NCBI GenBank assembly: GCA_039178805.1
Contig: JBCDFC010000001.1
Span: 534-64,533 of the forward strand
From: Pseudomonadota bacterium
GTDB taxonomy: Bacteria > Pseudomonadota > Alphaproteobacteria > Rhodobacterales > Rhodobacteraceae
Direction of reading: 5' to 3'
Length of the DNA: 64,000 nt
A program made the translations under genes and the position numbers. Under the pieces are notes generated by a model, which was not told where the DNA came from, did not search any database, and was given only the letters and a program-made list of their open reading frames with translations. The first letter of the stretch is position 1, and the number at the start of each line of letters is the position of its first letter. This document shows, one piece after another, positions 1 to 64,000 of the stretch.

Positions 1-127
1 GGGCACAGAAAGACTTGCCTTCAAGGCGTGATGCACGATTTATTGCTGCAGCTGCGTAATGCCTATGCTCGCGCGATGGTTGCTTGACGGTGCTTGAACC
101 CCGGCTCGCAAGGAAAAGGCTCAGCGC

Positions 128-1366
128 ATGCGCCTCCTTCAATGCGGCGTCGCCTTCAGCCCGAATGTGGGCGACGGGCTGATCGCCTCCTGCATGGCTT
201 ACGGGCTGGAACGGCTCATGCCCGGGGCCGAGATGCGCTCGCTCGATCTCGCGGGGCGGGAGGGCTTCGCAGCTCCCATCCGAGGTTCTGCCCGAGGCGG
301 TCTGATGGGACGCGCGGGGGCGCTTCGCGTCCTGCGAGAATTGCCGGGGCCCGCGCGACGCTTCGCGGTGCGGACGCATCTCCTCCGCCGACTTGCTGCG
401 ATCGAGCCCCAATGGACAGAGATGGTTGCCGAGGCGGACGCGGTGATCATTGGCGGCGGTCAACTCTTTGCCGATGCGGATCTCAACTTCCCGCTCAAGA
501 TCGGGCGCCTGGCTCAGATCCTTGCCGCGGCGGGCGTGCCGGTCGCGATTCACGCCGCAGGGGCGACGGCACGATGGAGCGATGAGGGCGCTGGTCTCTT
601 CGGCGCGCTGGAGCAGACGGCTCTTGTCGGGGTCGGGCTTCGCGACGACCGCTCGATCCAGCATTGGCGTGAGGAGGCAGGGTTCGGCCCGGCCCCTCGG
701 CTGGCGCTAGACCCCGGTCTCTTGACTGCCGACGCCTTTCCTTCGCCCCCACCAGCGCCCGATGCGCCGATAGGGCTCGGCATCGCCGACAGTACGCTCC
801 TCGCCTACCACGCCGAGGGTGGCGTCGCGGGCGGCGATATTGGCTTCCAGGCGGCACTGGCGGCAGCATTGGCCGGAGGCGAGGATGGCGGTGCGGTGCT
901 CCTCTTCTGCAATGGCGCCGAAGAGGATGCGCGGGCGCTCGATCGGGTGTTCGCGCATCCGTTGCTGTCGTCGCTTGTCCAGTCCGGGCGGGTGCGGGCG
1001 GCACCGCGGCCCCTGACGCCCGAAGCCTTGGCCCGGACGGTCGCCGGCTGCCGTGGGATCATCGCGCATCGCCTCCACGCCCTGATCGCCGCCCATGCCT
1101 ATGCTCGGCCGACCCTTGCCCTCGGCTGGGATGAGAAAGTCGCGAGTTTCCATGCCCTTGCTGGACGAGGGGCGTACACGGTGACCGATCCATCGGTGAC
1201 GCCCGATGCGACTGCCGCGATTGCCCGCCTGGCGTTGAGGCATCCTGTCGATCTTGCGGCTCGGGCGGCATTGGCGGACAGCGCGCTCGCCGACCTGGCC
1301 GAGACGCTGGCGCTGCTGGGCGTCGTCGCCGCCTCGCCCCTGGGTGCGGCTGGGCAGGTTGCATGA
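128..1366 (+). CDS. Polysaccharide pyruvyl transferase family protein
   Basis: Motifs N-V-G-D-G-L-I, IIGGGQLF, LRDDRS, DPGLL and AHRLHALIAA...GWDEKV are typical of the PS_pyruv_trans family; first gene of an EPS operon. Confidence 0.85.
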   Translation: MRLLQCGVAFSPNVGDGLIASCMAYGLERLMPGAEMRSLDLAGREGFAAPIRGSARGGLMGRAGALRVLRELPGPARRFAVRTHLLRRLAAIEPQWTEMVAEADAVIIGGGQLFADADLNFPLKIGRLAQILAAAGVPVAIHAAGATARWSDEGAGLFGALEQTALVGVGLRDDRSIQHWREEAGFGPAPRLALDPGLLTADAFPSPPPAPDAPIGLGIADSTLLAYHAEGGVAGGDIGFQAALAAALAGGEDGGAVLLFCNGAEEDARALDRVFAHPLLSSLVQSGRVRAAPRPLTPEALARTVAGCRGIIAHRLHALIAAHAYARPTLALGWDEKVASFHALAGRGAYTVTDPSVTPDATAAIARLALRHPVDLAARAALADSALADLAETLALLGVVAASPLGAAGQVA

Positions 1367-2601
1367 AAGCGCCGCGTATCGTGACGATCAACGACTTCAG
1401 CATCGCCCGCGGCGGGGCGACGGCCCTGGCGCTGTTGGCGTCTGAGCTGTTGGCTGAAGCGGGGCGCGAGGTCGTATATCTTTCTGGCGATGACGGTCGT
1501 GCCGAGCGGTTGGTGCAGGCGGGCATCGACAACCCGGGCCTGGGCGAGAAGCCGTTGCTGGCGCGTGGGCGGCCGGCGGCCTTCGCTGGTGGACTGTGGA
1601 ACCCGAATGCGGCGCGTTTCCTATCGGACTGGATCGCGCGCGAGGGGCGCGTCGATGATGTTTACCATCTGCATGGCTGGTCCCAGATCTTCTCCCCTGC
1701 CGTCTTCGCGGCCCTTGCGTCAGTGCGGTCGCGGCTGGTTGTCCATGCGCATGACTTCTTCCTCGCCTGTCCGAATGGCGCCTTTTGGGACTATGGGGCG
1801 GAGGCCACCTGCCATCGGCGGCCGCTTTCCTTCTCCTGTCTCAAGGCGCGATGCGACAGGCGATCCCATGTGCAGAAGTTCTGGCGTGCGGGGCGGCATG
1901 CGATCCGTCAGGGGGCGTTCGGTTTCGATGCGTCCGGCCCGGAGATCCTGCTGATCCACCGCGCTATGTCGCCGTTTTTTGAAAGGGCCGGCTTCTCTCC
2001 GGCGCGTCTCACGGTTCTGCCGAACCCGGTCGCCGAGGCTGTGGCGGCCCCGGTCTCGGCATCGGAGGCGCGCCATTTCGTCTTCGTCGGTCGGCTTGAC
2101 CCCGAGAAGGGGGCGCTGGCGGCGGCGCGCGCCGCGGTCGAGGCTGGTGTCGATCTGCGGCTGGTTGGGGAGGGGCCGGAGCGTCCTTCGATCGCAGCCC
2201 TTAGCCCGCCGCCCGTGATGACCGGGTGGTTGGAGCGCGGGGCGGTCACTGCCGAGATCCGGCGGGCAAGGGCGCTCGTCATGCCGTCGCGATATGCCGA
2301 ACCCTTCGGCCTCGTCGCGGTCGAGGCGCTTCGCCAGGGTGTGCCGGTGGTCTTGCCGGCCCACGCGCTGATCGCCCCCGATATCGCCGCGATGGGGGCC
2401 GCTGCGATCTACGACGCTTCCGTGCCGGATGCGCTGTCGGCGACGCTCCGAAGGCTTGCGACCGATGATCAGGCTGTCGCTGGGATGAGTGCGCGGGCAC
2501 CTGCAGCGGCGGCGGCGCTTGCGACCACACCCGAGGCGTGGCGCGATGGGCTCCTTGCGGCCTACCTTAGAACCGAAGGGCTGCCTTTCGCCGCGCAGTA
2601 A
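1363..2601 (+). CDS. Glycosyltransferase family 4 (GT-B)
   Basis: FVGRLDPEKG and EPFGLVAVEA motifs; HDFFLACP; ATGA overlap with the upstream gene. Confidence 0.9.
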   Translation: MKAPRIVTINDFSIARGGATALALLASELLAEAGREVVYLSGDDGRAERLVQAGIDNPGLGEKPLLARGRPAAFAGGLWNPNAARFLSDWIAREGRVDDVYHLHGWSQIFSPAVFAALASVRSRLVVHAHDFFLACPNGAFWDYGAEATCHRRPLSFSCLKARCDRRSHVQKFWRAGRHAIRQGAFGFDASGPEILLIHRAMSPFFERAGFSPARLTVLPNPVAEAVAAPVSASEARHFVFVGRLDPEKGALAAARAAVEAGVDLRLVGEGPERPSIAALSPPPVMTGWLERGAVTAEIRRARALVMPSRYAEPFGLVAVEALRQGVPVVLPAHALIAPDIAAMGAAAIYDASVPDALSATLRRLATDDQAVAGMSARAPAAAAALATTPEAWRDGLLAAYLRTEGLPFAAQ

Positions 2602-2617
2602 GCGGCCATGAAACCCG

Positions 2618-3538
2618 TCAGAGCTTCGCGGCGTGTTCCGGGTCGAGCCTGCCCGTCAGCGCGTGCGCTAGACCCAGGAGATTGCCGCGCAGGCGCCCCA
2701 AGCGATCCACCCAAGGTTCTGGCCGGGCCGAGCGCCAGGCGTTCGCCGCGATGTTCCGGCCGACCTGACGCAGGGCGCGCCACCCTGCGAAGGTTCCCTT
2801 CCGCCAGAGGTAGAGCGGGTTGATCACTTGCGAGTAGCCGAGCCTGAGCCCCGGCGTTCGCCCTGATTTCACGCCAAGATGGACGCCGCGCGCCTCAGCG
2901 CTTCGCAGGATTGACCCGTGCAGGGCGAGGCGGCGGGAGAAGTCGACATCTTCGAGCCAGGAGTAAAGCGGCAGCCGTTCGTCGAACCTGATCCCCGCTC
3001 CTGCCGCCGCATCGCGCCGCACCGCCATATTGCAACCGTAGCCATTATGCACGGGGATTGGGTCGATCTCCGAAGCAGATTGCGCGTCTGCGCGGTCTTC
3101 GCGAAGGATCGCATCTGCGTCTTCGATTGCGAGCCCGGGGCCCAAGATGCCGTCGGCGAGGACCGTGCCGGTGACCATGACGACATCGGGCCGGGTGGCC
3201 ATGAGTGTGCCGACGGCGCCGAGGTAGTTTTCGGCCGGCACGAAATCGTCGTCGAAGAAGACGATGACACTGCCCTCAGGCGCGCGTTCGAGGATGTCGT
3301 TGCGCTGACCTGAGGCGCCGGGGCGTTCGGTGACGATAACTTCCAGGGGCACGCGTTCGGTTGCAACCCCTTCAAGGTCCAACGGCCGAATGACCGAGAG
3401 CATGATCCTCTGCGGTGGGGGCTCGAGGGCATCCATATGACGGATGACCCGCGTCAGCGTCTCTGCCCTGCCCGTCGTGGCAATGCCGACGATCATGGGC
3501 GGGAGCTCGGTCGCGCCGGTCGAGAATGTCTCTTTCAT
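2618..3538 (-). CDS. Glycosyltransferase family 2 (GT-A)
   Basis: VGIATTGR, QRN, FFDDD (DxD), GCNMAVR and WLEDVDF motifs. Confidence 0.9.
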   Translation of the reverse strand: MKETFSTGATELPPMIVGIATTGRAETLTRVIRHMDALEPPPQRIMLSVIRPLDLEGVATERVPLEVIVTERPGASGQRNDILERAPEGSVIVFFDDDFVPAENYLGAVGTLMATRPDVVMVTGTVLADGILGPGLAIEDADAILREDRADAQSASEIDPIPVHNGYGCNMAVRRDAAAGAGIRFDERLPLYSWLEDVDFSRRLALHGSILRSAEARGVHLGVKSGRTPGLRLGYSQVINPLYLWRKGTFAGWRALRQVGRNIAANAWRSARPEPWVDRLGRLRGNLLGLAHALTGRLDPEHAAKL

Positions 3539-4710
3539 TCCGCGGCTCCTGCGATCGCTTGCTGCCCGGTGTCGACCGCCGCCGAGCCTGTCAGCACCGG
3601 TGCCCCAGCCCGCTCTTTCGCTGCCATGGCGCGGGCGACTTCGGTGGCGAAAGCCTCGCGGAAGCGGGATGCGCCGAAGCCTGCAGCGCCCGTTGCGACC
3701 TGGTGCGGGGACAAGCGCATCGTCTCGAACCGTTCGATCCCGGCGATGAGCGCTTCGACTGTCTGCTCGGCGAACAGCACACCCGTCCGCCCGTCGATGA
3801 CCGTGTCGCAGGCGCCGCCGCGGCCATAGGCGATCACGGGGCAGCCGGCCGCCATGGCCTCCACCGGCACAATGCCAAAGTCCTCTTCGCCCGGGAAAAC
3901 GAGCGCCTGCGCGCGGGCGTAGAGTTCTGCGAGTGCGGCGTTATCGACACGTCCGAGGAAGCGCACATTGTTGGGCGCCTTCGCCGCTAGCCGTTCCGCC
4001 ATCGGGCCGTCGCCGGCGACCGTTAGCGGCTTGCCAAGCCGTCGAAACGCCTCCACCGCGAGATCGACGCGCTTGTAGGGGACGAGTTGCGAGACCACGA
4101 GATAACCGCCATCGCGGGGAAGGCCCCGGGCGGCGGCATCTCGGAAACGGTCGAGATCGACCGGTGGATGCACCACCGACGCCTCCCGCCCATAGACCCT
4201 CGCAACACGTCGCGCGATGAAGGCGGAGTTGGCGACGAAACGGTCGACCCGTGCTGCGGTCGTGACGTCCCACTGCCTCAATCGGTGGGCCAGGTGGGAG
4301 AAGAGGGCGCGTTTCACCGGGCCGAGCGTCGCCCGGTATTGGGGATAGTGATCGTAGAGGTATCGCATCGGCGAGTGGCAGTAGCAGACATGCGTGGCAT
4401 CCGGATGCGCGATGACACCCTTCGCCGGGCCGGCCTCAGACGATATCACGAGATCGTAGTCGGTGAGATCCAGCTCCTCCAGGGCGCGCGGCATGAAGGG
4501 CAGGAAGAGCGCGTGATGCCGCCGCGCGCCCGGGAGGCGGCCGACGAATGTCTCGTAGACGGGTCGACTGTTGATCAGCGGCGATACCTGCGCTGGATCG
4601 TAGACATGAGTGTAGATGTCGGCATCCGGGTAGAGGCGGATCAGCTCTTCGAGCACTGCCTCGCCGCCGCGCATGCCGACGAGCCAGTAGTGAACGATGG
4701 CGGTTCGCAT
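3535..4710 (-). CDS. Glycosyltransferase family 4 (WbaZ-like)
   Basis: HYWLVGMRGGE, YCHSPMRY, LVPYKRVD and EDFGIVPVEAMAAG motifs. Confidence 0.9.
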   Translation of the reverse strand: MRTAIVHYWLVGMRGGEAVLEELIRLYPDADIYTHVYDPAQVSPLINSRPVYETFVGRLPGARRHHALFLPFMPRALEELDLTDYDLVISSEAGPAKGVIAHPDATHVCYCHSPMRYLYDHYPQYRATLGPVKRALFSHLAHRLRQWDVTTAARVDRFVANSAFIARRVARVYGREASVVHPPVDLDRFRDAAARGLPRDGGYLVVSQLVPYKRVDLAVEAFRRLGKPLTVAGDGPMAERLAAKAPNNVRFLGRVDNAALAELYARAQALVFPGEEDFGIVPVEAMAAGCPVIAYGRGGACDTVIDGRTGVLFAEQTVEALIAGIERFETMRLSPHQVATGAAGFGASRFREAFATEVARAMAAKERAGAPVLTGSAAVDTGQQAIAGAAE

Positions 4711-4839
4711 CGCTTTCCTCTCTGACGGGTTCAGGGAAAGCGGGCTTGAAGCCCGTGAGCGCCACGCATCTCACGGTTGAACTTAGCGTGGATGCTGCGA
4801 CGCGTCACGGGTCGGGAGCGCAAAACCACGCCATGCTGC

Positions 4840-4990
4840 GATGCAATATACCGGTCGTGATGAAAACTTCGGCAATGGTATAACTTATGATCATGAAAAG
4901 ATTTTTGTGAGGGTGCATTGCAAAATCGGCCCATCGCGAAGTTGACGAATCGAGCACACGTATAGATTGTGCATCGCACAGGCAGAGAGA
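4840..4990. promoter_or_regulatory. AT-rich divergent promoter region between the GT4 gene and the priming sugar transferase
   Basis: Locally AT-rich non-coding tract (e.g. ggtataacttatgatcatgaaaagatttttg) between divergent genes. Confidence 0.5.
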
Positions 4991-5001
4991 GGAGCTCTCG
5001 C

Positions 5002-5745
5002 ATGGCCAAGATGTCACGCATCAGCGTGAACGTGGCGCATGCGTACTGGGAGCGGGGCGACACCCCGCAGCGTTCTTCCCCAAGTTACACCCCTGAGCGT
5101 TTTGCCAGCAGGCTGGCGGACGTAGGCCCTGAGGGGGTCTATGCCGCTTATGGCAAACGCCTTTTCGACGTTGTCGGCAGTTTCGGTCTACTGGTGTTCT
5201 TCGGACCCGTTGTCCTGACCTTGTTGGCGCTGACGGCGCTTGATGGGGGGCGGCCGGTCTTTGGGCATCTTCGGATCGGTCGCAACGGGAGGCCCTTTCA
5301 CTGTCTTAAGATCCGGTCGATGGTCGTCGATGCGGATCGGGTGCTGCAGGAGCTGTTGGAGCGCGATCCGGTGCGGCGGGCGGAGTGGTACAGGGCCTAC
5401 AAGCTCGACGACGATCCGCGGATCACCAGACTTGGTGCCTTTCTCCGCAGATCGAGCTTGGATGAGCTGCCGCAGCTTCTGAACGTGCTGCGGGGCGAGA
5501 TGAGCCTTGTGGGACCGCGACCGGTGCCGGCGGTGGAGCTTGAGCGCTATGGGCGTGCGAGCGATGTCTACGCGAGCGTTCGCCCCGGGATCACCGGTCT
5601 TTGGCAGGTCGCCGGGCGCAACGATGTGAGCTATGCGCGTCGGGTTGCGATGGATGTCCACTATGTGCGCCAGCTCGGCTTCTGGCGCGATATCGGCATT
5701 CTCCTTGCAACGGTTGGCGCGATGCTCAACACTACCGGCAAGTGA
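5002..5745 (+). CDS. Priming sugar transferase (undecaprenyl-phosphate hexose phosphotransferase, ExoY-like)
   Basis: [40 protein letters not shown] and PGITGLWQV; start moved to ATG 5002 after SD agaggag. Confidence 0.92.
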
Positions 5746-5927
5746 TTGGTGGCCGGCGGCTTATGACGAGCCGGCACGAAACCGTTGTGTTTCGGTTGGT
5801 TGTTTGACCGGCCACCGCGTTAGCCGGAGCCCGTTGATTAGGGTCGTGGCCGATTTCTAGGTCACGTCCCCCCACTCGGAAGCGAGGTCGAGGAGCGGGT
5901 CGCCGGCGGAGCCGGTGGGGTGCCCGC

Positions 5928-6071
5928 ATGAAGGATTTTGACGACGACGACCACCGTCGGTCAGCCTCCGACGAGACGGTGAACGCGCCGAAGCGGAGTT
6001 TCTTGGCGAGCCCGATCCTGTGGCTTGCCTCGATCGTTTTCTGGGCAGGCGTCCTCTATCTGGTGTTGTGA
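5928..6071 (+). CDS. Small 47-aa membrane protein missing from the ORF track (MKDFDDDDHRR...PILWLASIVFWAGVLYLVL)
   Basis: Hand-translated ATG 5928 to TGA 6071; charged N-terminus and one C-terminal hydrophobic helix; host-like codon usage. Confidence 0.6.
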   Translation: MKDFDDDDHRRSASDETVNAPKRSFLASPILWLASIVFWAGVLYLVL

Positions 6072-6228
6072 GATTGGATCGCTATGCGATGTGAGCGTGG
6101 CGATGGTGCCCCATCGCTCGGCCTTCCGAGGCACTGGCATCTCGTTTCCATAGCGCTTGAAGGCAGAACATGCGGAGGGATGGCGGGGTTCGTCGATCTC
6201 AGATGCCGCGTCGCATCGATCGCTGCAG

Positions 6229-7554
6229 CTACTTCGTGAAGCCGATCGCCTCGGCCAGGTGGGTAAGATCGGCGGCGCTGATCTTGCCCGTCGGCGAGCG
6301 AGGCAGCGCATCGACGAAGACGATCCGTCTCGCGATGAAGACCGGGTCGCAGCGGCGGTCGAAGTGTTGTCTGATCTCGGAGCGGAAGGTGTCGTCCGAG
6401 GCCGCGTGGGCGCCGTCGCGCACAGCGGCGATGGCGAGCCGGTCGCCATCCTCATTGGGCAGGTGAAGTACCACACCGTCCTTCAGCCCGGGTGTCTCGT
6501 CTAGGATGAGGTTGAGCGCTGCGAGGCTGATCCGCTTGCCATGCACGCTCACCATGTCGCCGACGCGGCCGACTAGCGAGAATCGACCATCGGGCTCAAC
6601 CGACACATCGTCGCCGAGCGGCACGGGCTCAGGCAGATGCGGGGCGTGGGCGAGCCAGCCGGACGGGGTTTCTTCGAGCGAGAAGCCAGCCTCCAGCGAC
6701 CAGAGTGGACCGTCGGTGGTTCGCCTCAGCGCCATCGACCCGGTCTCGGTGCTGCCATAGATCTCCATGACGCTGAGATCGCCCCGCACCTCGAGCCGCT
6801 CGGCGAGTGAAAGCGGCAGGGGTGCCGTGGCCGAGATCACCGCCCGCACGTCCGCGCTCTCCAACACCGCGCGTTCCAGATAGCGCAGATGCGCGGGGCT
6901 TGTGACGAGCACGATGCTGTCAAAGCCTGCGCGTCGTGCAGCTTCTCGCGCCGCCTCGAAATCCGCCGTGTAGAAGGGTGTGCCGCGGAAGATCGGATAG
7001 CCATGCGCGAGCGCCGCAAAGATGGTCGCCTCGAGGCCATACATGTGCTGATGCGGGGTCGTGCCGATGAGCGCCGTGCGGCCCGGTGGCAGATCGAGGC
7101 TGCGTAGGATCGTCGCCGTGATGGCGGCGCCGGAGGCCAGGATGTTCCAGGTCTTCGTATGGCGGCGCGGGCTTTTGGTGGTGCCTGATGTGAAGACCGT
7201 GATCGGTGTCGTGGCGTGGCGAAGATCGTCGAAGAGCCGCGCTGCCCCGTGTTCGGTGCCCGACGCGTTGGCATCGAGGCTTAGTGGACGATCATGGAGG
7301 ACGAGCGGGCTTTCGGCATGCTGGAGAGCCGCTGCCACCGCTTCTGGCGCTGTGTGGGGCGGCAGCACCGTGCCGCGCGAGTGCTTTAGGCTGGCGGCGA
7401 GGGCTGCCATGAACCCGTAGCGGTCCGGCAGCATGTTGCAGACATCGCTGACCTCATCGAGCTGAGCCTCGAAGGCCGCCACGTCTTCGGCGAATGTGCC
7501 CCAGGTGATTGTGCCGCTCTCAGAGAAGCAGAGGATCTGATCGGCGGCCACCAT
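6229..7554 (-). CDS. AMP-dependent aryl-acid ligase (XanA2/ApeH-like starter-unit loading enzyme)
   Basis: FTSGTTKSP, PHQHMYGLE, ISATAPL, EIYGSTETG and GRVGDMV motifs; start placed at ATG 7554, just after the upstream stop. Confidence 0.85.
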   Translation of the reverse strand: MVAADQILCFSESGTITWGTFAEDVAAFEAQLDEVSDVCNMLPDRYGFMAALAASLKHSRGTVLPPHTAPEAVAAALQHAESPLVLHDRPLSLDANASGTEHGAARLFDDLRHATTPITVFTSGTTKSPRRHTKTWNILASGAAITATILRSLDLPPGRTALIGTTPHQHMYGLEATIFAALAHGYPIFRGTPFYTADFEAAREAARRAGFDSIVLVTSPAHLRYLERAVLESADVRAVISATAPLPLSLAERLEVRGDLSVMEIYGSTETGSMALRRTTDGPLWSLEAGFSLEETPSGWLAHAPHLPEPVPLGDDVSVEPDGRFSLVGRVGDMVSVHGKRISLAALNLILDETPGLKDGVVLHLPNEDGDRLAIAAVRDGAHAASDDTFRSEIRQHFDRRCDPVFIARRIVFVDALPRSPTGKISAADLTHLAEAIGFTK

Positions 7555-7558
7555 CGGG

Positions 7559-8185
7559 TCAAAGCTCGATCTTCGACCATGCATTGGGATCTGCCATGGC
7601 GCGGATCGTATCGAAGCAGCTTTCGGGCCGCCCATACCGGGTCTGCGCATATACATGGGTGGCGACAAACCAGACCGCCTGGAAGACGAGCATGATGGCG
7701 ATGGCAGTACCAAGCTCCTCTCGCCACTGCGCGAGTATCATGGCAGCCGTACCAAGCGTAGCGGTGACGGCCGCTAGCACGGCCCAGATCCAGCACTGCC
7801 CGTGGGCGTAGCGTTGGAAGGCCGCCGATCCGTCAGGGCCCATGCCGGTCAGCCGGATGATCTGCGTGATCACGCTCGTCCGACCGGGCAGCAGTCCGCA
7901 GGCAAAGACATAGGCGATAACCCCATTGATCAGGGCAACGGCGAGATACGGCGTGAGCGCCACACCCGGCAACGCGAAGACGGCGCCTATCGAGACTGCC
8001 GCGAGCGCGATGGCGACAGCATTGGCCCGCGCGGTGCCAAAGCCGAGGCGGCTGAGCGTCGACCGAAGGATGAACGCGACGGCCACCGAAAAGACCGTGT
8101 CGAGCACCCATCGCTCGATCATATCGAACTCGAACAGCAGCAGGCCGCCCACGATCAGCAGAGGTGGCGCAAGGCTCCGGAACAT
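7559..8185 (-). CDS. Aryl-polyene cluster integral membrane protein (COG4648/ApeG-like)
   Basis: Multiple TM helices, FACGLLPGRTSVIT...RYAHGQCWIW pattern, position next to the ACP. Confidence 0.65.
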   Translation of the reverse strand: MFRSLAPPLLIVGGLLLFEFDMIERWVLDTVFSVAVAFILRSTLSRLGFGTARANAVAIALAAVSIGAVFALPGVALTPYLAVALINGVIAYVFACGLLPGRTSVITQIIRLTGMGPDGSAAFQRYAHGQCWIWAVLAAVTATLGTAAMILAQWREELGTAIAIMLVFQAVWFVATHVYAQTRYGRPESCFDTIRAMADPNAWSKIEL

Positions 8186-8195
8186 GGCGCTTGGA

Positions 8196-8483
8196 TCAGG
8201 TCTTTCGATGAGCGGCGATATGGGCCGCGAGTGCGTCCAGCGACGCGAAGATCTTGCCATTGAGCTCATCATCCGAGCGTAGCTTGATCTCGTATTTCTG
8301 CGCGATGGCGAAGGCGAGCTCCAACGCATCGATTGAGTCAAGACACAACCCGTCGCCGAAAAGCGGGGCGTAGGGGTCGATCTCGGCCGGATCGACGTCA
8401 TCGAGCGTCAGTGTCTCGACGATCAGCTCCGCAATCTCAGCCCTGAAAGCCGGGTCAACGCCGGATCTGATTTCGTCGCGCAT
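8196..8483 (-). CDS. Acyl carrier protein
   Basis: PLFGDGLCLDSIDALEL phosphopantetheine Ser motif; 95 aa, acidic. Confidence 0.93.
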   Translation of the reverse strand: MRDEIRSGVDPAFRAEIAELIVETLTLDDVDPAEIDPYAPLFGDGLCLDSIDALELAFAIAQKYEIKLRSDDELNGKIFASLDALAAHIAAHRKT

Positions 8484-8484
8484 G

Positions 8485-9759
8485 TCATCCCACCTTGGCG
8501 GCGCCCCTTGCCCGGAAGATCCAATATATCGCCTTGAACAATCCAATGCGCAGTCGAAGGCGCGGATCGGTGCTAAAATCGCCCGCGAGAAGCGATATCA
8601 CTGCCTGTTCAATACCCAGCAGATTTCTCGGGTTCAACATCAAATGGCGGAAGGCGGGATCGTGGATGCTGTAGATGAACCACGAGACGAAGCTGAGACG
8701 GCGTTCGATCCGCCGGTCGTAGCGCTCGAGGAGACGTTTGCGCTGCTTGGGCTTGTTTAGCGCCTCGAGCACGATATCGGCCGCCTGTGTGCCGCTGGTG
8801 AGCGAGAGATGCACACCCGTGGAGAAGATCGGGTCGATGAAGCCGTAGGCATCGCCCACCCTGACATGGCTCGGGCCATAGGCGCGGGTGGCGCGGTAGG
8901 AGAAGTTGCCGGTGGCGCGGAGCGGTTCCACGGGCTCGGCATTCTCAAGGATCCGCGCGAATTCCGGGTTGCGGCTGGTGCGGTCGCGGAAGAAGGCTTC
9001 GAGCGAGTTCCCGCGCTCCCCAATCTTGTCGCGCGGTGCGACGAGGCCGAGCGACGTAACACCGTCTGAGAGCGGGATCTGCCACATCCAGCCGGGATCG
9101 TTGAGATAGATGCGGATGTTGCCGCCGCGCGCGCCTTCGTGCCGGGGTACACCCCGGAAATGACCAAAGATCGCGGCCGAAGTGTTGCGCGGATCGGGGC
9201 GTTTCTCAGCCCCGCGTTTGGCCGTGACGGTCGAGCGGCCGGATGCGTCGACCAGAAACTTCGCCTCGAAGAACTGCTCACTGCCGTCGGCGCCTCGAAG
9301 GGCGACCTGCGCGGCGTCATCGTCGCATGAAACGACCTCGGCCATGGTCTCTTCGAGGGCGATGGCGCCCGCTTCCTGGGCCCGCTGAAACAGCAGATGA
9401 TCGAAGCGGTCGCGGCGCACTTGATAGGCGTGACGCGGGCCATCGAAGAGCGCGCGATCAAAGTTGAAGACGACGGTCTTGCCGCCATCCTCGCGAATGA
9501 ACTCCGCCCCCGGTTTCATCACGCCGATCTCTGCGACCCGCTCGCGCACGCCGAGGCGGTCGAGGAGCGTGAGGCTATGCGGCAGGAGCGACTCGCCGAT
9601 ATGAAAACGCGGATGGCGGTCCTTCTCCACGATCACGACCTTGAGCCCCGCTTCGGCGAGCAAGGTCGCCGTGGCGGAGCCGCCCGGCCCGCCGCCAAGC
9701 ACGAGGACATCGCAGGTCTCGACTTTCTGTCCAACAAGGTTTGGCTGATGCTTCGTCAT
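8485..9759 (-). CDS. FAD-dependent halogenase (xanthomonadin-type)
   Basis: GGGPGG, PRFHIGESL, conserved Lys in MKPGA, halogenase signature WMWQIP and GDAYGFIDPIFSTGV. Confidence 0.85.
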   Translation of the reverse strand: MTKHQPNLVGQKVETCDVLVLGGGPGGSATATLLAEAGLKVVIVEKDRHPRFHIGESLLPHSLTLLDRLGVRERVAEIGVMKPGAEFIREDGGKTVVFNFDRALFDGPRHAYQVRRDRFDHLLFQRAQEAGAIALEETMAEVVSCDDDAAQVALRGADGSEQFFEAKFLVDASGRSTVTAKRGAEKRPDPRNTSAAIFGHFRGVPRHEGARGGNIRIYLNDPGWMWQIPLSDGVTSLGLVAPRDKIGERGNSLEAFFRDRTSRNPEFARILENAEPVEPLRATGNFSYRATRAYGPSHVRVGDAYGFIDPIFSTGVHLSLTSGTQAADIVLEALNKPKQRKRLLERYDRRIERRLSFVSWFIYSIHDPAFRHLMLNPRNLLGIEQAVISLLAGDFSTDPRLRLRIGLFKAIYWIFRARGAAKVG

Positions 9760-9760
9760 C

Positions 9761-10477
9761 TCACGTCGTCCCGCCATCCACAGTGATCATTTGACCCGAA
9801 ATGTAACTTGCCTTTTCGGAAACCAGAAACGCTACGACTGCGGCAATTTCCTCCGGGGTGCCCGCGCGGCGGGCTGGGGAGAGATCCGCCAGCGCTTGGA
9901 AGTTGTCGAGCGCGCGCGTCTCCGGCGTCTCGATCAAACCGGGCGCCACCACATTCGCCGTCAGGCCGCGCGAGGCGTATTCGCGCGTGAGCGATTTCAT
10001 CATGGCAAGCATGCCGCCTTTGGCCGCCGCATAATTCGTCTGACCGCGATTGCCGATCACAGCGGTGAGCGACGAGATCGCGACGATGCGACCGAAGCGG
10101 GAGCGGATCATCGGCATAATGATCGGGCGTAGCGCCGTGAAAAGCGTGTTCAGGTTGAGATCGACCACATCATGCCAGTCCTCGGGCGACATGGCAGCGA
10201 ACGGCACATCCCGCTGACCGCCGATTGCGTGCACGAAGACTTGGAAGGGGTTGGCGGTCGCCATCTCCTCCAGCGTGGTACTTGCGCCCGGGTCGCGCAG
10301 ATCGAGCGCCATCGCTTCGCCGCTGCCACCGGTGTTGCATATGCGCTCGACCGCGGCCTCCGCAGCCGTGAGGTTGCGATTTGCGTGGACGACTACGTGC
10401 AACCCATCGGCGGCCAGAGCCTCGGCAATCGTCGAGCCGATGTAGCCCGAGCCGCCGGTGACGAGCGCGCGCTTCAT
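9761..10477 (-). CDS. fabG: 3-oxoacyl-ACP reductase
   Basis: TGGSGYIG, GNRGQTNYAAAKGG (YxxxK) and VAPGLIET; real start is ATG 10477. Confidence 0.92.
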   Translation of the reverse strand: MKRALVTGGSGYIGSTIAEALAADGLHVVVHANRNLTAAEAAVERICNTGGSGEAMALDLRDPGASTTLEEMATANPFQVFVHAIGGQRDVPFAAMSPEDWHDVVDLNLNTLFTALRPIIMPMIRSRFGRIVAISSLTAVIGNRGQTNYAAAKGGMLAMMKSLTREYASRGLTANVVAPGLIETPETRALDNFQALADLSPARRAGTPEEIAAVVAFLVSEKASYISGQMITVDGGTT

Positions 10478-10899
10478 TGCGGTGCCTCCTCCATGCGCAT
10501 CATCGCCTCGCCTTGCAGGATGCTCCGCTCGGCAGCGCTTACGATGAAGCGGTATTTCGCGCCCTGTTCGCCGAAGGCGAGGCGTGTGGCCTCGACCTGG
10601 AGGCGTTCGGGGTCCTCGTGGACGGTCTCTCCCAACACTTCGACCGCAGCTAGCGAGAGCAGCAACCCGGTGTGGTGCCCATCGATAGCCACCAGCGACA
10701 CATGCGCCGCTGCGGCCTGGGCGCCGAGTTCGACGAGGCTCACGGTCATGAGCGCGCCGGAGAGGCGCAACGGGTAGTCCGCGCCCTGGTGGTCCTTGGC
10801 GATGCATTGGATCGTCGTCTCATCGGCTGCCACGATGCGGTCGATCAGGCGCATCGGGCCTTTGTGCGGCATGCGGTCGAGACCGATGGCAAGGTTCAT
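10474..10899 (-). CDS. Hotdog-fold dehydratase (ApeP-like)
   Basis: MPHKGPMRLIDRI...VELGAQAAAAH. Confidence 0.8.
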   Translation of the reverse strand: MNLAIGLDRMPHKGPMRLIDRIVAADETTIQCIAKDHQGADYPLRLSGALMTVSLVELGAQAAAAHVSLVAIDGHHTGLLLSLAAVEVLGETVHEDPERLQVEATRLAFGEQGAKYRFIVSAAERSILQGEAMMRMEEAPQ

Positions 10900-11684
10900 G
10901 GCAACGCCACCTCTACGTTCAAGGCGATGTCGCCATGCAGGCCTAGGACGACGGGACCGTCGCCGTGGCCAAGCAGCCGTTCGAGCAATGGGAGCACCCG
11001 TGCGATGGGATTGCCGCTATCGATAAGGGCACGGGCCGCCGCCGACGAGGCCTCGCTAACCGGTGCCGGCGTCGCCGAAAGCGTCAGCGTGGCGCAAGTT
11101 TCAGGCCCCGCCTCTGGTCGCAGTGCTAACCCCGCTCCGACGGGCAGGCCCATGTGTTGCAGGGCATCGAGCGGATCTGGCAGGGGCACATCGTAGAGGA
11201 TGAGGCCAACCGATCGCCCTTCGAGCGCGACCTGGAGCCCTGCCTTCAAAAGCCCCGCTCCCACGGTGTGGTCGAGCGCTGCGATGCTCGTCGCCGGGGC
11301 CTTGAAGCTCTTGGCGACCGTCCACTGCCCGGACGCCGCATTATGGACCGCGTTTTGGAACCGCAGGGGCTGCACCATCATTTCGGGTGTGCGGAGGGCG
11401 TCGAGGATGACCTTGAGCGTCTCGCCCTCGCCCAAGCTCGAGGCGAAAACCCAAGCGGCATCTTCGGGCAGGGCCGGCGTCAGGCTTTCGGCGATCGCAA
11501 GTGCGAGCCGCGTCTGCGGGCTGAGCCGTTTGGACGCACGAGGCGACAGGAACTGCGGCTGGGCCTGCCAGTCGGCCTCGCCCTGCGTCGGCGGGCCCTC
11601 GAAGAACGCCTCGAGCGCCTCGGCTCCATCCACCATCGGCGCGAGAAACGCGACCGCGTCGACATACACACGGATCGGGGTCAA
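10896..11684 (-). CDS. Ketosynthase chain-length factor (non-catalytic KS partner)
   Basis: KS N-terminal-like fold with FASSLGE and FQNAVHNAASG; lacks the catalytic Cys. Confidence 0.8.
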   Translation of the reverse strand: MTPIRVYVDAVAFLAPMVDGAEALEAFFEGPPTQGEADWQAQPQFLSPRASKRLSPQTRLALAIAESLTPALPEDAAWVFASSLGEGETLKVILDALRTPEMMVQPLRFQNAVHNAASGQWTVAKSFKAPATSIAALDHTVGAGLLKAGLQVALEGRSVGLILYDVPLPDPLDALQHMGLPVGAGLALRPEAGPETCATLTLSATPAPVSEASSAAARALIDSGNPIARVLPLLERLLGHGDGPVVLGLHGDIALNVEVALP

Positions 11685-12877
11685 CGGCCGAGCGCCACCA
11701 CGCAGTTGTTGCCCCCGAAACCGAAGGCATTGCTGAGGACGTATTTCAGTTCGGCCGAACGGCTCTCGGCTTTGACATCCACCGCGATCTCGGGGTCGAG
11801 CCGGTGCAGACCGGTATTGCCGGGGATCACCCCTTCCTCCAGCGCATAAAGGCAGAGAACGATCTCCGCCGCCCCGGCAGCCCCAAGCGTGTGGCCGATG
11901 GCGCCCTTGAGCGACGAGGCCGGGACGTCCGGTCCTAGCACGCTCAGCACAGCCCGTGCCTCGGCCGCATCGTTCGTGCGCGTGGCTGTGCCGTGGAGGT
12001 TCACGTAGCCGATATCCGCTGGGGTCAGCCCCGCTGCATCGAGCGTTGCGCGCATGGCCGCCGCCGCACCTGCACCGTCCTCCGGCGGGGTCGACATGTT
12101 GTGGCCATCGGACGTCTCGCCCGCGCCGACGAAGCGGAAGCCCGTATCCGCATCACGCTCGACGATCATGAGGGCCGCAGCCTCGCCAATGGAGATCCCG
12201 TCCCGTTCCGCATCGCAGGGGCGGCATGGCCGGGGCGAGACGAGCTGCAGCGCCTCGAAGCCATTCAGCGAGGTGAGGCAGAGGCAGTCGACGCCACCGG
12301 TCAGCACCGCATCGCAAACCCCGGCCTCGATAAGTTGGACGGCATCGATCAGCGCCTTTGAGGATGAGGAGCAGGCGGTCGACACGGCGTAGCTCGGACC
12401 TCTGAGGTCAAGCAAATCCTGCAGGAACGCGCCCACCGCCTGATGATTGTCGTTGCGGCGCATCGAGTAGGAGGTTGGGAGCGCTTCGCTCTCCTCCCGC
12501 TCGCGGTAGACTTGCTCGAGTTTCTCGATCCCTGAGGTCGATGTCCCGATCACGACGCCGCAGCGGGCTGGCCCCCAGCGCTCACGCATGCCAGCGACTG
12601 CGCGGTCGAAGCCATCCGCGGCGAGGGCTGCGAGTGTCAGCCGGCTCGCCCGATTGTCGCAATCGGCCAAGGTCTTGGGAAAGGCCAAGCTATCCAGTCC
12701 CGCGACGCTGCCGATGAAGCATTCGAAGGGCAGTCCCGGCATATCGGCAGGGGCGAGGCCGCTGCGCCCAGAGCGGAGTGCCTCGATATGGGGCGATCGT
12801 CCGTGGCCGAGGCAAGACACGATCGTGCTGGCGGTGATCCGGATGCCTCGATCAGCGTTTTCGATGGGCGGGATCAT
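11681..12877 (-). CDS. Beta-ketoacyl-ACP synthase (aryl-polyene KS)
   Basis: Cys-His-His triad: STACSSS, NLHGTAT, GHTLGAAG; SNAFGFGGNN. Confidence 0.93.
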   Translation of the reverse strand: MIPPIENADRGIRITASTIVSCLGHGRSPHIEALRSGRSGLAPADMPGLPFECFIGSVAGLDSLAFPKTLADCDNRASRLTLAALAADGFDRAVAGMRERWGPARCGVVIGTSTSGIEKLEQVYREREESEALPTSYSMRRNDNHQAVGAFLQDLLDLRGPSYAVSTACSSSSKALIDAVQLIEAGVCDAVLTGGVDCLCLTSLNGFEALQLVSPRPCRPCDAERDGISIGEAAALMIVERDADTGFRFVGAGETSDGHNMSTPPEDGAGAAAAMRATLDAAGLTPADIGYVNLHGTATRTNDAAEARAVLSVLGPDVPASSLKGAIGHTLGAAGAAEIVLCLYALEEGVIPGNTGLHRLDPEIAVDVKAESRSAELKYVLSNAFGFGGNNCVVALGR

Positions 12878-15081
12878 GGCAGCGCTCGGTCGGTCTCAGG
12901 CGGCTGGATCAGGTTGAGCGCCAACATGGTCATGACGCCCAGTGACACTGTGAGCCCAATTTGCTGCAGCAGCTCAACAGATGAAAGCGCCATAACGCCG
13001 AAGGCAATCAACGTCGATGCGGCACAGAGTGCGACGGAATGTGCGGCAGGGTGGCCGGTCTCGCCATCGTCCTGGTGCGTGAGGAACAGCCCGTAGTCGA
13101 TCCCGATGCCCGTGACGAGCGTCAACGCGATGATTTGGAACATGTCGATGGGCCCCAAGAGAAGCGTGGAGAGCCCGACCGTCGTGCTGAGCGCGGCGGC
13201 ACATGTGAGCGCGATCCCAGCCGTGCGCCGGAAGTCGCGAAGCGCGAGGGTCAGGAGTGCTATGCTCGCAGCACCGCCAATCGCGAACCAAAGTATGAGC
13301 GTGCGGCGGAGATCCGAGAGGCCCGCTTCGACAGGGGCCGCGCGATCGACGAAACGCGCGCCCGCCTGCTCTGCGATCCGCTTCAGGGCGCCGGCGTCGC
13401 TCACCCCATAAAGCCGCACCGCCTCGCGTAGCGTGCCTTCAGTGGCCTCGATGCCGGCGGACAGTGCTCGCAGCTCGGCATGGGCGTCGAGGGCATCGAG
13501 GCTCATCGGCGGAGCATCAAGGGCCACTCGATATGCTGCGGTCTGGCGTTCCGCAAAGGCGGGCTTCATGCCTGCGCGGTCGAGGGCCGCGACTGCGGCG
13601 GCTTGGAAGGCATCGGGCGCGGGGAGACTGTCGAGGGCCGGCGGGATCGCGAAGACTGTCGCCAGCATCTCGTAGCCCGAAATCACGCCGTCTGCCTTGG
13701 CACCATCCAGCTCGGAGGCGAGAGCGCGCTGCTGTTCCAGGAGACTTGTCAGGCTGCTGCCCTCTACCTCGATGCCGTATCGGCCAGACGGAAGATCGAT
13801 CATCCCGGCGATCCGGTCTATCGCGGCGCTGAGGTGCTCAGGCAGCGGGAAGAGGGTTTGGGGCCGCGCGGCGGGTGCGGTGAGGACGGCCACGACACCG
13901 GCCGCGATCAGGGCGCATTCGAGCACCCTGCGGTGGCGCCATTTGGGGATCAGGCTCTGTGCTGGGATGGACCGAGCCGGGTGCGGATGTTGCACAGCCA
14001 AGAGCTGCGCCGTGATGGCGGCGACGCTGAGCCCGGTGGCGACGAAAACGCCGGTCTGAACCAGGGCCTCAACCCCGGAGCCGATAAGCGCCAGAAACCC
14101 GACCGATGTCGTCAGCGCGCCGATGAGCACAAGCCGCGCGGCTTGTTTCCTAGCCTCGCCCCTCCGCGCCGACAGATGCAGCGGATAGTCGAGGCCGAGC
14201 CCGCAGAGCGCCCCGCCGAACCCGAGCGCGACGGCATGGACGGAGCCGAAGATCGCCTGCACCGCGAGAACGGCGACCGCGACCCCGATGGCGACTGGCA
14301 GCAGCACCGCGCCCACGGCCGGGCCTGAGCGGAGGAGCCAGGCGAGTGTCAGCAGCAGCAGCGCCGAGGCGATACCGCCGCTCCACATCGAACCGCGCGC
14401 CGTGAACTGAGAGACTTCGGCCGAGATGATGCGGGGGCCGAGTAAATCGGCATTGGCGCCTGCGTCGACCGCTGCGCCACGGATCCTATCCGCCAACCCC
14501 GAAATCTCCGCCGCGTCGAAGGGCTGGTCGGCCAGCGTGATGAAGAGGAGCGTCGCATCACGACCCTTCGAGACCCAGAGACCGTTCTCCTGATCCAGCC
14601 GCGCGGCGGTTGTCGAGACTGCGGCGAGGAGGCGTGCGAAGCTCCCGGTCGGGTCGGTCAGGAGCTTGTCGGCCACGGCAAGGCTCTCCGCACCGGCGAG
14701 CATCAGACGCGCTTCCTCAAGTTCCTCAGCCATCGCAGCCGGCTCGAGATCTTCGGGCGCGGGCGGCATGAGCTGGAAGCGATGCTGCCACAGCCAGTCG
14801 AGAAAGCCGCGCGACGGCGCGACCGGGCCCGTCATGACGGCCTCGACCGCGGGCTCCGCGAGTAGCATGGCCGCGACCGCATCAGTCGCCCGCTCGCGCG
14901 GCTCGGGATCGGCGGCTGAGAGCGCCAGGATCGTCAGGCGGTCGGACGGCGTGTCGAGGGCGCCGGTCGTCACCTGGTGCTCACCGAAAAGCGCGGCGAC
15001 ATCGGAGCGAACTTCGACAGTCGCAACAGCGATCCCGACGAGCGCGACAAGCGCCGTGAAAGCCAGGAGCAGTCGTTTCAT
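12874..15081 (-). CDS. MMPL/RND-family exporter of the aryl-polyene cluster
   Basis: Two TM bundles with GLGLDYPLH and GIGIDYGLF; DPTG motif. Confidence 0.85.
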   Translation of the reverse strand: MKRLLLAFTALVALVGIAVATVEVRSDVAALFGEHQVTTGALDTPSDRLTILALSAADPEPRERATDAVAAMLLAEPAVEAVMTGPVAPSRGFLDWLWQHRFQLMPPAPEDLEPAAMAEELEEARLMLAGAESLAVADKLLTDPTGSFARLLAAVSTTAARLDQENGLWVSKGRDATLLFITLADQPFDAAEISGLADRIRGAAVDAGANADLLGPRIISAEVSQFTARGSMWSGGIASALLLLTLAWLLRSGPAVGAVLLPVAIGVAVAVLAVQAIFGSVHAVALGFGGALCGLGLDYPLHLSARRGEARKQAARLVLIGALTTSVGFLALIGSGVEALVQTGVFVATGLSVAAITAQLLAVQHPHPARSIPAQSLIPKWRHRRVLECALIAAGVVAVLTAPAARPQTLFPLPEHLSAAIDRIAGMIDLPSGRYGIEVEGSSLTSLLEQQRALASELDGAKADGVISGYEMLATVFAIPPALDSLPAPDAFQAAAVAALDRAGMKPAFAERQTAAYRVALDAPPMSLDALDAHAELRALSAGIEATEGTLREAVRLYGVSDAGALKRIAEQAGARFVDRAAPVEAGLSDLRRTLILWFAIGGAASIALLTLALRDFRRTAGIALTCAAALSTTVGLSTLLLGPIDMFQIIALTLVTGIGIDYGLFLTHQDDGETGHPAAHSVALCAASTLIAFGVMALSSVELLQQIGLTVSLGVMTMLALNLIQPPETDRALP

Positions 15082-15677
15082 CGCTCGGGCACGAAGGCGA
15101 TCCGCCGCGCTTCCCCGTCCGGTAGATCGAGGGCGATCGCGCGCAGAACCTCGCCGCAGCCGAGGAGGGCAAGCGCGCCCATTGTGTCGGCATCGCTGTT
15201 GGCGGCGCTTACGGTCACGGTCCAGCCTGATGGACTGTTGGACAGGGTCACGATGCGACCGTCATCCTCGCGGCCGCCGGCTCCCTCCACGACCTCTCGC
15301 AGCACCGCGAGGAACAAATCCATGAAGCCGGGAATCGGCACGGAGTTTCGGTATGCATCCTGAGGGCGATCGACAGTGATCAAGCGCTTGCCGATGCTCG
15401 TAACCTCTTCGACCGGCGAGGTTTGATGGCGAATGAGCTGGCCTTGCGGTCCGATATCGAGGAGCCCGCGGGAGACGACCGGACGATCTAGGGCCGGATG
15501 CAGCACCTCTTCGCGATAGGCGATGGGCGGCTCACCGTCTTGCGGCCGCGCGCTGAGGCCCGCGGATGGATTGGTCAGCGGAGGGGCGCTGCAGGTCTTC
15601 TCCGTCGCCCCAGATATCGAAGAAGTTGAACCAGTTATCAGGATGGCGGCGGCACATATCCTCCAGTGCCTTGGCAT
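15078..15677 (-). CDS. LolA-related periplasmic carrier protein
   Basis: YREEVLHPALDRPVVSRGLL...LIRHQTSPVEE pattern; ATG 15677 gives a signal-peptide-like N-terminus (MPRHWRICAAAILITG). Confidence 0.7.
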   Translation of the reverse strand: MPRHWRICAAAILITGSTSSISGATEKTCSAPPLTNPSAGLSARPQDGEPPIAYREEVLHPALDRPVVSRGLLDIGPQGQLIRHQTSPVEEVTSIGKRLITVDRPQDAYRNSVPIPGFMDLFLAVLREVVEGAGGREDDGRIVTLSNSPSGWTVTVSAANSDADTMGALALLGCGEVLRAIALDLPDGEARRIAFVPER

Positions 15678-16512
15678 AGCGATGGCCAAGTGCCTCGATC
15701 GTCGCGTCCCGCTTCCGACGTGCCACCGGCGCGCCGTCATAAAGCTCGATGAACGAAAGATCATACCGGTCCTTTCCAAGACGCGGGGCGAGACAAAGGA
15801 TCAGTGGCACCTGGGCGGCGATGGCAGCGATATAAGGCGAGGTGGGGATATCGATCTGCCCGCGTAGGAAGGGCACGGAGAGCGTCCCACGGAGATCGCG
15901 GCGGGGGAGGCGGTCGCCGAGGAAGGCCACGAACTGACCCCTGTCGAGCGCCTCGAACACTTCCATCATCGCCTGGGGTCCATCCACTAGCGAGATTACG
16001 CGGTCGGCTACCTCGGGGTTCAGCTCGCGCAAGAGCTTTGTGCTGTGTTCGGCATGATCCGGATACATCAGGTATCGCACATTGAGACCTGGGAGCTTCC
16101 GGTCGAAGGCGCGCAGGGCCTCGAAGCTGCCGAAATGGGCGCCGAGAAGAACGCCTCCTTTGCCCTCCCCGACCAGGTCAATGACCGTCTCGCTTCCCTG
16201 CGCGGTGATGGTGAACCCCTCCGTGCCGGTCGCGAGCAGCCGCACACGCTCATGGAACATATGCGCAAAGGTGAGAGCGTGGCGGTGACGCTCGACAAGG
16301 GTTGGTCTGCGCCTGTGCATTCGCGTGAGGTAGTCGATGGATGCGGCGTTCGCTGGCCGACGCGTATTGATCGAGAAGGCGAAGGCCACGAGCCAGAGAA
16401 GCGGGTCGACGACGATCGGAGGCAGTCGGAGTGCGGTCCAGCGCATCAACCGCAGCTGCCAGCCCGCTCCAGCCTCTCGCGCTTCGGCCCAATGTGGCGA
16501 CCCATCAGGCAT
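15532..16512 (-). CDS. LpxL/LPLAT-like acyltransferase (aryl-polyene transfer)
   Basis: GAHFGSFEALR, FLGDR and HPDNWFNFFDIW motifs. Confidence 0.85.
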   Translation of the reverse strand: MPDGSPHWAEAREAGAGWQLRLMRWTALRLPPIVVDPLLWLVAFAFSINTRRPANAASIDYLTRMHRRRPTLVERHRHALTFAHMFHERVRLLATGTEGFTITAQGSETVIDLVGEGKGGVLLGAHFGSFEALRAFDRKLPGLNVRYLMYPDHAEHSTKLLRELNPEVADRVISLVDGPQAMMEVFEALDRGQFVAFLGDRLPRRDLRGTLSVPFLRGQIDIPTSPYIAAIAAQVPLILCLAPRLGKDRYDLSFIELYDGAPVARRKRDATIEALGHRYAKALEDMCRRHPDNWFNFFDIWGDGEDLQRPSADQSIRGPQRAAARR

Positions 16513-16828
16513 CGACGCGCTCTTCGCGGCGCAAGACCGCTTGCGCCCGCGCGATCAGGGTTTCCGTGGCGTGCCAAGAGATCCTGGCGCCTTCCAGGTT
16601 GCCGGTGATCTCAATCGAGAATGGCGTGTCGGGCTTCAGCGGCTGCTGGAACTTCATGCGAGAGATCTTGGCGATGGCGAGGCCCCGTTGGCCCAACGCC
16701 TCTGCTGCCAGGCCCAGAAGGACCGCGCCCGGCACGATCGGCATCCCCTCGAAATGGCCTTCGAGGTACGGAGCGTCCGTTGGGGCGCCTGCCTCGAAGT
16801 CGACGCGAAACTGCGTGAGATCGAGCAT
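16505..16828 (-). CDS. FabZ/ApeI-like dehydratase
   Basis: YLEGHFEGMPIVPGAVLL and MKFQQPLKP. Confidence 0.8.
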   Translation of the reverse strand: MLDLTQFRVDFEAGAPTDAPYLEGHFEGMPIVPGAVLLGLAAEALGQRGLAIAKISRMKFQQPLKPDTPFSIEITGNLEGARISWHATETLIARAQAVLRREERVDA

Positions 16829-16839
16829 GGCGCTGCTGG

Positions 16840-17265
16840 TCACGAGAAGCGCAGGCGCTGCACTTCGGCTTGAATGTCTTGCTCGAGGTTCCGCACCCAC
16901 GAATTGTAGTTGGGATGTATGGTGGCGGCAGCCTCGTTGTATTCAAGGTTGGACGAGTCCTTGTAGAGGATCGAGAACGTCTCATCGTCGAAGAACACGT
17001 CCACAACCGCCGTGTGCTTGCCGCGCACGAGGATCCGTCCCTCGAGATGACCCGTTTCCAGACGTGAGAACGTCCACCCGCGGTTCGATCCAGCGCGAAT
17101 GATCGCGCGCTCGTACTCCGAGAGCGTGGGTTGCTGAGCCGAAGCTCCCGCTTCGGCTTGGTAGGGCAGTGACTCGATCGTAAGGACCGGGGTGGGCTGT
17201 CGGCAGCCAGCGAGGGCAAGCGCGACAACTGCCATCGCCAGGAATGCAGGCTTCGTCTTCGCCAT
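16840..17265 (-). CDS. Lipoprotein of unknown function
   Basis: Lipobox LAGC; C-terminal IHPNYNSWVRNL. Confidence 0.75.
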   Translation of the reverse strand: MAKTKPAFLAMAVVALALAGCRQPTPVLTIESLPYQAEAGASAQQPTLSEYERAIIRAGSNRGWTFSRLETGHLEGRILVRGKHTAVVDVFFDDETFSILYKDSSNLEYNEAAATIHPNYNSWVRNLEQDIQAEVQRLRFS

Positions 17266-17294
17266 CGATCAGTCTCCTCTTTGCAACTTTGAAA

Positions 17295-18068
17295 CTAACG
17301 CAACAATCCGAGCGCGATCAACAGTCCACGGGGGCGGAAGCCGCGCGCTGCGAGTAGGCGGGTGACAAGCGCGAAGATCCGTATGAAGTCCCAGATCGGG
17401 TGAAAATGGCTGGGGCGCAGGACATAGCCTTCCCGCCGCGCCTCGATCGGCACGGTCGCGAAGCGTGTTCCGCTGTCTGCTGCGTAGATGAGGATGGCGG
17501 TCTCGAAGAGAAAACCTTGGCTGTGCTTCTCGGGCACGCGCGCTTTCTCCCAAACCGCGCGGGGATAGAGCCGCATGCCGCATTGGGCGTCGCGAACGCG
17601 CTGCTTGGAGGCCCAGCCGATGAAGAAGTTCCCAAACGCGATACCCCAGGCGCGGTTGAGCGCCATGCCACGGAAGCCTGCGGAGCGATCGCCGAGGATG
17701 AGCGCGCCGGGCGCTCGGGAAGCGGCGTCCCTGAAGGCCTGGATCGATGCGGGATCGTGCTGGCGGTCCGCGTCGAGGGTGATCACGGCGGCCGCCTTCG
17801 CCTCGCCAAAGGCATTGGCCATGCCGTCGAGGAGTGCTGCACCCTTGCCTCCGTTGACGCTTCGCTGGATCAGTGTGGCGGCAGTGCTTGCAACCGCCTC
17901 GGCGGTCCCGTCGCTCGACCCGTCATCGACCACGATGACGCCTTCCACATGGGGCAGCGTCTGTTCGACCACCTCGCGAATGGTCTTAGCCTCGTTATGG
18001 GCCGGGATCAGCGCGAAGAGCGGGTGTGGACCGTTTCCGCGCTGAGGCGCCTCGTCAGCGGACGGCAA
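17295..18068 (-). CDS. Glycosyltransferase family 2 (DPM-synthase-like)
   Basis: IPAHNE, VVDDGSSDGT, NGGKGAAL, LDADRQH and DAQCGMRLYP. Confidence 0.88.
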   Translation of the reverse strand: MPSADEAPQRGNGPHPLFALIPAHNEAKTIREVVEQTLPHVEGVIVVDDGSSDGTAEAVASTAATLIQRSVNGGKGAALLDGMANAFGEAKAAAVITLDADRQHDPASIQAFRDAASRAPGALILGDRSAGFRGMALNRAWGIAFGNFFIGWASKQRVRDAQCGMRLYPRAVWEKARVPEKHSQGFLFETAILIYAADSGTRFATVPIEARREGYVLRPSHFHPIWDFIRIFALVTRLLAARGFRPRGLLIALGLLR

Positions 18069-18786
18069 GATACTCGGAGAAGCAGCCGAGATAGACGCGA
18101 TGTTCGGCCGTTCGGAAGCCTGCCTCCTTCATGATCTCGGCGATCTCGCCGCGATCCGTCATCTGCTCCATCGTGTCCCAGTAGTAGCGCATCAACCTGT
18201 AGGCCTCGCGATCCCGGCTGAAGACCAGCGTGAAGAACGGCAACAGGTGCTTGAAATAGAGGCGGAAGAAGAAGCGGCCGACGGCGTTGTCAGGCATTGT
18301 CACGTCCATGACAAGCGCCTTGCCCCCGCCCTTCAGCACACGCCGAAACTCACGAAAACTGTCCTCGAGATTGTCGACATGGCGGAGGGCGAAACCCATG
18401 GTCAGGAAGTCGAAGCTTTCATCCGCCACAGGCAGCGCCTCGGCGGTCGACTGATGGTGCACGGCCGGCACCGTTTTGCGCGACTCAGCGATCATCCCGG
18501 CCGAGGGTTCGACGCAGACGATTTGGTTCGGGCTCTTCACGATGCTCATCAGTGCGCGCGCAACAGGGCCGGTGCCCGAGGCCACGTCGATGACCCGCAT
18601 ATCCGGTTTCACACCGTTTCGCTGAAGCGCCCAGCGTCTGTAGGTGCCGCCTGAGCCAAACCAGCCCCAACGTGCGATGCCTTCATAATAAGGTGCTGTT
18701 TTATCGAAGATTTCACGCAGGAAATGCTGCTTCTCTTCGGCGGTTGCGTAGTGTTCGCAAACGACAAATGGCTTGCGCTTGTCCAT
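18055..18786 (-). CDS. Class I SAM-dependent methyltransferase (UbiE-like fold)
   Basis: VIDVASGTG, LPVADESFD, MGFALRHV and RVLKGGG. Confidence 0.88.
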   Translation of the reverse strand: MDKRKPFVVCEHYATAEEKQHFLREIFDKTAPYYEGIARWGWFGSGGTYRRWALQRNGVKPDMRVIDVASGTGPVARALMSIVKSPNQIVCVEPSAGMIAESRKTVPAVHHQSTAEALPVADESFDFLTMGFALRHVDNLEDSFREFRRVLKGGGKALVMDVTMPDNAVGRFFFRLYFKHLLPFFTLVFSRDREAYRLMRYYWDTMEQMTDRGEIAEIMKEAGFRTAEHRVYLGCFSEYLAVR

Positions 18787-18920
18787 AATCTTTCCTACTC
18801 GCCCGTCTGCGCGGCGGCCGAAGAGGCCGATGCTGGTAAAGGGACATGCCGCACAGCAGATTGCAACTGCGAAGTCGTTGAGCCGCAGACGTCATCGAGC
18901 CAGGGCACGAGCCGACCGTC

Positions 18921-19682
18921 ATGAGCGACACGCGTGAGGAGAAAGCGAGCGTCGAGAAATCGACGATAGGGGAAGCCTTAGCGTTCCTGCGCACGCGGGT
19001 CTTCGACCTCTATGTTCTCGTGATGAGCCTTGGCGTCGGACTTTCGATCCTCGTCTACTACCGCTGGACCAAACGCCCGCGTGAAGTTCGTGGGTTGCTC
19101 CGTTTCTGGTCGCGAAACTTCATCTACGGCGCCTGGGTGCTGCTGGGCGTGCGCTACCGGCTCGTCGGGCTGAACAACATCCCCGACCAGCCAGTGATCT
19201 TTGCCGGCAATCATCAGTCCTATTTCGAGTCCATCGCGATGACGGTGTTCTTTCCGCACATCAACGTCATCACAAAACGCGCCTCGATGAAGATCCCGGT
19301 TTTTGGGTGGGGATTGGAGCATGCGCCGATGATCCCAGTGGATCGGGACGCGCCGGGACAGAACATCCGGCGGCTGCTTCGCGAAGGCTGCACATCGGTC
19401 AAAAACGGGCGCAGCATTCTGATCTTTCCAGAAGGGGGGCGTGTGCCGGTCTTCGGTCGCCGCCCATTTCAGCGTGGTGTGGAGCGGTTGTATGCGCACG
19501 CTAAGGTCCCCGTGGTGCCGTTCGTGACGAATGCCGGCCGGTTGTGGCCATCTGGGTTCGGCACCAAGCGGCCGGGTACGATCACGATGCATTTTCTCCC
19601 GCCGATCCCGCCCGGCATCGAGCCGGACCGTTTCGCTACGATGCTTGAAGACAAGCTCAACACCGAGAAGGACCGCCTCTAG
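18921..19682 (+). CDS. Lysophospholipid acyltransferase (PlsC-like)
   Basis: NHQSYFE (HxxxxD/E) and IFPEGGR motifs. Confidence 0.88.
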   Translation: MSDTREEKASVEKSTIGEALAFLRTRVFDLYVLVMSLGVGLSILVYYRWTKRPREVRGLLRFWSRNFIYGAWVLLGVRYRLVGLNNIPDQPVIFAGNHQSYFESIAMTVFFPHINVITKRASMKIPVFGWGLEHAPMIPVDRDAPGQNIRRLLREGCTSVKNGRSILIFPEGGRVPVFGRRPFQRGVERLYAHAKVPVVPFVTNAGRLWPSGFGTKRPGTITMHFLPPIPPGIEPDRFATMLEDKLNTEKDRL

Positions 19683-19685
19683 CCG

Positions 19686-21068
19686 CTACAGCACCCTGGT
19701 GAGGAATAGGCAGAGACCGGGTAGGAGCAGCAGCAGCGCTGTCCGCAGAAGTTCGACCGCAAAGAACGGGGCGACGCCGCGAAAGATGGTGCCGAGGCTC
19801 GTGTTGGGTGAGAACGACTTGATGACGAAAACATTGAGGCCAACGGGGGGCGTGATCAGCCCCAGTTCGACGACGACGAGCGCCAGGATCCCGAACCAGA
19901 TCTTCAGCTCATCGGTAGTCATGCCGAAAGCAGCGTCAGCGGCACTGACGAAATCGCCGCCGTTCAGCTCGATCAGCACGGGCCAGAAGAACGGCACCAC
20001 GACGAGGATCATGGAGAGCGACTCCATGAAGCAACCGAGCGCGATGAGGGCGAGCAGCATCACGAGGAGCACCGCATAGGGTTCGAGCGTCGATGCGGCG
20101 GCCCAGTCGCTGAGCGCCATCGGCAGGCCTGTTCGCGCAAAAAAGCCCTTCAGGATGTCGGCCGAGAACAGGATGAAGTAGATCATCGCAGCCGTTTTGG
20201 ACGTCGACAGGAGCGCTGCTCGCAGGCGTGGCCAGGTGAGCCCGTCGGCCGAGGACGCCCTGCGCGCGAGCCCATAGGCGAGGATCAGGAACACGCCGAT
20301 GGCGGCCGCGGGCGTGGGAGTGAAGAGCCCCATGCCGAGCCCCAGGATGATCGTGCCGAAGATCGTAGCGACCGGCAGGAGGCGACGGATTGCAGTGCTG
20401 ATCTCATCGGCCGTCATCTCTGCTGCCGGTGGCGCGATCGAGGGATCTCGTGCGACGCGCAACCGGATCGCGATCAGGAAAAAGACGACCGCGAGGATGC
20501 CAGGCACGATCGCCGCCTGGAACATCTGGATGATCGAGGCTTCGACGACGATGGCGTAGATCACGAGCGCGACCGAGGGCGGGATGAGAATGCCGAGCGT
20601 GCCACCTGCGGCAAGCACGCCGGTCGAGAGCGTCTCGGCATAGCGTAGCCGCCTAAGCTCGGGCAGGGCGACGCGGCTCATGGTAGAGGCGGTCGCGACG
20701 GAGGATCCGCTCACCGCGCCGAAGCCTGCGCAGGCGAGGATCGTCGCCATCGCCACGCCGCCACGGACACGCCGGGTGAGGGCTGCCATGCCGTGAAAGA
20801 GATCGCGGCTGAGCCCCGTTTCGGCGGCGAGGAACCCCATCAGAATGAAGAGCGGTACGACCGAGAGATCGTAGTTCGCGACGGTGTTCCAGAGCGCCGT
20901 TTTGAACTGCAGCAGGTAGGGTCCAAACTTGAGGAACGGGGAGACGAGGCTCACGACCCAGGAGCCGACGACCCCCGTGACCAGCATCGCAAGCGCTACG
21001 GGCACGCGGAGGAGAATGAGAATGAGGAGAGCGAGGAGCCCGAACACCCCGACAAGCTCACGCTCCAT
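19686..21068 (-). CDS. dctM: TRAP transporter large permease
   Basis: VVPLFILMG, GGTLGILIPPS and LITPPVGLNVF. Confidence 0.93.
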   Translation of the reverse strand: MERELVGVFGLLALLILILLRVPVALAMLVTGVVGSWVVSLVSPFLKFGPYLLQFKTALWNTVANYDLSVVPLFILMGFLAAETGLSRDLFHGMAALTRRVRGGVAMATILACAGFGAVSGSSVATASTMSRVALPELRRLRYAETLSTGVLAAGGTLGILIPPSVALVIYAIVVEASIIQMFQAAIVPGILAVVFFLIAIRLRVARDPSIAPPAAEMTADEISTAIRRLLPVATIFGTIILGLGMGLFTPTPAAAIGVFLILAYGLARRASSADGLTWPRLRAALLSTSKTAAMIYFILFSADILKGFFARTGLPMALSDWAAASTLEPYAVLLVMLLALIALGCFMESLSMILVVVPFFWPVLIELNGGDFVSAADAAFGMTTDELKIWFGILALVVVELGLITPPVGLNVFVIKSFSPNTSLGTIFRGVAPFFAVELLRTALLLLLPGLCLFLTRVL

Positions 21069-21570
21069 CAGACTGCTCGCCTTCCCCCGCTACAGCAGCG
21101 ACCGCCGCCCCGGCCCATAGCAGGCAGGACAGAACAGCCGGCGGCAGGAAGACCCAGACGGGCCAGCCCAGGACCGGTGTCTCGGTCCCGTCATCCCGCA
21201 TCTCTGCCGCCCCCCAGGCCAGCATCGCGGCGAGCGCGAGGGCGAGGGCGGCCGTGAGCGCAGCCGAGATCACGGCCACGCCGCGGCTTGCCCAAGGCGG
21301 CGCGTGCTGCATCAGAACATCGACGACCGCATGGCCGCCGTGGAGCTGGCAGTAGGGAAACATGGCGAGCGCCGCGACACCGACGAACATCGTCACCGCG
21401 TCCTCGTAGCCGGGCAGCCCGGACACGTCGGCGCCTAAGGTGCTCACCAGAACATCTGCGGTGAACCCGGCCGCATTGACCGCCGTGAGAGCGACGACGG
21501 CAAGCAGCAACAAACCGCCGAGGAGCGCCCACGCCTCGACGACCCTGCGGAAGACCGTGCCCAACGGCAT
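21058..21570 (-). CDS. dctQ: TRAP transporter small permease
   Basis: Four TM helices, FPYCQLHGGHAVVD; lies between dctP and dctM. Confidence 0.88.
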   Translation of the reverse strand: MPLGTVFRRVVEAWALLGGLLLLAVVALTAVNAAGFTADVLVSTLGADVSGLPGYEDAVTMFVGVAALAMFPYCQLHGGHAVVDVLMQHAPPWASRGVAVISAALTAALALALAAMLAWGAAEMRDDGTETPVLGWPVWVFLPPAVLSCLLWAGAAVAAVAGEGEQSDGA

Positions 21571-21583
21571 GGCTACTAGGCCG

Positions 21584-22621
21584 TTACTCTGAATGCCTGG
21601 CGACAGCCGCCTTCGCACCGCTTAGAAGCGCCGCGCCGTCGATTCCGTTCTCCTCGACTTCGGCGAGCCAACGTTCTTCGACCGCCTCGAACGCGGGGTT
21701 GAGAGACGCGGTCGCTGCCTCATCGAGGGCGACGACGCTGTTGCCCGCATCGGTTGCGATCTTTTTACCGACGGGTTCGATCCCGTCCCAGGCCTCGCCC
21801 ATTCGGCCCGCCAGCGCGGCGCTGGAATGCTCGTCGATCACCTTTTGCAGATCGGGTGGTAGGCTCTCATACGCGTCCTTGTTCATGGCGAACAGGAAGG
21901 TCGCTGCGCCGAAACGCCCGCCGTCATGCAGCTCCACCGAGGTTTCGGTCAGTTCTGCAAGACGAAGCGGGATCGCCACTTCGAACGGGACGAGGGCTGC
22001 ATCAACTGTCTTCTTCGACAGCGCTTGCGGAAGTGCGGGAACCGGCATGCCGACAGGCTCAGCGCCCAGTTCCTCCAACATCCAAACACCGGTGCGCGAC
22101 GGGCTCCGCACCTTGAGCCCAGCGAAGTCCGCCAGGCTGTTCACGTCGCCCGAGGCGAGATGGAGCGCGTTGCCCGCGTGCACATGCACGAGGATGGGAT
22201 GCACATCGGCGAGATCCGGTCCGATCGCTGCCATCATGTCCTGGATGGCGAGGTTCGTTGCTTCGGCGCTGCCGCGATGGACGCTCGGTAGCTCGAACAC
22301 TTCCAGTCTCGGGAAGACGCCTGGGGTGTAGCCAGGAAGGGTCCAAACCAGGTCGACCACGCCGTCGCGCACTTGGCTGTAGAGTTCTGGCGGTTTGCCG
22401 CCGAGCGCCATCGCCGGGAAGATCTCGAAGGCGATGCGGCCGTCCGATGCTTCCTCCACTGCCTTCGCCCACGGCTCGATCAGCGCCGTGTGGTTCAGCG
22501 CCTTTGGGCTGAGGAAGTGATGGATCGAGAAGGTGAACTCCTGCGCCTGCGCGGGGGCTGCCATGCCGAGTGCGACGACGATGGCGCCGAGCGTTCCTGC
22601 CACGCTCGTTCTGCTCTTCAT
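21584..22621 (-). CDS. dctP: TRAP substrate-binding protein
   Basis: Signal peptide, HHFLSP, YTPGVFP, GLKVRSP (conserved Arg); SD ggagga before ATG 22621. Confidence 0.92.
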   Translation of the reverse strand: MKSRTSVAGTLGAIVVALGMAAPAQAQEFTFSIHHFLSPKALNHTALIEPWAKAVEEASDGRIAFEIFPAMALGGKPPELYSQVRDGVVDLVWTLPGYTPGVFPRLEVFELPSVHRGSAEATNLAIQDMMAAIGPDLADVHPILVHVHAGNALHLASGDVNSLADFAGLKVRSPSRTGVWMLEELGAEPVGMPVPALPQALSKKTVDAALVPFEVAIPLRLAELTETSVELHDGGRFGAATFLFAMNKDAYESLPPDLQKVIDEHSSAALAGRMGEAWDGIEPVGKKIATDAGNSVVALDEAATASLNPAFEAVEERWLAEVEENGIDGAALLSGAKAAVARHSE

Positions 22622-22709
22622 CGGTATCCTCCAGGAACTTCTGCCGCGCCGGTTGGCGGCGACCACCGCCGCCATTCGCATATCCCTTCGCGCAGCAATT
22701 GCAAGCCGA

Positions 22710-24704
22710 TCACTTCCGCGCAACGTCGCGGAGAATGCGATCGAACCCCTGCTTCAAGAGCTGGCGCGCAAAGAAACGCGCACCATCGATTGTGTAGTGC
22801 CCATAGTCATAGAACGATTTCCGGCCGTCGGGGGTAATGCCCCAGCACGCTTCGTTCGAGTGCGAGCAGACTATCGAACGCTTGTCGATAAATGGAATGG
22901 AACGCGACGCAGCGAGAGTGCTGACGTTGCGATGCGCAGTTGCTGGAGTGTGCGAGCGCGCGAAGTATGCCTGATTTACGTTATTCGCGAAGGCTGCCGC
23001 GTTTCCTGCAAGTTCTAGCGCTGTGCGGCCCTCTCCGCGTTCGGCTATGGCGAGCATGTGGTCCAAGATTGTCAGCTCGCCGATGGGTTCAAACTCCACC
23101 GATGGTCCGAATAGGATCAGAGCTTTGCCATCGCGATCAGCGCGCTCGATGAACTGCTCCAAACCGTCGAAATCCGATGAGCGATGGTCGAAATAGGCGC
23201 TCGATACGCAGGTCCGGTCCGCATTGTAGCGGGTGGAGACGATGATGACTGCCGCCTTGTTGTAGGCCTCGCTTGAATAGAACGCCTCTCGATCCGGCCG
23301 TGCATCCTCGTTCGCCTCGTCGAAGCACGCTAGGTGGATTTGATAGTTCAAGAACTCGAAGCCTGGGTACGCCAATGGCTCGAGGACGAGCAGATTGAAT
23401 GTGTCCTTGCTGTGCGAGTTGCCGACCACCAGGACAGGTACGGACGCCGGGTCGGCGAAGTCGGTCTTCGCACGGGCGCGTTTCCAGCTCTCTTTCCGCA
23501 AGCTCACATTGTCGCGCTCGATCTGGAGCGTCCCAGTGAAACTTGTCTCAACGGTGCGCCCTTGGATGCCGGTGGCTGCGCCGATGAGTGTCGTCACGAC
23601 GAGAGTGATTATCGCGAGGAAAGCACGCGAACCGATGCGGTTTGAATGTCGGAATGGCTGCTCGATGAGGAGGTAGGCTAGGATCGAGAGGAGAACGGTG
23701 ATCAGGATAAGGACAACGGTCTCCAGCGGGTCTTGCATGCGTCCGTCGAGGCGCGCGAAGGCAAAGATCGGGAAGTGCCAAAGGTAGAGAGAGAACGAGA
23801 TGCGGCCGCAGCCGCGCAGGGCGTTCCAGGACAGCAGGCGAGCCACGATATCGCCAGGCCGGCAGAAGATGAGTACAGCCGCCGTAGACAGTGCTGGGAG
23901 GAGTGTCACGAGCCCCGGATGCGGCGTTGTGCCGTCGAACCACAGGATCGACCAAAGGATGCCGATCAAGCCGGCGATCGCGAGCCAGACGCGCCAGCGG
24001 ATTGGGTCGGCCGCAGGGCCTCGGTGTGAGTTGCCTCTCGAACGATGCTCCCAAGCTGCCACACCGACGCCAATCAGCAGCTCCCAGGCCCTGGAGAGTG
24101 GATTGAAGAACGCGAAAGCGGGGTTCGGCCGGACCGTCGCCTCCGCCAGCGCGAGGCTTGCGATGCCGAGAAAGAGGGCTAGGCCCCAACCGTAGTTTCT
24201 CGGCAGCTTTCGCCACATGAGGAAAGCCAATGGTGCCAGCAAGTAGAACTGCTCTTCGACGCCGAGGCTCCATGTGTGGAGGAGCGGTTTCGTGAGCGAC
24301 GCGGTCGCTCCGTAGTCTGTCGTGACGCCGTAGAAGTAGAGATTGGAGACGAAGATGAGCGCTGAGAGCGCGCTGAGCCGGAACTCAAAAAAGCTCGAAG
24401 GATCGAGCATGAGCCAGCCAACGGGGAAGCATGCTGTCATAACGAAGAACAGCGCAGGCAGGATCCGTCGCGCGCGTCTGAGGTAGAAGGCGCCGATCCG
24501 GAGGCGGCCGGTTTCCTGCAGTTCGGTCAAGATCAGACGGGCGATGAGGTAGCCGCTGATCACAAAGAAGATGTCGACACCGACGTAACCACCGCTGGCC
24601 TCGATGCCCAACGGCCCAATGAGGCGGGTGTGATAGAACAGCACGCTGATGACGGCGATCGCACGAAGCCCATCGATCTCTGGTCTGTAGGGAGGCGCGT
24701 TCAA
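22710..24704 (-). CDS. Acyltransferase-3 with SGNH domain (OafA/OatA-like O-acetyltransferase)
   Basis: YRPEIDGLRA, GVDIFFVISG, HTWSLGVEEQFY, GNSH and DYGH. Confidence 0.9.
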   Translation of the reverse strand: MNAPPYRPEIDGLRAIAVISVLFYHTRLIGPLGIEASGGYVGVDIFFVISGYLIARLILTELQETGRLRIGAFYLRRARRILPALFFVMTACFPVGWLMLDPSSFFEFRLSALSALIFVSNLYFYGVTTDYGATASLTKPLLHTWSLGVEEQFYLLAPLAFLMWRKLPRNYGWGLALFLGIASLALAEATVRPNPAFAFFNPLSRAWELLIGVGVAAWEHRSRGNSHRGPAADPIRWRVWLAIAGLIGILWSILWFDGTTPHPGLVTLLPALSTAAVLIFCRPGDIVARLLSWNALRGCGRISFSLYLWHFPIFAFARLDGRMQDPLETVVLILITVLLSILAYLLIEQPFRHSNRIGSRAFLAIITLVVTTLIGAATGIQGRTVETSFTGTLQIERDNVSLRKESWKRARAKTDFADPASVPVLVVGNSHSKDTFNLLVLEPLAYPGFEFLNYQIHLACFDEANEDARPDREAFYSSEAYNKAAVIIVSTRYNADRTCVSSAYFDHRSSDFDGLEQFIERADRDGKALILFGPSVEFEPIGELTILDHMLAIAERGEGRTALELAGNAAAFANNVNQAYFARSHTPATAHRNVSTLAASRSIPFIDKRSIVCSHSNEACWGITPDGRKSFYDYGHYTIDGARFFARQLLKQGFDRILRDVARK

Positions 24705-24979
24705 GTCTCTGAGTGCTCCGAACCGCTGTGCTTACTCGTCGTGGCGACATCCCCGGCGTCCCGTCAGATCAGCCTCGGCAGGGGATCGCACACCGTTCTC
24801 TAGGCCTTCATGCGGCGCGTTGCGACGATCCTACCATGCAGCGTCAACTTGAATGCTGTCGTGCTTGCGCTTACTGAACGGCGTCCAGCTATGCGCGGCC
24901 CAGCCGGCGCTCGCCAGGTGAAGTCTCCTCGTATCCGTCGTCCGGCGTGCAGCGCCGTCTCGGTGCGAGGGTGCCTAAT

Positions 24980-27900
24980 ATGGCTGGAGAGCGCAGCTTG
25001 ACGAACGCCGTCAGAAGCACGGGCCTTTACGACAGCACGCGCGAACACAGCGCGTGCGGTGTTGGCTTTCTTACGCGCAAGGACGGGCGACAGACGCATG
25101 ACGTGCTTCTGAAGGGGCATGAGGCGCTCTGTGCCGTGCCTCATCGTGGCGGGATGTCTTCAGAAGGGGTTGGCGATGGCGCTGGCGTGTCGGTCGATCT
25201 TTCGCTTGGGTTTTTCAGCCGGCTGACCGGACGCACGCTCAAAGCCGGATCCTTTGGCGTCGGCAATTTTTTCCTGCCGGCCGATCCGGCGGCGCGGGCG
25301 AGGGCGCGCGGCATTGTCGATGACGCCTTGCGCGATGCGGGCTTCCAGACCCTGCTGAAGCGCGACCTACCGGTTGACGAGACCAAGATCGGACCCCGAG
25401 CGGTGCGGCAACAATTGCCGATCGAGCAGTGGATCTTCGCCGCGCCCGACGGTCTGGTCGGCGCTGCCCTCGACAGCCGTATCCATGGCGCGCTCCTCGC
25501 CATTGAAGCCATCGCCTACACCGAGCCTGAGTTGGACGGGCTCTATCCGCTGTCGCTTTCCGCGCGGATGCAAGTGTTCAAAGGGCGGCTAAACTCCTGG
25601 GAGATCGTCCCCTATTTCACCGATCTCTCGGATCCGGACCACGCGGTCCACACCATGTATTTCCACACCCGGTTCTCCACGAACACGGACCCGCATCCGA
25701 CCATGGCGCAGCCATTCCGCCTTATGGCGCATAACGGCGAGCTCAATACAGACAAGAAGAACAGGCTCTCGGAGACGGCGATTGCGCTGGCACGGAACAA
25801 GGCGATCGTGCGTCCGCGCGGGCAGTCCGACAGTTGCCGGTTGGATCAGACGCTGAACGCCCGGGTTTTCGAGGAAGGGCTGGATATCGTTGCGGCGGTC
25901 GTCGCGATGATGCCGCCTGCGTGGGAGAACGATACGCGCCTTAGCCCAAACGTGCGGGCGATGCTGGAGTACTTCTCGCTCTCCGAGGAGAAGAACGACG
26001 GGCCGGCCGCGCTGATCTTCGGAAACGGTACCATCATCGGGGCGCGGCTCGATCGGCTTGGGCTGCGGCCACTGCGTTCGGTCGAGACGGACGAGTATCT
26101 GGCGGTGATGTCGGAAGCGGGGCAGATCGCCTTCCCGCCCGAGACAGTGACGAAGCGCGGACGCGTCGAAGCGGGTGGCATGATCTATTGGGATCACGCT
26201 GAGGGCCGGGCCTATGAGACCGAGGAGGCGCTCGAGCTTTTAGCCGCCCAGGCGGATTACACGAGCCTGCTGAAGGCGGCGCAGGTCAACATCGATGATC
26301 TTCCCGCTGCCGAAGGCGATCGGAGGCTCGCTGCGACCCGGTATCTTGGCGATCTGGAGCAATCCGCGCGCTATGTCGCCTACACTCATAATCTGGAGAG
26401 CTTTAAGTTCCTGATGGACCCGATGCTTCAGTCCGGCGCTGAGAAAGTGTCGGCGATGGGCTATGGGAACGCGATCAACGCTCTCTCCGACAATGAGGGC
26501 GGTGTCGCGAAGTACTTCAGTCAGCGCTTCGCTCAGGTGACGAACCCCCCGCTCGACTCGATACGCGAGGCGGATGGAATGACCTTGCGGGTCGCGCTCG
26601 GTGAGAAGGCTCATCTTGGCCATTCGCGCTCGCGGCAGATCGTGGTCAACTCGCCGGTTCTTCGCATGGCCGATATGCTGAAGATCAAGGCACAGAGTGA
26701 GACGCCTTGGGATCAGTTCGAAATCCTCTACGCGCCTGTCTATGGCGACGCGAAAGCCAATGAAGCGGCGTTGGTCGAGGCGATCGATGCCGTGGCGAAC
26801 GAGGTCGTGGCCTTCGCCAGAGAGCGAGGTGGGATCGCGATCTTGACGGACCGCCATATCTCCCGCGAGCGGGCGGCGATGCCGATGACACTGGCCGTCT
26901 CCGCCATCAATCAGCGTCTGATCGAAGAGGGTCTTAGGCTCAAGCTCAGCCTGATCGTGGAGAGCGGGCAGATCGCCTCGTCGCATCACATCGCCTGCGC
27001 GCTCGGCTTCGGGGGATCGGCAGTCTACCCGCTGGCCGTCCGGTTGCGAGCGGAGGAGCTTTTCGGGGACGATGCGACCGCAGCGTATGTGAAGTTTCAG
27101 AAGGCGGCCGAGAAAGCCCTGATGAAGACCATGGGCAAGGTCGGTCTTTGCACGGTCGAGAGCTATTCGGGCGGCGAGTTCTTCGAGCCGAATTTCCTCG
27201 ACACCGATGACCCGGTCTTCGCCCGGTATCTGCCGAACATGAAGACACCGGTGGGTGGTGTGCGGTTCAACACGATTGCGCAGTCGGTGGCGGATTGGCA
27301 CGAGCGCGCGTTGAGCGTGACGGCCCCGTCCGAGATCCCGATGCTGGGGCTTTTCAAGGAGCGCTCTGAGGGTGCGGGACACAGCTATGGCACGACCGCC
27401 GTGCGCGGCTTCGTCGATCTGACCGAGGAGGCGATCGCCTTTGCCGGTGCCGAGGCGCCTGATGGTGAGACCGACCCCCTCCGCCTGCTGACCTTGCGCC
27501 AGTTGGACGATGCGTTCGGCATCGATGACCAGGGCTACATCAATACGAGCTTTGACAAGCTGACCCCCGCTGAGATCAACAGTTTCCGGATCACACCGGG
27601 CTACCGCGCGTTCTCGAGCATGATGGCGGCCGAGCGCCAACGCCGCCCGGCCGCGCTGCGCGACGTGTTGGACTTCCCGGCGGACATTACCTTTCTCGAC
27701 AAGGTTGCAGACATCAAACGTGAAATGATGCTGTTCAACCGGGCTGGGAACCGCGACTTCGTGATCCGCGGGATAGACTGTCAGGATCTGGGTAGTGGGG
27801 AGTTCCTGCTGCGGCTGACAGGCCCCAAGGCGCGGGATCTCGGCCGGCTCGATGCGCTCGCACAGTCGTTGATCGAACGTTTCGGCGCCGATCTTGAGGG

Positions 27901-30469
27901 CCACCACGTCACAAAGGGCGCGCTGAAAGTCGCGGCGAAAGGCTGGGCGCTCGACTATCTCTCACGCCTGCGCACGGCGCCTGAGCGGATCGAGCTGAGC
28001 GCGGTCGAGCCTGCATCTGCGATAACGCGGCGTCTTGCGTCGGGTGCCATGTCGCATGGTGCGTTGGTCGCCACCGCGCATGAGGCCGTGGCCCATGGCA
28101 CTAACATGGTCGGTGGCCTGTCGAACTCAGGCGAAGGCGGTGAGCATCTCAGCCGCTACGGCACGTTGCGCGCAAGCCGGATCAAGCAGTTCGCGAGTGG
28201 GCGCTTCGGCGTCTGGGCGGGGTACCTCGCGGATCCGTGCCTCGAAGAGCTTGAGATCAAGATCGGCCAGGGCGCCAAGCCGGGCGAAGGGGGGCAACTT
28301 CCGGCGCAGAAGGTCACGGTCGAGATTGCTGCGGCCCGTGGCGGCACGCCGGGTGTTGAGCTCGTGAGCCCACCACCGCATCACGACACCTACTCGATCG
28401 AAGATCTCGCCCAGCTCATCCACGACTGTAAGGCGGCGCGGAAGAAGGTCATCGTCAAGCTCGTAAGTTCCGAGGGGATCGGCACTATCGCCGTCGGGGT
28501 CGCGAAGGCCGGCGCCGATGTGATCAATGTCGCGGGCAATACGGGCGGCACGGGTGCTGCTTCGGTCACCTCGCTCAAATACACGGGGCGCGCGGCGGAG
28601 ATCGGCATCGCCGAGGTCCACCAGGCGCTTTCGCTGAACGGGATCCGGCAGAAGGTGTGGCTGCGCTGCTCTGGCGCGATGCAAACCGGCTCGGACGTTG
28701 TCAAAGCGGCGCTCCTCGGCGGCGACAGCTTCGAGTTCGGGACGACGGCGTTGATGATGCTGAAATGCGTCATGGCGAAGAACTGCAACGTGAAATGCCC
28801 TGCGGGCCTCACCACCAACCCCGAGGTCTTCGACGGCGATCCTCGTGCGCTTGCGCAGTATCTCTTGAACATCGCGCATGAGGTGCGGGAGATCCTGGCG
28901 CGATTGGGGCTACCTTCGATTGCGGCTGCCAGGGGGCGGTCGGATCTTCTGCATCTGCTCGATCATCCGGCCTCTGTCGGTCAGCTCAGCCTGCGTAACA
29001 TGCTCACGCGGGTGGATGAGAACCCGGTTGAGAACCCGGTCTATCTGGAGCGTGACTTCGCGCTCGACGACATGCTTGGCGAAGAGATCAGAGCGCGCCT
29101 TCTCTCCGGTGCCGAGGAGGCGATCACCTTGCGTGCCGAGGTGCCGCTCAACACCCGGAACAAAACCTTTGGAGGTCAGATCGCGATCGATGTCGAGCGG
29201 CGGCTGAACCATGAGGGGATCGTGCCGCGTGCCTCGTTCGAAAGCGCCCGGGGGCGGCGCTACTTGGATCACCGATCGGTCAGGATCGTGACCCATGGCG
29301 CGGCTGGGCAAAGCTTTGGCGCGTTCTGCAACGACGGCATGGTCCTTGAGCACACCGGCACCTGCAACGACGGGGTCGGCAAAGGTGCGTGCGGAGGAGA
29401 GATCGTCGTTCGGGCTCCGGCTGGCGGTGGTTCTGGCCAGGGGCAGAATGTGCTCATCGGCAATTTCGCGCTTTTCGGGGCGACCGGCGGGCGTACCTTC
29501 ATCGAAGGGGAGGCAGGCGACCGGTTCGCCGTGCGCAATTCGGGTGCGACCGCCGTCGTCGAAGGTGTGGGCGATTTCTGCGCCGAGTACATGACGAATG
29601 GCGCGGTATTGAACCTTGGCGGGTTCTCCAAGGGCTTCGGCAACGGCATGTCCGGCGGCTTTGCCTACCAGTACGACCCGGAAAACCGCTTGCTCGAACT
29701 GATGAGCCGCGACTCGGTCTTCTCCGGCCGGTTGGGCGATGGATCGGTCGAGGGCGAGATCCATACCGACGCCGTCAAGCAGTTGTTGACCTGGCATCTA
29801 GCGGCGACGGGATCCGCGAAGGCCAAGGCGTTGCTGGATCGTTGGGAGGATGTCCTGGGCGATTTCGCGTGGATCATGCCCAAGACGCTTCTGCAGTACC
29901 AAGATGCCGATGCGATCCTCGCGGCGCGGAGCCGTAAGGAGCTGATCGAGGAACTTTCGACGGCGCTCGCTGCGCATCAGATCGCTGAGCTCAAAGCGGC
30001 CTGGAAGTCCGGCACGCCGATCCATGGCGGTATCGCTCCGCTTCAGGCGGAGACTGATAGCGACACGATGCATCGTCTTCTCAACAGCTACACGGTTCTC
30101 GATGCTGCCCAGCGGCTGGCAGCAAAGCGCAGCGGGGGTGATGCGCTATCGCTCCAGAAACAGGCGCGCAACCTGATCCTGACCGAGGACTTCGCGCTCA
30201 TGTCGGTGCTGGCCAAGCACGCCAAGGCCGCGGTGTCGGACTATGACGATCAGGGCCTCGCGACGCTCGTGGCGCAGAAGCGGCTCGACGACTTCAAGCG
30301 CGCGCTCTCGCTCCGCAACATCCTCTCGATGGATAGCCCCGGCACCTATGCCTGGATCATCCATCAGGGCCGAAAGAACCGCGACGCCCTCGGCGCGATC
30401 CCGAGCTTCGACGAACTCTTTGCGCGCAGTGCTATGTCGGAGATCGCCTCGCGGCAGGCGGCTGAGTGA
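24980..30469 (+). CDS. gltB: Glutamate synthase large subunit, expanded variant (about 1830 aa)
   Basis: Ntn Cys (ACGVGF), HTRFSTNT, AHNGELN, FAQVTNPPLD, GQGAKPGEGGQLP, SPPPHHD, CVMAKNCNVKC Fe-S motif and GXGXG domain. Confidence 0.93.
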   Translation: MAGERSLTNAVRSTGLYDSTREHSACGVGFLTRKDGRQTHDVLLKGHEALCAVPHRGGMSSEGVGDGAGVSVDLSLGFFSRLTGRTLKAGSFGVGNFFLPADPAARARARGIVDDALRDAGFQTLLKRDLPVDETKIGPRAVRQQLPIEQWIFAAPDGLVGAALDSRIHGALLAIEAIAYTEPELDGLYPLSLSARMQVFKGRLNSWEIVPYFTDLSDPDHAVHTMYFHTRFSTNTDPHPTMAQPFRLMAHNGELNTDKKNRLSETAIALARNKAIVRPRGQSDSCRLDQTLNARVFEEGLDIVAAVVAMMPPAWENDTRLSPNVRAMLEYFSLSEEKNDGPAALIFGNGTIIGARLDRLGLRPLRSVETDEYLAVMSEAGQIAFPPETVTKRGRVEAGGMIYWDHAEGRAYETEEALELLAAQADYTSLLKAAQVNIDDLPAAEGDRRLAATRYLGDLEQSARYVAYTHNLESFKFLMDPMLQSGAEKVSAMGYGNAINALSDNEGGVAKYFSQRFAQVTNPPLDSIREADGMTLRVALGEKAHLGHSRSRQIVVNSPVLRMADMLKIKAQSETPWDQFEILYAPVYGDAKANEAALVEAIDAVANEVVAFARERGGIAILTDRHISRERAAMPMTLAVSAINQRLIEEGLRLKLSLIVESGQIASSHHIACALGFGGSAVYPLAVRLRAEELFGDDATAAYVKFQKAAEKALMKTMGKVGLCTVESYSGGEFFEPNFLDTDDPVFARYLPNMKTPVGGVRFNTIAQSVADWHERALSVTAPSEIPMLGLFKERSEGAGHSYGTTAVRGFVDLTEEAIAFAGAEAPDGETDPLRLLTLRQLDDAFGIDDQGYINTSFDKLTPAEINSFRITPGYRAFSSMMAAERQRRPAALRDVLDFPADITFLDKVADIKREMMLFNRAGNRDFVIRGIDCQDLGSGEFLLRLTGPKARDLGRLDALAQSLIERFGADLEGHHVTKGALKVAAKGWALDYLSRLRTAPERIELSAVEPASAITRRLASGAMSHGALVATAHEAVAHGTNMVGGLSNSGEGGEHLSRYGTLRASRIKQFASGRFGVWAGYLADPCLEELEIKIGQGAKPGEGGQLPAQKVTVEIAAARGGTPGVELVSPPPHHDTYSIEDLAQLIHDCKAARKKVIVKLVSSEGIGTIAVGVAKAGADVINVAGNTGGTGAASVTSLKYTGRAAEIGIAEVHQALSLNGIRQKVWLRCSGAMQTGSDVVKAALLGGDSFEFGTTALMMLKCVMAKNCNVKCPAGLTTNPEVFDGDPRALAQYLLNIAHEVREILARLGLPSIAAARGRSDLLHLLDHPASVGQLSLRNMLTRVDENPVENPVYLERDFALDDMLGEEIRARLLSGAEEAITLRAEVPLNTRNKTFGGQIAIDVERRLNHEGIVPRASFESARGRRYLDHRSVRIVTHGAAGQSFGAFCNDGMVLEHTGTCNDGVGKGACGGEIVVRAPAGGGSGQGQNVLIGNFALFGATGGRTFIEGEAGDRFAVRNSGATAVVEGVGDFCAEYMTNGAVLNLGGFSKGFGNGMSGGFAYQYDPENRLLELMSRDSVFSGRLGDGSVEGEIHTDAVKQLLTWHLAATGSAKAKALLDRWEDVLGDFAWIMPKTLLQYQDADAILAARSRKELIEELSTALAAHQIAELKAAWKSGTPIHGGIAPLQAETDSDTMHRLLNSYTVLDAAQRLAAKRSGGDALSLQKQARNLILTEDFALMSVLAKHAKAAVSDYDDQGLATLVAQKRLDDFKRALSLRNILSMDSPGTYAWIIHQGRKNRDALGAIPSFDELFARSAMSEIASRQAAE

Positions 30470-30473
30470 CATC

Positions 30474-32219
30474 ATGAACGCACCGAACTTCCCCGCCGAT
30501 GCACCGTTTTCCGAGGACCAGCGTGCCTGGATCTCCGGCTTCATGGCCGGCATGTCGACGCGCCTTCTGTCGGGGCAGGGCGATGCCGCGCCAGCGGGCG
30601 ACGCGGTCGTTGCGAAGCCGATCGACATCCTCTTCGGCACACAGACCGGTAATGCCGAGGAGGTGGCGAACGAGGCGGCCGAGCTGGCGCAGGCCCGAGG
30701 CTTCAAACCGCGAGTGACCGATCTCGACGCTGTGGAGATGGACGAGCTTGCCGGGTTGGAGACGCTGATCGTCGTGGTCTCGACCTATGGCGAAGGCGAG
30801 ATGCCCGACAATGCTCAACACTTTTGGGACGCGTTGAGCGCCAGTACGGCGCCGAGGCTCGAACAGCTCAACTACGCGGTGCTGGCGCTTGGCGACACGA
30901 GCTATGAGCATTTCTGTCAGGCCGGAAAGCTGATCGATACGCGGCTAGAACAGCTTGGCGCGCACAGGATGGCGGCACGCGTCGACTGCGACGTGGATTT
31001 CGAAGAGGTGGCGACGGCGTGGCTGTCCGAGGCGGTGCCCGAGACTGGCGGCCCCGCCGAGGAAGCGCCGAAGGAAGCAACGGCGCCAAAATCGCAGAAG
31101 TCGGGCTGGAACCGCAAGAACCCGTTCCCCGCTAGGGTGGCCGACAACCATGTGCTGTCGGGCCGGCGGTCGGCGAAGGAAATCCGTCATATCGCCTTCG
31201 AACTCGGCGACAGCGGGCTCACCTACGAGGCCGGCGATGCGCTAGGCGTGATGCCGATGAACGCGCCGGATCTGGTCGAGCGTTGGCTGAAGCGCCTTGG
31301 TGCGACCCATGACACGGCGGTCGCGGGCAAGGATGCATCGCTCGGCGATCTGCTCAGCTCGCAGCTTGAGATCATGACGCCCTCGAAGGAGCTCATTCGC
31401 GGTCTCGAACCCCTCCTCGGACATGCCGAGCTGAGCCATGTGTTGGGGATGTCGGAGAGCGATGCGCTGAGAGAGTTTCTCTGGGGCCGCGATGCGCTCG
31501 ATCTATTGGAGCTTAACCCGGATATCGCATTGGACCCGGCTGAGATCGTCGGCTGGCTGAAGCCGCTCCAACACCGCGCCTATTCGATTTCGTCGAGCCC
31601 CAAGGCGCATCCAGGTGAGGTGCATCTCACCGTGGCGGCGGTCAGATGGATGCGTGAGGAGCGGGAGCATCGCGGGGTCTGCTCGACCTTCCTTGCGGAC
31701 CACGTGCCCGAAGGCACCTCTGCAGGCATCTTCGTGTCGCCGAACAAAGCCTTCCGCGTGCCGGAGGATGATGCCCGCCCCATGATCATGGTCGGTCCGG
31801 GCACAGGCATCGCACCCTTCCGCGCGTTTCTCGAGGAACGGCGCGAGCGAGGTGCGCGTGGGACGAACTGGCTCTTCTTCGGCGACCAGCACCGTGAGCA
31901 TGATTTTATCTATCGGGATGAGATTGGAGAGATGAGCGCCTCGGGCCTTCTCACCCGTCTCGACCTCGCCTTCTCCCGCGATCAGGCGGACAAGATCTAC
32001 GTTCAGAACCGCATGTTGGAGAACGGTCGCGATCTTTTCGCTTTGCTTGAGGAGGGCGGTCATTTCTACGTCTGTGGGGATGCGAGCCGCATGGCCAAGG
32101 ATGTGGACGCGGCTCTGCATCAGATCATCGAAACCCAGGGTGCTCTGACGCCCGAGGCGGCAACGGAATACGTGAACCGCCTGAAGCGTGAGAAACGCTA
32201 CGTGCGGGACGTCTATTAG
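30474..32219 (+). CDS. CysJ-like diflavin (FMN/FAD) NADPH oxidoreductase
   Basis: N-terminal APFSEDQRAWISG, flavodoxin GTQTGNA/STYGEGE, RAYSISSS, GPGTGIAPFR, FSRDQ, YVCGDA and RYVRDVY; start ATG 30474. Confidence 0.92.
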   Translation: MNAPNFPADAPFSEDQRAWISGFMAGMSTRLLSGQGDAAPAGDAVVAKPIDILFGTQTGNAEEVANEAAELAQARGFKPRVTDLDAVEMDELAGLETLIVVVSTYGEGEMPDNAQHFWDALSASTAPRLEQLNYAVLALGDTSYEHFCQAGKLIDTRLEQLGAHRMAARVDCDVDFEEVATAWLSEAVPETGGPAEEAPKEATAPKSQKSGWNRKNPFPARVADNHVLSGRRSAKEIRHIAFELGDSGLTYEAGDALGVMPMNAPDLVERWLKRLGATHDTAVAGKDASLGDLLSSQLEIMTPSKELIRGLEPLLGHAELSHVLGMSESDALREFLWGRDALDLLELNPDIALDPAEIVGWLKPLQHRAYSISSSPKAHPGEVHLTVAAVRWMREEREHRGVCSTFLADHVPEGTSAGIFVSPNKAFRVPEDDARPMIMVGPGTGIAPFRAFLEERRERGARGTNWLFFGDQHREHDFIYRDEIGEMSASGLLTRLDLAFSRDQADKIYVQNRMLENGRDLFALLEEGGHFYVCGDASRMAKDVDAALHQIIETQGALTPEAATEYVNRLKREKRYVRDVY

Positions 32220-32227
32220 GCGCGGCT

Positions 32228-33196
32228 TTGACGCGCCCTTGGTCCCGCTGCTGCTCGCGCCCGGAGCGGTTCTGTTTCTGCCGATTGCGGGGAGAGGCGC
32301 CCAGCAGCTTGGAGGCACTGCGGGCGAGGACGGTTGTACAGACGCTGGCGGCAGGCCTCGAAGAACTCGCGATGATCGGTACCTACTTCGATGACGCACT
32401 GATCACGACGCGCAACAGCGGCGCGCTTATCTCCGGTCGTGGCGGTTACGCTGCGGTTCAGCGGGCGCGGTCGCCCTGGCGATTGTCGCCTGGGCGGGTC
32501 GCGATACGGATCGCTCCGACAAGCGCCGCGACCCTCGCGCGTAGTGATATGGACCGGGACACGCGGCTGCCGGGATCGCTGGTTGCGCTCGATCCGGGTG
32601 GAGCGGTTTTTCATCGGGTGCAGTACGTCTCGGCATCCGATCGTCGCGTGGCCGAGGCTCTTGAGGCAGGGGAGCCTGAGATGGGGACACGGGACGATGC
32701 CGAGCGGGGCAACGTCGTCCACCTCGCGCAGGTGAGATCCGCGCGTGCTTGCTGGGAGGCGATGACCTCCGGCGATCACATGGACGCCCTCCTGGTCGAT
32801 GCGGGCCGCTCACGTCGCAGGATCATGCCGTATCTTGGCGCAAACAGAGCATGGCGCGTATCAGCAGCGCCATTGCCGAGCTTTCTCGCGTATCTCGTCG
32901 AAAGGCGGATCGGCTTGACGAGGGTGGTGCTGGGCTGCGGCCTCCTCCAGGCAGCGACTGGGCCGATCGGTAGAGTCGCACATGGTGACGGCCAGCTGAT
33001 CGCGTCGAGCGACAGCGGCATCTTCGCCGTGAGCAGCGACCGCATCGACTGCATCTGGGTCGTAACGACGAGAGACGGGTGGCAACTGGAACTCTACGAC
33101 GCAGAGGCGAGGGCGCTTGCAGTCCTCATGCCGGACCCGATGGCGAACAGATCTCAGTGGAATGAGATGCTCTGCTCACTCCCGAGAACGCCTTGA
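32228..33196 (+). CDS. Divergent HemS/ChuS-like heme-handling protein
   Basis: TRN, WEAMT..H, AWRV, IWVV and LELYD motifs appear in HemS order; start uncertain. Confidence 0.55.
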   Translation: MTRPWSRCCSRPERFCFCRLRGEAPSSLEALRARTVVQTLAAGLEELAMIGTYFDDALITTRNSGALISGRGGYAAVQRARSPWRLSPGRVAIRIAPTSAATLARSDMDRDTRLPGSLVALDPGGAVFHRVQYVSASDRRVAEALEAGEPEMGTRDDAERGNVVHLAQVRSARACWEAMTSGDHMDALLVDAGRSRRRIMPYLGANRAWRVSAAPLPSFLAYLVERRIGLTRVVLGCGLLQAATGPIGRVAHGDGQLIASSDSGIFAVSSDRIDCIWVVTTRDGWQLELYDAEARALAVLMPDPMANRSQWNEMLCSLPRTP

Positions 33197-33286
33197 AGAG
33201 CCATTGAGTGTGGGCGGCTCACTGCTTCGCTCCACGCGTTCATCGCGGCTAGAACGCCTTCGGGCCTTACGTGCTAACGGCAGTTG

Positions 33287-33359
33287 CGTCATCGCCGGGC
33301 CCGACCCGGCAATCCAGCGCCCAAGACCGTGGATGCGCGGGTCAAGCCCGAGCGCGACA
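33287..33359. repeat. Alphaproteobacterial REP/RPE-like palindromic element
   Basis: cgtcatcgccgggcccgacccggcaatcca...tggatgcgcgggtcaagcccgagcgcgac matches the CGTCATGSCCGGGCTTGACCCGGSCATCCA...TGGAT..CCGGGTCAAGCCCGG.CATGACG pattern. Confidence 0.75.
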
Positions 33360-33799
33360 TGAGTATGTGAGGTCGAAAAGCGCTCTAGCAGGGCGACGGT
33401 CGGTGCCTCGCCGTTCTGCTGTACGACCGGGCTTCCGTTCGATTGTTGTGGGCCGTCCTTCCCGGACTGACCGGAAATAGGCCCGCTCGCCGTGGGATCG
33501 ACGTAGGACGCATTGATGAAGTGCGGTGCCTCTCGACCATGAGTTGCGATCCGCGACTCGCTGAGAGTATTTTGCCCTGGCCAACAGCGACGATCCGTCG
33601 CGAATGGGGTTGTTCGATCTCAGCCAGCAGCATCGGCCGCGGAGGGCTGGATCCCAGGAACCTGCCAGAACCGTGAACTCAGCATCTCGCCGGAAGATGG
33701 CTGCGAAACCGCTAAATCGCTGAAAGTGCAAACTTCTCGGTCGGATTTACGCTGCGTTTAGGATCGTTTGATTCTCTCTTAGCGTGTGTTAAGAACTCT

Positions 33800-33822
33800 A
33801 AAAACAATCAAGAGTTGTTTTT
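33800..33822. promoter_or_regulatory. 8-7-8 inverted repeat upstream of the LuxR regulator
   Basis: aaaaacaa-tcaagag-ttgttttt in an AT-rich tract. Confidence 0.45.
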
Positions 33823-33857
33823 CATTGTGCGCTGCGAGCACCTTCCGGTTGGTCGAA

Positions 33858-34508
33858 ATGACAAGGATCTCCGATACGATGTCTCCATCGAAATCGCGCC
33901 TGGTCATCGCGGATAGCCATGAGGTCGTTCGCGAAGGAATCGCGGCCCGCCTGCAGTCTTGCTCGGTCGAATTGGTCGGTCAGGCAGCGGACGGATACTC
34001 TACCATCAAGATCTGCCGGCAACTGGCGCCGGATCTGCTCATCATGGATCTCTCACTCACGCGTCCATCGGGTACGGAGACTTTGGCGAAGCTCCGGGCG
34101 AGCCTTCCGGACATGCGGATCGTCGTGTTGTCGTCGGAGGCGAAGACGGCGGACGCGTTCACCGTCCTTGGGCACGGGGCGATCGGGTTCATGCCGAAAC
34201 AAGCCAAGGGATCCGACTTCGTGAACGCAGTTCGCGCCGCGATTGCTGGATACACCTGTGTGCCAAGTGCCTATCTCGCGGAATTCGTCACCTTCCGGCG
34301 CAATCTGAGCCGCACCGGGAATTCTTACGGCTTGTCTCGGCGCGAGTTGGAGGTGCTTGAAGCGTGCGCCTCGGGCCAGCGAACCAAGGAGGTCGCCGAG
34401 CGGTTCAATATTAGCGTGCGCACGGTCGAGACGCATCGCAACGCGATCTACCGCAAAACCTCCTGCCACGATCTGAAGGAACTATACCGCAACCTTCAGA
34501 CCGAGTGA
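33858..34508 (+). CDS. NarL/FixJ-family response regulator (REC + LuxR HTH), orphan, likely T3SS regulator
   Basis: VIADSHEVVREG, LIMDLSL, GFMPK and LSRRELEVL...ISVRTVETHR; start 33858 or 33879. Confidence 0.9.
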   Translation: MTRISDTMSPSKSRLVIADSHEVVREGIAARLQSCSVELVGQAADGYSTIKICRQLAPDLLIMDLSLTRPSGTETLAKLRASLPDMRIVVLSSEAKTADAFTVLGHGAIGFMPKQAKGSDFVNAVRAAIAGYTCVPSAYLAEFVTFRRNLSRTGNSYGLSRRELEVLEACASGQRTKEVAERFNISVRTVETHRNAIYRKTSCHDLKELYRNLQTE

Positions 34509-34651
34509 GGCGTGCACGACAGCTGCGAGGCGGATCTACGCATCCATCCACGCGGGCTTGACGTATCGACAGTAGGTAGACGCTTTCGCTACAACCCAAG
34601 GTAAGGTGGGTGATCGATGGGGATGTGCCCGCCGGAGAGGTGGGTGATGGT

Positions 34652-35356
34652 ATGGCGTCGATTTCCGCAAGGCCGACCGAAACGGTCGATCCAGCCCTAC
34701 ATGACGGATCGATCGACCCTTCTCAGATTCCGAGCCACTGGCTAGTGGCTGGCGACCTGGAGCCCGAGCCGTTGCCGGCGGCGGACGACGACCTCTCCGC
34801 GGCGCATCATCTGATCAATCAGCGGTTGCAGCGCCTGCTGGGTGATGATGCCACGACCGAAGTGGTGGGGCACGTTCTCGACGGCGCCTATCGCGGTGAG
34901 CGCGACGCGCTTGTGCAATCGACGCTCGACTCAGCACTTGTCGGTGTCGCCGAGCGCGGGCTGGTCTTCGATGTCGTACCGGCCGAGACGGGGATGCCGG
35001 AGATGGCGGAGATCGGCGAGACGCTCCTTCCAGACGGCGTCGACGCGGCCATCGTGTTTCCCACCGATGCGGACCCCGCGATCATCGTGGCTGCCGATCT
35101 GGGTCTGCGTGACGTGCTGCTCGCGGTGCAGGACGGTGCGGTCAACGTGCTCTTCAACGAGATTGAGCTGTTGGGGATTGGGCCCCTCCGTCCCTCCGCG
35201 GTGAGTGAGCTTCGCACATTGATCGACGAGGGCTCGTTGCCGCAGGCGAACCCGAACGATGTCCACGCGCTCGATGACGGTGTGACGGGCGAAGATCGCG
35301 GGCCGCTGGTGAGCGTTGCCTATCGCGGCCGCATTCTCGAGGGCGAGATGCTCTGA
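34652..35356 (+). CDS. Acidic hypothetical protein upstream of sctJ (candidate T3SS substrate)
   Basis: Long ORF with host-like codons, D/E-rich, no signal peptide; alternative start 34610. Confidence 0.7.
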   Translation: MASISARPTETVDPALHDGSIDPSQIPSHWLVAGDLEPEPLPAADDDLSAAHHLINQRLQRLLGDDATTEVVGHVLDGAYRGERDALVQSTLDSALVGVAERGLVFDVVPAETGMPEMAEIGETLLPDGVDAAIVFPTDADPAIIVAADLGLRDVLLAVQDGAVNVLFNEIELLGIGPLRPSAVSELRTLIDEGSLPQANPNDVHALDDGVTGEDRGPLVSVAYRGRILEGEML

Positions 35357-35529
35357 TCGCGCGCCGCGCTCAGCACTGCGCCGGCCTCATCGCGCTACCG
35401 GGAACCCTACGTGGAACGGAGCCGGTTGCGTAGGGAAGCACTATCGAACTCCTTCGACAGATACTCATTCTGGGCACGTGATCGAGGCCCGGACCTTTTC
35501 CGGGCGGTAGTCCCGGTGAGGTTACACAG

Positions 35530-36318
35530 ATGGTCGGTTCGATCCTCGGGCGTGGTTCGATGCTCGGTACAGGACTCGCACTCGTCTTGTTGGTCGCCGC
35601 ATGCAAGCAGGACGTTTACAGCGGCCTAGACGAGCATCAGGTGAACGAAATGGTCGCCGTTCTCGCGTCGCACGGCATCGAAGCCCGCCGCGACCGCGAC
35701 AAGGACGGGACATTCGTACTGCAGGTTTCGGACGCGGAAGTCGCACCGGCGATCACGCTACTGCGCGAGGCCGGCCTGCCGCGCGTGACCTTCGAGACGC
35801 TCGGCGAGGTGTTCAGCGCAGGCGGGGTGTTCGGTACGCCGTTCGAACAGCATGCACGCTACGTCCACGCGATGAATCAGGAGCTGTCAGCCACGATCAC
35901 CGCGATCGACGGCATCCGCTTTGCCAAGGTCCTGGTCACAGCGCCTCAGAAAGGGCGGTTCGACCAGGAGGCGCCACCCGCCACCGCATCTGTCGCGATC
36001 CACTACGAGAGGGGCCGGGACGTCCGCTCTCAGCTTTCCTCAATCAAGATGCTGGTCGCCCATGCGCTGCCGAACCTCGACTACGACGACGTGGCCGTTG
36101 CGATCTTTGAGGCAGGCGGTCCGGTCGTTGCGGAGCGGCTCGAACAGCCGCTGGCAAAGCCCGGCTCGCCGCTACCTGCGCGGGCAGGCATCCTCGTGCC
36201 GTCGGGACCGGAGACTCGCGCGTGGCTGCAGGCAAACCGTATCGAGCTCATCGTCGGGTTCTTCGCCCTCTCCATCGTACTCGCCTTCCTGTGGATCGTT
36301 CGGAAGGTGTCGCCGTGA
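35530..36318 (+). CDS. sctJ: T3SS inner-membrane ring lipoprotein
   Basis: Lipobox VAAC, YSGLDEHQVNEMVAVL, GLPR and QELSATI; C-terminal TM helix. Confidence 0.93.
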   Translation: MVGSILGRGSMLGTGLALVLLVAACKQDVYSGLDEHQVNEMVAVLASHGIEARRDRDKDGTFVLQVSDAEVAPAITLLREAGLPRVTFETLGEVFSAGGVFGTPFEQHARYVHAMNQELSATITAIDGIRFAKVLVTAPQKGRFDQEAPPATASVAIHYERGRDVRSQLSSIKMLVAHALPNLDYDDVAVAIFEAGGPVVAERLEQPLAKPGSPLPARAGILVPSGPETRAWLQANRIELIVGFFALSIVLAFLWIVRKVSP

Positions 36319-36890
36319 TGTTGCCGCCAGTGCATGCGGAGTGGCTGGAGCGTTGGGCGCCTGAGCTGCGCGACGCAGACCTGCGCGCGGCCTTGATCGG
36401 GTCGGGGCGCTTCCACGGCCGGGTTGAAGCAGCACTGGCGGCTGATTTCCTGTCGCTGCCAGCGGAGAACGCGCCCGAGGAGGCCGACGACGGTCACGTC
36501 GCGCAGATCCTGGACGGTGTGGACGACGAGGCCGTGCTTAGGGCCGGCCTTGGATGGTGTGCGCCGGCGCTTGCTACGTCGCTGAAACCCTTGGACGCCT
36601 TCCCAGAGATTGCGGCGACACGCGGACGGTTGCAGCTTTTGGTGAGCCAACGCGATCATGAGGCGGCCGGCGAAGTCGTCGCGCCGCGCGATGCTGAGGA
36701 GATCAAGCGCGAGGGCCGTGCCTGCCTCGCCGCATGGTTTCGAACGCATCCACGCGGTGCTGCGGCGCGGGCCAGGCTCCGTCTCGCACCAGCTCAGACC
36801 GCGGCGACATCCGAGACCCACCTGATCCCGATCCGTGCGGAGATCTACGAGGCCGCGCTCGCCAGCCTCGGATCGGAGGCCGCAGCATGA
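36318..36890 (+). CDS. Putative SctK/NolU-position sorting-platform linker
   Basis: Lies between sctJ and sctL, overlapping both; contains a P..H.EW motif. Confidence 0.6.
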   Translation: MLPPVHAEWLERWAPELRDADLRAALIGSGRFHGRVEAALAADFLSLPAENAPEEADDGHVAQILDGVDDEAVLRAGLGWCAPALATSLKPLDAFPEIAATRGRLQLLVSQRDHEAAGEVVAPRDAEEIKREGRACLAAWFRTHPRGAAARARLRLAPAQTAATSETHLIPIRAEIYEAALASLGSEAAA

Positions 36891-37537
36891 ACGCCCCGCT
36901 CGTCGCCGTCAGGATCGATGCAGCGGAGGCCGAGCGGCGGATTGCGGCGAGCCGCGCTGTCGGGCGCGATGCGGATGCCGCGATCGATGAGGCACGGGCA
37001 ATCGTCGAGACCGCTCGACGTGAGGCGCGGTCGGTTGCTGCCATGGCGCGGGCCCACGAAGTGGAGCGCGGGAAGGCGCTTCATGCGATCGCGGAGGACA
37101 CCGTCGACCGTTATCTCGACACCAAGAAAGTCGAAGCGGCGGCCGAGGCCGCGGCGCGCCTGCTCCGAGATGCAGGACGGATCCGGGCAGAGTTCGACGC
37201 GCTCACTCCGTGGCTCACGGATTTCCTGCGTGACGCGGTCACTAGGCTCGTCGGCACGCTCGACGACGACGAGCTGCTGTCGAGGCTCGTGGCCGAGGGT
37301 TTGGCGAGCCAGAAGGATGCACGACAGGTCGTGATCCGGGTCGCACCGAAGGATATCGAGCGTCTTGAGGCTGCGCGCAGCGTGCATCCGTTGCGCTTTG
37401 CCGGTGTAGCGGAGATCCGCGCCGATGGGTGTCTCAAACCGGGTGCTGTGCTCCTCGAAGGACCGGGCGGGGTGCTCGAGGCAGGGCTCGAGACCCAGCT
37501 CGACATCCTTTGCCGAGAGCTTGAGGCGCTGGAATGA
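36887..37537 (+). CDS. sctL: T3SS stator (FliH/SctL family)
   Basis: Ala/Glu coiled coil, then VIRVAPKD...LKPGAVLLE.PGGVLEAGLETQL; precedes the ATPase. Confidence 0.85.
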   Translation: MNAPLVAVRIDAAEAERRIAASRAVGRDADAAIDEARAIVETARREARSVAAMARAHEVERGKALHAIAEDTVDRYLDTKKVEAAAEAAARLLRDAGRIRAEFDALTPWLTDFLRDAVTRLVGTLDDDELLSRLVAEGLASQKDARQVVIRVAPKDIERLEAARSVHPLRFAGVAEIRADGCLKPGAVLLEGPGGVLEAGLETQLDILCRELEALE

Positions 37538-38850
37538 TCGCCGACACAAGGCTTAAGGCGGCCCGTGCCGCGATCAGGCGCGCGCCGCTCCGTCCGACGA
37601 CGGGCCGTGTTGCGGGGCTCAAAGGTCCTGTCATCCGCGCTCGACTGGCTGGCGCTCGGGTCGGCGGGTTGTGCTGGATCGACTGCGGCGCCCAGCCACC
37701 CCTTCGTGCCGAGGTGGTTGGGGTCGATGGTCCGCATGCTGTGATGAGCCCGTTCGGGACGACCGAAGGGCTTACGGAAGGGGCTGCGGTTCGGCAGTCG
37801 AACGGTGGGCTGTCGATTGCGGCTGGGCCCGGTCTTCTCGGCCGGATCGTCGATGCCTTCGGCGTTCCCGTGGATGGGCAGGGGCCGTTGGCTGGGCAGA
37901 CTTGGCGCGCACCCATCCGGCGGGGTGCGCCCGAGGCAGTGGCGCGCCCGCTGGTCGAGGCTGCGCTGAACACAGGCATTCGCGCAATCGACGCGATGGC
38001 GACGCTCGGCCGCGGCCAGCGCCTGGCGATCTTCGGCCCGCCGGGTACGGGCAAGTCCTCGCTCTTGGCCTCGATCGCGCGCGGAGCTGCGGCGGATGTC
38101 ATCGTGATCGGCCTTGTCGGCGAGCGCGGGCGCGAAGTGCGCGAGTTCACGGCGAAGGAACTTCCAGCCGAGCTGCGTGCTCGGGTGGTTTGCGTCGCGG
38201 CGACCTCGGACAGACCCGCAAGCGAGCGGATCCTCTGTGCGCAGAGCGCCACGGCGATCGCTGAGTTCTTCCGGGATCGCGGGAACTCGGTGCTCCTGAT
38301 GATCGACAGTATCACGCGCACGGCGCGGGCGCTTCGCGAAGTGGGGCTCGCAGCGGGTGAAGCACCCACGAGGCGAGGCTATCCGGCTTCGGTCTATCCG
38401 GCGCTTCCTGCGATCATCGAACGAGCGGGTCGCACGGAAAAAGGCGATATCACAGCGCTCTACACTGTGCTTGTTGAGGACGAAGGCGAAGGCGATCCGA
38501 TTGCCGATGAGATGCGCAGCCTCACGGACGGTCACCTGACGCTGTCGCGCAAGCTGGCCGAGAGCGGCCACTGGCCGGCGATCGACGTGCTCGACAGCCT
38601 AAGCCGGCTGATGGCCACCGTCGCGCCCCGCGAACAGATCGAGGCGGCTGCGTTGGCACGGCGCCACCTGGCCAAGTACCGCGACATCGAGCTGCTCCTG
38701 CAGGTCGGTCAATATGCCGAGGGCGTCGACCGGGAGGCGGATGCGGCGATCAAGGCGAAACCGGCGCTCGACCGCTTTCTGCGTCAGAACCCTGCGGAGC
38801 GTGTCGATCCGGCTGCGATGCGAGCCGCACTGCGTGAGGCGGTTCGATGA
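37534..38850 (+). CDS. sctN: T3SS ATPase
   Basis: Walker A GPPGTGKS, GERGREVREF, DSITR, GYPASV and WPAIDVLDSLSR. Confidence 0.95.
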   Translation: MIADTRLKAARAAIRRAPLRPTTGRVAGLKGPVIRARLAGARVGGLCWIDCGAQPPLRAEVVGVDGPHAVMSPFGTTEGLTEGAAVRQSNGGLSIAAGPGLLGRIVDAFGVPVDGQGPLAGQTWRAPIRRGAPEAVARPLVEAALNTGIRAIDAMATLGRGQRLAIFGPPGTGKSSLLASIARGAAADVIVIGLVGERGREVREFTAKELPAELRARVVCVAATSDRPASERILCAQSATAIAEFFRDRGNSVLLMIDSITRTARALREVGLAAGEAPTRRGYPASVYPALPAIIERAGRTEKGDITALYTVLVEDEGEGDPIADEMRSLTDGHLTLSRKLAESGHWPAIDVLDSLSRLMATVAPREQIEAAALARRHLAKYRDIELLLQVGQYAEGVDREADAAIKAKPALDRFLRQNPAERVDPAAMRAALREAVR

Positions 38851-39341
38851 GCCGCCGCGCTGCTGAGACACTGAGGCTTCTTCATCGACTGCGGGAAGCG
38901 GCGCGGGACGGTGCGCGGGCGCGGCTTGCCCTCGCCAATCGTGAGGTGCGTCGCCTGAAGGCCGAGACGGAGGCCAAGGAGGTGCGGCACGCGCATCTCG
39001 CGACGGTTGCGGAGCAGTATATGCCGCAAGCAATCCGTGACCTCGGCCCGACCCGGGATGGCGCCTCGGTCTATGCGTCGCTGGCGGTCGGGGCTTCTGA
39101 AACCGCTCGTGTCGCGCGCGTGGCGGCGGGCGATCTGAACGCCATGCGCAAGCGCCAGACCGAGGCTGCGGCGGGCGTCGATCTGGCTGCTTCTGCGTAT
39201 GTCGGATCGGTCGCTGAGGCGGCGGCCATCGGGCGACGATCGGCGGAAGTCGAAGGCGCAATGACAAAGCGTGCGGCACGCCGCCAAGACGATGAAGCCG
39301 TCGATACCTGGTCAGCGCGGCGCAGTGGTGGCGGGAACTGA
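38847..39341 (+). CDS. sctO: Putative stalk protein
   Basis: Coiled-coil protein of about 160 aa directly after sctN. Confidence 0.65.
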   Translation: MSRRAAETLRLLHRLREAARDGARARLALANREVRRLKAETEAKEVRHAHLATVAEQYMPQAIRDLGPTRDGASVYASLAVGASETARVARVAAGDLNAMRKRQTEAAAGVDLAASAYVGSVAEAAAIGRRSAEVEGAMTKRAARRQDDEAVDTWSARRSGGGN

Positions 39342-39344
39342 TCG

Positions 39345-40466
39345 ATGCGCGACCTAACCGATGAGATCCCATCGCCGGAAGGGTCGGTTGAGGCGCTCGA
39401 CATCGCGGCTCTGATCGCGGGTCTGCCTGACGGCACCTGTCCACCGGATACCACGGTGCAGCGAGGGCAGATCGCGCTTGCACCACAGATAGCCGTGTCG
39501 GTGGAACTCAGCAGCGCTGGTGAGCTGCGAGACGCGGAACCGAACGATCTCGCGCTGGCGGCTTCCGCCGGCGATCTGGCGGCGCATATGCGGCTGCCTC
39601 GCGATCTCGTCGGTGCGCTGGCGCGGCGCTTCGGTTTCTCCATCGAGGTTGCCGCGCAGTCCGAGAGCACGCTTGCGATGGTGACGGAGTACTTGCTGGC
39701 CACCGCGGCCCAACCGCTTGAGAGGGCTCTCAATGGTGATCTGAGGCTGATCCCTACGGCCGACGAGCCCACCGGCGACGAGATGTTTTCGCTTGTCGTG
39801 ACGGTGGGGGATGAGCGTCACCAGGCGATGATGAGCGTGAGTGGAGAGACCGCGCGCAAGATCCGTCATCTCTTCCCAGCGCCTGTCGAACAGGCCCGGG
39901 TGCAGCTGTCCGACGCGATGGCGATCCCGGTCGCGGTGCAGAGCCCAGGGTTTGATCTCTGTGCCCGCGATCTTGATGCGTTTTGTCCCGGCGACGTCCT
40001 GCTCCTCGATCCGCGTTGGCGGCCTGAGGCCGATCTTGCGCTTGTCTCGGGCGCTCAGCGCCTCGGAACGGTCGAGCGAGCTGGAGCCGGACGCTACACC
40101 CTCGCCGCCGTGGCGGACCCTACGACGCCCAAGCCCGACGAAAGGACCGAGACCATGGCCACCCCCGCAACACTCGAAACGACGAGCGGCAAACCCCAGC
40201 AACCGTCGCCTGCCAAGTTGGCCGCACCGGCCGGCTCCGCGGTTCAATCGACGCTCGACACGCTGACCGTCACCGTGAGCGTTGAGGTTGATCGGACTGA
40301 GATGACGCTCGCGGATCTCCGCAGCCTCGCCGTGGGGTCGGTTCTGGAGTTCGAGGGCGATGGCCTCGAACGCGTCGCGATTTTGGCCAATGGCACGCCG
40401 TTGGCGAAGGGTGAACTGGTTCGCGTCGGCGATCGTACCGGCGTCCGCCTCGTGGCGCTCGACTGA
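39345..40466 (+). CDS. sctQ: C-ring / sorting-platform protein
   Basis: C-terminal SpoA domain (LADLRSLAVGSV...GELVRVGDRTGVRL). Confidence 0.88.
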   Translation: MRDLTDEIPSPEGSVEALDIAALIAGLPDGTCPPDTTVQRGQIALAPQIAVSVELSSAGELRDAEPNDLALAASAGDLAAHMRLPRDLVGALARRFGFSIEVAAQSESTLAMVTEYLLATAAQPLERALNGDLRLIPTADEPTGDEMFSLVVTVGDERHQAMMSVSGETARKIRHLFPAPVEQARVQLSDAMAIPVAVQSPGFDLCARDLDAFCPGDVLLLDPRWRPEADLALVSGAQRLGTVERAGAGRYTLAAVADPTTPKPDERTETMATPATLETTSGKPQQPSPAKLAAPAGSAVQSTLDTLTVTVSVEVDRTEMTLADLRSLAVGSVLEFEGDGLERVAILANGTPLAKGELVRVGDRTGVRLVALD

Positions 40467-40484
40467 GCGCGGACGGTCTCGGCG

Positions 40485-41129
40485 ATGGAGAACCTTGCCA
40501 CACCGCTCGTGCTCGGCTTCATCGCCGGGTTCTTCCTGCTTGCGGTGCTGAGCCTTACCGCTTTCGTTAAAATCTCGGTCGTGCTGATGGTGATCCGGCA
40601 GGGTCTCGGGCTGCAACAGGTGCCCTCGAACGTCATCCTGCTCGCGCTTGCCCTTTTCCTTTCGATTTTCATCTCCGCCCCGATCTTCAGTGCGTCCCTC
40701 AACGCCGTTGCCGAAAGCGGTCTGGAACTCGACACGGCGCAGAGCCTCTTCGATCTCTGGAACGTGGCCGCGGCACCCTTCCAAAGCTTCATGGTGCAAA
40801 AGATCGACCCGGCCCATGCGGAGCTTTTCGTGGCCTCCGCCGACCGGCTGTGGACGGGATCCGGGCTTACCGCTTCGCTCGACGAGTTCGCGATCCAGGT
40901 GCCGGCCTTCATGATTTCGGAGCTGACCGAGGCCTTTCGGATCGGCTTCCTGCTCTATCTCCCTTTCATCGCGATCGATCTCGCGGTGACCGGCATCCTG
41001 ATGGCGCTCGGCATGCAGATGGTGCAGCCCAACATCATCGCGGTGCCGTTCAAGCTTCTGCTCTTCGTCTTCGTCGATGGCTGGGCGCGCCTCGCAGAGG
41101 GGCTCCTCGCCGGGTATTCGGCGGTCTGA
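40485..41129 (+). CDS. sctR: Export apparatus protein R
   Basis: TAFVKISVVL, GLQQVPSN, PAFMISEL..AFRIGF and PFKLLLFVFVDGW. Confidence 0.95.
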   Translation: MENLATPLVLGFIAGFFLLAVLSLTAFVKISVVLMVIRQGLGLQQVPSNVILLALALFLSIFISAPIFSASLNAVAESGLELDTAQSLFDLWNVAAAPFQSFMVQKIDPAHAELFVASADRLWTGSGLTASLDEFAIQVPAFMISELTEAFRIGFLLYLPFIAIDLAVTGILMALGMQMVQPNIIAVPFKLLLFVFVDGWARLAEGLLAGYSAV

Positions 41130-41131
41130 TC

Positions 41132-41401
41132 ATGGAGGGGACGTCCTATCCCGGAGTTCTGGTGGGCTTCATGGCCGATGTGGCGCTGTTGGCCGGCGCG
41201 CCGCTCGCGGTTGCGACGGTCATCGGGCTCATCGTCTCGGTCTTGCAGGCACTGACCCAGATCCAGGATCAGACACTCTCGCAAACCATCAAGATCACGG
41301 CCATCGTCGCGACGCTCTTCTTCTTCGGTGCGGTCCTGACGGCGCCGCTCATCAACTCCTCGCGGATGGTCTTCGACAACTTCCCCGAGATGGTGCGCTG
41401 A
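41132..41401 (+). CDS. sctS: Export apparatus protein S
   Basis: QALTQIQDQTL signature; real start is ATG 41132. Confidence 0.92.
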   Translation: MEGTSYPGVLVGFMADVALLAGAPLAVATVIGLIVSVLQALTQIQDQTLSQTIKITAIVATLFFFGAVLTAPLINSSRMVFDNFPEMVR

Positions 41402-41413
41402 GGCTGGGCACCG

Positions 41414-42247
41414 ATGGAGCGGTTGTTCGAAATGATCGAGCGTACGGGTGCTGAGGGGATCTACGGCCTCATCGTCTTCGGTGCGGCGCGTCCGCTGGGG
41501 CTCATCTTCGGCTTCCAGGCCTTTGCTTGGGCGATCGGGCAGGCCGTCCTGCTGCGGACCGGCATCGCAATCGCGATCGGACTGCCAACGCTCGTGATCA
41601 ACCTGCCCGAGCTCGCGCCCATCGTAGCGGAGGCGTCGCCTCTCACCTCCGCACTGATCGCACCGCGAGAGTTTGCAATCGGTTTTGGTCTCGGTCTGCT
41701 CGCCTCCCTGCCATTTCTCGCGTTGCAGTATGCGGGTGCTGTGACCGATAGCTTCCGCGGCGAAAGCGATGGTGGCCAGTCCGATCCGGCAGGGGGCGGC
41801 CAATTGCAGACCTTCTCGGCCCTTTATGTGGTCGTCGGCTTCGCGGTGTTCTTCTCGCTCGGCGGTCTCTGGCAGCTCGTCGGGCTTCTCTATCAGAGCT
41901 ATGCAATCTGGCCGATCGAGGCGGCGTTGCCGACGCTCGCCAACGGTGGTGCGAGCCTTGCGATTGCGCTTCTCGGGGAGACACTCGCCACCTCGGTGCG
42001 GATCGCGTTGCCGCTGCTGGGGCTCCTCTTCGTTGTGGAGATCGCGGTCGCAGCGGCGGCGCGTCTGGGACGGCGGACGGGCTTCTACGAACTCGCATTC
42101 CCGGCGAAGAACCTGGCGACGGTCCTTGTGCTTCCCCTTGTCGGTTGGTTCATTGCCAGTACGGCTGCAACCCTAACGCTCGAAGCCTTCGTCGCGGGCG
42201 ATCTCCTCGCGCGCATCGTGCCGGCCCCGCAAGGGGAGGGGCCTTGA
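41414..42247 (+). CDS. sctT: Export apparatus protein T
   Basis: Hydrophobic; REFAIGFGLG...AGAVTDSFRG and SYAIWP; lies between sctS and sctU. Confidence 0.9.
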   Translation: MERLFEMIERTGAEGIYGLIVFGAARPLGLIFGFQAFAWAIGQAVLLRTGIAIAIGLPTLVINLPELAPIVAEASPLTSALIAPREFAIGFGLGLLASLPFLALQYAGAVTDSFRGESDGGQSDPAGGGQLQTFSALYVVVGFAVFFSLGGLWQLVGLLYQSYAIWPIEAALPTLANGGASLAIALLGETLATSVRIALPLLGLLFVVEIAVAAAARLGRRTGFYELAFPAKNLATVLVLPLVGWFIASTAATLTLEAFVAGDLLARIVPAPQGEGP

Positions 42248-43285
42248 GTGAGCGATACCGAGGAGAAAACCCATCCCGCCAGCCCGCGGAAGCTGCGCAA
42301 GCTGCGCGACGAAGGGCAGGTTGCGAATTCGTCGGAGGCATCGGGCTTCATCGGCTCGGCCCTCGCTGTCGTGGCTGCTCTAGCGCTGGGCTCGGGGCTG
42401 ATCGTCGCCTTCTCCGAGGTCGTCGAGATCGTGGCGGTCGCGATGACGGAGCCGTTCGACGACGCCTTGGGTGCGACGCTCGCCGATGTGAGCTGGCGGC
42501 TCTTTACGATCCTCGCGCCCGTGACGGCAGCGGCCATCGCTGCCTCGGTATTGAGTGCGATGGTCTACAACAAAGGCGTGCCGTTCTCTGCCAAGCCGCT
42601 CGAGCCGAACTTCTTGCGGCTATCGCCGGTCGAGGGCCTGAAGCGGATCTATGGTAGGCGGGGCCTCGTTGAGACCGCGTCGGCCTGTCTGCGGATCGTC
42701 GTTTGGCTCGTCTTTCTCGGGATCGTCGCGGCGCTTTGGCTGCCGGAGTTCACGACTGCCGTCAGATGCGGCTTTCCCTGCCAGGCGGAGAGCGCCGAGC
42801 TTCGGATCTGGCTCGTGGGTTTGGGCCTTGTCGTGCTGCTGCTGCTGGCAGCGGGCGCCGACATGCTGATCCAGCATTTCTTGTTTCTGCATGAGCAGAG
42901 GATGACGCCGAGCGAGGTCAAACAGGAGCGCAAGGAGTCGTTCGGGGACGCTGGTATCCGGGCTGAGCGTCGGCGGCGCATGCGCGAGGAGCCGCCAGAT
43001 CCAGCCTCCATCGGCGTCGACAAAGCAAACATCTGCCTCTTCTCAGAGGATCGAGCTGTGGCTGTCCTCTATCATCCACAATCGGCCCGGGTTCCGAAGG
43101 TTACGGCGAAACTATCCGATCCTGCGAAGATCGAGGCCTTCAAGCATCGTCTCTCGCAGAGCCGACTACCGGTCGCAGAGAGCGCGCATATGGTGAAAGT
43201 GTGCTGGAAGGTGACACCTGGGCACACGATGCCGCCCGACCATTTCATGGCCTTCGCCAAGGCGCTGCGAGACGCACTGACCTGA
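42248..43285 (+). CDS. sctU: Export switch protein lacking the NPTH motif
   Basis: EEKTHPASPRKLRKLRDEGQV, LSPVEGLKRI and RMTPSEVKQERKESFGD; SEDR occupies the NPTH position. Confidence 0.9.
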   Translation: MSDTEEKTHPASPRKLRKLRDEGQVANSSEASGFIGSALAVVAALALGSGLIVAFSEVVEIVAVAMTEPFDDALGATLADVSWRLFTILAPVTAAAIAASVLSAMVYNKGVPFSAKPLEPNFLRLSPVEGLKRIYGRRGLVETASACLRIVVWLVFLGIVAALWLPEFTTAVRCGFPCQAESAELRIWLVGLGLVVLLLLAAGADMLIQHFLFLHEQRMTPSEVKQERKESFGDAGIRAERRRRMREEPPDPASIGVDKANICLFSEDRAVAVLYHPQSARVPKVTAKLSDPAKIEAFKHRLSQSRLPVAESAHMVKVCWKVTPGHTMPPDHFMAFAKALRDALT

Positions 43286-43405
43286 TCTGGGAAGACCTAC
43301 CTGCCTAGACCAGCCGACCCAAAGATCGGGTCTTTCCTGGGCTGAACGGCGAGTTCCAGCATCGGGATCCGGAAGGCCAAACAACTCCAGCGGCTCCAGG
43401 AAAAC

Positions 43406-43436
43406 TGGATTGCCGGATCAAGTCTGGCCATGACGG
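43406..43436. repeat. Half copy of the REP/RPE-like element between the convergent sctU and sctV
   Basis: tggattgccggatcaagtctggccatgacgg resembles the 3' arm of the element at 33287. Confidence 0.6.
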
Positions 43437-43631
43437 AACCTCGTGCTTCGATCGGACCGCCAGGTGAGGTGAGGGGAACCGCATGCGTTGGAGCTGCGGT
43501 GCGACTAGTCGGCTTCCCGGCCGATTAGGCAGCGCGGCCCTGAGCATCGAGCGCGGTGGCCCGTCATGCGCTTCTGCAATCGCGCGCGGAGACGCGGTTG
43601 GTTCTCGAAGACCGGTTCGTGCCAAGGGCGT

Positions 43632-45815
43632 TTAGGCAGGAAGGGCTGCCTGCTCCCTGGCGGCCTTGCGCTTCGCGGCAAGCGTACGCGGCGCATCTGC
43701 CGTGGCCTCGGCCTGCACGGGGCGTCGTCCTGCTGCAGGAGGCTCGACAGCAGGGCCCTTCAGCAGGCCAAGCGGGAAGGTCGGGATCTCGCTCGCAAGT
43801 TCATGGGTTGCCAGCACTGGCAGATGGATTTCATGCAGCGCGAGGTAGTTGCGAAGCCGCCGGCGCAGATCGGCAGCGCAGACGATGGCAGGCAGCCGGG
43901 TGGAGCTCTCTTGCTCGGCGACGATCTCGCGCATCTGCTTGAGAACTGCGTCGTTCACCTGTGGCGGCAGGACCAGGCCATCCTCGGGCAGCCCGGACGG
44001 TCGGCGCGGCTCCTGCAGCGTGCGGCGGATCGCGTTCTCAAGGCTCGGATCGAGCAGCATGACGCCGAGCACGCCTTCGCTTCCAGCGATCCGGTGGCAG
44101 AGTTGGCGCTTCATCGAACCGCGCAGGCACTCAGCCAGCAGGGCCACTTTCGGGGTTTCGAGGCTGTGGAGCCAGTAGTGCAATGCGCCGATCAAGGGCG
44201 TGAGCGGACGCACCGGCACGCCGTCCTCAACGAGGTAACGCAGCAGGCGATGAAGTGCGGGGCGTGCAATCTTCTCCTCGACCTCGCGCATCGCCGAGGG
44301 TTCTGCTGCATGCATCGCCTGAAGGAGCTCCAAGAAGAGCTCGATCGAGAAGAGTGTGCCGAGATTGCGTTCGTAGATGCGGAAACCGAGCTGAGCGATG
44401 GCGTCTTCGAGCGAAAGCACATCGTAGCCAAGATTGGCGAGGGCTGGTGCGTCATCCGTCGCGGCCCACACGCCTTTCAGATCGATCCAATCGAGTGTCT
44501 CTGCCGCCATGCCGCTGCGTTGCGATGCGATTTGGACGAGTGTTGCGTCGCCTCTGACGGGCACGATCCCGGGGCGGAGCTGATCGCGGAAGACCGGCAC
44601 TTCGTCGAGTTCGACACAGACGGCATCGGCCCCGAAGCGCCCGGAGATCTCGGCGGCGATCCGGGGGAAACGAACGCCCCGTGCTGCGTGAAGTTGCCCG
44701 ACCCTCTGTGCGATCCGGTCTTCGAGATCGGCGATGTTGATGAGGCTTGCGGCATCGGCGCCCAAGACGATGCGGATACGATTGCTCGCCGGCGTATCGG
44801 CGGCGGCTGCCGCCTCACGCTCAGCCTCGGCTCGTGCGGTTTCGGCTTCTGCCTCGACCGCCGAACGCACGATGGCCGCGCGCAGGAGCAGCATCGCGAT
44901 GAAGAGTGCTCCCGCGATCCCGGCGAAGACGACGAGCGGAAATCCCGGGATGAAGCCCATGGCGAGCACCACGCAGGCGGCGATGCCGGGGACGCGCGGG
45001 TCGGAGACGAGTTCCTTAAAGATGTCGCTGCCAAGGTCGCCGTTCTCGAGATTGGCGACGCGCGTGACGATGACGCCCGCGCAGAGCGACATGAGGAGCG
45101 CAGGGATCTGCGCGACCAAACCGTCACCGACCGTCAGCAGTGAGAACACGCTCACGGCTTGGAGAAAACCAAGGCCGTGTAACGTCATACCGACGGCAAC
45201 GCCGCCGAGAAGATTGATGCAGATGATGATCAGCCCGGCGATTGCATCACCCTTCACGAACTTCATCGCGCCGTCCATCGCTCCGAAGAACTGGCTGTCG
45301 CGGTCGAGCCGACGGCGCCGCAGGCTCGCCTCGTCGGCATCGATGGTGCCGGCGCGAAGCTCAGCGTCGATGGCCATTTGTTTGCCCGGCATCGCGTCGA
45401 GTGCGAAGCGTGCGCTTACTTCGGCAACACGCTCCGCGCCCTTCGTCACCACCAGAAACTGCACCACGGTGATGATGAGGAAGATCACGAGCCCGATGCC
45501 GATCGAACCTGCGACCACGAACTCTCCGAAGGTGGAGATGATTTCGCCGGCATCCGCCTCGGTCAGGATCAGCCGTGTCGTGCCGATCGAAAGCGCGAGG
45601 CGAAAGGCGGTGCCGATCAGGATGACGGACGGAAATGTCGAGAAATCGGAGGGGTTGCGAAGGTAGAGCGCGACCATCAGCAACAGCACCGACAGCGACA
45701 TGTTGGCCGCGAGGAGCACGTCGATCACATCCTCGCTGAGCGGTACGACCATCAATGTCAGCGTGGCGATGACGATGGCGACCAGGATCAGGTCCTTGCG
45801 CATCTCCGTCTCCAT
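43632..45815 (-). CDS. sctV: Major export gate protein
   Basis: KGAERVAEVSARFALDAMPGKQMAIDA, FFGAMDGAMKFVKGDAIAG and GDGLVAQIP. Confidence 0.96.
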   Translation of the reverse strand: METEMRKDLILVAIVIATLTLMVVPLSEDVIDVLLAANMSLSVLLLMVALYLRNPSDFSTFPSVILIGTAFRLALSIGTTRLILTEADAGEIISTFGEFVVAGSIGIGLVIFLIITVVQFLVVTKGAERVAEVSARFALDAMPGKQMAIDAELRAGTIDADEASLRRRRLDRDSQFFGAMDGAMKFVKGDAIAGLIIICINLLGGVAVGMTLHGLGFLQAVSVFSLLTVGDGLVAQIPALLMSLCAGVIVTRVANLENGDLGSDIFKELVSDPRVPGIAACVVLAMGFIPGFPLVVFAGIAGALFIAMLLLRAAIVRSAVEAEAETARAEAEREAAAAADTPASNRIRIVLGADAASLINIADLEDRIAQRVGQLHAARGVRFPRIAAEISGRFGADAVCVELDEVPVFRDQLRPGIVPVRGDATLVQIASQRSGMAAETLDWIDLKGVWAATDDAPALANLGYDVLSLEDAIAQLGFRIYERNLGTLFSIELFLELLQAMHAAEPSAMREVEEKIARPALHRLLRYLVEDGVPVRPLTPLIGALHYWLHSLETPKVALLAECLRGSMKRQLCHRIAGSEGVLGVMLLDPSLENAIRRTLQEPRRPSGLPEDGLVLPPQVNDAVLKQMREIVAEQESSTRLPAIVCAADLRRRLRNYLALHEIHLPVLATHELASEIPTFPLGLLKGPAVEPPAAGRRPVQAEATADAPRTLAAKRKAAREQAALPA

Positions 45816-45843
45816 GGTTCGCGGTCTTGGTCTTCGAAATGGC

Positions 45844-45877
45844 GATAGCGGCGGAGCACTTGAGCCCCGCCGCCATC
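45844..45877 (-). terminator. 14-bp stem-loop between the putative filament subunit gene and sctV
   Basis: Minus-strand gatggcggcggggc-tcaagt-gctccgccgctatc pairs fully, with two G-U pairs that form only on the minus-strand RNA. Confidence 0.6.
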
Positions 45878-45912
45878 TCTCCGGTCGCAGCCGGCAGACA
45901 CTCTGTCCTCGA

Positions 45913-46140
45913 TTAGTTCTGGACCTTGCCCGATTGGTCCTTCGCGACCTTCTCGGGCGCTGTGTCCTCCTGGAACGTCATGTTCAGGTTCATCACATGG
46001 AGGTACAGCGCCTCGGCACGGGCGGTCAGGCCGGCGAGCCCGCCGCTGTCGCCATTGCCGAACTCAGAGTTGTTGCCGAGATTGTCCGTGTTGACGTTCG
46101 TGGTCGCCTGGGCGGCGCCCGCCACATCACCAAAGCTCAT
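45913..46140 (-). CDS. Putative needle/pilus subunit (NopA/HrpA/SctF-like), 75 aa
   Basis: Strong SD (gagagga); Gly/Asn-rich N-terminus and helical C-terminus; upstream of sctV and followed by a hairpin. Confidence 0.55.
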   Translation of the reverse strand: MSFGDVAGAAQATTNVNTDNLGNNSEFGNGDSGGLAGLTARAEALYLHVMNLNMTFQEDTAPEKVAKDQSGKVQN

Positions 46141-46282
46141 CTTTCCATTCCTCTCGATTTGGCCCGGGTCGGGCTCCAAAGGTCTGCCGCGAGCGGCATC
46201 TCCACGGACGCGTCGCGTCCCTGTGCTGGTGTCCGGTGGGGTCTTCGTCCGGACGGCCAGTTCGGTCGTGCCAGGCGCGCGA

Positions 46283-47008
46283 TCATTGCGTTCCAGGCTC
46301 GGTGTTTTCGCCCGCGCCGGCCGTGGTGGCCGGGAGGGGCGTGTTGGGTATCGGCAGTGCCTCGACCGCGAGCGAGGTGCCGCGCCGGACCCGCATCGTT
46401 GGCACGACTGCAGCGGGCGGTCGCGCGGCGGCGAGCGGTGGTATGCTCTCGACGATCGCTTCGGCTATCGCGACCATGCGCGGCGGTCCGCTGAAGGTAA
46501 GCGCGCTGCCCCCTGCCGCTTCGCGGACGTCATCAGGGCCGAAGCGGAGACCGGCCGACGCGATGGCCGCAAGGGCGCGATCCTTGGAGATGTCGGTCAG
46601 GCGCACGAGGCGCAGCGTCGTCTCGGCCTTGGCGGAGACGTAGACTGAGCCGCCATAGGTGAAGAGATCGAGGTCATGCGCGGCTGCGAGGTCGCCGAGT
46701 GCGTCGATCGCGGCCCCGCGAAGGCGATAGCGGCGAACCCTGCCGCGCACGTCGTTGCTGACCCGGATGCGCAACCCCGTGTCGCGCCCAACCATCGCCA
46801 GGACGCCGCCGATGCGCTGATCGACGACCACATAGTCGATGCGCTGGCGCATCGCGTTGTCGATGGCTCTCTTACTGGGTCCCGGTACAACGGTCCTTTC
46901 GGCAGATATGGCGTCGAAGAGGGCAGGGTGCTCAGCCAGCGCAGCGCCGGCCGAGATGGCAGCGCCGAGAGCGACCACTATCGAGATCTTCGTCGGTCTT
47001 TGCGCCAT
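46283..47008 (-). CDS. Stand-alone secretin N-domain protein (RhcC1/NolW-like)
   Basis: Signal peptide; YVVVDQ...IRVSNDVRGRVR...YGGSVYVS...SGPPRMV; no C-terminal secretin barrel. Confidence 0.82.
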   Translation of the reverse strand: MAQRPTKISIVVALGAAISAGAALAEHPALFDAISAERTVVPGPSKRAIDNAMRQRIDYVVVDQRIGGVLAMVGRDTGLRIRVSNDVRGRVRRYRLRGAAIDALGDLAAAHDLDLFTYGGSVYVSAKAETTLRLVRLTDISKDRALAAIASAGLRFGPDDVREAAGGSALTFSGPPRMVAIAEAIVESIPPLAAARPPAAVVPTMRVRRGTSLAVEALPIPNTPLPATTAGAGENTEPGTQ

Positions 47009-47106
47009 TGCAGTCTGCGCCCTGTCTCATCCTGTCTTGAATTCGAGACTAGGCGGGCCTCCACAGGGCTGCCATCAGCGCATTTTCGTGGCGGACATAG
47101 GTGAGC

Positions 47107-47134
47107 CTGCGCAGTTCTCTGCGTAGTTACGCAG
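47107..47134. promoter_or_regulatory. Candidate regulator box in the divergent T3SS promoter
   Basis: ctgcgcagttctctgcgtagttacgcag, inside the inverted repeat gagcctgcg...cgcaggctc; similar to sites at 50444 and 60387. Confidence 0.45.
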
Positions 47135-47233
47135 GCTCGCAGGCCAGTTGCTGAGGACCTTCAGGGGTCGATGTGCTGGGGTCGGTTCACGGCGCTGCCT
47201 AAAGTTGCAGAAGACGCAGCGCTGGAGGTTCGC

Positions 47234-47425
47234 ATGAACGAAGTCACCGGCACACCGGGCATTGGTGCAGGGCTCGAACTCGACCAAGGGCTTTCAGGCG
47301 ATCAGGTTGAGTTCCTGATGGACAGCGTCCTATTCGCGTCGCTCGACGCCGCGGTCTTCGGCCCGATGCGCAACGAGAAGATCGGCGAAGACACCGGCGA
47401 CGACTCGGGCAAGGTCTACTCCTGA
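47234..47425 (+). CDS. Small acidic T3SS-associated protein, 63 aa
   Basis: SD ggagg before ATG 47234; first gene of the sctI-sctD operon. Confidence 0.65.
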   Translation: MNEVTGTPGIGAGLELDQGLSGDQVEFLMDSVLFASLDAAVFGPMRNEKIGEDTGDDSGKVYS

Positions 47426-47465
47426 CGCGTGCGAGGCAGGTTTTGCGGGATTTGACGAGGGCACG

Positions 47466-47891
47466 ATGAACGATGAAACGAACCCGGGTGCTATCGGCGC
47501 GATTGAGCCGATAGCACCGGCCGCAGAGCCGCCGTCTGTTTCTTCAACGCATCGGTTAGACGACTTCGATGCGGGTGTGCAGGACGTCATCGCGGCCGAC
47601 AATCTGAACTTCGCGGCTGAAAGTGCCATGTCAGGGATCCTGACGCTGCCTGGCGCGGCGCTCGACATGACGACGGTCAAAGACGAGCTGACCGGAGGCG
47701 CTGGCGACGATGTGAGCAGAGCGAAGACCGAGCTTCTTGCTAACCCAGAAGTCGAGAGCGATCAGAACGGTCAGGACGCGCTCATGGCGCGCTATGAGAA
47801 GCTCTACTCTGAGATGACGGTGTTCCAGGTGGCCTGGTCGATCGCGCGCCGGCTGCAACAGGACACGTCGCAGCTCCTGCGCGGGCAGTAG
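47466..47891 (+). CDS. Putative inner rod protein (SctI/HrpB2/NolB-like)
   Basis: Low-complexity N-terminus; C-terminal helix ending TSQLLRGQ. Confidence 0.6.
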   Translation: MNDETNPGAIGAIEPIAPAAEPPSVSSTHRLDDFDAGVQDVIAADNLNFAAESAMSGILTLPGAALDMTTVKDELTGGAGDDVSRAKTELLANPEVESDQNGQDALMARYEKLYSEMTVFQVAWSIARRLQQDTSQLLRGQ

Positions 47892-47906
47892 GCAGGGCGT
47901 CGCCGG

Positions 47907-48827
47907 ATGCAGACCGCGCCATTGAGTTTCCTGCGCAGCCGCGCCTCGCGGATCGCCAGCAGGCTTTCCTCGCCCTCGACGGCGCTCGATTGCATCGAGG
48001 TACAGGTCGACTCGGGCGCGATGTCGGGCTTACGGTCGCGACTTACAGGCTCGCGGATCACGCTCGGCGGGAACGAGACCAACGACGTGCTGCTCCTCGA
48101 TGTCGAGAACCGAGATGCGGGCGTCGAGGTCACATCGCGTCGCAGCATCGTGGGCCCGCTCGTTCACATCGCCCCGCTGGGCGGAGCATCGGTCACCTGC
48201 GGCGGCACGGAAGTTGCGTCCACGGGTTTGTGGGAGCGGCTGCCCTGCCGGTTCGCGGTCGATGGCGTGCCGGTCACGTTGGACGCGTCTCGGGATCAAC
48301 GCGTGTTCTCTCCTTATGGTTTGGCGGCACTCGGCGCCGCAGCGGCAGCGGTGGCGCTGGTCCTGATGCCCGAGCCGAAGAGCGCCATGGTGGTGACGCA
48401 TGCTGGCGTTGCGGCAGAGACGGCCGCCACGCCGCTGATACAACTCGGCGCGGTCGAGCTCGAGGGGCTCATCGCCGAGGCGGGGCTCTCCGACTTCTTG
48501 AGCGTGGTCCGCGGCTCCGGTGGCACGGTCGATGTGACCGGCAATGTTCCAACCGCCTGGATGCCCGCTTGGCGCGAGCTGCGGATGGACTGGGACAGCC
48601 GCGCCGACATCCCCACGGTCACCAGCCGCGTATCAGAGCTCAAGGGCATCGACAGGCTGCCGCCCATCGCTGCGGTGCGGCTTGGACCCGAGCCATACAT
48701 TCTGCTCGCCAGCGGAGAGCAGGTGCGCACCGGCGACATTCTGACCGAAGGCTGGAAAGTCGAGCGGATCCAGCAGTCAGACTTCAGCCTCATCCGGAAC
48801 CGCGAACGCATCGAAATAGCGTTCTGA
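47907..48827 (+). CDS. sctD: SctD-like inner-ring protein
   Basis: FHA-like N-terminus (ITLGGNETNDVLLLD), one TM helix, periplasmic ring domain, C-terminal PYILLASGEQVRTGD...GWKVERI. Confidence 0.8.
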   Translation: MQTAPLSFLRSRASRIASRLSSPSTALDCIEVQVDSGAMSGLRSRLTGSRITLGGNETNDVLLLDVENRDAGVEVTSRRSIVGPLVHIAPLGGASVTCGGTEVASTGLWERLPCRFAVDGVPVTLDASRDQRVFSPYGLAALGAAAAAVALVLMPEPKSAMVVTHAGVAAETAATPLIQLGAVELEGLIAEAGLSDFLSVVRGSGGTVDVTGNVPTAWMPAWRELRMDWDSRADIPTVTSRVSELKGIDRLPPIAAVRLGPEPYILLASGEQVRTGDILTEGWKVERIQQSDFSLIRNRERIEIAF

Positions 48828-48863
48828 TCAATCGTCGGGGCGTAGCGCAGAAGAGAGATCGAC

Positions 48864-49274
48864 ATGTCCGACAATTACATCTCGCAGACAGGACCGAGCG
48901 GCACGCAGTTCGACGCGGGGCCGGTCGAGTTCGATCCTCGGATGTATGTTCCAGACGAGGTGGAGCAGGGCGTTCCTGACCTCTACGCGACCGTTCTCAA
49001 CACGGTGCTGCAACCGCCGAAGCTGCAGTTCAACGATCAGCTCAGTGACGAGGTCGCGTTCTTCGCCCCCGAACTAGAAAGCCTTCGTGGCACGTCGATC
49101 AACGATCTGGCCTGGCTCGTCTCCACGATGACGGTCGACCGCCAGGCCGAGGTGCTGGCCTCAGACGATCCGACCGCCCAGCGTGGTTGGATGAACTTGG
49201 TCGAGACGATGAAGATGCTCGAAGCGCTCTTCACGGCGAGGACGCGCGGTGGTGTGGACGCAGCGCAAGGCTGA
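48864..49274 (+). CDS. Putative SctX-like protein
   Basis: 136 aa with a C-terminal amphipathic helix, directly before a TPR protein; positional inference. Confidence 0.4.
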   Translation: MSDNYISQTGPSGTQFDAGPVEFDPRMYVPDEVEQGVPDLYATVLNTVLQPPKLQFNDQLSDEVAFFAPELESLRGTSINDLAWLVSTMTVDRQAEVLASDDPTAQRGWMNLVETMKMLEALFTARTRGGVDAAQG

Positions 49275-49289
49275 CGCAGGGACACGCGT

Positions 49290-49649
49290 ATGGGAGTTGG
49301 AACGGAGATCGATCTTGAGAACGGTGGGTTCGCGCCGGTCGGCCAAGAGGCAGGCAGCGGGCACCAGCCCTCCGAACGGGACGCGACCGATGTGCGCCTG
49401 CTCTGCGGTTTGGCTGCGGCGCACGCTCTCTTTGGTCGATACGAGAGCGCGGCCTCTCTTCTCGACTTCGCCGCCTGGATCGATCGAGGCGACCGCCGCG
49501 TCGACGAGCTGAAGGCGATGGTGGAGATGCGGCGCGGACGGCTCGACCTGTCGCTCGAAGCGATCCGCCGTTTGCGCGCCAAGGGCCATGCGCTACCGCG
49601 GCAACTTCGGCAGGTGGAGACGAGGGCAGCGCTGCGGGGGATCGAGTGA
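49290..49649 (+). CDS. TPR chaperone (SctY/YscY-like)
   Basis: LLCGLAAAHALFGRYESAASLL TPR-like helix pair. Confidence 0.55.
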   Translation: MGVGTEIDLENGGFAPVGQEAGSGHQPSERDATDVRLLCGLAAAHALFGRYESAASLLDFAAWIDRGDRRVDELKAMVEMRRGRLDLSLEAIRRLRAKGHALPRQLRQVETRAALRGIE

Positions 49650-49661
49650 TCTTTGGTGGCT

Positions 49662-50372
49662 TCAGCTTCGCGGTGGCTCACCGATGCGTCGCGGCACGTC
49701 CGAATTGATCGTCTCGTTAATGCTGCGCGTCGTGCCATCAAGGATGTTTACGAACAGCCAATGCTCATAGACCGTTTCGGCTCGCAGCCGAAGATGACTG
49801 CGCAGAGCATCGAGGTCGACCAGGACGCCGTTGTTCTCAGCAACGCCCGTGATCGTCGTCGTGTTCACATCGACGACTTCCTCAATGACCTCCTCGGTCG
49901 TCAGGTCTTCGTCTACGAGCAGCACCAGCTCGTCACCGGCAATCACGAGATCGGTGCCTTCGCTTTCGCTCAGATACACCTCTGCCAGCGTGCCCTCCGC
50001 GGTCTGGATGGTATCGACGGTGCCCGCATCGACCGCGATCACCTCCACTTCGAAAGCGTCGGCGTCGTCCAAATCGTCCAGGGTCTGCTCGATCGCCGCC
50101 GCCTCGGAGGGTGAGCGCTCTTCAGGTTCTTGCCCGTCGATCAGGGTGCCGAGCTCGTCGCGTCCCTCTTCGCTGTCGAGAAGCGTGTCGACATCCTCGA
50201 AGATCTCGTCGCCTACGATCTCGATCAGATCGTCCCCACCCACCTCGACCGAACCATCGTCCACCGGTAGCTCGTTCGACGTACCAGGTTGCGCGTTCGA
50301 TGCGATCGCCACATCGATCTGCTCGGCCACGGCGATGCTCTCGAGAAGGCTGAGCGAACGCAGATCGGTCAT
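49662..50372 (-). CDS. Extremely acidic hypothetical protein
   Basis: D/E-dominated ORF with host-like codons, no signal peptide; start ATG 50372. Confidence 0.7.
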   Translation of the reverse strand: MTDLRSLSLLESIAVAEQIDVAIASNAQPGTSNELPVDDGSVEVGGDDLIEIVGDEIFEDVDTLLDSEEGRDELGTLIDGQEPEERSPSEAAAIEQTLDDLDDADAFEVEVIAVDAGTVDTIQTAEGTLAEVYLSESEGTDLVIAGDELVLLVDEDLTTEEVIEEVVDVNTTTITGVAENNGVLVDLDALRSHLRLRAETVYEHWLFVNILDGTTRSINETINSDVPRRIGEPPRS

Positions 50373-50815
50373 GCGTGTTCCCCAGAATGCGGCTATCCGC
50401 ACAGCATCCCTACACATGTGCCTTGGGGAAGCCATTCGCAAAGCCACGCAGTTTTACCGGTAGTCCCTGAGCTTGTGCTTACCTGTTGCAAGACTTGGTG
50501 CCCCCGTCTGGGTGCGGTCTGGGCGTCGATCTTGAGTGTAGTTCGCACGTCGCCTGAGACCGCCTGAGGCCATGCGCGAGGCTCAAATCGAGCGGGGGAG
50601 CCGATCTCGGTTCAGGTTCCGCGGGGTGCGGGACGCGTCGCCCCAAGTTACTCAACGACACCCATCGCCAAAGCTCCCGCTTTCGTGAGCCGCTCAGAGG
50701 TGCGGTCCAAATCAGCGAGCTGCTGTGCGCTACGACACATTTGGATCCCTCGACGAAAACTACCTGCGGTTGATCGATGCCCAGTAAGGGCGATAATTTT
50801 TTGGGAACCAAGCAA

Positions 50816-52192
50816 ATGAAAATCACTGTTGTCGAAGCAGACGAGACAAAACTTATAGAAAAACCCGCGTCGACCGTTGTCGAGATACTGCGCGCGGTGC
50901 GAGAGGCTACAGCCGACACCGAAGCGCATGAGGCCGCCGCGGCGATCACTCTCCTCGCCGACCTGTTGGCCGCGCTTGGCGACGATGCATTGGTCAGCGA
51001 GCAAGCGTTGCTCGATGCGCTGATGACCTCCCCAGAAGTCGACGCAATCCTGGCAGAAGCGGACCTCAACGCCGAACGTCTCTTGGAGATGATCGCTGTG
51101 TACCCCGCGGTGCGGACGCCCGGCGACGGCCCAAGTGGCTTAGGTGATCCTAGGTTGATGGATGGAAACGCCGAGGAGGATTTGACCTTCACGCCAGAGG
51201 AAGTGGCTGAGTACGACCAGCAGTATGAAATTCACAGGTGGCTCGCCGGATATGGTGAGAAACCCGCTTTCGTGTCGAGCAAGTTATCACGTGAAGACGC
51301 GCTATTGCTCTTTGACTTCGAGGATACAGCTGCAGCGCGTAAGTCATTCTTAAGTGAGTACGGTGCTCATGATGACAAAGGTAACCCTTTGACACCATCT
51401 GATGGGAATGAAGAACCAGGTTCGACGAGTGCCGACAAAGGTTGGTTTGCCGGTTTCTGGGACGCAATCGCAGGAGCCCTCGGAAGCTTCGTCGACGCCG
51501 TTGTTCATGCTGTTGAGGTGGTGGTGGATGTTGCGGTCTCTTTTGCAGGGGCAGTTGCTGACTTCTTCGTTGCCACTTGGAATTGGCTTACAGGTTCGCA
51601 TGACGAGGCTGGCGCGGAAAAAGGCTCTCCCAGTGACAGTGAAACGGACGGCGCCGAGGGCGATGACGGCGGCGATGGCGATGAGGCTTCTGGGGACGAG
51701 ACCGATCCAGAAGATGATGAGCCGGACGATGCCGGGGATGAAGAGGGCGAAGGAGATAAGGAAAGTCTGACGGAGCCCGACCAGGGAGGTGGTTCTGCGG
51801 CCGGCTACGAGACTTTCGTCGCCAAGCGTGACCGTTCGGACGACAATCATGGCGGCACATCTCAACCTGGATCCGACGATCAGGATAACGACTCCGACAC
51901 GGTTCCTGAGGACGACCCGCTGCAGCCATTGATCAATCCGGGTTCGCCGGGCGTCGATGGGGGCCCGCACGACCCGGACAGCGCGTTTAAGTTCTTCGAT
52001 CCCGAAGATCTGTTGGGCCTTAGTCCTCTGACGCAGCCAGATCCGAACGATGTACCCGGCAATCCCGACCTGCCGCCGGACGACAATCGCGAGGGTTGGC
52101 GGTTCGTCGAGATGCCTGGACCGGAGCTGGGAACTGGAGAGGGCTCGTTCGCACAAGATGCCTTCGGCAAGATCGACAACTTCGACTTCTGA
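50816..52192 (+). CDS. Acidic low-complexity protein with a central amphipathic segment (candidate secreted substrate)
   Basis: GWFAGFWDAIAGALGSFVDAVVHAVEVVVDVAVSFAGAVADFFVATWNWL followed by a D/G/P-rich tail. Confidence 0.75.
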   Translation: MKITVVEADETKLIEKPASTVVEILRAVREATADTEAHEAAAAITLLADLLAALGDDALVSEQALLDALMTSPEVDAILAEADLNAERLLEMIAVYPAVRTPGDGPSGLGDPRLMDGNAEEDLTFTPEEVAEYDQQYEIHRWLAGYGEKPAFVSSKLSREDALLLFDFEDTAAARKSFLSEYGAHDDKGNPLTPSDGNEEPGSTSADKGWFAGFWDAIAGALGSFVDAVVHAVEVVVDVAVSFAGAVADFFVATWNWLTGSHDEAGAEKGSPSDSETDGAEGDDGGDGDEASGDETDPEDDEPDDAGDEEGEGDKESLTEPDQGGGSAAGYETFVAKRDRSDDNHGGTSQPGSDDQDNDSDTVPEDDPLQPLINPGSPGVDGGPHDPDSAFKFFDPEDLLGLSPLTQPDPNDVPGNPDLPPDDNREGWRFVEMPGPELGTGEGSFAQDAFGKIDNFDF

Positions 52193-52199
52193 TCCCGAT

Positions 52200-52228
52200 G
52201 GCCGGTCAGCGGTAAGTGCTGACCGGCC
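52200..52228 (+). terminator. Hairpin after the 50816 ORF
   Basis: ggccggtcagc-ggtaagt-gctgaccggcc, a perfect 11-bp stem 7 nt after the stop; no U-tract. Confidence 0.55.
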
Positions 52229-52537
52229 TCGCCGAACGTCGTCAACTCCGGCTCAGCGATTTCGTCACAACGCCCGCTCGCGAAGGCGGGCGCTTGGCCT
52301 GATCGAGGAGGAGAGACTTCTTTCAGGCCGGGCTTGAACTGTCGGTTCGCACGGCCTTGTCGAGAAGGCCCTCGATCTACAGATGAACTCGTTCCGCTGT
52401 GACGCTGAGAGAGCTCTCGGGCTGAGATCCGCTTCTCAACGTCGTCCAACGCCTGCGCCCCACCTGCGATTGAGGACCAGGTCTCCGTCGCATGACGGCG
52501 CCACCGGCGCGGTTCGATTTGCTGCTTTGCAGTCTCC

Positions 52538-55500
52538 TCAGAAGATGAAGATGTCGGGCGTGATTTGATCCGCCTGCGCTCCGGGTAAGAACAGGTCGCC
52601 TTCGCCGAGGAGGAGTGTCGTGCCGTCTTCCTCCGCCAACACCTCGACGTCGTCGGGTGTGCCGAGGCCGGTGATGTCGATCAGGTCGAGTGCGGGGTCG
52701 AATTCCGTCACGACGCTGTAATCGACCTCGGGGAACCGGAACTGATCCGCTCCCGCGGTGCCCTGCAGGACACCAGAGTTAGGCTCGCCATTGTCATCAT
52801 CCGCATCGCTATACTCCCCAACGCGATTTTCGACGAAGGATTGGATCGTGGCACCGTGCACCGCGTCCGTCTCGCCGGAGCGCGCAAAGGAGAGCGCAAG
52901 CTCGACCAACCCGAGCTCGGGCGCGCGCGCCATCACATCCGTCCAGAATGCAAAGCCTGCCGTGTCAGGGGCCCGGTCGAATGCTTGCGTGTAGAAGCTC
53001 GTCACCATCTCCGCGATCGTGGCGTCGCCATAGAGAGCGTCGAACTCACCAGCGGTGGTGAAGGCCCACGCTAGGTCGCTGATGCCGAAGGACGCGTTGC
53101 CCGACAATTGGTCCAGCCAGAAGTCGAAGCCCTCGCCATCGGGCATCCGCCCGTAAAGAACGATGTAGAGCTTTGCCAAAAGCGCCGCATCCCCCGACAG
53201 CGCATCGTCGTCGAAGGCCCGATCGTCGTCGTCATCGTCGTCATCGTCGTCACCGTCATCGTCGTTGTCGTCGTCGTCGAGATCTTGCTGAAGCAGTTGG
53301 ATCAGCGGACTGACCGATGGTGGAAAGGTCTCGAACGGCGGCAAGGCCGGTCCGACGACACCGCCCTCAACACGTCCATCCGGCGTGGCACCCTGAGGGA
53401 TCAGCGCGCCGCCGAATGAGATGCCGTAGAGATCCTGCATCTCCGCATTGGTTAGCCCTACCAGTTCCTCAGGCAGGTAGAACGCGAGTTCGCTGCCTTC
53501 GGGGACCGGGACGAAGTCTGCGGCTTGCTCATCGAAGAACAGGCCGACCGGCGCTTCACCCTCCTCCGCAAAAGTGATCCGGTCGGGAAGAAGATGCGCG
53601 GCAAGCCCTTCGGGCGGTTCGAACTCCTCGTCATTCTCCTCCTCGTCGTCTTCATCGAGGCTGTCCTCGTCGGCAAAGAACTCGAGATCGGAGAGAAAGT
53701 CCTCCTCGAACGCTTCGCCCTCGAAGAGACCGCCGCCGAAAGCAAAGTCCGCCGTTGGATCCAGCACGATGTTCTGACGCTCACCTTGGGCTTCAGGTGT
53801 CCCCTCGAAGCTTGGGCCGAGCGGTGTGAACTCCACGTCGCTGATCTCCAGGTTGCGCGGCTCGCCAGCCGGCAGTCCGATGCGGATACCGCTGATTGCT
53901 GAGATCTCGGCGCCGTCGATGCTGGCGTCGCCCTGGCGCGGTGCGGTGAGGCCGATCTGGAAGCCGTCGATATCGACATTTCGGACAGTGAAGTTGTTGT
54001 CGTTGGCGAAATGGTCGAGCCGGAGCCCGATCGACTCTTCCGCCCCCGTGCCCAGCAGCGAAACGTTCTCGAAAGTTAGTCGAGAGGCGTAGGGAACATC
54101 GATGCCCGAAAGTCGGATGTTCCAGAAGTCGATGTTGGAGAAGGTTGATTGAAGCTGGTCCTCGTAGGCTTGAGGTACGGGTGCCAGCAGCCCCTCTTGG
54201 ACCAGCCCCTCATCGGCGTCATCGCGGTTGTCGGTGTGCAGGTAGTGGATCTGCAAACCCTTGGTGGCGGCGTAGGCGACATTGCCGTCGAAGCTCGGCA
54301 CTGGAACATGCTTGGTGCGGACCAACGTGCCGTCCGGCCCGATGAGGTCGCCGTTCGGCAGGTCGGCTACATCGACGAGCCTCTCGCCGAGCCCACGCTC
54401 AACCAGGCCAAGCTGCCAGTAGATGTAGGCATGGCCCGTTGCACCGGAGACGACGTTGCCGTCCACCGTGACGCCTGAGCCGTGGAACCAAAACCCGTCA
54501 CCCTGGAAGCCATAGTCCTGGGTCTCGGCCCGTGCGTCTGGCGCTTGACCTGCATCGAGCTCCGCCTCGGCCGGGTTTAGGTTCGCATCGGGGTTCACCG
54601 TGCGAATTGCGATGTTGTCGATGAAATTGCCGACCTCGTCACCGGCTTCGGTGTTGTAGGCGGCTCCGACGATGTTGTGGCTGACATTGCCGATGAAATC
54701 GACATTGGATGAGTGGTTCACATAGGCCCAGCCAGGGTCGTCGCGCACCACCGCGCCTTCGACGCGTCCGGGTTCGCCCTCGGTCCCGCCGCGGTGGAAA
54801 TGGACCGAGTATCGGCCGCGCACATTCGCACCGCCGAGGTCCATCACTTCGGTGTTCTCCGCACCGATCGACGCTTCGTTACCGGTCTCCAGCACCCAGT
54901 CGTTGAGACCAGCGCGTTTATCGCTGCGGCCGAGATCGTCGAAGCTCACGTAGCGAATGTCGACATCGTTCGTGTGCATGAACATGACGTGGCCGCGGTT
55001 CAGCGCGCCATCGTTCTCCGAGGTAATCTCGACATTGCGCGTCAGGTTGGCGACATGGACGTCGAGGCCGGGTTGCGGGGCCACGTGATCGCGCATGAGC
55101 GGCGTTGAGAAGCTGACCGTTGCACCGTCGACGGCTGTGATTGTGACGACCTCGTCGCCATCGGGATCGTTTGGGTCCGTCCCTGCGATGGTGATCTCAT
55201 CGCCGACCTGCCAGCCGACGGGGATCGTGCTCAGCGTGATCGAGTTCGCACCGGCCACGGGCTGCTCGGCAAGCGTGGTGAAGCCGGTCTTCTCAGCGCC
55301 ATAGATCTCAGTACGGCCGTGCAGAAGCGCGCCTCGGCTGATCAGGGCCGGATCCCAGTTACGGTCGATCACCCCGTCATCGGCGAAGATGAGCATTGCC
55401 GTCACGCCCGCTTCGATGGGCGCCGCTTCGCTGCCGATGCGGAGCGTGCCTGTATGCGACGTGACCAGCGTGTCGACCTTCAGCTCGGTATCGCGATCGG

Positions 55501-55807
55501 TCGCGAAGCTCAGCGTGCCATCGGCGCGGATCGTCTTGATCTCGGGCGCGAGGCGTTCGTCAACGGTGACAGTGAGGTTCTCGGGGATCCAAACGCGTGC
55601 GCCTTCGGTGGGAACGCGGCCCCCTTCCCAGGTGTTGGGATCGCTCCAGTTACCGCTCGCGATGGCTCGATGGGTCACCGCGTCCAGCGGGACCAGCGCC
55701 ATCGCGGGGCCCATATGCGCCGGCGACATGCCACTCTCGGAGTGTCCCCCACGCATCCCGCCCTGCGTCGTCCCCTGCATCGTTCCGTGGTGCTGATCCG
55801 CGTCCAT
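52538..55807 (-). CDS. G8-domain beta-helix exoprotein with poly-Asp linker, DUF4214-like domain and RTX-like C-terminus
   Basis: SGNWSDPNTWEGGRVP (G8), VANLTRNV, RGHVMFMH, GRYSVHFH, LYIVLYGRMPDGEGFDFW and LQGTAGADQF...TEFDPALDLID...IFIF. Confidence 0.85.
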   Translation of the reverse strand: MDADQHHGTMQGTTQGGMRGGHSESGMSPAHMGPAMALVPLDAVTHRAIASGNWSDPNTWEGGRVPTEGARVWIPENLTVTVDERLAPEIKTIRADGTLSFATDRDTELKVDTLVTSHTGTLRIGSEAAPIEAGVTAMLIFADDGVIDRNWDPALISRGALLHGRTEIYGAEKTGFTTLAEQPVAGANSITLSTIPVGWQVGDEITIAGTDPNDPDGDEVVTITAVDGATVSFSTPLMRDHVAPQPGLDVHVANLTRNVEITSENDGALNRGHVMFMHTNDVDIRYVSFDDLGRSDKRAGLNDWVLETGNEASIGAENTEVMDLGGANVRGRYSVHFHRGGTEGEPGRVEGAVVRDDPGWAYVNHSSNVDFIGNVSHNIVGAAYNTEAGDEVGNFIDNIAIRTVNPDANLNPAEAELDAGQAPDARAETQDYGFQGDGFWFHGSGVTVDGNVVSGATGHAYIYWQLGLVERGLGERLVDVADLPNGDLIGPDGTLVRTKHVPVPSFDGNVAYAATKGLQIHYLHTDNRDDADEGLVQEGLLAPVPQAYEDQLQSTFSNIDFWNIRLSGIDVPYASRLTFENVSLLGTGAEESIGLRLDHFANDNNFTVRNVDIDGFQIGLTAPRQGDASIDGAEISAISGIRIGLPAGEPRNLEISDVEFTPLGPSFEGTPEAQGERQNIVLDPTADFAFGGGLFEGEAFEEDFLSDLEFFADEDSLDEDDEEENDEEFEPPEGLAAHLLPDRITFAEEGEAPVGLFFDEQAADFVPVPEGSELAFYLPEELVGLTNAEMQDLYGISFGGALIPQGATPDGRVEGGVVGPALPPFETFPPSVSPLIQLLQQDLDDDDNDDDGDDDDDDDDDDRAFDDDALSGDAALLAKLYIVLYGRMPDGEGFDFWLDQLSGNASFGISDLAWAFTTAGEFDALYGDATIAEMVTSFYTQAFDRAPDTAGFAFWTDVMARAPELGLVELALSFARSGETDAVHGATIQSFVENRVGEYSDADDDNGEPNSGVLQGTAGADQFRFPEVDYSVVTEFDPALDLIDITGLGTPDDVEVLAEEDGTTLLLGEGDLFLPGAQADQITPDIFIF
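53221..53278 (-). repeat. GAC/GAT trinucleotide run encoding poly-Asp
   Basis: Encodes DDDDNDDDGDDDDDDDDD. Confidence 0.9.
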
Positions 55808-55861
55808 TCCGCCCTCATGCCGCTTGGTCTCTGTTCCGGCCGTGATACTGGAGGGTGTGGA

Positions 55862-55900
55862 CTGTCAGTTCGCTGACAGCGGCTGTCAGCGAACTGACAG
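55862..55900. promoter_or_regulatory. Perfect 19-1-19 palindrome; bidirectional OmpR-family operator candidate
   Basis: ctgtcagttcgctgacagc-g-gctgtcagcgaactgacag holds two GTCAG-N6-GACAG units on each strand, between divergent genes. Confidence 0.75.
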
Positions 55901-55957
55901 GTACGGCGCGCTATGCCTGAGCTCTTGGGTGGGGTTCTTGGGGGTTGAGAAGGGGTG

Positions 55958-56869
55958 ATGCGGACGCACGGCTCTCGATGGCGCGAGCTTGTCATGAGTG
56001 CAATGATCTTGGCTTCGTCGCTACCATCGAGCGATGCGTGGGCCGAGACGACCTGTCCCGGCGGCGATGTCAAAAGCTTCGTAGAGCTTGCTGAGCGTCT
56101 AGGAGAGCTCGAGGACTTGACCGTTTTGGGGGCCGAGCTGCTGGTCAGCCCGACCCGAGCCTGCCGCGAAACCTGGGTCGTCGAGATCCTGAACGAGGAA
56201 GACGAGGTCAGGGCACTCCTCCTCGACGCACGAACGCTCGAGATCCGGATCGTCGGCGATGGCGGTCTTCGGACAGCGGAGGAGGACGACGAGGACTTTC
56301 GGATCAGCCACATCCTCCTCGAAGGACGCCCAACGCCGGATCTGATCGAGGGCGACTGGAGCGATGATGAGATGCATGGCGGGCCGGGACGCGACGTTTT
56401 TGTCGTGACCCCTGGCAGCGACGTCATTCTCGATTTCGAGCCGAACGAGGACCTCCTCGAGTTCGGCGATTTTGCGCGTGTTGAGGAAGGTTTCGGCACG
56501 CTCCAGTCGCTCGCCGAAGTAACCGGCGCCTCGCGCATGATCCGATGGGAAGGTCGCTCCGCCCTTCAGATCGATATCGATGGGGCCGTCAGTGATTGGT
56601 CGGTAACGCTCGTCGGCGTCGGCCTCGGCGATCTGACTGCGGAGAACACGCATTTTGGAGACGAAGAGCTGCCTGAAGCGTTTGAGCCGACCCATTGGCC
56701 AGAGCGGACGGCTGAGTTCTCCGATGGGACGATCGTCCTCTTCGAACCGTATCCGATTGCCGCCCCCCCACCTGGGGGTGAACTCCTCGAGGGCGATCCA
56801 CATGTGCTCGAACAAGTGCGTGACGTCTTGCAGGGGATATTTGAGGATATCGACGGGGAGGATGAGTAA
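55958..56869 (+). CDS. PepSY-domain protein fused to RTX-like Ca2+-binding repeats
   Basis: Signal-like N-terminus, PepSY-like VLGAEL...WVVEILNEEDEVRALLLDARTLEI, then DLIEGDWSDDEMHGGPGRDVF...DVILDFEPNEDLL. Confidence 0.65.
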   Translation: MRTHGSRWRELVMSAMILASSLPSSDAWAETTCPGGDVKSFVELAERLGELEDLTVLGAELLVSPTRACRETWVVEILNEEDEVRALLLDARTLEIRIVGDGGLRTAEEDDEDFRISHILLEGRPTPDLIEGDWSDDEMHGGPGRDVFVVTPGSDVILDFEPNEDLLEFGDFARVEEGFGTLQSLAEVTGASRMIRWEGRSALQIDIDGAVSDWSVTLVGVGLGDLTAENTHFGDEELPEAFEPTHWPERTAEFSDGTIVLFEPYPIAAPPPGGELLEGDPHVLEQVRDVLQGIFEDIDGEDE

Positions 56870-57522
56870 TGCGGCTCTTGCTGATCGAGGATGACGAGGA
56901 TCTGCGTTCCGAAATCGTCAAGGGCCTGACCGCTGCCCGTTTCGTCGTAGACGAAGCTGCCGATGGTGAAACGGGCCTGCACCTCGCCGAGACGGGCGAC
57001 TATGCCGCCCTCGTGCTCGATCTCGGCCTACCGGTTTTAGATGGTCTCTCGGTCCTCACCGCGCTCCGCGAAGGAGGCTCGACTGCGCCAATCCTCGTTC
57101 TCACCGCTAGAGATCGCTGGCGGGATCGCGTGAAGGGGCTGCGGGCTGGGGCAGACGACTATCTCGGAAAGCCGTTCGAGGCCGAGGAACTCCACGCGAG
57201 GCTCGAAGCGCTGATCCGCCGGTCGGGGCGCCAAGCCGACCCGTGCCTTCGTCTTGGCGACCTTGAGATCGATCTCTCGGCGCGGGCGGTTTCGCGCGGC
57301 GGTGTGCCGGTCGCTCTCACGCCGAACGAGTACCGCCTGCTTGCCTTCCTCGCGCTGCACAGGGGGAAAGTCGTCTCGAAGACGGAGCTCGGCGAGCACG
57401 TCTACGCGGAGGATGTCGACCGCGATCCAAATGTGATCGAAGTGACCATGGCGCGTCTCCGCAAGAAGATCGGATCATCAGTCATCGAAACGATCCGGGG
57501 CCATGGCTACCTCGTCGCGTGA
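56869..57522 (+). CDS. OmpR-family response regulator (QseB/FeuP/BqsR-like)
   Basis: LIEDD, VLDLGLP (phospho-Asp), GADDYLGKPF and ETIRGHGY. Confidence 0.94.
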   Translation: MRLLLIEDDEDLRSEIVKGLTAARFVVDEAADGETGLHLAETGDYAALVLDLGLPVLDGLSVLTALREGGSTAPILVLTARDRWRDRVKGLRAGADDYLGKPFEAEELHARLEALIRRSGRQADPCLRLGDLEIDLSARAVSRGGVPVALTPNEYRLLAFLALHRGKVVSKTELGEHVYAEDVDRDPNVIEVTMARLRKKIGSSVIETIRGHGYLVA

Positions 57523-58852
57523 GCGCCCGATCTCGCTCCTGGGACGGCTCCTCATCGCTGCCGCTGTCTGGTGCAGTTGTGCGGTCACCCTTGCAGCAAT
57601 CGTCCTGGTCGGGCTCTTCAGTCGTCATCTGGAGCGTGAGGCCGACGCGGAGCTGCGCGACCACGTCGTCGAGCTCGTCTCACTCGCAAGGGTCGAGCGC
57701 GATGGGGCGCTGAGACTTGCCGGCCGGCTGCCGGGCGCGCGCTATCAACGGCCCTTCTCGGGCTGGGGTTGGCAGATCCGCCGCGGCTCCCAAGTCTTAG
57801 CGCAATCGCCGTCGCTCGGCCCGCTCGCGCCGCAGACACCGCTGCTTGCGGCGCCTTTGGGTGAGGTCGGTCTCTTCGAAGGATCGGGTGGGCGCGTGTT
57901 GCGGGGTCTTTCGCGATCCGTCGCCCCGCCATTGAGCGCGGAGCGACTGACCTTCTCCGTCGTTCGACCACAGGACGATATCGACCTCGCGGTCGGGCAA
58001 TATCGCCAATCCGTCATCATTGCGCTTGGCGTGCTTGGTGTCGGACTTGTCGCAACAGTGCTGGCCGCGTTCTGGATCGGACTGCGACCGCTCCGCGCCC
58101 TCAGTCTGCAGATTGCCGAGATGCGCGCGGGCGCAGACCCGGTTGCGCGCGCCTGGCCGCGGGAGATCGCGCCGATTGCCGACGAGTTGGAGGCGCTGCG
58201 CCAGCACACCGAGAAGACAGTGCTGCGGGCCCGGAGCCTTGCGGCAGACCTAGCCCATGCGGTCAAGACACCGCTTTCCGTGATCAGACAACAGGTCGGC
58301 GCGCTGACGCCTGACCAGGGGCACGCCATTCGCCGTCAGACCGACCGGATCGCGATGTCGCTCGAGCGCCATTTGGGTCGACGCGGCGCCGGCTCCGTAC
58401 CGTACGCCCGCATCGCCGTTCGCCCCTGTGTCGAGGATTTGGTATTTGCTCTCTCTCATACAGGCACGGAGAAACCGATCGCCGTTGAGGTGGACGTACC
58501 CGAAGATGCCGTCTTCCTCGGCGACGAGGCGGATCTTTACGAGATCATCGGCAATCCGCTGAACAACGCCGGAACCTGGGCCAAAACGCAGGTGCGGATC
58601 GGCGCGCGCGTCGCAGAACAGCGTCTTGAGCTGCTGATCGAGGACGACGGGCCCGGTATCCCCGAGGTCGAGCGTTCCGCGATCCTCGAGCGCGGAACAC
58701 GTCTCGATGAGGCGACACCAGGCGATGGCCTCGGTCTCGCCATTCTGCACGATCTGGCCGATTTCTACGGTGGACATGTTGTACTCACCGAAAGCGCTGT
58801 CGGTGGCCTCGCCGTCAAGATCTCGTTGCCCGGCGATACCGGCGCCGCTTGA
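57503..58852 (+). CDS. Sensor histidine kinase
   Basis: Two TM helices, HAMP, LAHAVKTPL, EDDGPGI and GDGLGLAI. Confidence 0.93.
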   Translation: MATSSRERPISLLGRLLIAAAVWCSCAVTLAAIVLVGLFSRHLEREADAELRDHVVELVSLARVERDGALRLAGRLPGARYQRPFSGWGWQIRRGSQVLAQSPSLGPLAPQTPLLAAPLGEVGLFEGSGGRVLRGLSRSVAPPLSAERLTFSVVRPQDDIDLAVGQYRQSVIIALGVLGVGLVATVLAAFWIGLRPLRALSLQIAEMRAGADPVARAWPREIAPIADELEALRQHTEKTVLRARSLAADLAHAVKTPLSVIRQQVGALTPDQGHAIRRQTDRIAMSLERHLGRRGAGSVPYARIAVRPCVEDLVFALSHTGTEKPIAVEVDVPEDAVFLGDEADLYEIIGNPLNNAGTWAKTQVRIGARVAEQRLELLIEDDGPGIPEVERSAILERGTRLDEATPGDGLGLAILHDLADFYGGHVVLTESAVGGLAVKISLPGDTGAA

Positions 58853-59210
58853 TGCTTCTGGCCGCGCCCGTTCGATTTTCGGGTGAACCAACGCGAGCGC
58901 TGCGGCAGTGGCGAGCGAGAGGTCGAGGATCAGGTAGCGTCGCCCGATATTCTCGGGTGCGCAACCTTTGAGAAGCCTGAGATCTCGAAAGCTATTCGCT
59001 TGCGCGCTGAGAGTGCATCGCGTGAGATAGGGATGAGACCACGATAGACCAGACGGCGAAAGCGGTGGATGCGGAGGCGTAGACGGAGCTCGCGATGCAC
59101 TGCACCTTCCGCTGGCTCGCACACATGCTCTAAGCCCTGCAACGCGCTGGTCGATCTGCGGTTGTTACCAAAGAACGCTCAATACGCGTTCGATAGATCC
59201 GAGAGCGAAC

Positions 59211-60236
59211 ATGTACATCGTAAAAGGCATGAACAAATGGGCCGCTCTTCAGGACGCCCGCTATGCTTTATCGCTGTCATTCCTTTGGTCGGTCATGATT
59301 TTCTTTGCCCATGTGATCCTGGAATGGAAAGCGATCGCCCTTCCGCAGTTGCCGGTGACGACAATTGGGATCGTCGTATCGCTCTATCTCGGCTTTAAGA
59401 GCACCTCTGCCTATAGCCGCTGGTGGGAGGCGCGGAAGGTCTGGGGCAGTATCGTCAACGCTAGCCGGATCTGGGCCAACCAGGCCCTTGCCATGCCGGA
59501 TCAGCACGACAACAAGGACGCTTTGACCAAGGAGCTGGTGACGCGCCACATGGCATGGGTGCAAGCGCTCGCCTACCAACTCCGTGCGAAGTCGCGGCTA
59601 CCTGAGACCACGGCTCCCTTCATCTTCGGCTCACGCGTATCGGGGATCGAGAAGATCGTCCACAGTGGTGATGCTGCGTACTATCAGGGGCTGCTGTCGG
59701 AGAGCGACCGTAACGCTGTTGCTGGCGCGACAAACCCTGCGGTTCAGATCTTGCGGCTACAGGGTGATCATCTTCGACGGGTGCACGAGGCAGGTTTGCT
59801 CGACAGCTTCCGCTTCGTTGCGATGATGCAGACGATCAACGATTGCTACGACTACCAGGGCATGTGCGAGCGGATCAAGAACACGCCCTTTCCTCGTCAA
59901 TTCACTGTCTTGGGGCGTTATTTCGCCTGGATATTTATCTTTCTGCTTCCATTGGCATTTGTCCAACTATTTGAACAAGAGGTTCAAGTTTTAGCCCTGA
60001 ATGGCCTGGCACGATCGGAATACATGTTTGCTCTGGTGCCCTTTACAATGCTGGTCTCCTTGATCTTCTACTTGCTCGAGAAAGTGAGCGAGAGCTGTGA
60101 GGATCCGTTCGAATGGAGCCCGACCGATGTACCGGTCGCTGCTCTGAGCAGGGCCATCGAGATTGATCTGCGACAGATGCTTGGCGAGACTGATACACCC
60201 GAACCCCTTCAGCCGATTAGAGGGGCAATCTACTGA
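59211..60236 (+). CDS. Bestrophin-family anion channel
   Basis: AYSRWWEARKVWGSIVN, CERIKNTPFP and EDPFE. Confidence 0.9.
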   Translation: MYIVKGMNKWAALQDARYALSLSFLWSVMIFFAHVILEWKAIALPQLPVTTIGIVVSLYLGFKSTSAYSRWWEARKVWGSIVNASRIWANQALAMPDQHDNKDALTKELVTRHMAWVQALAYQLRAKSRLPETTAPFIFGSRVSGIEKIVHSGDAAYYQGLLSESDRNAVAGATNPAVQILRLQGDHLRRVHEAGLLDSFRFVAMMQTINDCYDYQGMCERIKNTPFPRQFTVLGRYFAWIFIFLLPLAFVQLFEQEVQVLALNGLARSEYMFALVPFTMLVSLIFYLLEKVSESCEDPFEWSPTDVPVAALSRAIEIDLRQMLGETDTPEPLQPIRGAIY

Positions 60237-60533
60237 TGCCTTCTCGCGAAATGAGGGCTGCGCGGATGCATCAGTTTCCGTTACCGGCCGCATGAACAGC
60301 CTCAATTGAAGTTGCAAGATAGTACGAATGGGGCTGCGCCGCCTTCGCCGTGAAGTCTAGACCTGGTTTCGCCAGACCGCGCTGCACTACGCAATTCTAT
60401 CGACGACTACGTAGTGTCCTGAGGGGCTGACCGTTCTTATGGTCGCGCCGGAAACTTCTACGCTCTCCGCAGCAATCGACCGTCCGTGACTTTTGCGCGG
60501 TCGTTTGTCCAAAGGTCACGAGGGAGAGCTCCG

Positions 60534-62648
60534 ATGGAAATCAGTGCGGGTTCGGGCCAGCAGTCCCAGGACGGAGATCTCGCCAATCCGGATGGGTCAC
60601 CCTTCGGATCGTCTCCGTCGAACAGGTTGGCCTTCGCGAACACCTCAAGTCCGGGTAGCGCCTTCGTCGGTCCCCTCCAAGAGCCTCCGGTCCAGCCGAG
60701 CTCAACGACGATCGATCCCGCCAGTTTCGTCGGGCCGCTTCAGAACCCGCCCTCGCCGTCACCGACTTCGACGGTCGATCCGGGCCTTCTGCCGACCTCC
60801 GAGCCGATCGAGATCGCGAACAATGTGCGGATCACGGGCGGTGAGGATCCGCTCTCAGGGATCTATGGCACCACGACCTTCTCGTGGGAGCATCTGCCCG
60901 GGCTCGGGGTCGAGCTTTATCAAGGTGTCGGCGGTCTGCCGGGCCTGACCGACCACATCCTGCGGGGCACGCTGAACCCCGAAAGCATCCCGTTCCCGAC
61001 CGGGTTCATCAGGGTGAAACTCAATGTGCTACAGGACTATTTGCGCGCGCTGTCGTCGGGTGGGCAGGCGCTCGGGACGAGCGCTCAGCTTAGCAGATTG
61101 TTCGATCGTGCGGTTGGCGGTGCCAATGTCGATACCGCCCGTACCCTACAGTTGATCGATCGGCTCATCGAGCTTGAGCAAGATGCCAGCCGACCGATCC
61201 AAGCCAACAACATCAGACCGCAATACTCAGTCGTCGTGACGATGAACTCTGAGGATCTCGTCGAATTTGCGGCCTTTGCGGCGCGGGGTGAGCTGCATCT
61301 CTGGCGGGCGGAGACGCTGGATTTCCGGCTCGCCTTCACACAGCCCTTGGCCAATGGCGGGCTGTTCTGGGCGAATGTGGCGTTCCCGTTGACGACGGGC
61401 GTTGGTGAGTTCTCGCCCAATGCTGGGATCCCGTTCCCACCGCCGCAAGATTTCGAGAATCCTAATGGAACGAACAATCTGCTCGATCCGCCGGCGCTGA
61501 CCCCGGTTTTCCGTGTTGGGTATGAGACGCCGAAACTGCGCGTCTTTGGGCGCGACATTCGGCTTGGCAGCGGCATTCGCTTCGACCTTGAGCCGCGGCC
61601 GGGCGATCCGACGCTGCAGCTAAACGATGGCACCGTCGTCGCGCTGCCGGAGGAATTCGGCCCGATCCTCGATGTGCTGGGTGAATTCACCGGTGCCGGC
61701 ACCGCAGAGGAGGCCGAGCATAACGGTGTTCCCACTCTGGAACCTGTTCTGACGCTCGATCAACTTGGATCCCGGATCCTGGCGCAGTTCTCGAACGGGG
61801 CTTTGACCAGTGTCGGACTGCCGGAACTGAACGAAGATCAGCTCGAAGACTTAGAGGGTTTCGTCGAGGCCACTGACAAGGCGCTGGAGGCCGTCAATTC
61901 TTCGATCAGGCCAGGCCCCCTCACGGACATCCTAACGACAATCTATGCACTAAAGCCCGGTCGGCTGACAGGGCTCGGACTACTGGTCGACTATATCCTG
62001 AACAACGTCACTGCATCCGATCCGCGGACGATTACTGCCGAGAAATCCGGGCACGCCTTGGATGTCGTGGGGTTGTTCACCGGACAGTCCGACGAAGATG
62101 TCTTCCTGAGCTTGAGAACCGAGAACGCGCGAGAGTTTCAGGACATCACCGCAGCGGCCTGGGACGCCCTGCAATCCGACGTTATCTCGCTCGAAGACTA
62201 TGTCGAGCTCGTTCTGACGGCGTTTGCGACGTATTCGGAGGGGAACGTCCTCGATCCAGCGGCGAGCTTTGACGACTATCTTTCCCAGCTCCAGACGGTA
62301 GAATTGGGCAGTATCGGCAATACCGCGACATTCGGCGGGCGTGCGTTTCGAGAGTCGCTGCAAGACCTGTTCATCGACAAAGGATTCGATCTTGCGGCGC
62401 TCCTGGTCGGGTATGGCGACAATCGCGGCCTGCTCGAACAAGACATTCGAAGCTTCACCGATGATGCCAACATCGGTGTGTTGGGTGTGGTCGAAGCGCT
62501 CTATCAGCTTGAGGCCGATCCAGCCCTTAGTGGAAACACGGCGCTCTATACCGAAGTCTTCGACGACATTCCGGTGGTGCGCTTTGCCCTAGATGTGCAC
62601 GAAGCGCTGTGGAATGCTGGTGTCCTGCCGCCAGGCGCTTTCGTCTAG
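60534..62648 (+). CDS. 5' part of a giant hypothetical protein (candidate T3SS substrate), ending at an in-frame TAG
   Basis: SD agggagag; S/P/Q-rich N-terminus; the frame stays open beyond the stop. Confidence 0.75.
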   Translation: MEISAGSGQQSQDGDLANPDGSPFGSSPSNRLAFANTSSPGSAFVGPLQEPPVQPSSTTIDPASFVGPLQNPPSPSPTSTVDPGLLPTSEPIEIANNVRITGGEDPLSGIYGTTTFSWEHLPGLGVELYQGVGGLPGLTDHILRGTLNPESIPFPTGFIRVKLNVLQDYLRALSSGGQALGTSAQLSRLFDRAVGGANVDTARTLQLIDRLIELEQDASRPIQANNIRPQYSVVVTMNSEDLVEFAAFAARGELHLWRAETLDFRLAFTQPLANGGLFWANVAFPLTTGVGEFSPNAGIPFPPPQDFENPNGTNNLLDPPALTPVFRVGYETPKLRVFGRDIRLGSGIRFDLEPRPGDPTLQLNDGTVVALPEEFGPILDVLGEFTGAGTAEEAEHNGVPTLEPVLTLDQLGSRILAQFSNGALTSVGLPELNEDQLEDLEGFVEATDKALEAVNSSIRPGPLTDILTTIYALKPGRLTGLGLLVDYILNNVTASDPRTITAEKSGHALDVVGLFTGQSDEDVFLSLRTENAREFQDITAAAWDALQSDVISLEDYVELVLTAFATYSEGNVLDPAASFDDYLSQLQTVELGSIGNTATFGGRAFRESLQDLFIDKGFDLAALLVGYGDNRGLLEQDIRSFTDDANIGVLGVVEALYQLEADPALSGNTALYTEVFDDIPVVRFALDVHEALWNAGVLPPGAFV
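60660..60785 (+). repeat. Two-copy 21-aa tandem repeat (FVGPLQ.PP..P...T.DP)
   Basis: AFVGPLQEPPVQPSSTTIDPA / SFVGPLQNPPSPSPTSTVDPG. Confidence 0.8.
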
Positions 62649-64000
62649 CATTTCGACCAGATCAACGGTTTGCTGGATCGCGCGAAGGGCGATCTTTCAC
62701 CAGCTGAGCTGCAGTCCCTGGTTGCCAGCCTAGCGAATGATTTCGAGATCGATTTCGGCCTGCGTGAGCTTGCGCAGGCGAACGAGGCTCGCCCGACGGC
62801 GCGGCGAAGTGTTCCGCCGGCCGAGTTCCTCTACAACTTCGAGAACATCGACCTTGCAACGGTCGCGGCCCGGTCCGAGCCGTTCCTGAGACGGATCGAC
62901 GAGGCGGTTTCGCGCGACCGAGAGACCGCCTTCCAGGCTTTCGAGCTGGTGCGAGACGGCTCTGGGAGCGTTGCCGTTATCGAGAACGTCACGAGCTACT
63001 ATCTCGATCAGGGCGGTGATCCCTTCGACCTCGTCCTGCAGGAAGACATTCTCTACAATAGCGGAGGCCGCCCCGGAGACGATCTCCTTCAGAAGCTCTT
63101 CGCCTTCACCTCGGATCCGCGTGCGGCCGTCGCCGAAAGCGTGATCTCGTTAATTGCGACGAACCGGACGTCGATTGGATCGGGCATCGCGGATTTCGAT
63201 CTGATCGGCCCGAGGGGCATCCTCAACGCCTACAACCGCGCAGAGGGCGGCGGGATCCCGAGCATTCTCCGGATCCTGACGCAGCAGTCGCAAGAGCTGG
63301 CTGCCGACGGACAGAGCCTTTGGCAAGATCGCGTCACGCTCGACAACGGCACCGTCATCCCCGCGGAGTTGCAGCGCCGGGTCGAGCGACTGGCCGTCAA
63401 CTTCGTCGCGCGCGGTGTGACGGTCAATTTCGGCGATCCGGTGCTGGCGGATCGGCTTGACGCTGTGCGGGGCCTCGTCTCTCTCGTGCCGCCGCGGGAT
63501 GTTGCCGACCAACGGGCGTGGTTCATCTCGCAGGCCTCGTCGCGACTTACTTCCGACGCTTCCCTCTCCCAGGAGGGTTTGGGTGAGCTCTACGGCCTAT
63601 GGCTCTCTCACCAGAGGAACGGTTTCCGTGAGAACCCGGCTCTGGAGGGTGCGCTCAGTGGCGGTGAGTTCTCCATCTCGCGCCGTGAGCCCCCGGTTCT
63701 GACGGCTTCGGGCGGCAATGTCGGTGCTTTCTCCGATGCTGGCGCCACCGAAAGCGGCGAGGGTCAATCCACGCTCGATGACGATCCAGCTTTGGCGGCG
63801 ACCTTCCGCATTGTCGAAGCGGGCGGTGCGGTCGCCAGTTTCGAGCAAGCCTATGCCGATGCGATCGCGGCCGGCCAAGACCAGGACGAAGCGCTCCAAA
63901 CGGCCGCAGCGGCCTCGACGGGACCCATCGACGCTCTCCTGCTCGCGGAACTGCAGGTCGATGTCGCGGGCTTTGCCGAAGGCCTCGATCAGGCGCGCGT
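62649..64000 (+). pseudogene. In-frame continuation of the 60534 ORF past the TAG (about 450 codons, runs off the window)
   Basis: Hand translation HFDQINGLLDRAKGDLSPAELQ...GFAEGLDQAR has no stop and no in-frame ATG. Confidence 0.7.

Follow-up and report, generated by a model that had tools for sequence, protein, structure and literature searches.

A glutamate synthase linked to a CysJ-like diflavin reductase: a candidate diflavin-fed, iron-linked second enzyme in a marine Rhodobacteraceae bacterium

Known systems and the locus

The forms of glutamate synthase covered in a review include an NADPH form (with GltD), a ferredoxin form and a fused NADH form (PMC8097209). With the GltB-GltD enzymes of A. 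brasilense (1ea0/2vdc/6s6s) and B. subtilis (7mfm), the locus analyzed here shares a four-domain alpha subunit, a two-gene operon, Cys1 and Met479 (roles described in PMC8097209), the synthase-site residues, three cluster cysteines and predicted NADPH use; it differs in having a diflavin reductase as partner, which lacks GltD's two [4Fe-4S] clusters, and an alpha subunit that is ~310 aa longer, with a Cx5Cx3C cluster motif and an altered FMN-site loop. A likely one-electron feed from a small acidic domain at the cluster would be shared with ferredoxin-dependent Fd-GltS (Synechocystis 1llw), but here a flavodoxin domain would be the carrier, together with an NADPH/FAD module of its own in an adjacent or fused gene, and the hosts are mostly heterotrophs. 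The reductase has the FMN-FAD-NADPH architecture and motifs of CysJ (6efv, 9c91), P450 reductase and NOS, and resembles other diflavin reductases, including molybdopterin-enzyme fusions seen among the matches, as a modular donor to a metal centre. Unlike CysJ, it has no adjoining sirohaem protein in any of 80 loci, and its predicted client is GltB. The product of a third gene is related to HemS/PhuS/ChuS over its full length and the haem-site His and Arg are mostly retained, but it is divergent and encoded behind a glutamate synthase. Our literature search found no earlier account of a diflavin-reductase-linked glutamate synthase.

The locus lies in a 64,000-nt stretch (the window) of contig JBCDFC010000001.1, from a marine Rhodobacteraceae genome that is 86% complete (GCA_039178805.1; Table 1). 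The first-pass annotation had placed the stop of a long gltB at 30469 and the ATG of a complete diflavin reductase at 30474. Both positions were borne out, and the 581-aa reading frame of the reductase does contain Flavodoxin_1, FAD_binding_1 and NAD_binding_1. The same annotation had reported no gltD, ferredoxin or haemoprotein gene. This holds within the window, where the GltD and sirohaem protein of the same genome, used as queries, had no match and the ferredoxin motif CxxCxxCxxxC is absent from every reading frame, but it fails genome-wide: contig C73 has a canonical gltD-gltB, C27 pairs a NirA-family gene with a CysJ-like partner, and C14 carries a CysI-like gene. Judged by its sequence, the long GltB is a second glutamate synthase of this genome, not the sole one, and the GltD encoded beside the canonical gltB may be able to serve it in trans. 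A promoter scan returned no sigma-70 site.

Table 1. Features of the cassette, in window coordinates
Feature	Coordinates	Strand	Remarks
Bipartite 5'-leader element: TCCAGC (24884), second CCCAGCC (24899), GCCAGG (24913)	24884..24918	+	Candidate RNA-level control site
CTGGAG Shine-Dalgarno region	24984..24989	+	Complementary to CCAG sites; paired in predicted leader fold
Long-type glutamate synthase alpha subunit	24998..30469	+	1823 aa from TTG; 1829 aa from ATG 24980
Insertion between central domain and FMN barrel	27392..27964	+	~150 aa longer than canonical; second half is a small alpha/beta domain
Fe-S ligands C1263, C1269, C1273	28766..28798	+	Cx5Cx3C (canonical Cx5Cx4C); each 75/75; alignment to solved GltB
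Family-specific all-helical C-terminal domain, ~190 aa	29897..30466	+	pLDDT 90; fusion junctions
CysJ-like FMN/FAD/NADPH diflavin reductase, without Fe-S motif	30474..32219	+	Domain and motif matches
HemS/PhuS/ChuS-like protein	32228..33196	+	Start 32228 or 32309; 8 nt past reductase

Because GGAG lies 8 nt upstream, the database protein has 1823 aa and the start in most relatives is 19 codons ahead of the catalytic Cys, translation of long GltB probably begins at TTG 24998 rather than ATG 24980; residues are nevertheless numbered from ATG 24980 (the 1829-aa version). The GATase_2, central, FMN and GXGXG domains were all found in order by domain search, with the catalytic Cys1 after a short propeptide. 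Cys1 is present in 72/75 aligned long GltB proteins (72/72 rows having a residue there), and Met479, K937, Q943, R957, E978 and the three Fe-S cysteines in 75/75; we take K937, Q943, R957 and E978 to be the synthase-site (2-oxoglutarate-site) residues. Every catalytic and Fe-S residue checked in the alignment is retained. Fold searches with the C-terminal helical domain (best Z 5.9) and the insertion (best Z 5.5) returned nothing above background, which is no proof of a new fold in either case.

Linkage of the reductase to long GltB

A CysJ-like reductase follows long gltB in 80/80 loci from four phyla, and in 3/3 plasmid records opened. The same loci contain gltD in 0/80 and a haemoprotein gene in 0/80, and ferredoxin is not among the recurring neighbours scanned across them. 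Further, long GltB and the reductase are fused full-length in 7 proteins (among 23 matches), in which the C-terminal helical domain passes directly into the N-terminal helix of the reductase. One apparent fusion, P0143, is a garbled fragment and was excluded from this count. Conserved linkage had been set beforehand as one test on which the proposed pairing could fail, and the pairing survived it.

GltD has a match in 31/32 genomes carrying both canonical and long GltB (two-system genomes) and none in 16/18 long-only genomes, which are mostly MAGs of unstated completeness and include kin; the two exceptions have a GltD-like match at 42% and 32%, respectively. GltD therefore tracks canonical GltB, not long GltB. 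In 4/4 long-only genomes examined, gltDB is cleanly missing from the uppP-mtgA site. Because these four form a single clade and each has a GdhA-like gene, they fall short of proving that glutamate comes from long GltB, and the idea that long-only genomes depend on it for want of GDH was ruled out by the same genes (4/4).

The FMN, FAD, 2'-phosphate and C-terminal motifs are near-invariant among 55 GltB-linked reductases, and the flavodoxin domain is acidic (27 D/E versus 8 K/R). The reductase scores under the cut-offs of TIGR01931 and NF008197 (601 versus 668 for the CysJ equivalog) and above that of NF004859 (465 versus 432). A reductase tree from a quick search does not establish monophyly of the GltB-linked reductases, because the long branch of the CysJ-like protein of contig C27 joins it at an open fork. 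The linkage, the fusions and the GltD-less long-only genomes together support the first-pass proposal of a diflavin donor, and we consider it highly probable that the reductase is dedicated to long GltB.

The HemS-like gene and the leader element

The third gene of the cassette, assigned as HemS-like through a protein atlas, lies immediately 3' of the reductase in 36/80 loci; the reductase is kept in 44/44 loci without a HemS match. A profile comparison with solved HemS gave full-length homology (E 1.5e-28). Pfam matches were obtained for relatives but not for the window protein. The HemS/ChuS/PhuS two-domain fold and the haem-site His (25/31) and Arg (30/31) are recognizable in the family, and haem binding is predicted. 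A separate, second HemS-type match lies on contig C66, close to a TonB receptor. The HemS-like gene is present in 34/42 cases where canonical GltBD is kept versus 1/30 where it is lost (kin are not independent), and its loss recurs in ~7 separate long-only groups, a sister pair included. Iron-uptake genes (SIP, FecCD, binding-protein or TonB) occur in 23/80 loci.

The leader element, of the form CCAGC…GCCAG, has a similar distribution. GCCAG occurs at −105..−55 in 27/31 two-system and 0/23 long-only alphaproteobacterial leaders (background 7.9%) and ranks top of 1024 pentamers in this comparison; the element occurs where the canonical GltBD has been retained and is missing where GltBD has been lost. 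It also precedes siderophore and haem genes, and Ketogulonicigenium, a genus not used for its discovery, has it too; there the cassette lies next to a gene cluster for siderophore uptake. Genome-wide, the motif is not enriched in sense over antisense orientation (330 versus 347 of 2091), and only 6/12 TonB-receptor leaders carry it. Pairing of the Shine-Dalgarno region with the CCAG sites is predicted, with a folding z of only −1.5; no consensus fold emerged, covariation did not exceed that of shuffles, and Rfam had no match for 2/2 leaders scanned. Inspection by eye ruled out a conserved leader peptide, since GCCAG has no fixed frame with respect to the start and occurs in each of the three. 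Six CTGG repeats on contig C3 (~11250) marked a candidate antisense RNA; it is unconserved at its site in 5/5 relatives. When 25 genomes were searched with a pattern for such an RNA, many matches resulted; most of the 13 inspected were in coding frames, and they pointed to no common locus.

Other iron-type signals are lineage-specific. An IdeR-like box is present in 8/8 actinobacterial leaders and an exact RirA pattern in 1/2 rhizobial leaders. ICE, RirA-like and Iron-Rhodo-like patterns are not enriched upstream of alphaproteobacterial loci, and no palindromic operator common to all loci was found.

Proposed function and alternatives

On balance, we favour reading the cassette as a GltB with a dedicated diflavin donor in place of GltD, likely a backup for the canonical enzyme under iron starvation. 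Within this reading, that long GltB performs glutamate synthase chemistry is probable, and an iron-linked backup role is fairly likely; activity, partner binding and regulation are all inferred from sequence. Electrons would pass from NADPH through FAD to the FMN of the acidic flavodoxin domain, by analogy with CysJ and P450 reductase. This domain would dock at the ferredoxin/GltD position, with the C-terminal helical domain of long GltB tethering the reductase, and deliver single electrons to the three-Cys cluster and then via Met479 to the GltB FMN; glutamine and 2-oxoglutarate would yield two glutamates. The long enzyme would need 3 irons versus 11. The cassette would be held off at high iron where GltBD is kept, with the CCAGC/GCCAG leader as off-switch in Rhodobacterales-like hosts and RirA- or IdeR-type boxes elsewhere; where GltBD is lost, the leader and HemS-like gene would be dropped and the cassette may become a housekeeping enzyme in some lineages.

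A broader version is tentative: a glutamate synthase with a third class of donor, together with an RNA-level iron-starvation regulon in marine alphaproteobacteria. CCAGC/GCCAG sites common to siderophore, haem and Fe-S genes would be read by a small RNA or RNA-binding protein, the HemS-like protein would act as haem sensor or iron scavenger, and GltBD-less lineages would have shed both controls.

The cassette could instead encode a diflavin-fed glutamate synthase that does not serve to save iron and is a mobile, redundant isozyme, its HemS-like gene and leader reflecting shared ancestry or another signal. Spread is patchy (a match in 9/36 congeners, strong in 8), copies occur on plasmids, no ICE or Iron-Rhodo-like box lies upstream in the source genome, and 3/8 of its top motif leaders have no iron-handling role. 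We nonetheless find this account improbable, given three different iron-type cis elements in three lineages, the iron-uptake neighbours and the repeated loss of the HemS-like gene in long-only groups.

Still less probable is the same donor serving another product (a different keto-acid or amine) or the reverse reaction. Long GltB has only 30% and 41% identity, in two segments, to the canonical GltB of its genome and scores 1031 bits on NCBIfam NF008730, below the equivalog cut-off of 1047 (canonical, 1715). Besides its two extra domains, it has an FMN-site loop that departs from canonical (D1070 to S in 75/75, G1072 to A in 73/75) and a cluster loop one residue shorter, changes by which redox properties or substrate could differ. 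Against this stand the invariant glutaminase and 2-oxoglutarate-site residues, neighbourhoods without conserved pathway genes, and 34/80 genomes with no second GltB.

Least likely of all is a reductase working mainly for the HemS-like protein (in haem breakdown) or for a sulfite or nitrite reductase in trans, with GltB fed by GltD, ferredoxin or free flavodoxin: the HemS-like gene does adjoin it in many loci, and in 3/5 genomes it is the sole diflavin reductase found while a CysI-like gene lies elsewhere, but it persists in every HemS-less locus and is fused to GltB, the NirA gene of the source genome has its own partner, and 17 cassette-free genomes of the genus have a CysI-like haemoprotein in 16/17 and such a reductase in 0/17, in keeping with the first-pass reading. 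A side role for another client is possible.

Public annotations call the pair 'sulfite reductase' and 'glutamate synthase-related', and metabolic models misplace it as a result. Because hosts of the cassette include the cultured genera Shimia, Yoonia, Ketogulonicigenium and Rhodococcus, the favoured reading is testable. A 2006 regulon paper reportedly left the iron-uptake regulator of Rhodobacterales unidentified; the leader element offers a handle on post-transcriptional iron control in this group. A flavin-only donor, if true, would give glutamate synthase, an enzyme central to nitrogen assimilation, a further class. In Caulobacter under iron limitation, canonical gltBD falls 2.3-2.5-fold (PMC3751524); the diflavin-fed enzyme, if true, would explain how ammonium is assimilated while iron-sparing responses lower canonical GltBD.

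A long GltB linked to a diflavin reductase

The long gltB of the window is followed by genes for a CysJ-like diflavin reductase and a HemS-like protein. The long GltB scores just below its NCBIfam cut-off (1031 against 1047), and the reductase falls below that for CysJ (601 against 668) and above that for 'sulfite reductase subunit alpha' (465 against 432). We sought GltD, a sirohaem protein and a classic ferredoxin motif within the window and found none. The first-pass annotation had stressed the absence of gltD and of a sulfite or nitrite reductase haemoprotein; this holds for the window but not for the genome (G000; 4.7 Mb, 86% complete), which encodes a canonical gltD-gltB on contig C73, each above its own NCBIfam cut-off, a NirA-family protein on C27 and a CysI-like protein on C14. 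Because canonical gltD-gltB is kept, the cassette is a second system. The two GltBs are 30% and 41% identical over two segments, and the long one has an insertion (~805-995) and a C-terminal extension (~1640-1829; numbered from ATG 24980). A second CysJ-like gene, on C27, is 40% identical to the window reductase.

Positions of the cassette, of other features of the window (W) and of features in extracted loci (L)
Feature	Position	Strand	Description
Long GltB ORF	W, probably TTG 24998, stop 30469	+	Four GltB domains by Pfam
Diflavin reductase ORF	W 30474-32219	+	581 aa; three diflavin-reductase domains by Pfam
Third ORF	W 32228-33196	+	HemS/PhuS-like
Type III secretion-like cluster	W 33786-49000		Directly behind cassette; LuxR-type response regulator, then YscJ, ATPase, C-ring, FliP, export proteins, FHIPEP, rhizobial Y4yQ-like domain
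Biosynthetic cluster	W 6229-18786		AMP-binding enzyme, halogenase-like flavoprotein, ketoacyl synthase; possible lipid or secondary-metabolite pathway
1089-aa protein	W 52538-55807	-	G8, CEMIP-like beta-helix, DUF4214
Second reductase run	L010 4253-11919 (G000 C27)		Nitrate-reductase-like gene, NirA-family haemoprotein, second CysJ-like flavoprotein; probably a diflavin-fed nitrite reductase
GCCAG repeats	L121 1490-1530 (G064 C1 ~2504570)		About seven in tandem, leader of PNPOx/CREG-barrel gene; long-only genome
Tandem repeats	L152 1497-1520 (G122)		CCCAGCCAG, ~220 nt upstream of ribonucleotide reductase gene
GCCAG repeats	L151 1480-1545 (G122)		Six, close to contig end
CTGG repeats	L107 1740-1800 (G000 C3 ~11250)		Six within inverted repeat, between HlyIII-family gene and flavin oxidoreductase

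We scanned genomes with the C-terminal domain of the long GltB and found 119 relatives, keeping the best 80; these are mostly Rhodobacterales-like, with others from Planctomycetota, Verrucomicrobiota and Actinomycetota. In all 80 loci the reductase lies directly downstream of gltB (78 at -10 to 300 nt, 2 overlapping), and none of these loci (2.7-20.6 kb) contains a gltD or sirohaem gene, bearing out, among these best relatives, the conserved linkage without gltD that the first-pass annotation had supposed. Further, a search in longer proteins returned 23 matches; seven, including two named Lentisphaera, are complete GltB-flavodoxin-FAD-NADPH fusions, in which the C-terminal domain passes straight into the N-terminal helix motif of the reductase. 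The same diflavin module is fused to molybdopterin enzymes in P0233-P0239, reused there as a donor.

No diflavin reductase was detected at E 1e-30 in seventeen congeners without long GltB (at least 91% complete), 16 of which have a CysI-like protein; the same query was positive in 5/5 cassette genomes. In three of those five, the linked reductase is the only one detected and a CysI-like protein is encoded elsewhere, so the reductase may have a side role.

Catalytic residues and proposed electron transfer

We aligned 75 family rows (the window, 63 loci, 4 distant sequences and 7 fusions; canonical residues follow A. brasilense mature numbering). Cys1 is kept in 72, the other three having no residue at that position, and no row departs from Met479, K937, Q943, R957, E978, K999 or the three cluster cysteines (75/75). 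The cluster loop is Cx5Cx3C in the long form, whereas canonical GltB has Cx5Cx4C, and the long form replaces D1070 with S (75/75) and G1072 with A (73/75).

Among 50 genomes searched, 32 encode canonical and long GltB (two-system) and 18 only the long one (long-only). GltD was matched in 31 of the former; 16 of the latter had no match, one a 32% match and one a 42% match. The remaining 30, searched for GltB alone, comprise 13 with both, 16 with the long form only and one with broken canonical fragments. In all four long-only genomes opened, gltDB is cleanly gone, uppP abutting mtgA-side genes, and a control genome keeps gltDB at that site. As support for long GltB acting as a glutamate synthase this loss is suggestive only, because the four genomes form one clade and all have a GdhA-like gene. 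Long gltB is broken by TAG at L050 in G124, a two-system genome, and canonical gltB is fragmented on contig C26 of G111, which retains a cassette with HemS; these are possible snapshots of one or other system decaying.

Among 55 linked reductases, the FMN, FAD, 2'-phosphate and C-terminal motifs hardly vary. According to the review PMC8097209, canonical electrons pass from FAD through two [4Fe-4S] and one [3Fe-4S] cluster to FMN, Fd-GltS takes them one at a time, and flavodoxin substitutes for ferredoxin under iron depletion. By analogy, the flavodoxin domain would stand in for the GltD clusters, lowering the iron count from 11 to 3. This domain is acidic in the window reductase. Of the conserved K/R positions in long GltB, 41 are family-specific; 11 of these lie in the C-terminal domain and one, K1272, adjoins a cluster cysteine. 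Structure prediction gives a confident all-helical model of the C-terminal domain (pLDDT 90) and a small alpha/beta domain in half of the insertion; neither has a clear fold match.

The HemS-like gene and the leader element

Both Atlas and a profile comparison with solved structures (E 1.5e-28) mark the third gene as HemS/PhuS-like. The haem-site His is kept in 25/31 HemS-like proteins and the haem-site Arg in 30/31. Of the best 80 of 119 relatives, 36 loci carry this gene by profile and 23 carry SIP (siderophore-interacting protein), FecCD, binding-protein or TonB genes, a count without a matched background control. The HemS-like gene occurs in 34/42 two-system genomes versus 1/30 long-only genomes, leaving out seven loci that end too soon past the reductase and one with a broken canonical copy; other iron genes contrast less (16/42 versus 6/30). 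In a fast tree of the reductases, about seven groups show the long-only state without HemS, and one sister pair (100% support) is split, one side being in that state.

A post hoc motif search on two-system, HemS-bearing leaders gave the bipartite element CCAGC…GCCAG. GCCAG, top of 1024 pentamers, is found 55-105 nt upstream of the start codon in 27/31 two-system versus 0/23 long-only alphaproteobacterial leaders (one of the 23 without a called start), the absence being by itself not significant (background 7.9%, p 0.15). It is found in 4/5 two-system loci without HemS. Half-sites are separated by 0-5 nt or by spacers unrelated in sequence; against shuffled controls, 8/10 of these spacers are more stably folded (z under -1.5), which speaks for an element at the RNA level. 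Pairing between the Shine-Dalgarno region and sequence upstream of it is predicted more frequently for two-system leaders; RNAalifold gave no consensus fold, and the named leader helix is 80% paired without excess covariation.

In G000 the bipartite element marks 7/2091 leaders, including those of long gltB, of a gene for a siderophore-interacting protein and of a TonB-receptor gene. The eight leaders with at least 3 sites precede gltB, SIP, a TonB receptor, ALA dehydratase, a class-V aminotransferase (presumably cysteine-desulfurase-like) and three genes without an iron-handling role; six of seven antisense controls were scanned and held no iron genes. Of the alphaproteobacterial SIP genes within the loci, 8/13 have GCCAG upstream (background 16%); among the TonB receptors of G000, only 6/12 have it. 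Ketogulonicigenium, outside the discovery set, has the full element, a HemS-like gene and an adjoining siderophore cluster. Also outside that set, two rhizobial copies lack the element, one having an exact RirA pattern, and 8/8 related actinobacterial leaders carry an IdeR-like box (3-4 mismatches to the consensus; 0/100 shuffles each). A search for a trans factor found none. Besides the IdeR-like box, Rhodococcus leaders (L098-L101, L088-L094 upstream) share another conserved palindrome, with a GCTTC-N3-GAAGC core, ~160 nt upstream of the codon for the catalytic Cys. The PNPOx/CREG-barrel gene at L121, which we take to be HugZ-like, is divergent from long gltB, and the CTGG-repeat site is not conserved in 5 relatives.

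A predicted low-iron isozyme

In a search of mostly open-access papers, we found no published description of the GltB-diflavin reductase pair or the leader element; the supplements of PMC1698941 and iron transcriptomes may list these genes. PMC3751524 reports that under iron limitation gltB falls 2.5-fold and gltD 2.3-fold, and that a CysJ-like gene unrelated to the cassette rises 12-fold. Together, the cassette is a real, conserved glutamate synthase variant with a putative diflavin donor, apparently undescribed so far; in G000, we predict, it is most likely a regulated low-iron isozyme.

Follow-up and report, generated by a model that had tools for sequence, protein, structure and literature searches.

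The window, as we call the whole analysed stretch of 64,000 nucleotides, comes from a genome (G000) whose assembly is 85.8% complete. [quoted passage not shown] Genes were called with Pfam and NCBIfam profiles, and sctK, the secretin fragment and missing parts were sought by profile searches. On the forward strand, the locus begins with a gene for a NarL/LuxR-type response regulator (33879..34508; Pfam and NCBIfam), which adjoins the locus in most clade members, is 82% identical to its copy in the relative G541 and is likely the activator of the locus. It is followed by the first of two stand-alone copies of a clade-restricted zincin-like domain devoid of the HExxH motif (34652..35356) and by a promoter box, TTGCGTAG (35426..35433), located 104 bp before sctJ. 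Then come sctJ (35530..36318; TIGR02544 above cut-off), a NolU-like sctK (36318..36890; profile matches to NolU at E 4e-5 and to Rhc-II SctK at E 2e-9), sctL (36887..37537), the ATPase gene sctN (37534..38850; Walker A and B motifs intact), an sctO-like gene (38847..39341; assigned by position, with weak profile matches only, E 0.12-0.13), sctQ (39345..40466), sctR (40485..41129), sctS (41132..41401), sctT (41414..42247) and an sctU without the NPTH autocleavage motif (42248..43285). The genes sctL, N, Q, R, S and T were identified by NCBIfam, and sctO abuts sctQ as originally predicted.

On the reverse strand lie sctV (43632..45815; Pfam and NCBIfam), a 75-aa pilin-like gene of NopA/HrpA-type architecture (45913..46140), conserved immediately upstream of sctV in 8 more loci of the clade, and an RhcC1-like secretin N-fragment with a signal peptide and no channel domain (46283..47008; NCBIfam). 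With the profile of this fragment, MxiD and InvG are matched in their N-domains (E 8e-7 to 3e-5); the fragment is the only secretin part of the locus, in which a secretin channel was not found. A divergent promoter with three YTRCGYAR boxes (47107..47134) precedes a second forward group: a gene for a 63-aa acidic conserved protein (47234..47425), whose position equals that of the small Rhc-II gene before sctI, then sctI/NopB-like (47466..47891; position and conserved C-terminus only), a Y4yQ-type sctD (47907..48827; PF23893, TIGR02500), sctX-like (48864..49274; position only) and a gene for an sctY-like TPR protein (49290..49649; weak NCBIfam match, E 0.012). The gene list of the original prediction holds for sctJ, K, L, N, Q, R, S, T, U, V and D, the secretin fragment and the TPR gene; for sctI and sctX, which gave no significant profile match, it rests on position, and it missed the 75-aa and 63-aa genes. 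Downstream are the second zincin-like copy (49662..50372, reverse strand), a paralogue of 34652 that is syntenic in G541, an acidic orphan with one hydrophobic or amphipathic segment at about residues 225-270 by hydropathy (50816..52192, forward) and a 704-aa orphan with a Ser/Pro/Gln-rich N-terminus (60534..62648, forward).

The locus is real, intact and under purifying selection relative to G541, with which synteny runs from luxR through 49662. There are no in-frame stops, and against this genome 18 of 19 genes have a dN/dS of 0.06-0.49 (0.13 for the pilin-like gene), dS being saturated in the nineteenth. Four DNA runs, all from one marine-metagenome study, hold the stretch, and no RNA run holding it is listed. 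We also considered sctT as a pseudogene and rejected this idea, as a one-base difference at 42238, found in three of the four runs, falls in the last sctT codons and gives no pseudogene sign.

In a core-protein tree (all supports are FastTree local values), 11 marine loci with a common gene set form a clade (1.0) that is sister to Rhc-III (1.0). The same tree places this clade inside Rhc (0.98 and 0.994), and a smaller one supports deep Rhc monophyly at only 0.19-0.33. The predicted Rhc-like character is thus borne out, and two traits of the family, RhcC1 encoded as a separate gene and no SctP, are found here. Among the matches listed, the SctN search also returned 80 distant ATPase loci of 41-50% identity, which were left out of the analysis.

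The locus is a sister clade to Rhc-III, not a member of it. Rhc-III (Rhizobium etli/R. phaseoli) likewise has rhcC1 without rhcC2 and no recognised SctP or SctW. However, it possesses two HrpK-like genes and hrpW, and its sctQ directly follows sctN with no sctO between them, none of which applies to our locus; in R. phaseoli R650, moreover, SctU ends short of the motif region. What sets the marine clade apart from Rhc-III is sctO, genes resembling X and Y, a regulator of NarL type that has a box of its own, and the zincin-like domain. Rhc-I (Sinorhizobium fredii NGR234, Bradyrhizobium) is similar in its RhcC1, Y4yQ-type SctD, NolU-type SctK, sctO-like gene before sctQ, small pilin or pilin-like gene and absence of NPTH, but differs in having RhcC2 with a pilotin, TtsI with tts boxes and, in RhcIb, NopX; its function has been demonstrated. 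Rhc-II (NGR234b, R. johnstonii, a Klebsiella plasmid, P. syringae T3SS-2) shares the rhcC1 - small gene - sctI order, the D-X-Y order and the lack of NPTH, whereas its rhcC2 lies right after sctV and HrpK is often present. A Tad-derived RhcC2 belonging to the T3SS, the mark of Rhc-I and Rhc-II, was not found here. Rhc-II also gives the nearest pilin match: with the profile of the pilin-like gene, E is 0.002 for the small Rhc-II protein and a non-significant 4.5 for NopA. It is likely that the machine builds a thin pilus, and that the locus encodes a switch-less pilus exporter belonging to the Rhc family.

As regards substrate switching, 20 queries for SctP, SctW, translocators, chaperones and RhcC2 gave no match at E<=0.05 in positions 30001-64000 of the window. 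The predicted absence of SctP, SctW, SctE, SctB and NopX is therefore correct for this region, but canonical SctW, SctP and SctE genes do exist elsewhere in G000. Such a finding had been named as evidence against the prediction; taken literally it was made, yet these genes belong to other systems, as they sit in two Ysc-like T3SS loci (on C7 and on C11/C58/C23) with the marks of the Ysc family, namely SctW, SctP, SycD, SctE/B and NPTH in SctU, all of which our locus lacks. It might be assumed that the loss of NPTH is special to this locus, but this was ruled out: the motif is missing in all 23 full-length Rhc SctU proteins examined and kept in 8 of 8 non-Rhc ones. We found no description of this Rhc-wide loss in the literature. 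The idea of a single-mode exporter is strengthened, because SctU also lacks NPTH; on the other hand, the same lack occurs in the plant-injecting Rhc-I system of NGR234, which has neither NPTH nor SctP and carries an sctO-like gene directly before sctQ. PMC3973906 notes the absence of SctP from Rhc systems (section 11) and describes 6-8 nm NopA pili built by NGR234 Rhc-I, which indicates that a switch-less design works. In Salmonella, the switch is needed for translocator and effector secretion (PMC4620466).

The proteins flanking the locus had been described as D/E-rich orphans. Ranked among 3428 proteins of at least 150 aa, 49662 (25% D+E, 99.8th percentile), 50816 (24%, 99.6th) and 34652 (18%, 96.5th) are indeed acidic, whereas 60534 is not (13%, 65th percentile) and is poor in K/R instead. 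A crude check agreed that all four are devoid of signal peptides, with no hydrophobic N-terminus like those of SctJ or the secretin fragment. No homologue was found for 50816, nor for 60534 in five clade genomes, but 34652 and 49662 are paralogues with relatives (hhalign 96.8%, E 2.8e-10). Their domain also heads large T3SS-adjacent proteins, and no match to it was obtained in the Rhc loci searched. For the predicted fold of the 34652 domain, the best score is a modest Z 6.8 in a second-look library only, with zincins filling the top rows; Foldseek against PDB gave no match at E<=0.001, and ESM Atlas no usable match for 34652 or 49662. Minigluzincin and SprT-like zincins resemble the domain in predicted fold (Z 5.5-6.8) but differ from this family, in which HExxH occurs in 0 of 59 members, and peptidase activity is thus not expected. 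In the N-terminal domain of anthrax lethal factor, an inactive zincin serves for docking; the comparison with it is an analogy only (Z 3.2). We rejected 34652 and 49662 as hidden SctW or SctP, there being no sequence match, blank Pfam results and a predicted fold that points to zincins. The proposal that the system secretes acidic metal-binding proteins is unsupported: of the four, two represent an accessory domain that is conserved and has no HExxH, and one is not acidic.

The YTRCGYAR box is conserved across genera, and a matrix trained without G000 ranks position 47119 first genome-wide. Ahead of 60534 stand two boxes, 20 bp apart (60387..60414), at distances of 147 and 127 bp, the background being 0.24 per kb; no exact box precedes 50816. 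Through this conserved box, 60534 is tied to the regulon, and, as judged from sequence, it is likely a co-regulated substrate.

Our preferred reading, to which we give almost even chances, is that this intact Rhc-family locus, without SctP, SctW, the SctU cleavage motif and a secretin channel of its own, encodes a single-mode, thin-pilus export machine that borrows the Tad secretin and carries large proteins onto or into nearby eukaryotes. The NarL-type regulator would bind the YTRCGYAR boxes and turn on the operons together with unlinked cargo genes, putatively 60534 and a 1956-aa lectin-domain gene on C3. SctRSTUV-J-D-QKLNO would assemble normally, uncleaved SctU needing no switching. RhcC1 may connect SctD with a CpaC channel that the Tad system provides in trans, and the 75-aa pilin might polymerise without a ruler. 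The HExxH-less domain, alone or at the N-terminus of cargo, could serve as a docking or escort module. For host entry, the machine would rely on a translocator that varies and evolves fast, being HrpK-like in some members and unrecognised in G000. Among Rhc systems, only Rhc-I has been shown functional, according to the part of PMC3973906 that covers them.

It is possible, though rather less probable, that the machine, though it crosses both membranes, does not inject at all, as the original prediction had it, but releases proteins of adhesin, lectin or bacteriocin type at the surface or into the medium, its translocator having disappeared in the branch of the window and G541. With HrpK-like, NolX, HrpK1 and SseC queries (NolX and HrpK1 run without a positive control), no translocator was found in G000 outside its Ysc loci, in G541, in G052 or in the closed genome G186; nor was one of the NopX/HrpF (RhcIb) type. 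Moreover, a 2452-aa protein adjacent to the G541 locus and its C3 homologue contain a B-lectin/lectin-like bacteriocin stretch, and a neighbour in G137 has collagen and EF-hand repeats. However, the missing SctP, the sctO-sctQ adjacency and the missing translocator, on which the argument had been built, all occur in injecting Rhc systems and hence are no argument for a non-injecting machine. According to PMC7643967, NopE variants are translocated although RhcIa clusters have no nopX. Against non-injection also speak the hydrophobic segment in 50816 and, within the same clade, HrpK-like and enzyme-domain neighbours. Beside the G463 locus lies a protein similar to one that is annotated 'HrpK domain' (E 1e-114; 38.5% over 97% of 730 aa); this label comes from the record annotation, Pfam HrpK1 giving no match. 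The G378 neighbour has a hydrophobic hairpin and shares its C-terminal half with that of G463, direct comparisons of both with NopX and two other HrpK sets being non-significant. A 4082-aa neighbour in G052 has AvrB-like, kinase-like and amidohydrolase matches.

How the outer membrane is crossed is a separate matter. An RhcC2 channel was found neither in the G000 assembly nor in nine other clade genomes, some of whose loci are covered in part. The same combination, rhcC1 without rhcC2, is given for Rhc-III in sections of PMC3574062, PMC3973906 and PMC4500985, the last of which calls the passage of Rhc-III across the outer membrane a mystery. A Tad secretin is present in 10 of 10 genomes, and Tad-context CpaC is the only secretin in 6 of the 9 others, including G186; GspD-like secretins also occur in three clade genomes, and G000 has three more secretins. 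Passages of PMC3459982 derive RhcC2 from Tad and propose RhcC1 as a linker to SctD. It is likely that the machine borrows the channel of another system, the Tad secretin, and since a closed clade genome has this single secretin, sharing is directly testable by cpaC deletion. We consider it quite improbable that there is no passage, with export into the periplasm only or a periplasmic or envelope-piercing structure capped by RhcC1. This would explain why none of the 10 genomes yielded a cognate channel, and PMC3459982, in the part concerned, argues the same for Myxococcales systems, which share with our locus a conserved export apparatus and no outer-membrane channel or recognised translocon. 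By the account of PMC3459982, however, these systems form an unrelated branch, with no RhcC1 or SctF reported there. In the marine clade, neighbours that are pilin-like, HrpK-like or very large suit targets outside the cell, and a Tad secretin is available in all 10 genomes.

An accessory export gate that takes its secretin, gatekeeper and translocon from Ysc-like systems of the same cell is suggested by the two such systems of G000 with their SctW, SctP, SycD and translocators, but it is very improbable and largely refuted for the clade: G541, G052, G186 and G463 keep the locus without any SctW or SseC match (0 of 4) and with the Tad secretin only. A decaying injectisome relic is barely credible and was rejected, for although channel, switch motif and translocator are lost and two near-complete genomes of the same genus lack the locus, reading frames and ATPase motifs are intact, dN/dS is well below 1, the operator is conserved across genera and the gene set recurs across all 11 loci.

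Returning to the reading that we prefer, a bolder and unlikely extension of it is that a switch-less marine lineage plugs into the Tad pilus secretin via RhcC1 as a living form of the step before rhizobia made a copy of that secretin as RhcC2, its giant cargo being routed by a dedicated dead-zincin docking domain that would stand in for a ruler, a gatekeeper and a cleavage switch. Cargo of this unstudied marine secretion system may be traced by way of the accessory domain or the promoter box, and the channel-less, Rhc-III-like design recurs across several marine genera. With SctP, SctW and the cleavage motif of SctU lost throughout the family, working rhizobial injectisomes dispense with a Salmonella-type switch.

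The T3SS of the window is a new variant within the Rhc family, sister to Rhc-III. In a seven-gene FastTree phylogeny (33 loci, 2212 columns) it falls in a clade of 11 marine loci (support 1.0) whose sister is the Rhc-III of R. phaseoli (support 1.0), and the two together are nested inside Rhc at 0.98, or 0.994 without flagella, which agrees with the original prediction of an Rhc-like system; a smaller tree of 24 loci recovered these two sisters at 0.99 and left Rhc monophyly unsettled. Of 301 genomes from the family, 15 have an SctJ scoring above the cut-off. At E<=1e-60 a SctU profile found matches in 12 of the 401 genomes from the order, 7 of which (the window's own included) belong to the clade; two congeneric, near-complete genomes gave no SctU match. 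We found no description of the clade in the literature searched. PMC2702493 lists a T3SS for none of its roseobacter genomes. Rhodobacterales sequences are included in the SctN tree of PMC7643967; clade members may already be placed in that tree or in published supplements. One relative, G499, carries three Rhc-family loci (L175-L178, L183-L184), two of them within the clade, and plasmid-borne Rhc-family T3SSs without the SctU autocleavage motif NPTH occur outside rhizobia in Klebsiella aerogenes (L157) and Paracoccus sanguinis (L152).

The predicted sct genes are all there and uninterrupted, but sctO has weak profile support, and sctI and sctX were assigned by position alone. Pfam and NCBIfam confirmed sctJ, L, N, Q, R, S, T, U, V and D and the stand-alone secretin N-fragment (RhcC1); a profile of eight such fragments matched the MxiD and InvG N-domains, and sctK is NolU-like by profile comparison. 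A 75-aa gene immediately upstream of sctV, absent from the original prediction, recurs at this place in 8 further loci of the clade. Its profile matched a small Rhc-II protein at E 0.002, while NopA, at E 4.5, was not a match. Because of its size, position, variable N-terminus and conserved C-terminal part, it probably encodes a Hrp/Nop-type pilin. Synteny with the relative G541 runs from the NarL/LuxR-type regulator (33879..34508) through the ORF at 49662. Against this genome, dN/dS is 0.06-0.49 in 18 of 19 genes, dS being saturated in the remaining one; the locus is not in decay.

Twenty queries for SctP, SctW, translocator, chaperone and the secretin channel RhcC2 gave no match in window positions 30001-64000. 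The absence of ruler, gatekeeper and translocator genes stands as stated, as does sctO abutting sctQ, but these traits are ordinary for the family rather than distinctive, because Rhc-I, RhcIa and rhizobial T3SSs show them too. In NGR234 Rhc-I, as in the window, the gene in the sctO position lies immediately 5' of sctQ and no SctW is annotated; according to PMC3973906 SctP is not known from any rhizobial T3SS, and PMC7643967 calls the lack of nopX from RhcIa clusters enigmatic. SctW and SseC were found in none of four relatives searched. A neighbour of the G463 locus, with a hydrophobic segment near its C-terminus, matches a protein from Phyllobacterium whose record bears the annotation 'HrpK domain', and a G378 neighbour shares its C-terminal half (24%, E 6e-14). 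On the other side, neither Pfam HrpK1 nor direct comparison with NopX and further HrpK proteins gave a match, and such neighbours were not found in the window's genome, G541, G052 or G186. A T3SS-adjacent protein of G052 (L124:16-12264, 4082 aa) has AvrB-like, kinase-like (Kdo-kinase-like) and amidohydrolase matches. Injection is plausible for the clade, and the system of the window's genome may or may not inject.

The host genome (completeness 85.8%) carries three SctJ genes. Its two further T3SSs (C7; C11+C58 plus a chaperone-translocator-like set on C23) are Ysc-like, with SctW, SycD, a gene of SctP type and proteins of the SseC family. Its four secretins adjoin these two systems or lie within a T2SS and a Tad locus, and none is a separate RhcC2. 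A single secretin, in Tad context, was found in 6 of 9 other clade genomes searched (G186, which is closed, G052, G025, G137, G541 and G463); G179, G378 and G499 have additional GspD-like secretins. According to PMC3574062 and PMC3973906, Rhc-III resembles the clade in lacking rhcC2, and how it crosses the outer membrane is a "mystery" (PMC4500985). PMC3459982 derives RhcC2 from Tad and proposes RhcC1 as a linker to SctD. Because of this descent, the proposed linker and the Tad-only secretins in 6 of 9 genomes, our preferred candidate for the outer-membrane channel is the Tad secretin CpaC, which would be borrowed in trans. As a separate observation, a GspD-like secretin lies beside sctU in both Ysc-like systems (C7:39316-41331, C58:35-1801). 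The two are 55% identical mutually and share 35-46% identity with the C46 secretin of the T2SS. An SctC-type secretin was found for neither system, and a T2SS secretin may have been recruited here too. Both clusters also hold small genes that look anti-sigma-factor/antagonist-like by eye (C7:12340-12753 and 29344-29661; C58:10848-11180 and C11:33663-34109). Besides its three non-flagellar T3SSs, this one marine genome has a T2SS, a Tad system and genes for flagellar export (C1, C7, C11/C58/C23, C5). The window stretch is present in marine metagenome DNA runs, all from one study, and source records attribute homologous proteins to the Rhodobacterales genera Sulfitobacter, Aestuariibius and Salipiger.

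Four flanking ORFs had been described as very acidic orphans. Three are very acidic but the one at 60534 is not. The ORF at 50816 is a true orphan, but those at 34652 and 49662 are paralogous to each other (hhalign 96.8%) and belong to a family, of 60 representatives, with no Pfam family in common. Their profile was found in at least 4 of 401 family genomes, each with SctJ among those nearest the window's; the number is a lower bound because the initial filter let some known carriers slip through. Large proteins of G378 and G499, both T3SS-adjacent, and of G249 and G027 have the 34652-type domain as their N-terminal part. Foldseek gave no significant match for its confidently predicted structure (pLDDT 90.5); in further structural comparison zincins ranked first (Z up to 6.8), and HExxH occurs in 0 of 59 family members. 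We infer a putative non-catalytic docking or escort module. Farther along, an acidic G8/CEMIP/DUF4214 protein (52538-55807, minus strand) lies opposite an acidic signal-peptide protein (55955-58852, plus strand), with a two-component pair nearby and no T3SS promoter box.

Motif sampling of 35 upstream regions returned such a box, of YTRCGYAR type (score 86.6 vs 45.4 in one shuffle), and a matrix from the 29 non-window regions ranked window 47119 top of all intergenic sites of the genome. Intergenic DNA carries the exact 8-mer at a background of 0.24 per kb; among the 141 regions having a match, 7 hold at least two. Two boxes spaced 20 bp precede 60534, none precedes 50816, and one lies at -84 of a gene for a 1956-aa acidic protein (C3:22879-28749) homologous to the T3SS-adjacent, lectin-domain giant of G541. 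These candidate boxes are presumably bound by the regulator. Near the 1956-aa gene, on the opposite strand, is a 531-aa protein, MACPF-like by eye (C3:20231-21826), and three boxes at C50:1565-1692 precede a recombinase-like gene.

NPTH is absent from the window SctU and from 11 of 11 close database homologues. In the tree set, Asn-Pro is missing in all 23 Rhc SctU spanning the region, RhcU of the functional NGR234 system (L145:20001-21038) among them, and NP(T/I)H is kept in 8 of 8 non-Rhc proteins; one Rhc-III SctU (R. phaseoli R650) stops short of the motif. PMC4620466 reports that a Salmonella N258A mutant is unable to secrete translocases or effectors. We found no report of this loss in RhcU or rhizobial T3SSs, and novelty is not proven because the literature searched omits most subscription journals. 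Three features are of most value: the absent channel, a cleavage motif lost across the family, and the accessory domain. It seems that the whole Rhc family has lost ruler, gatekeeper and cleavage together, yet still works.
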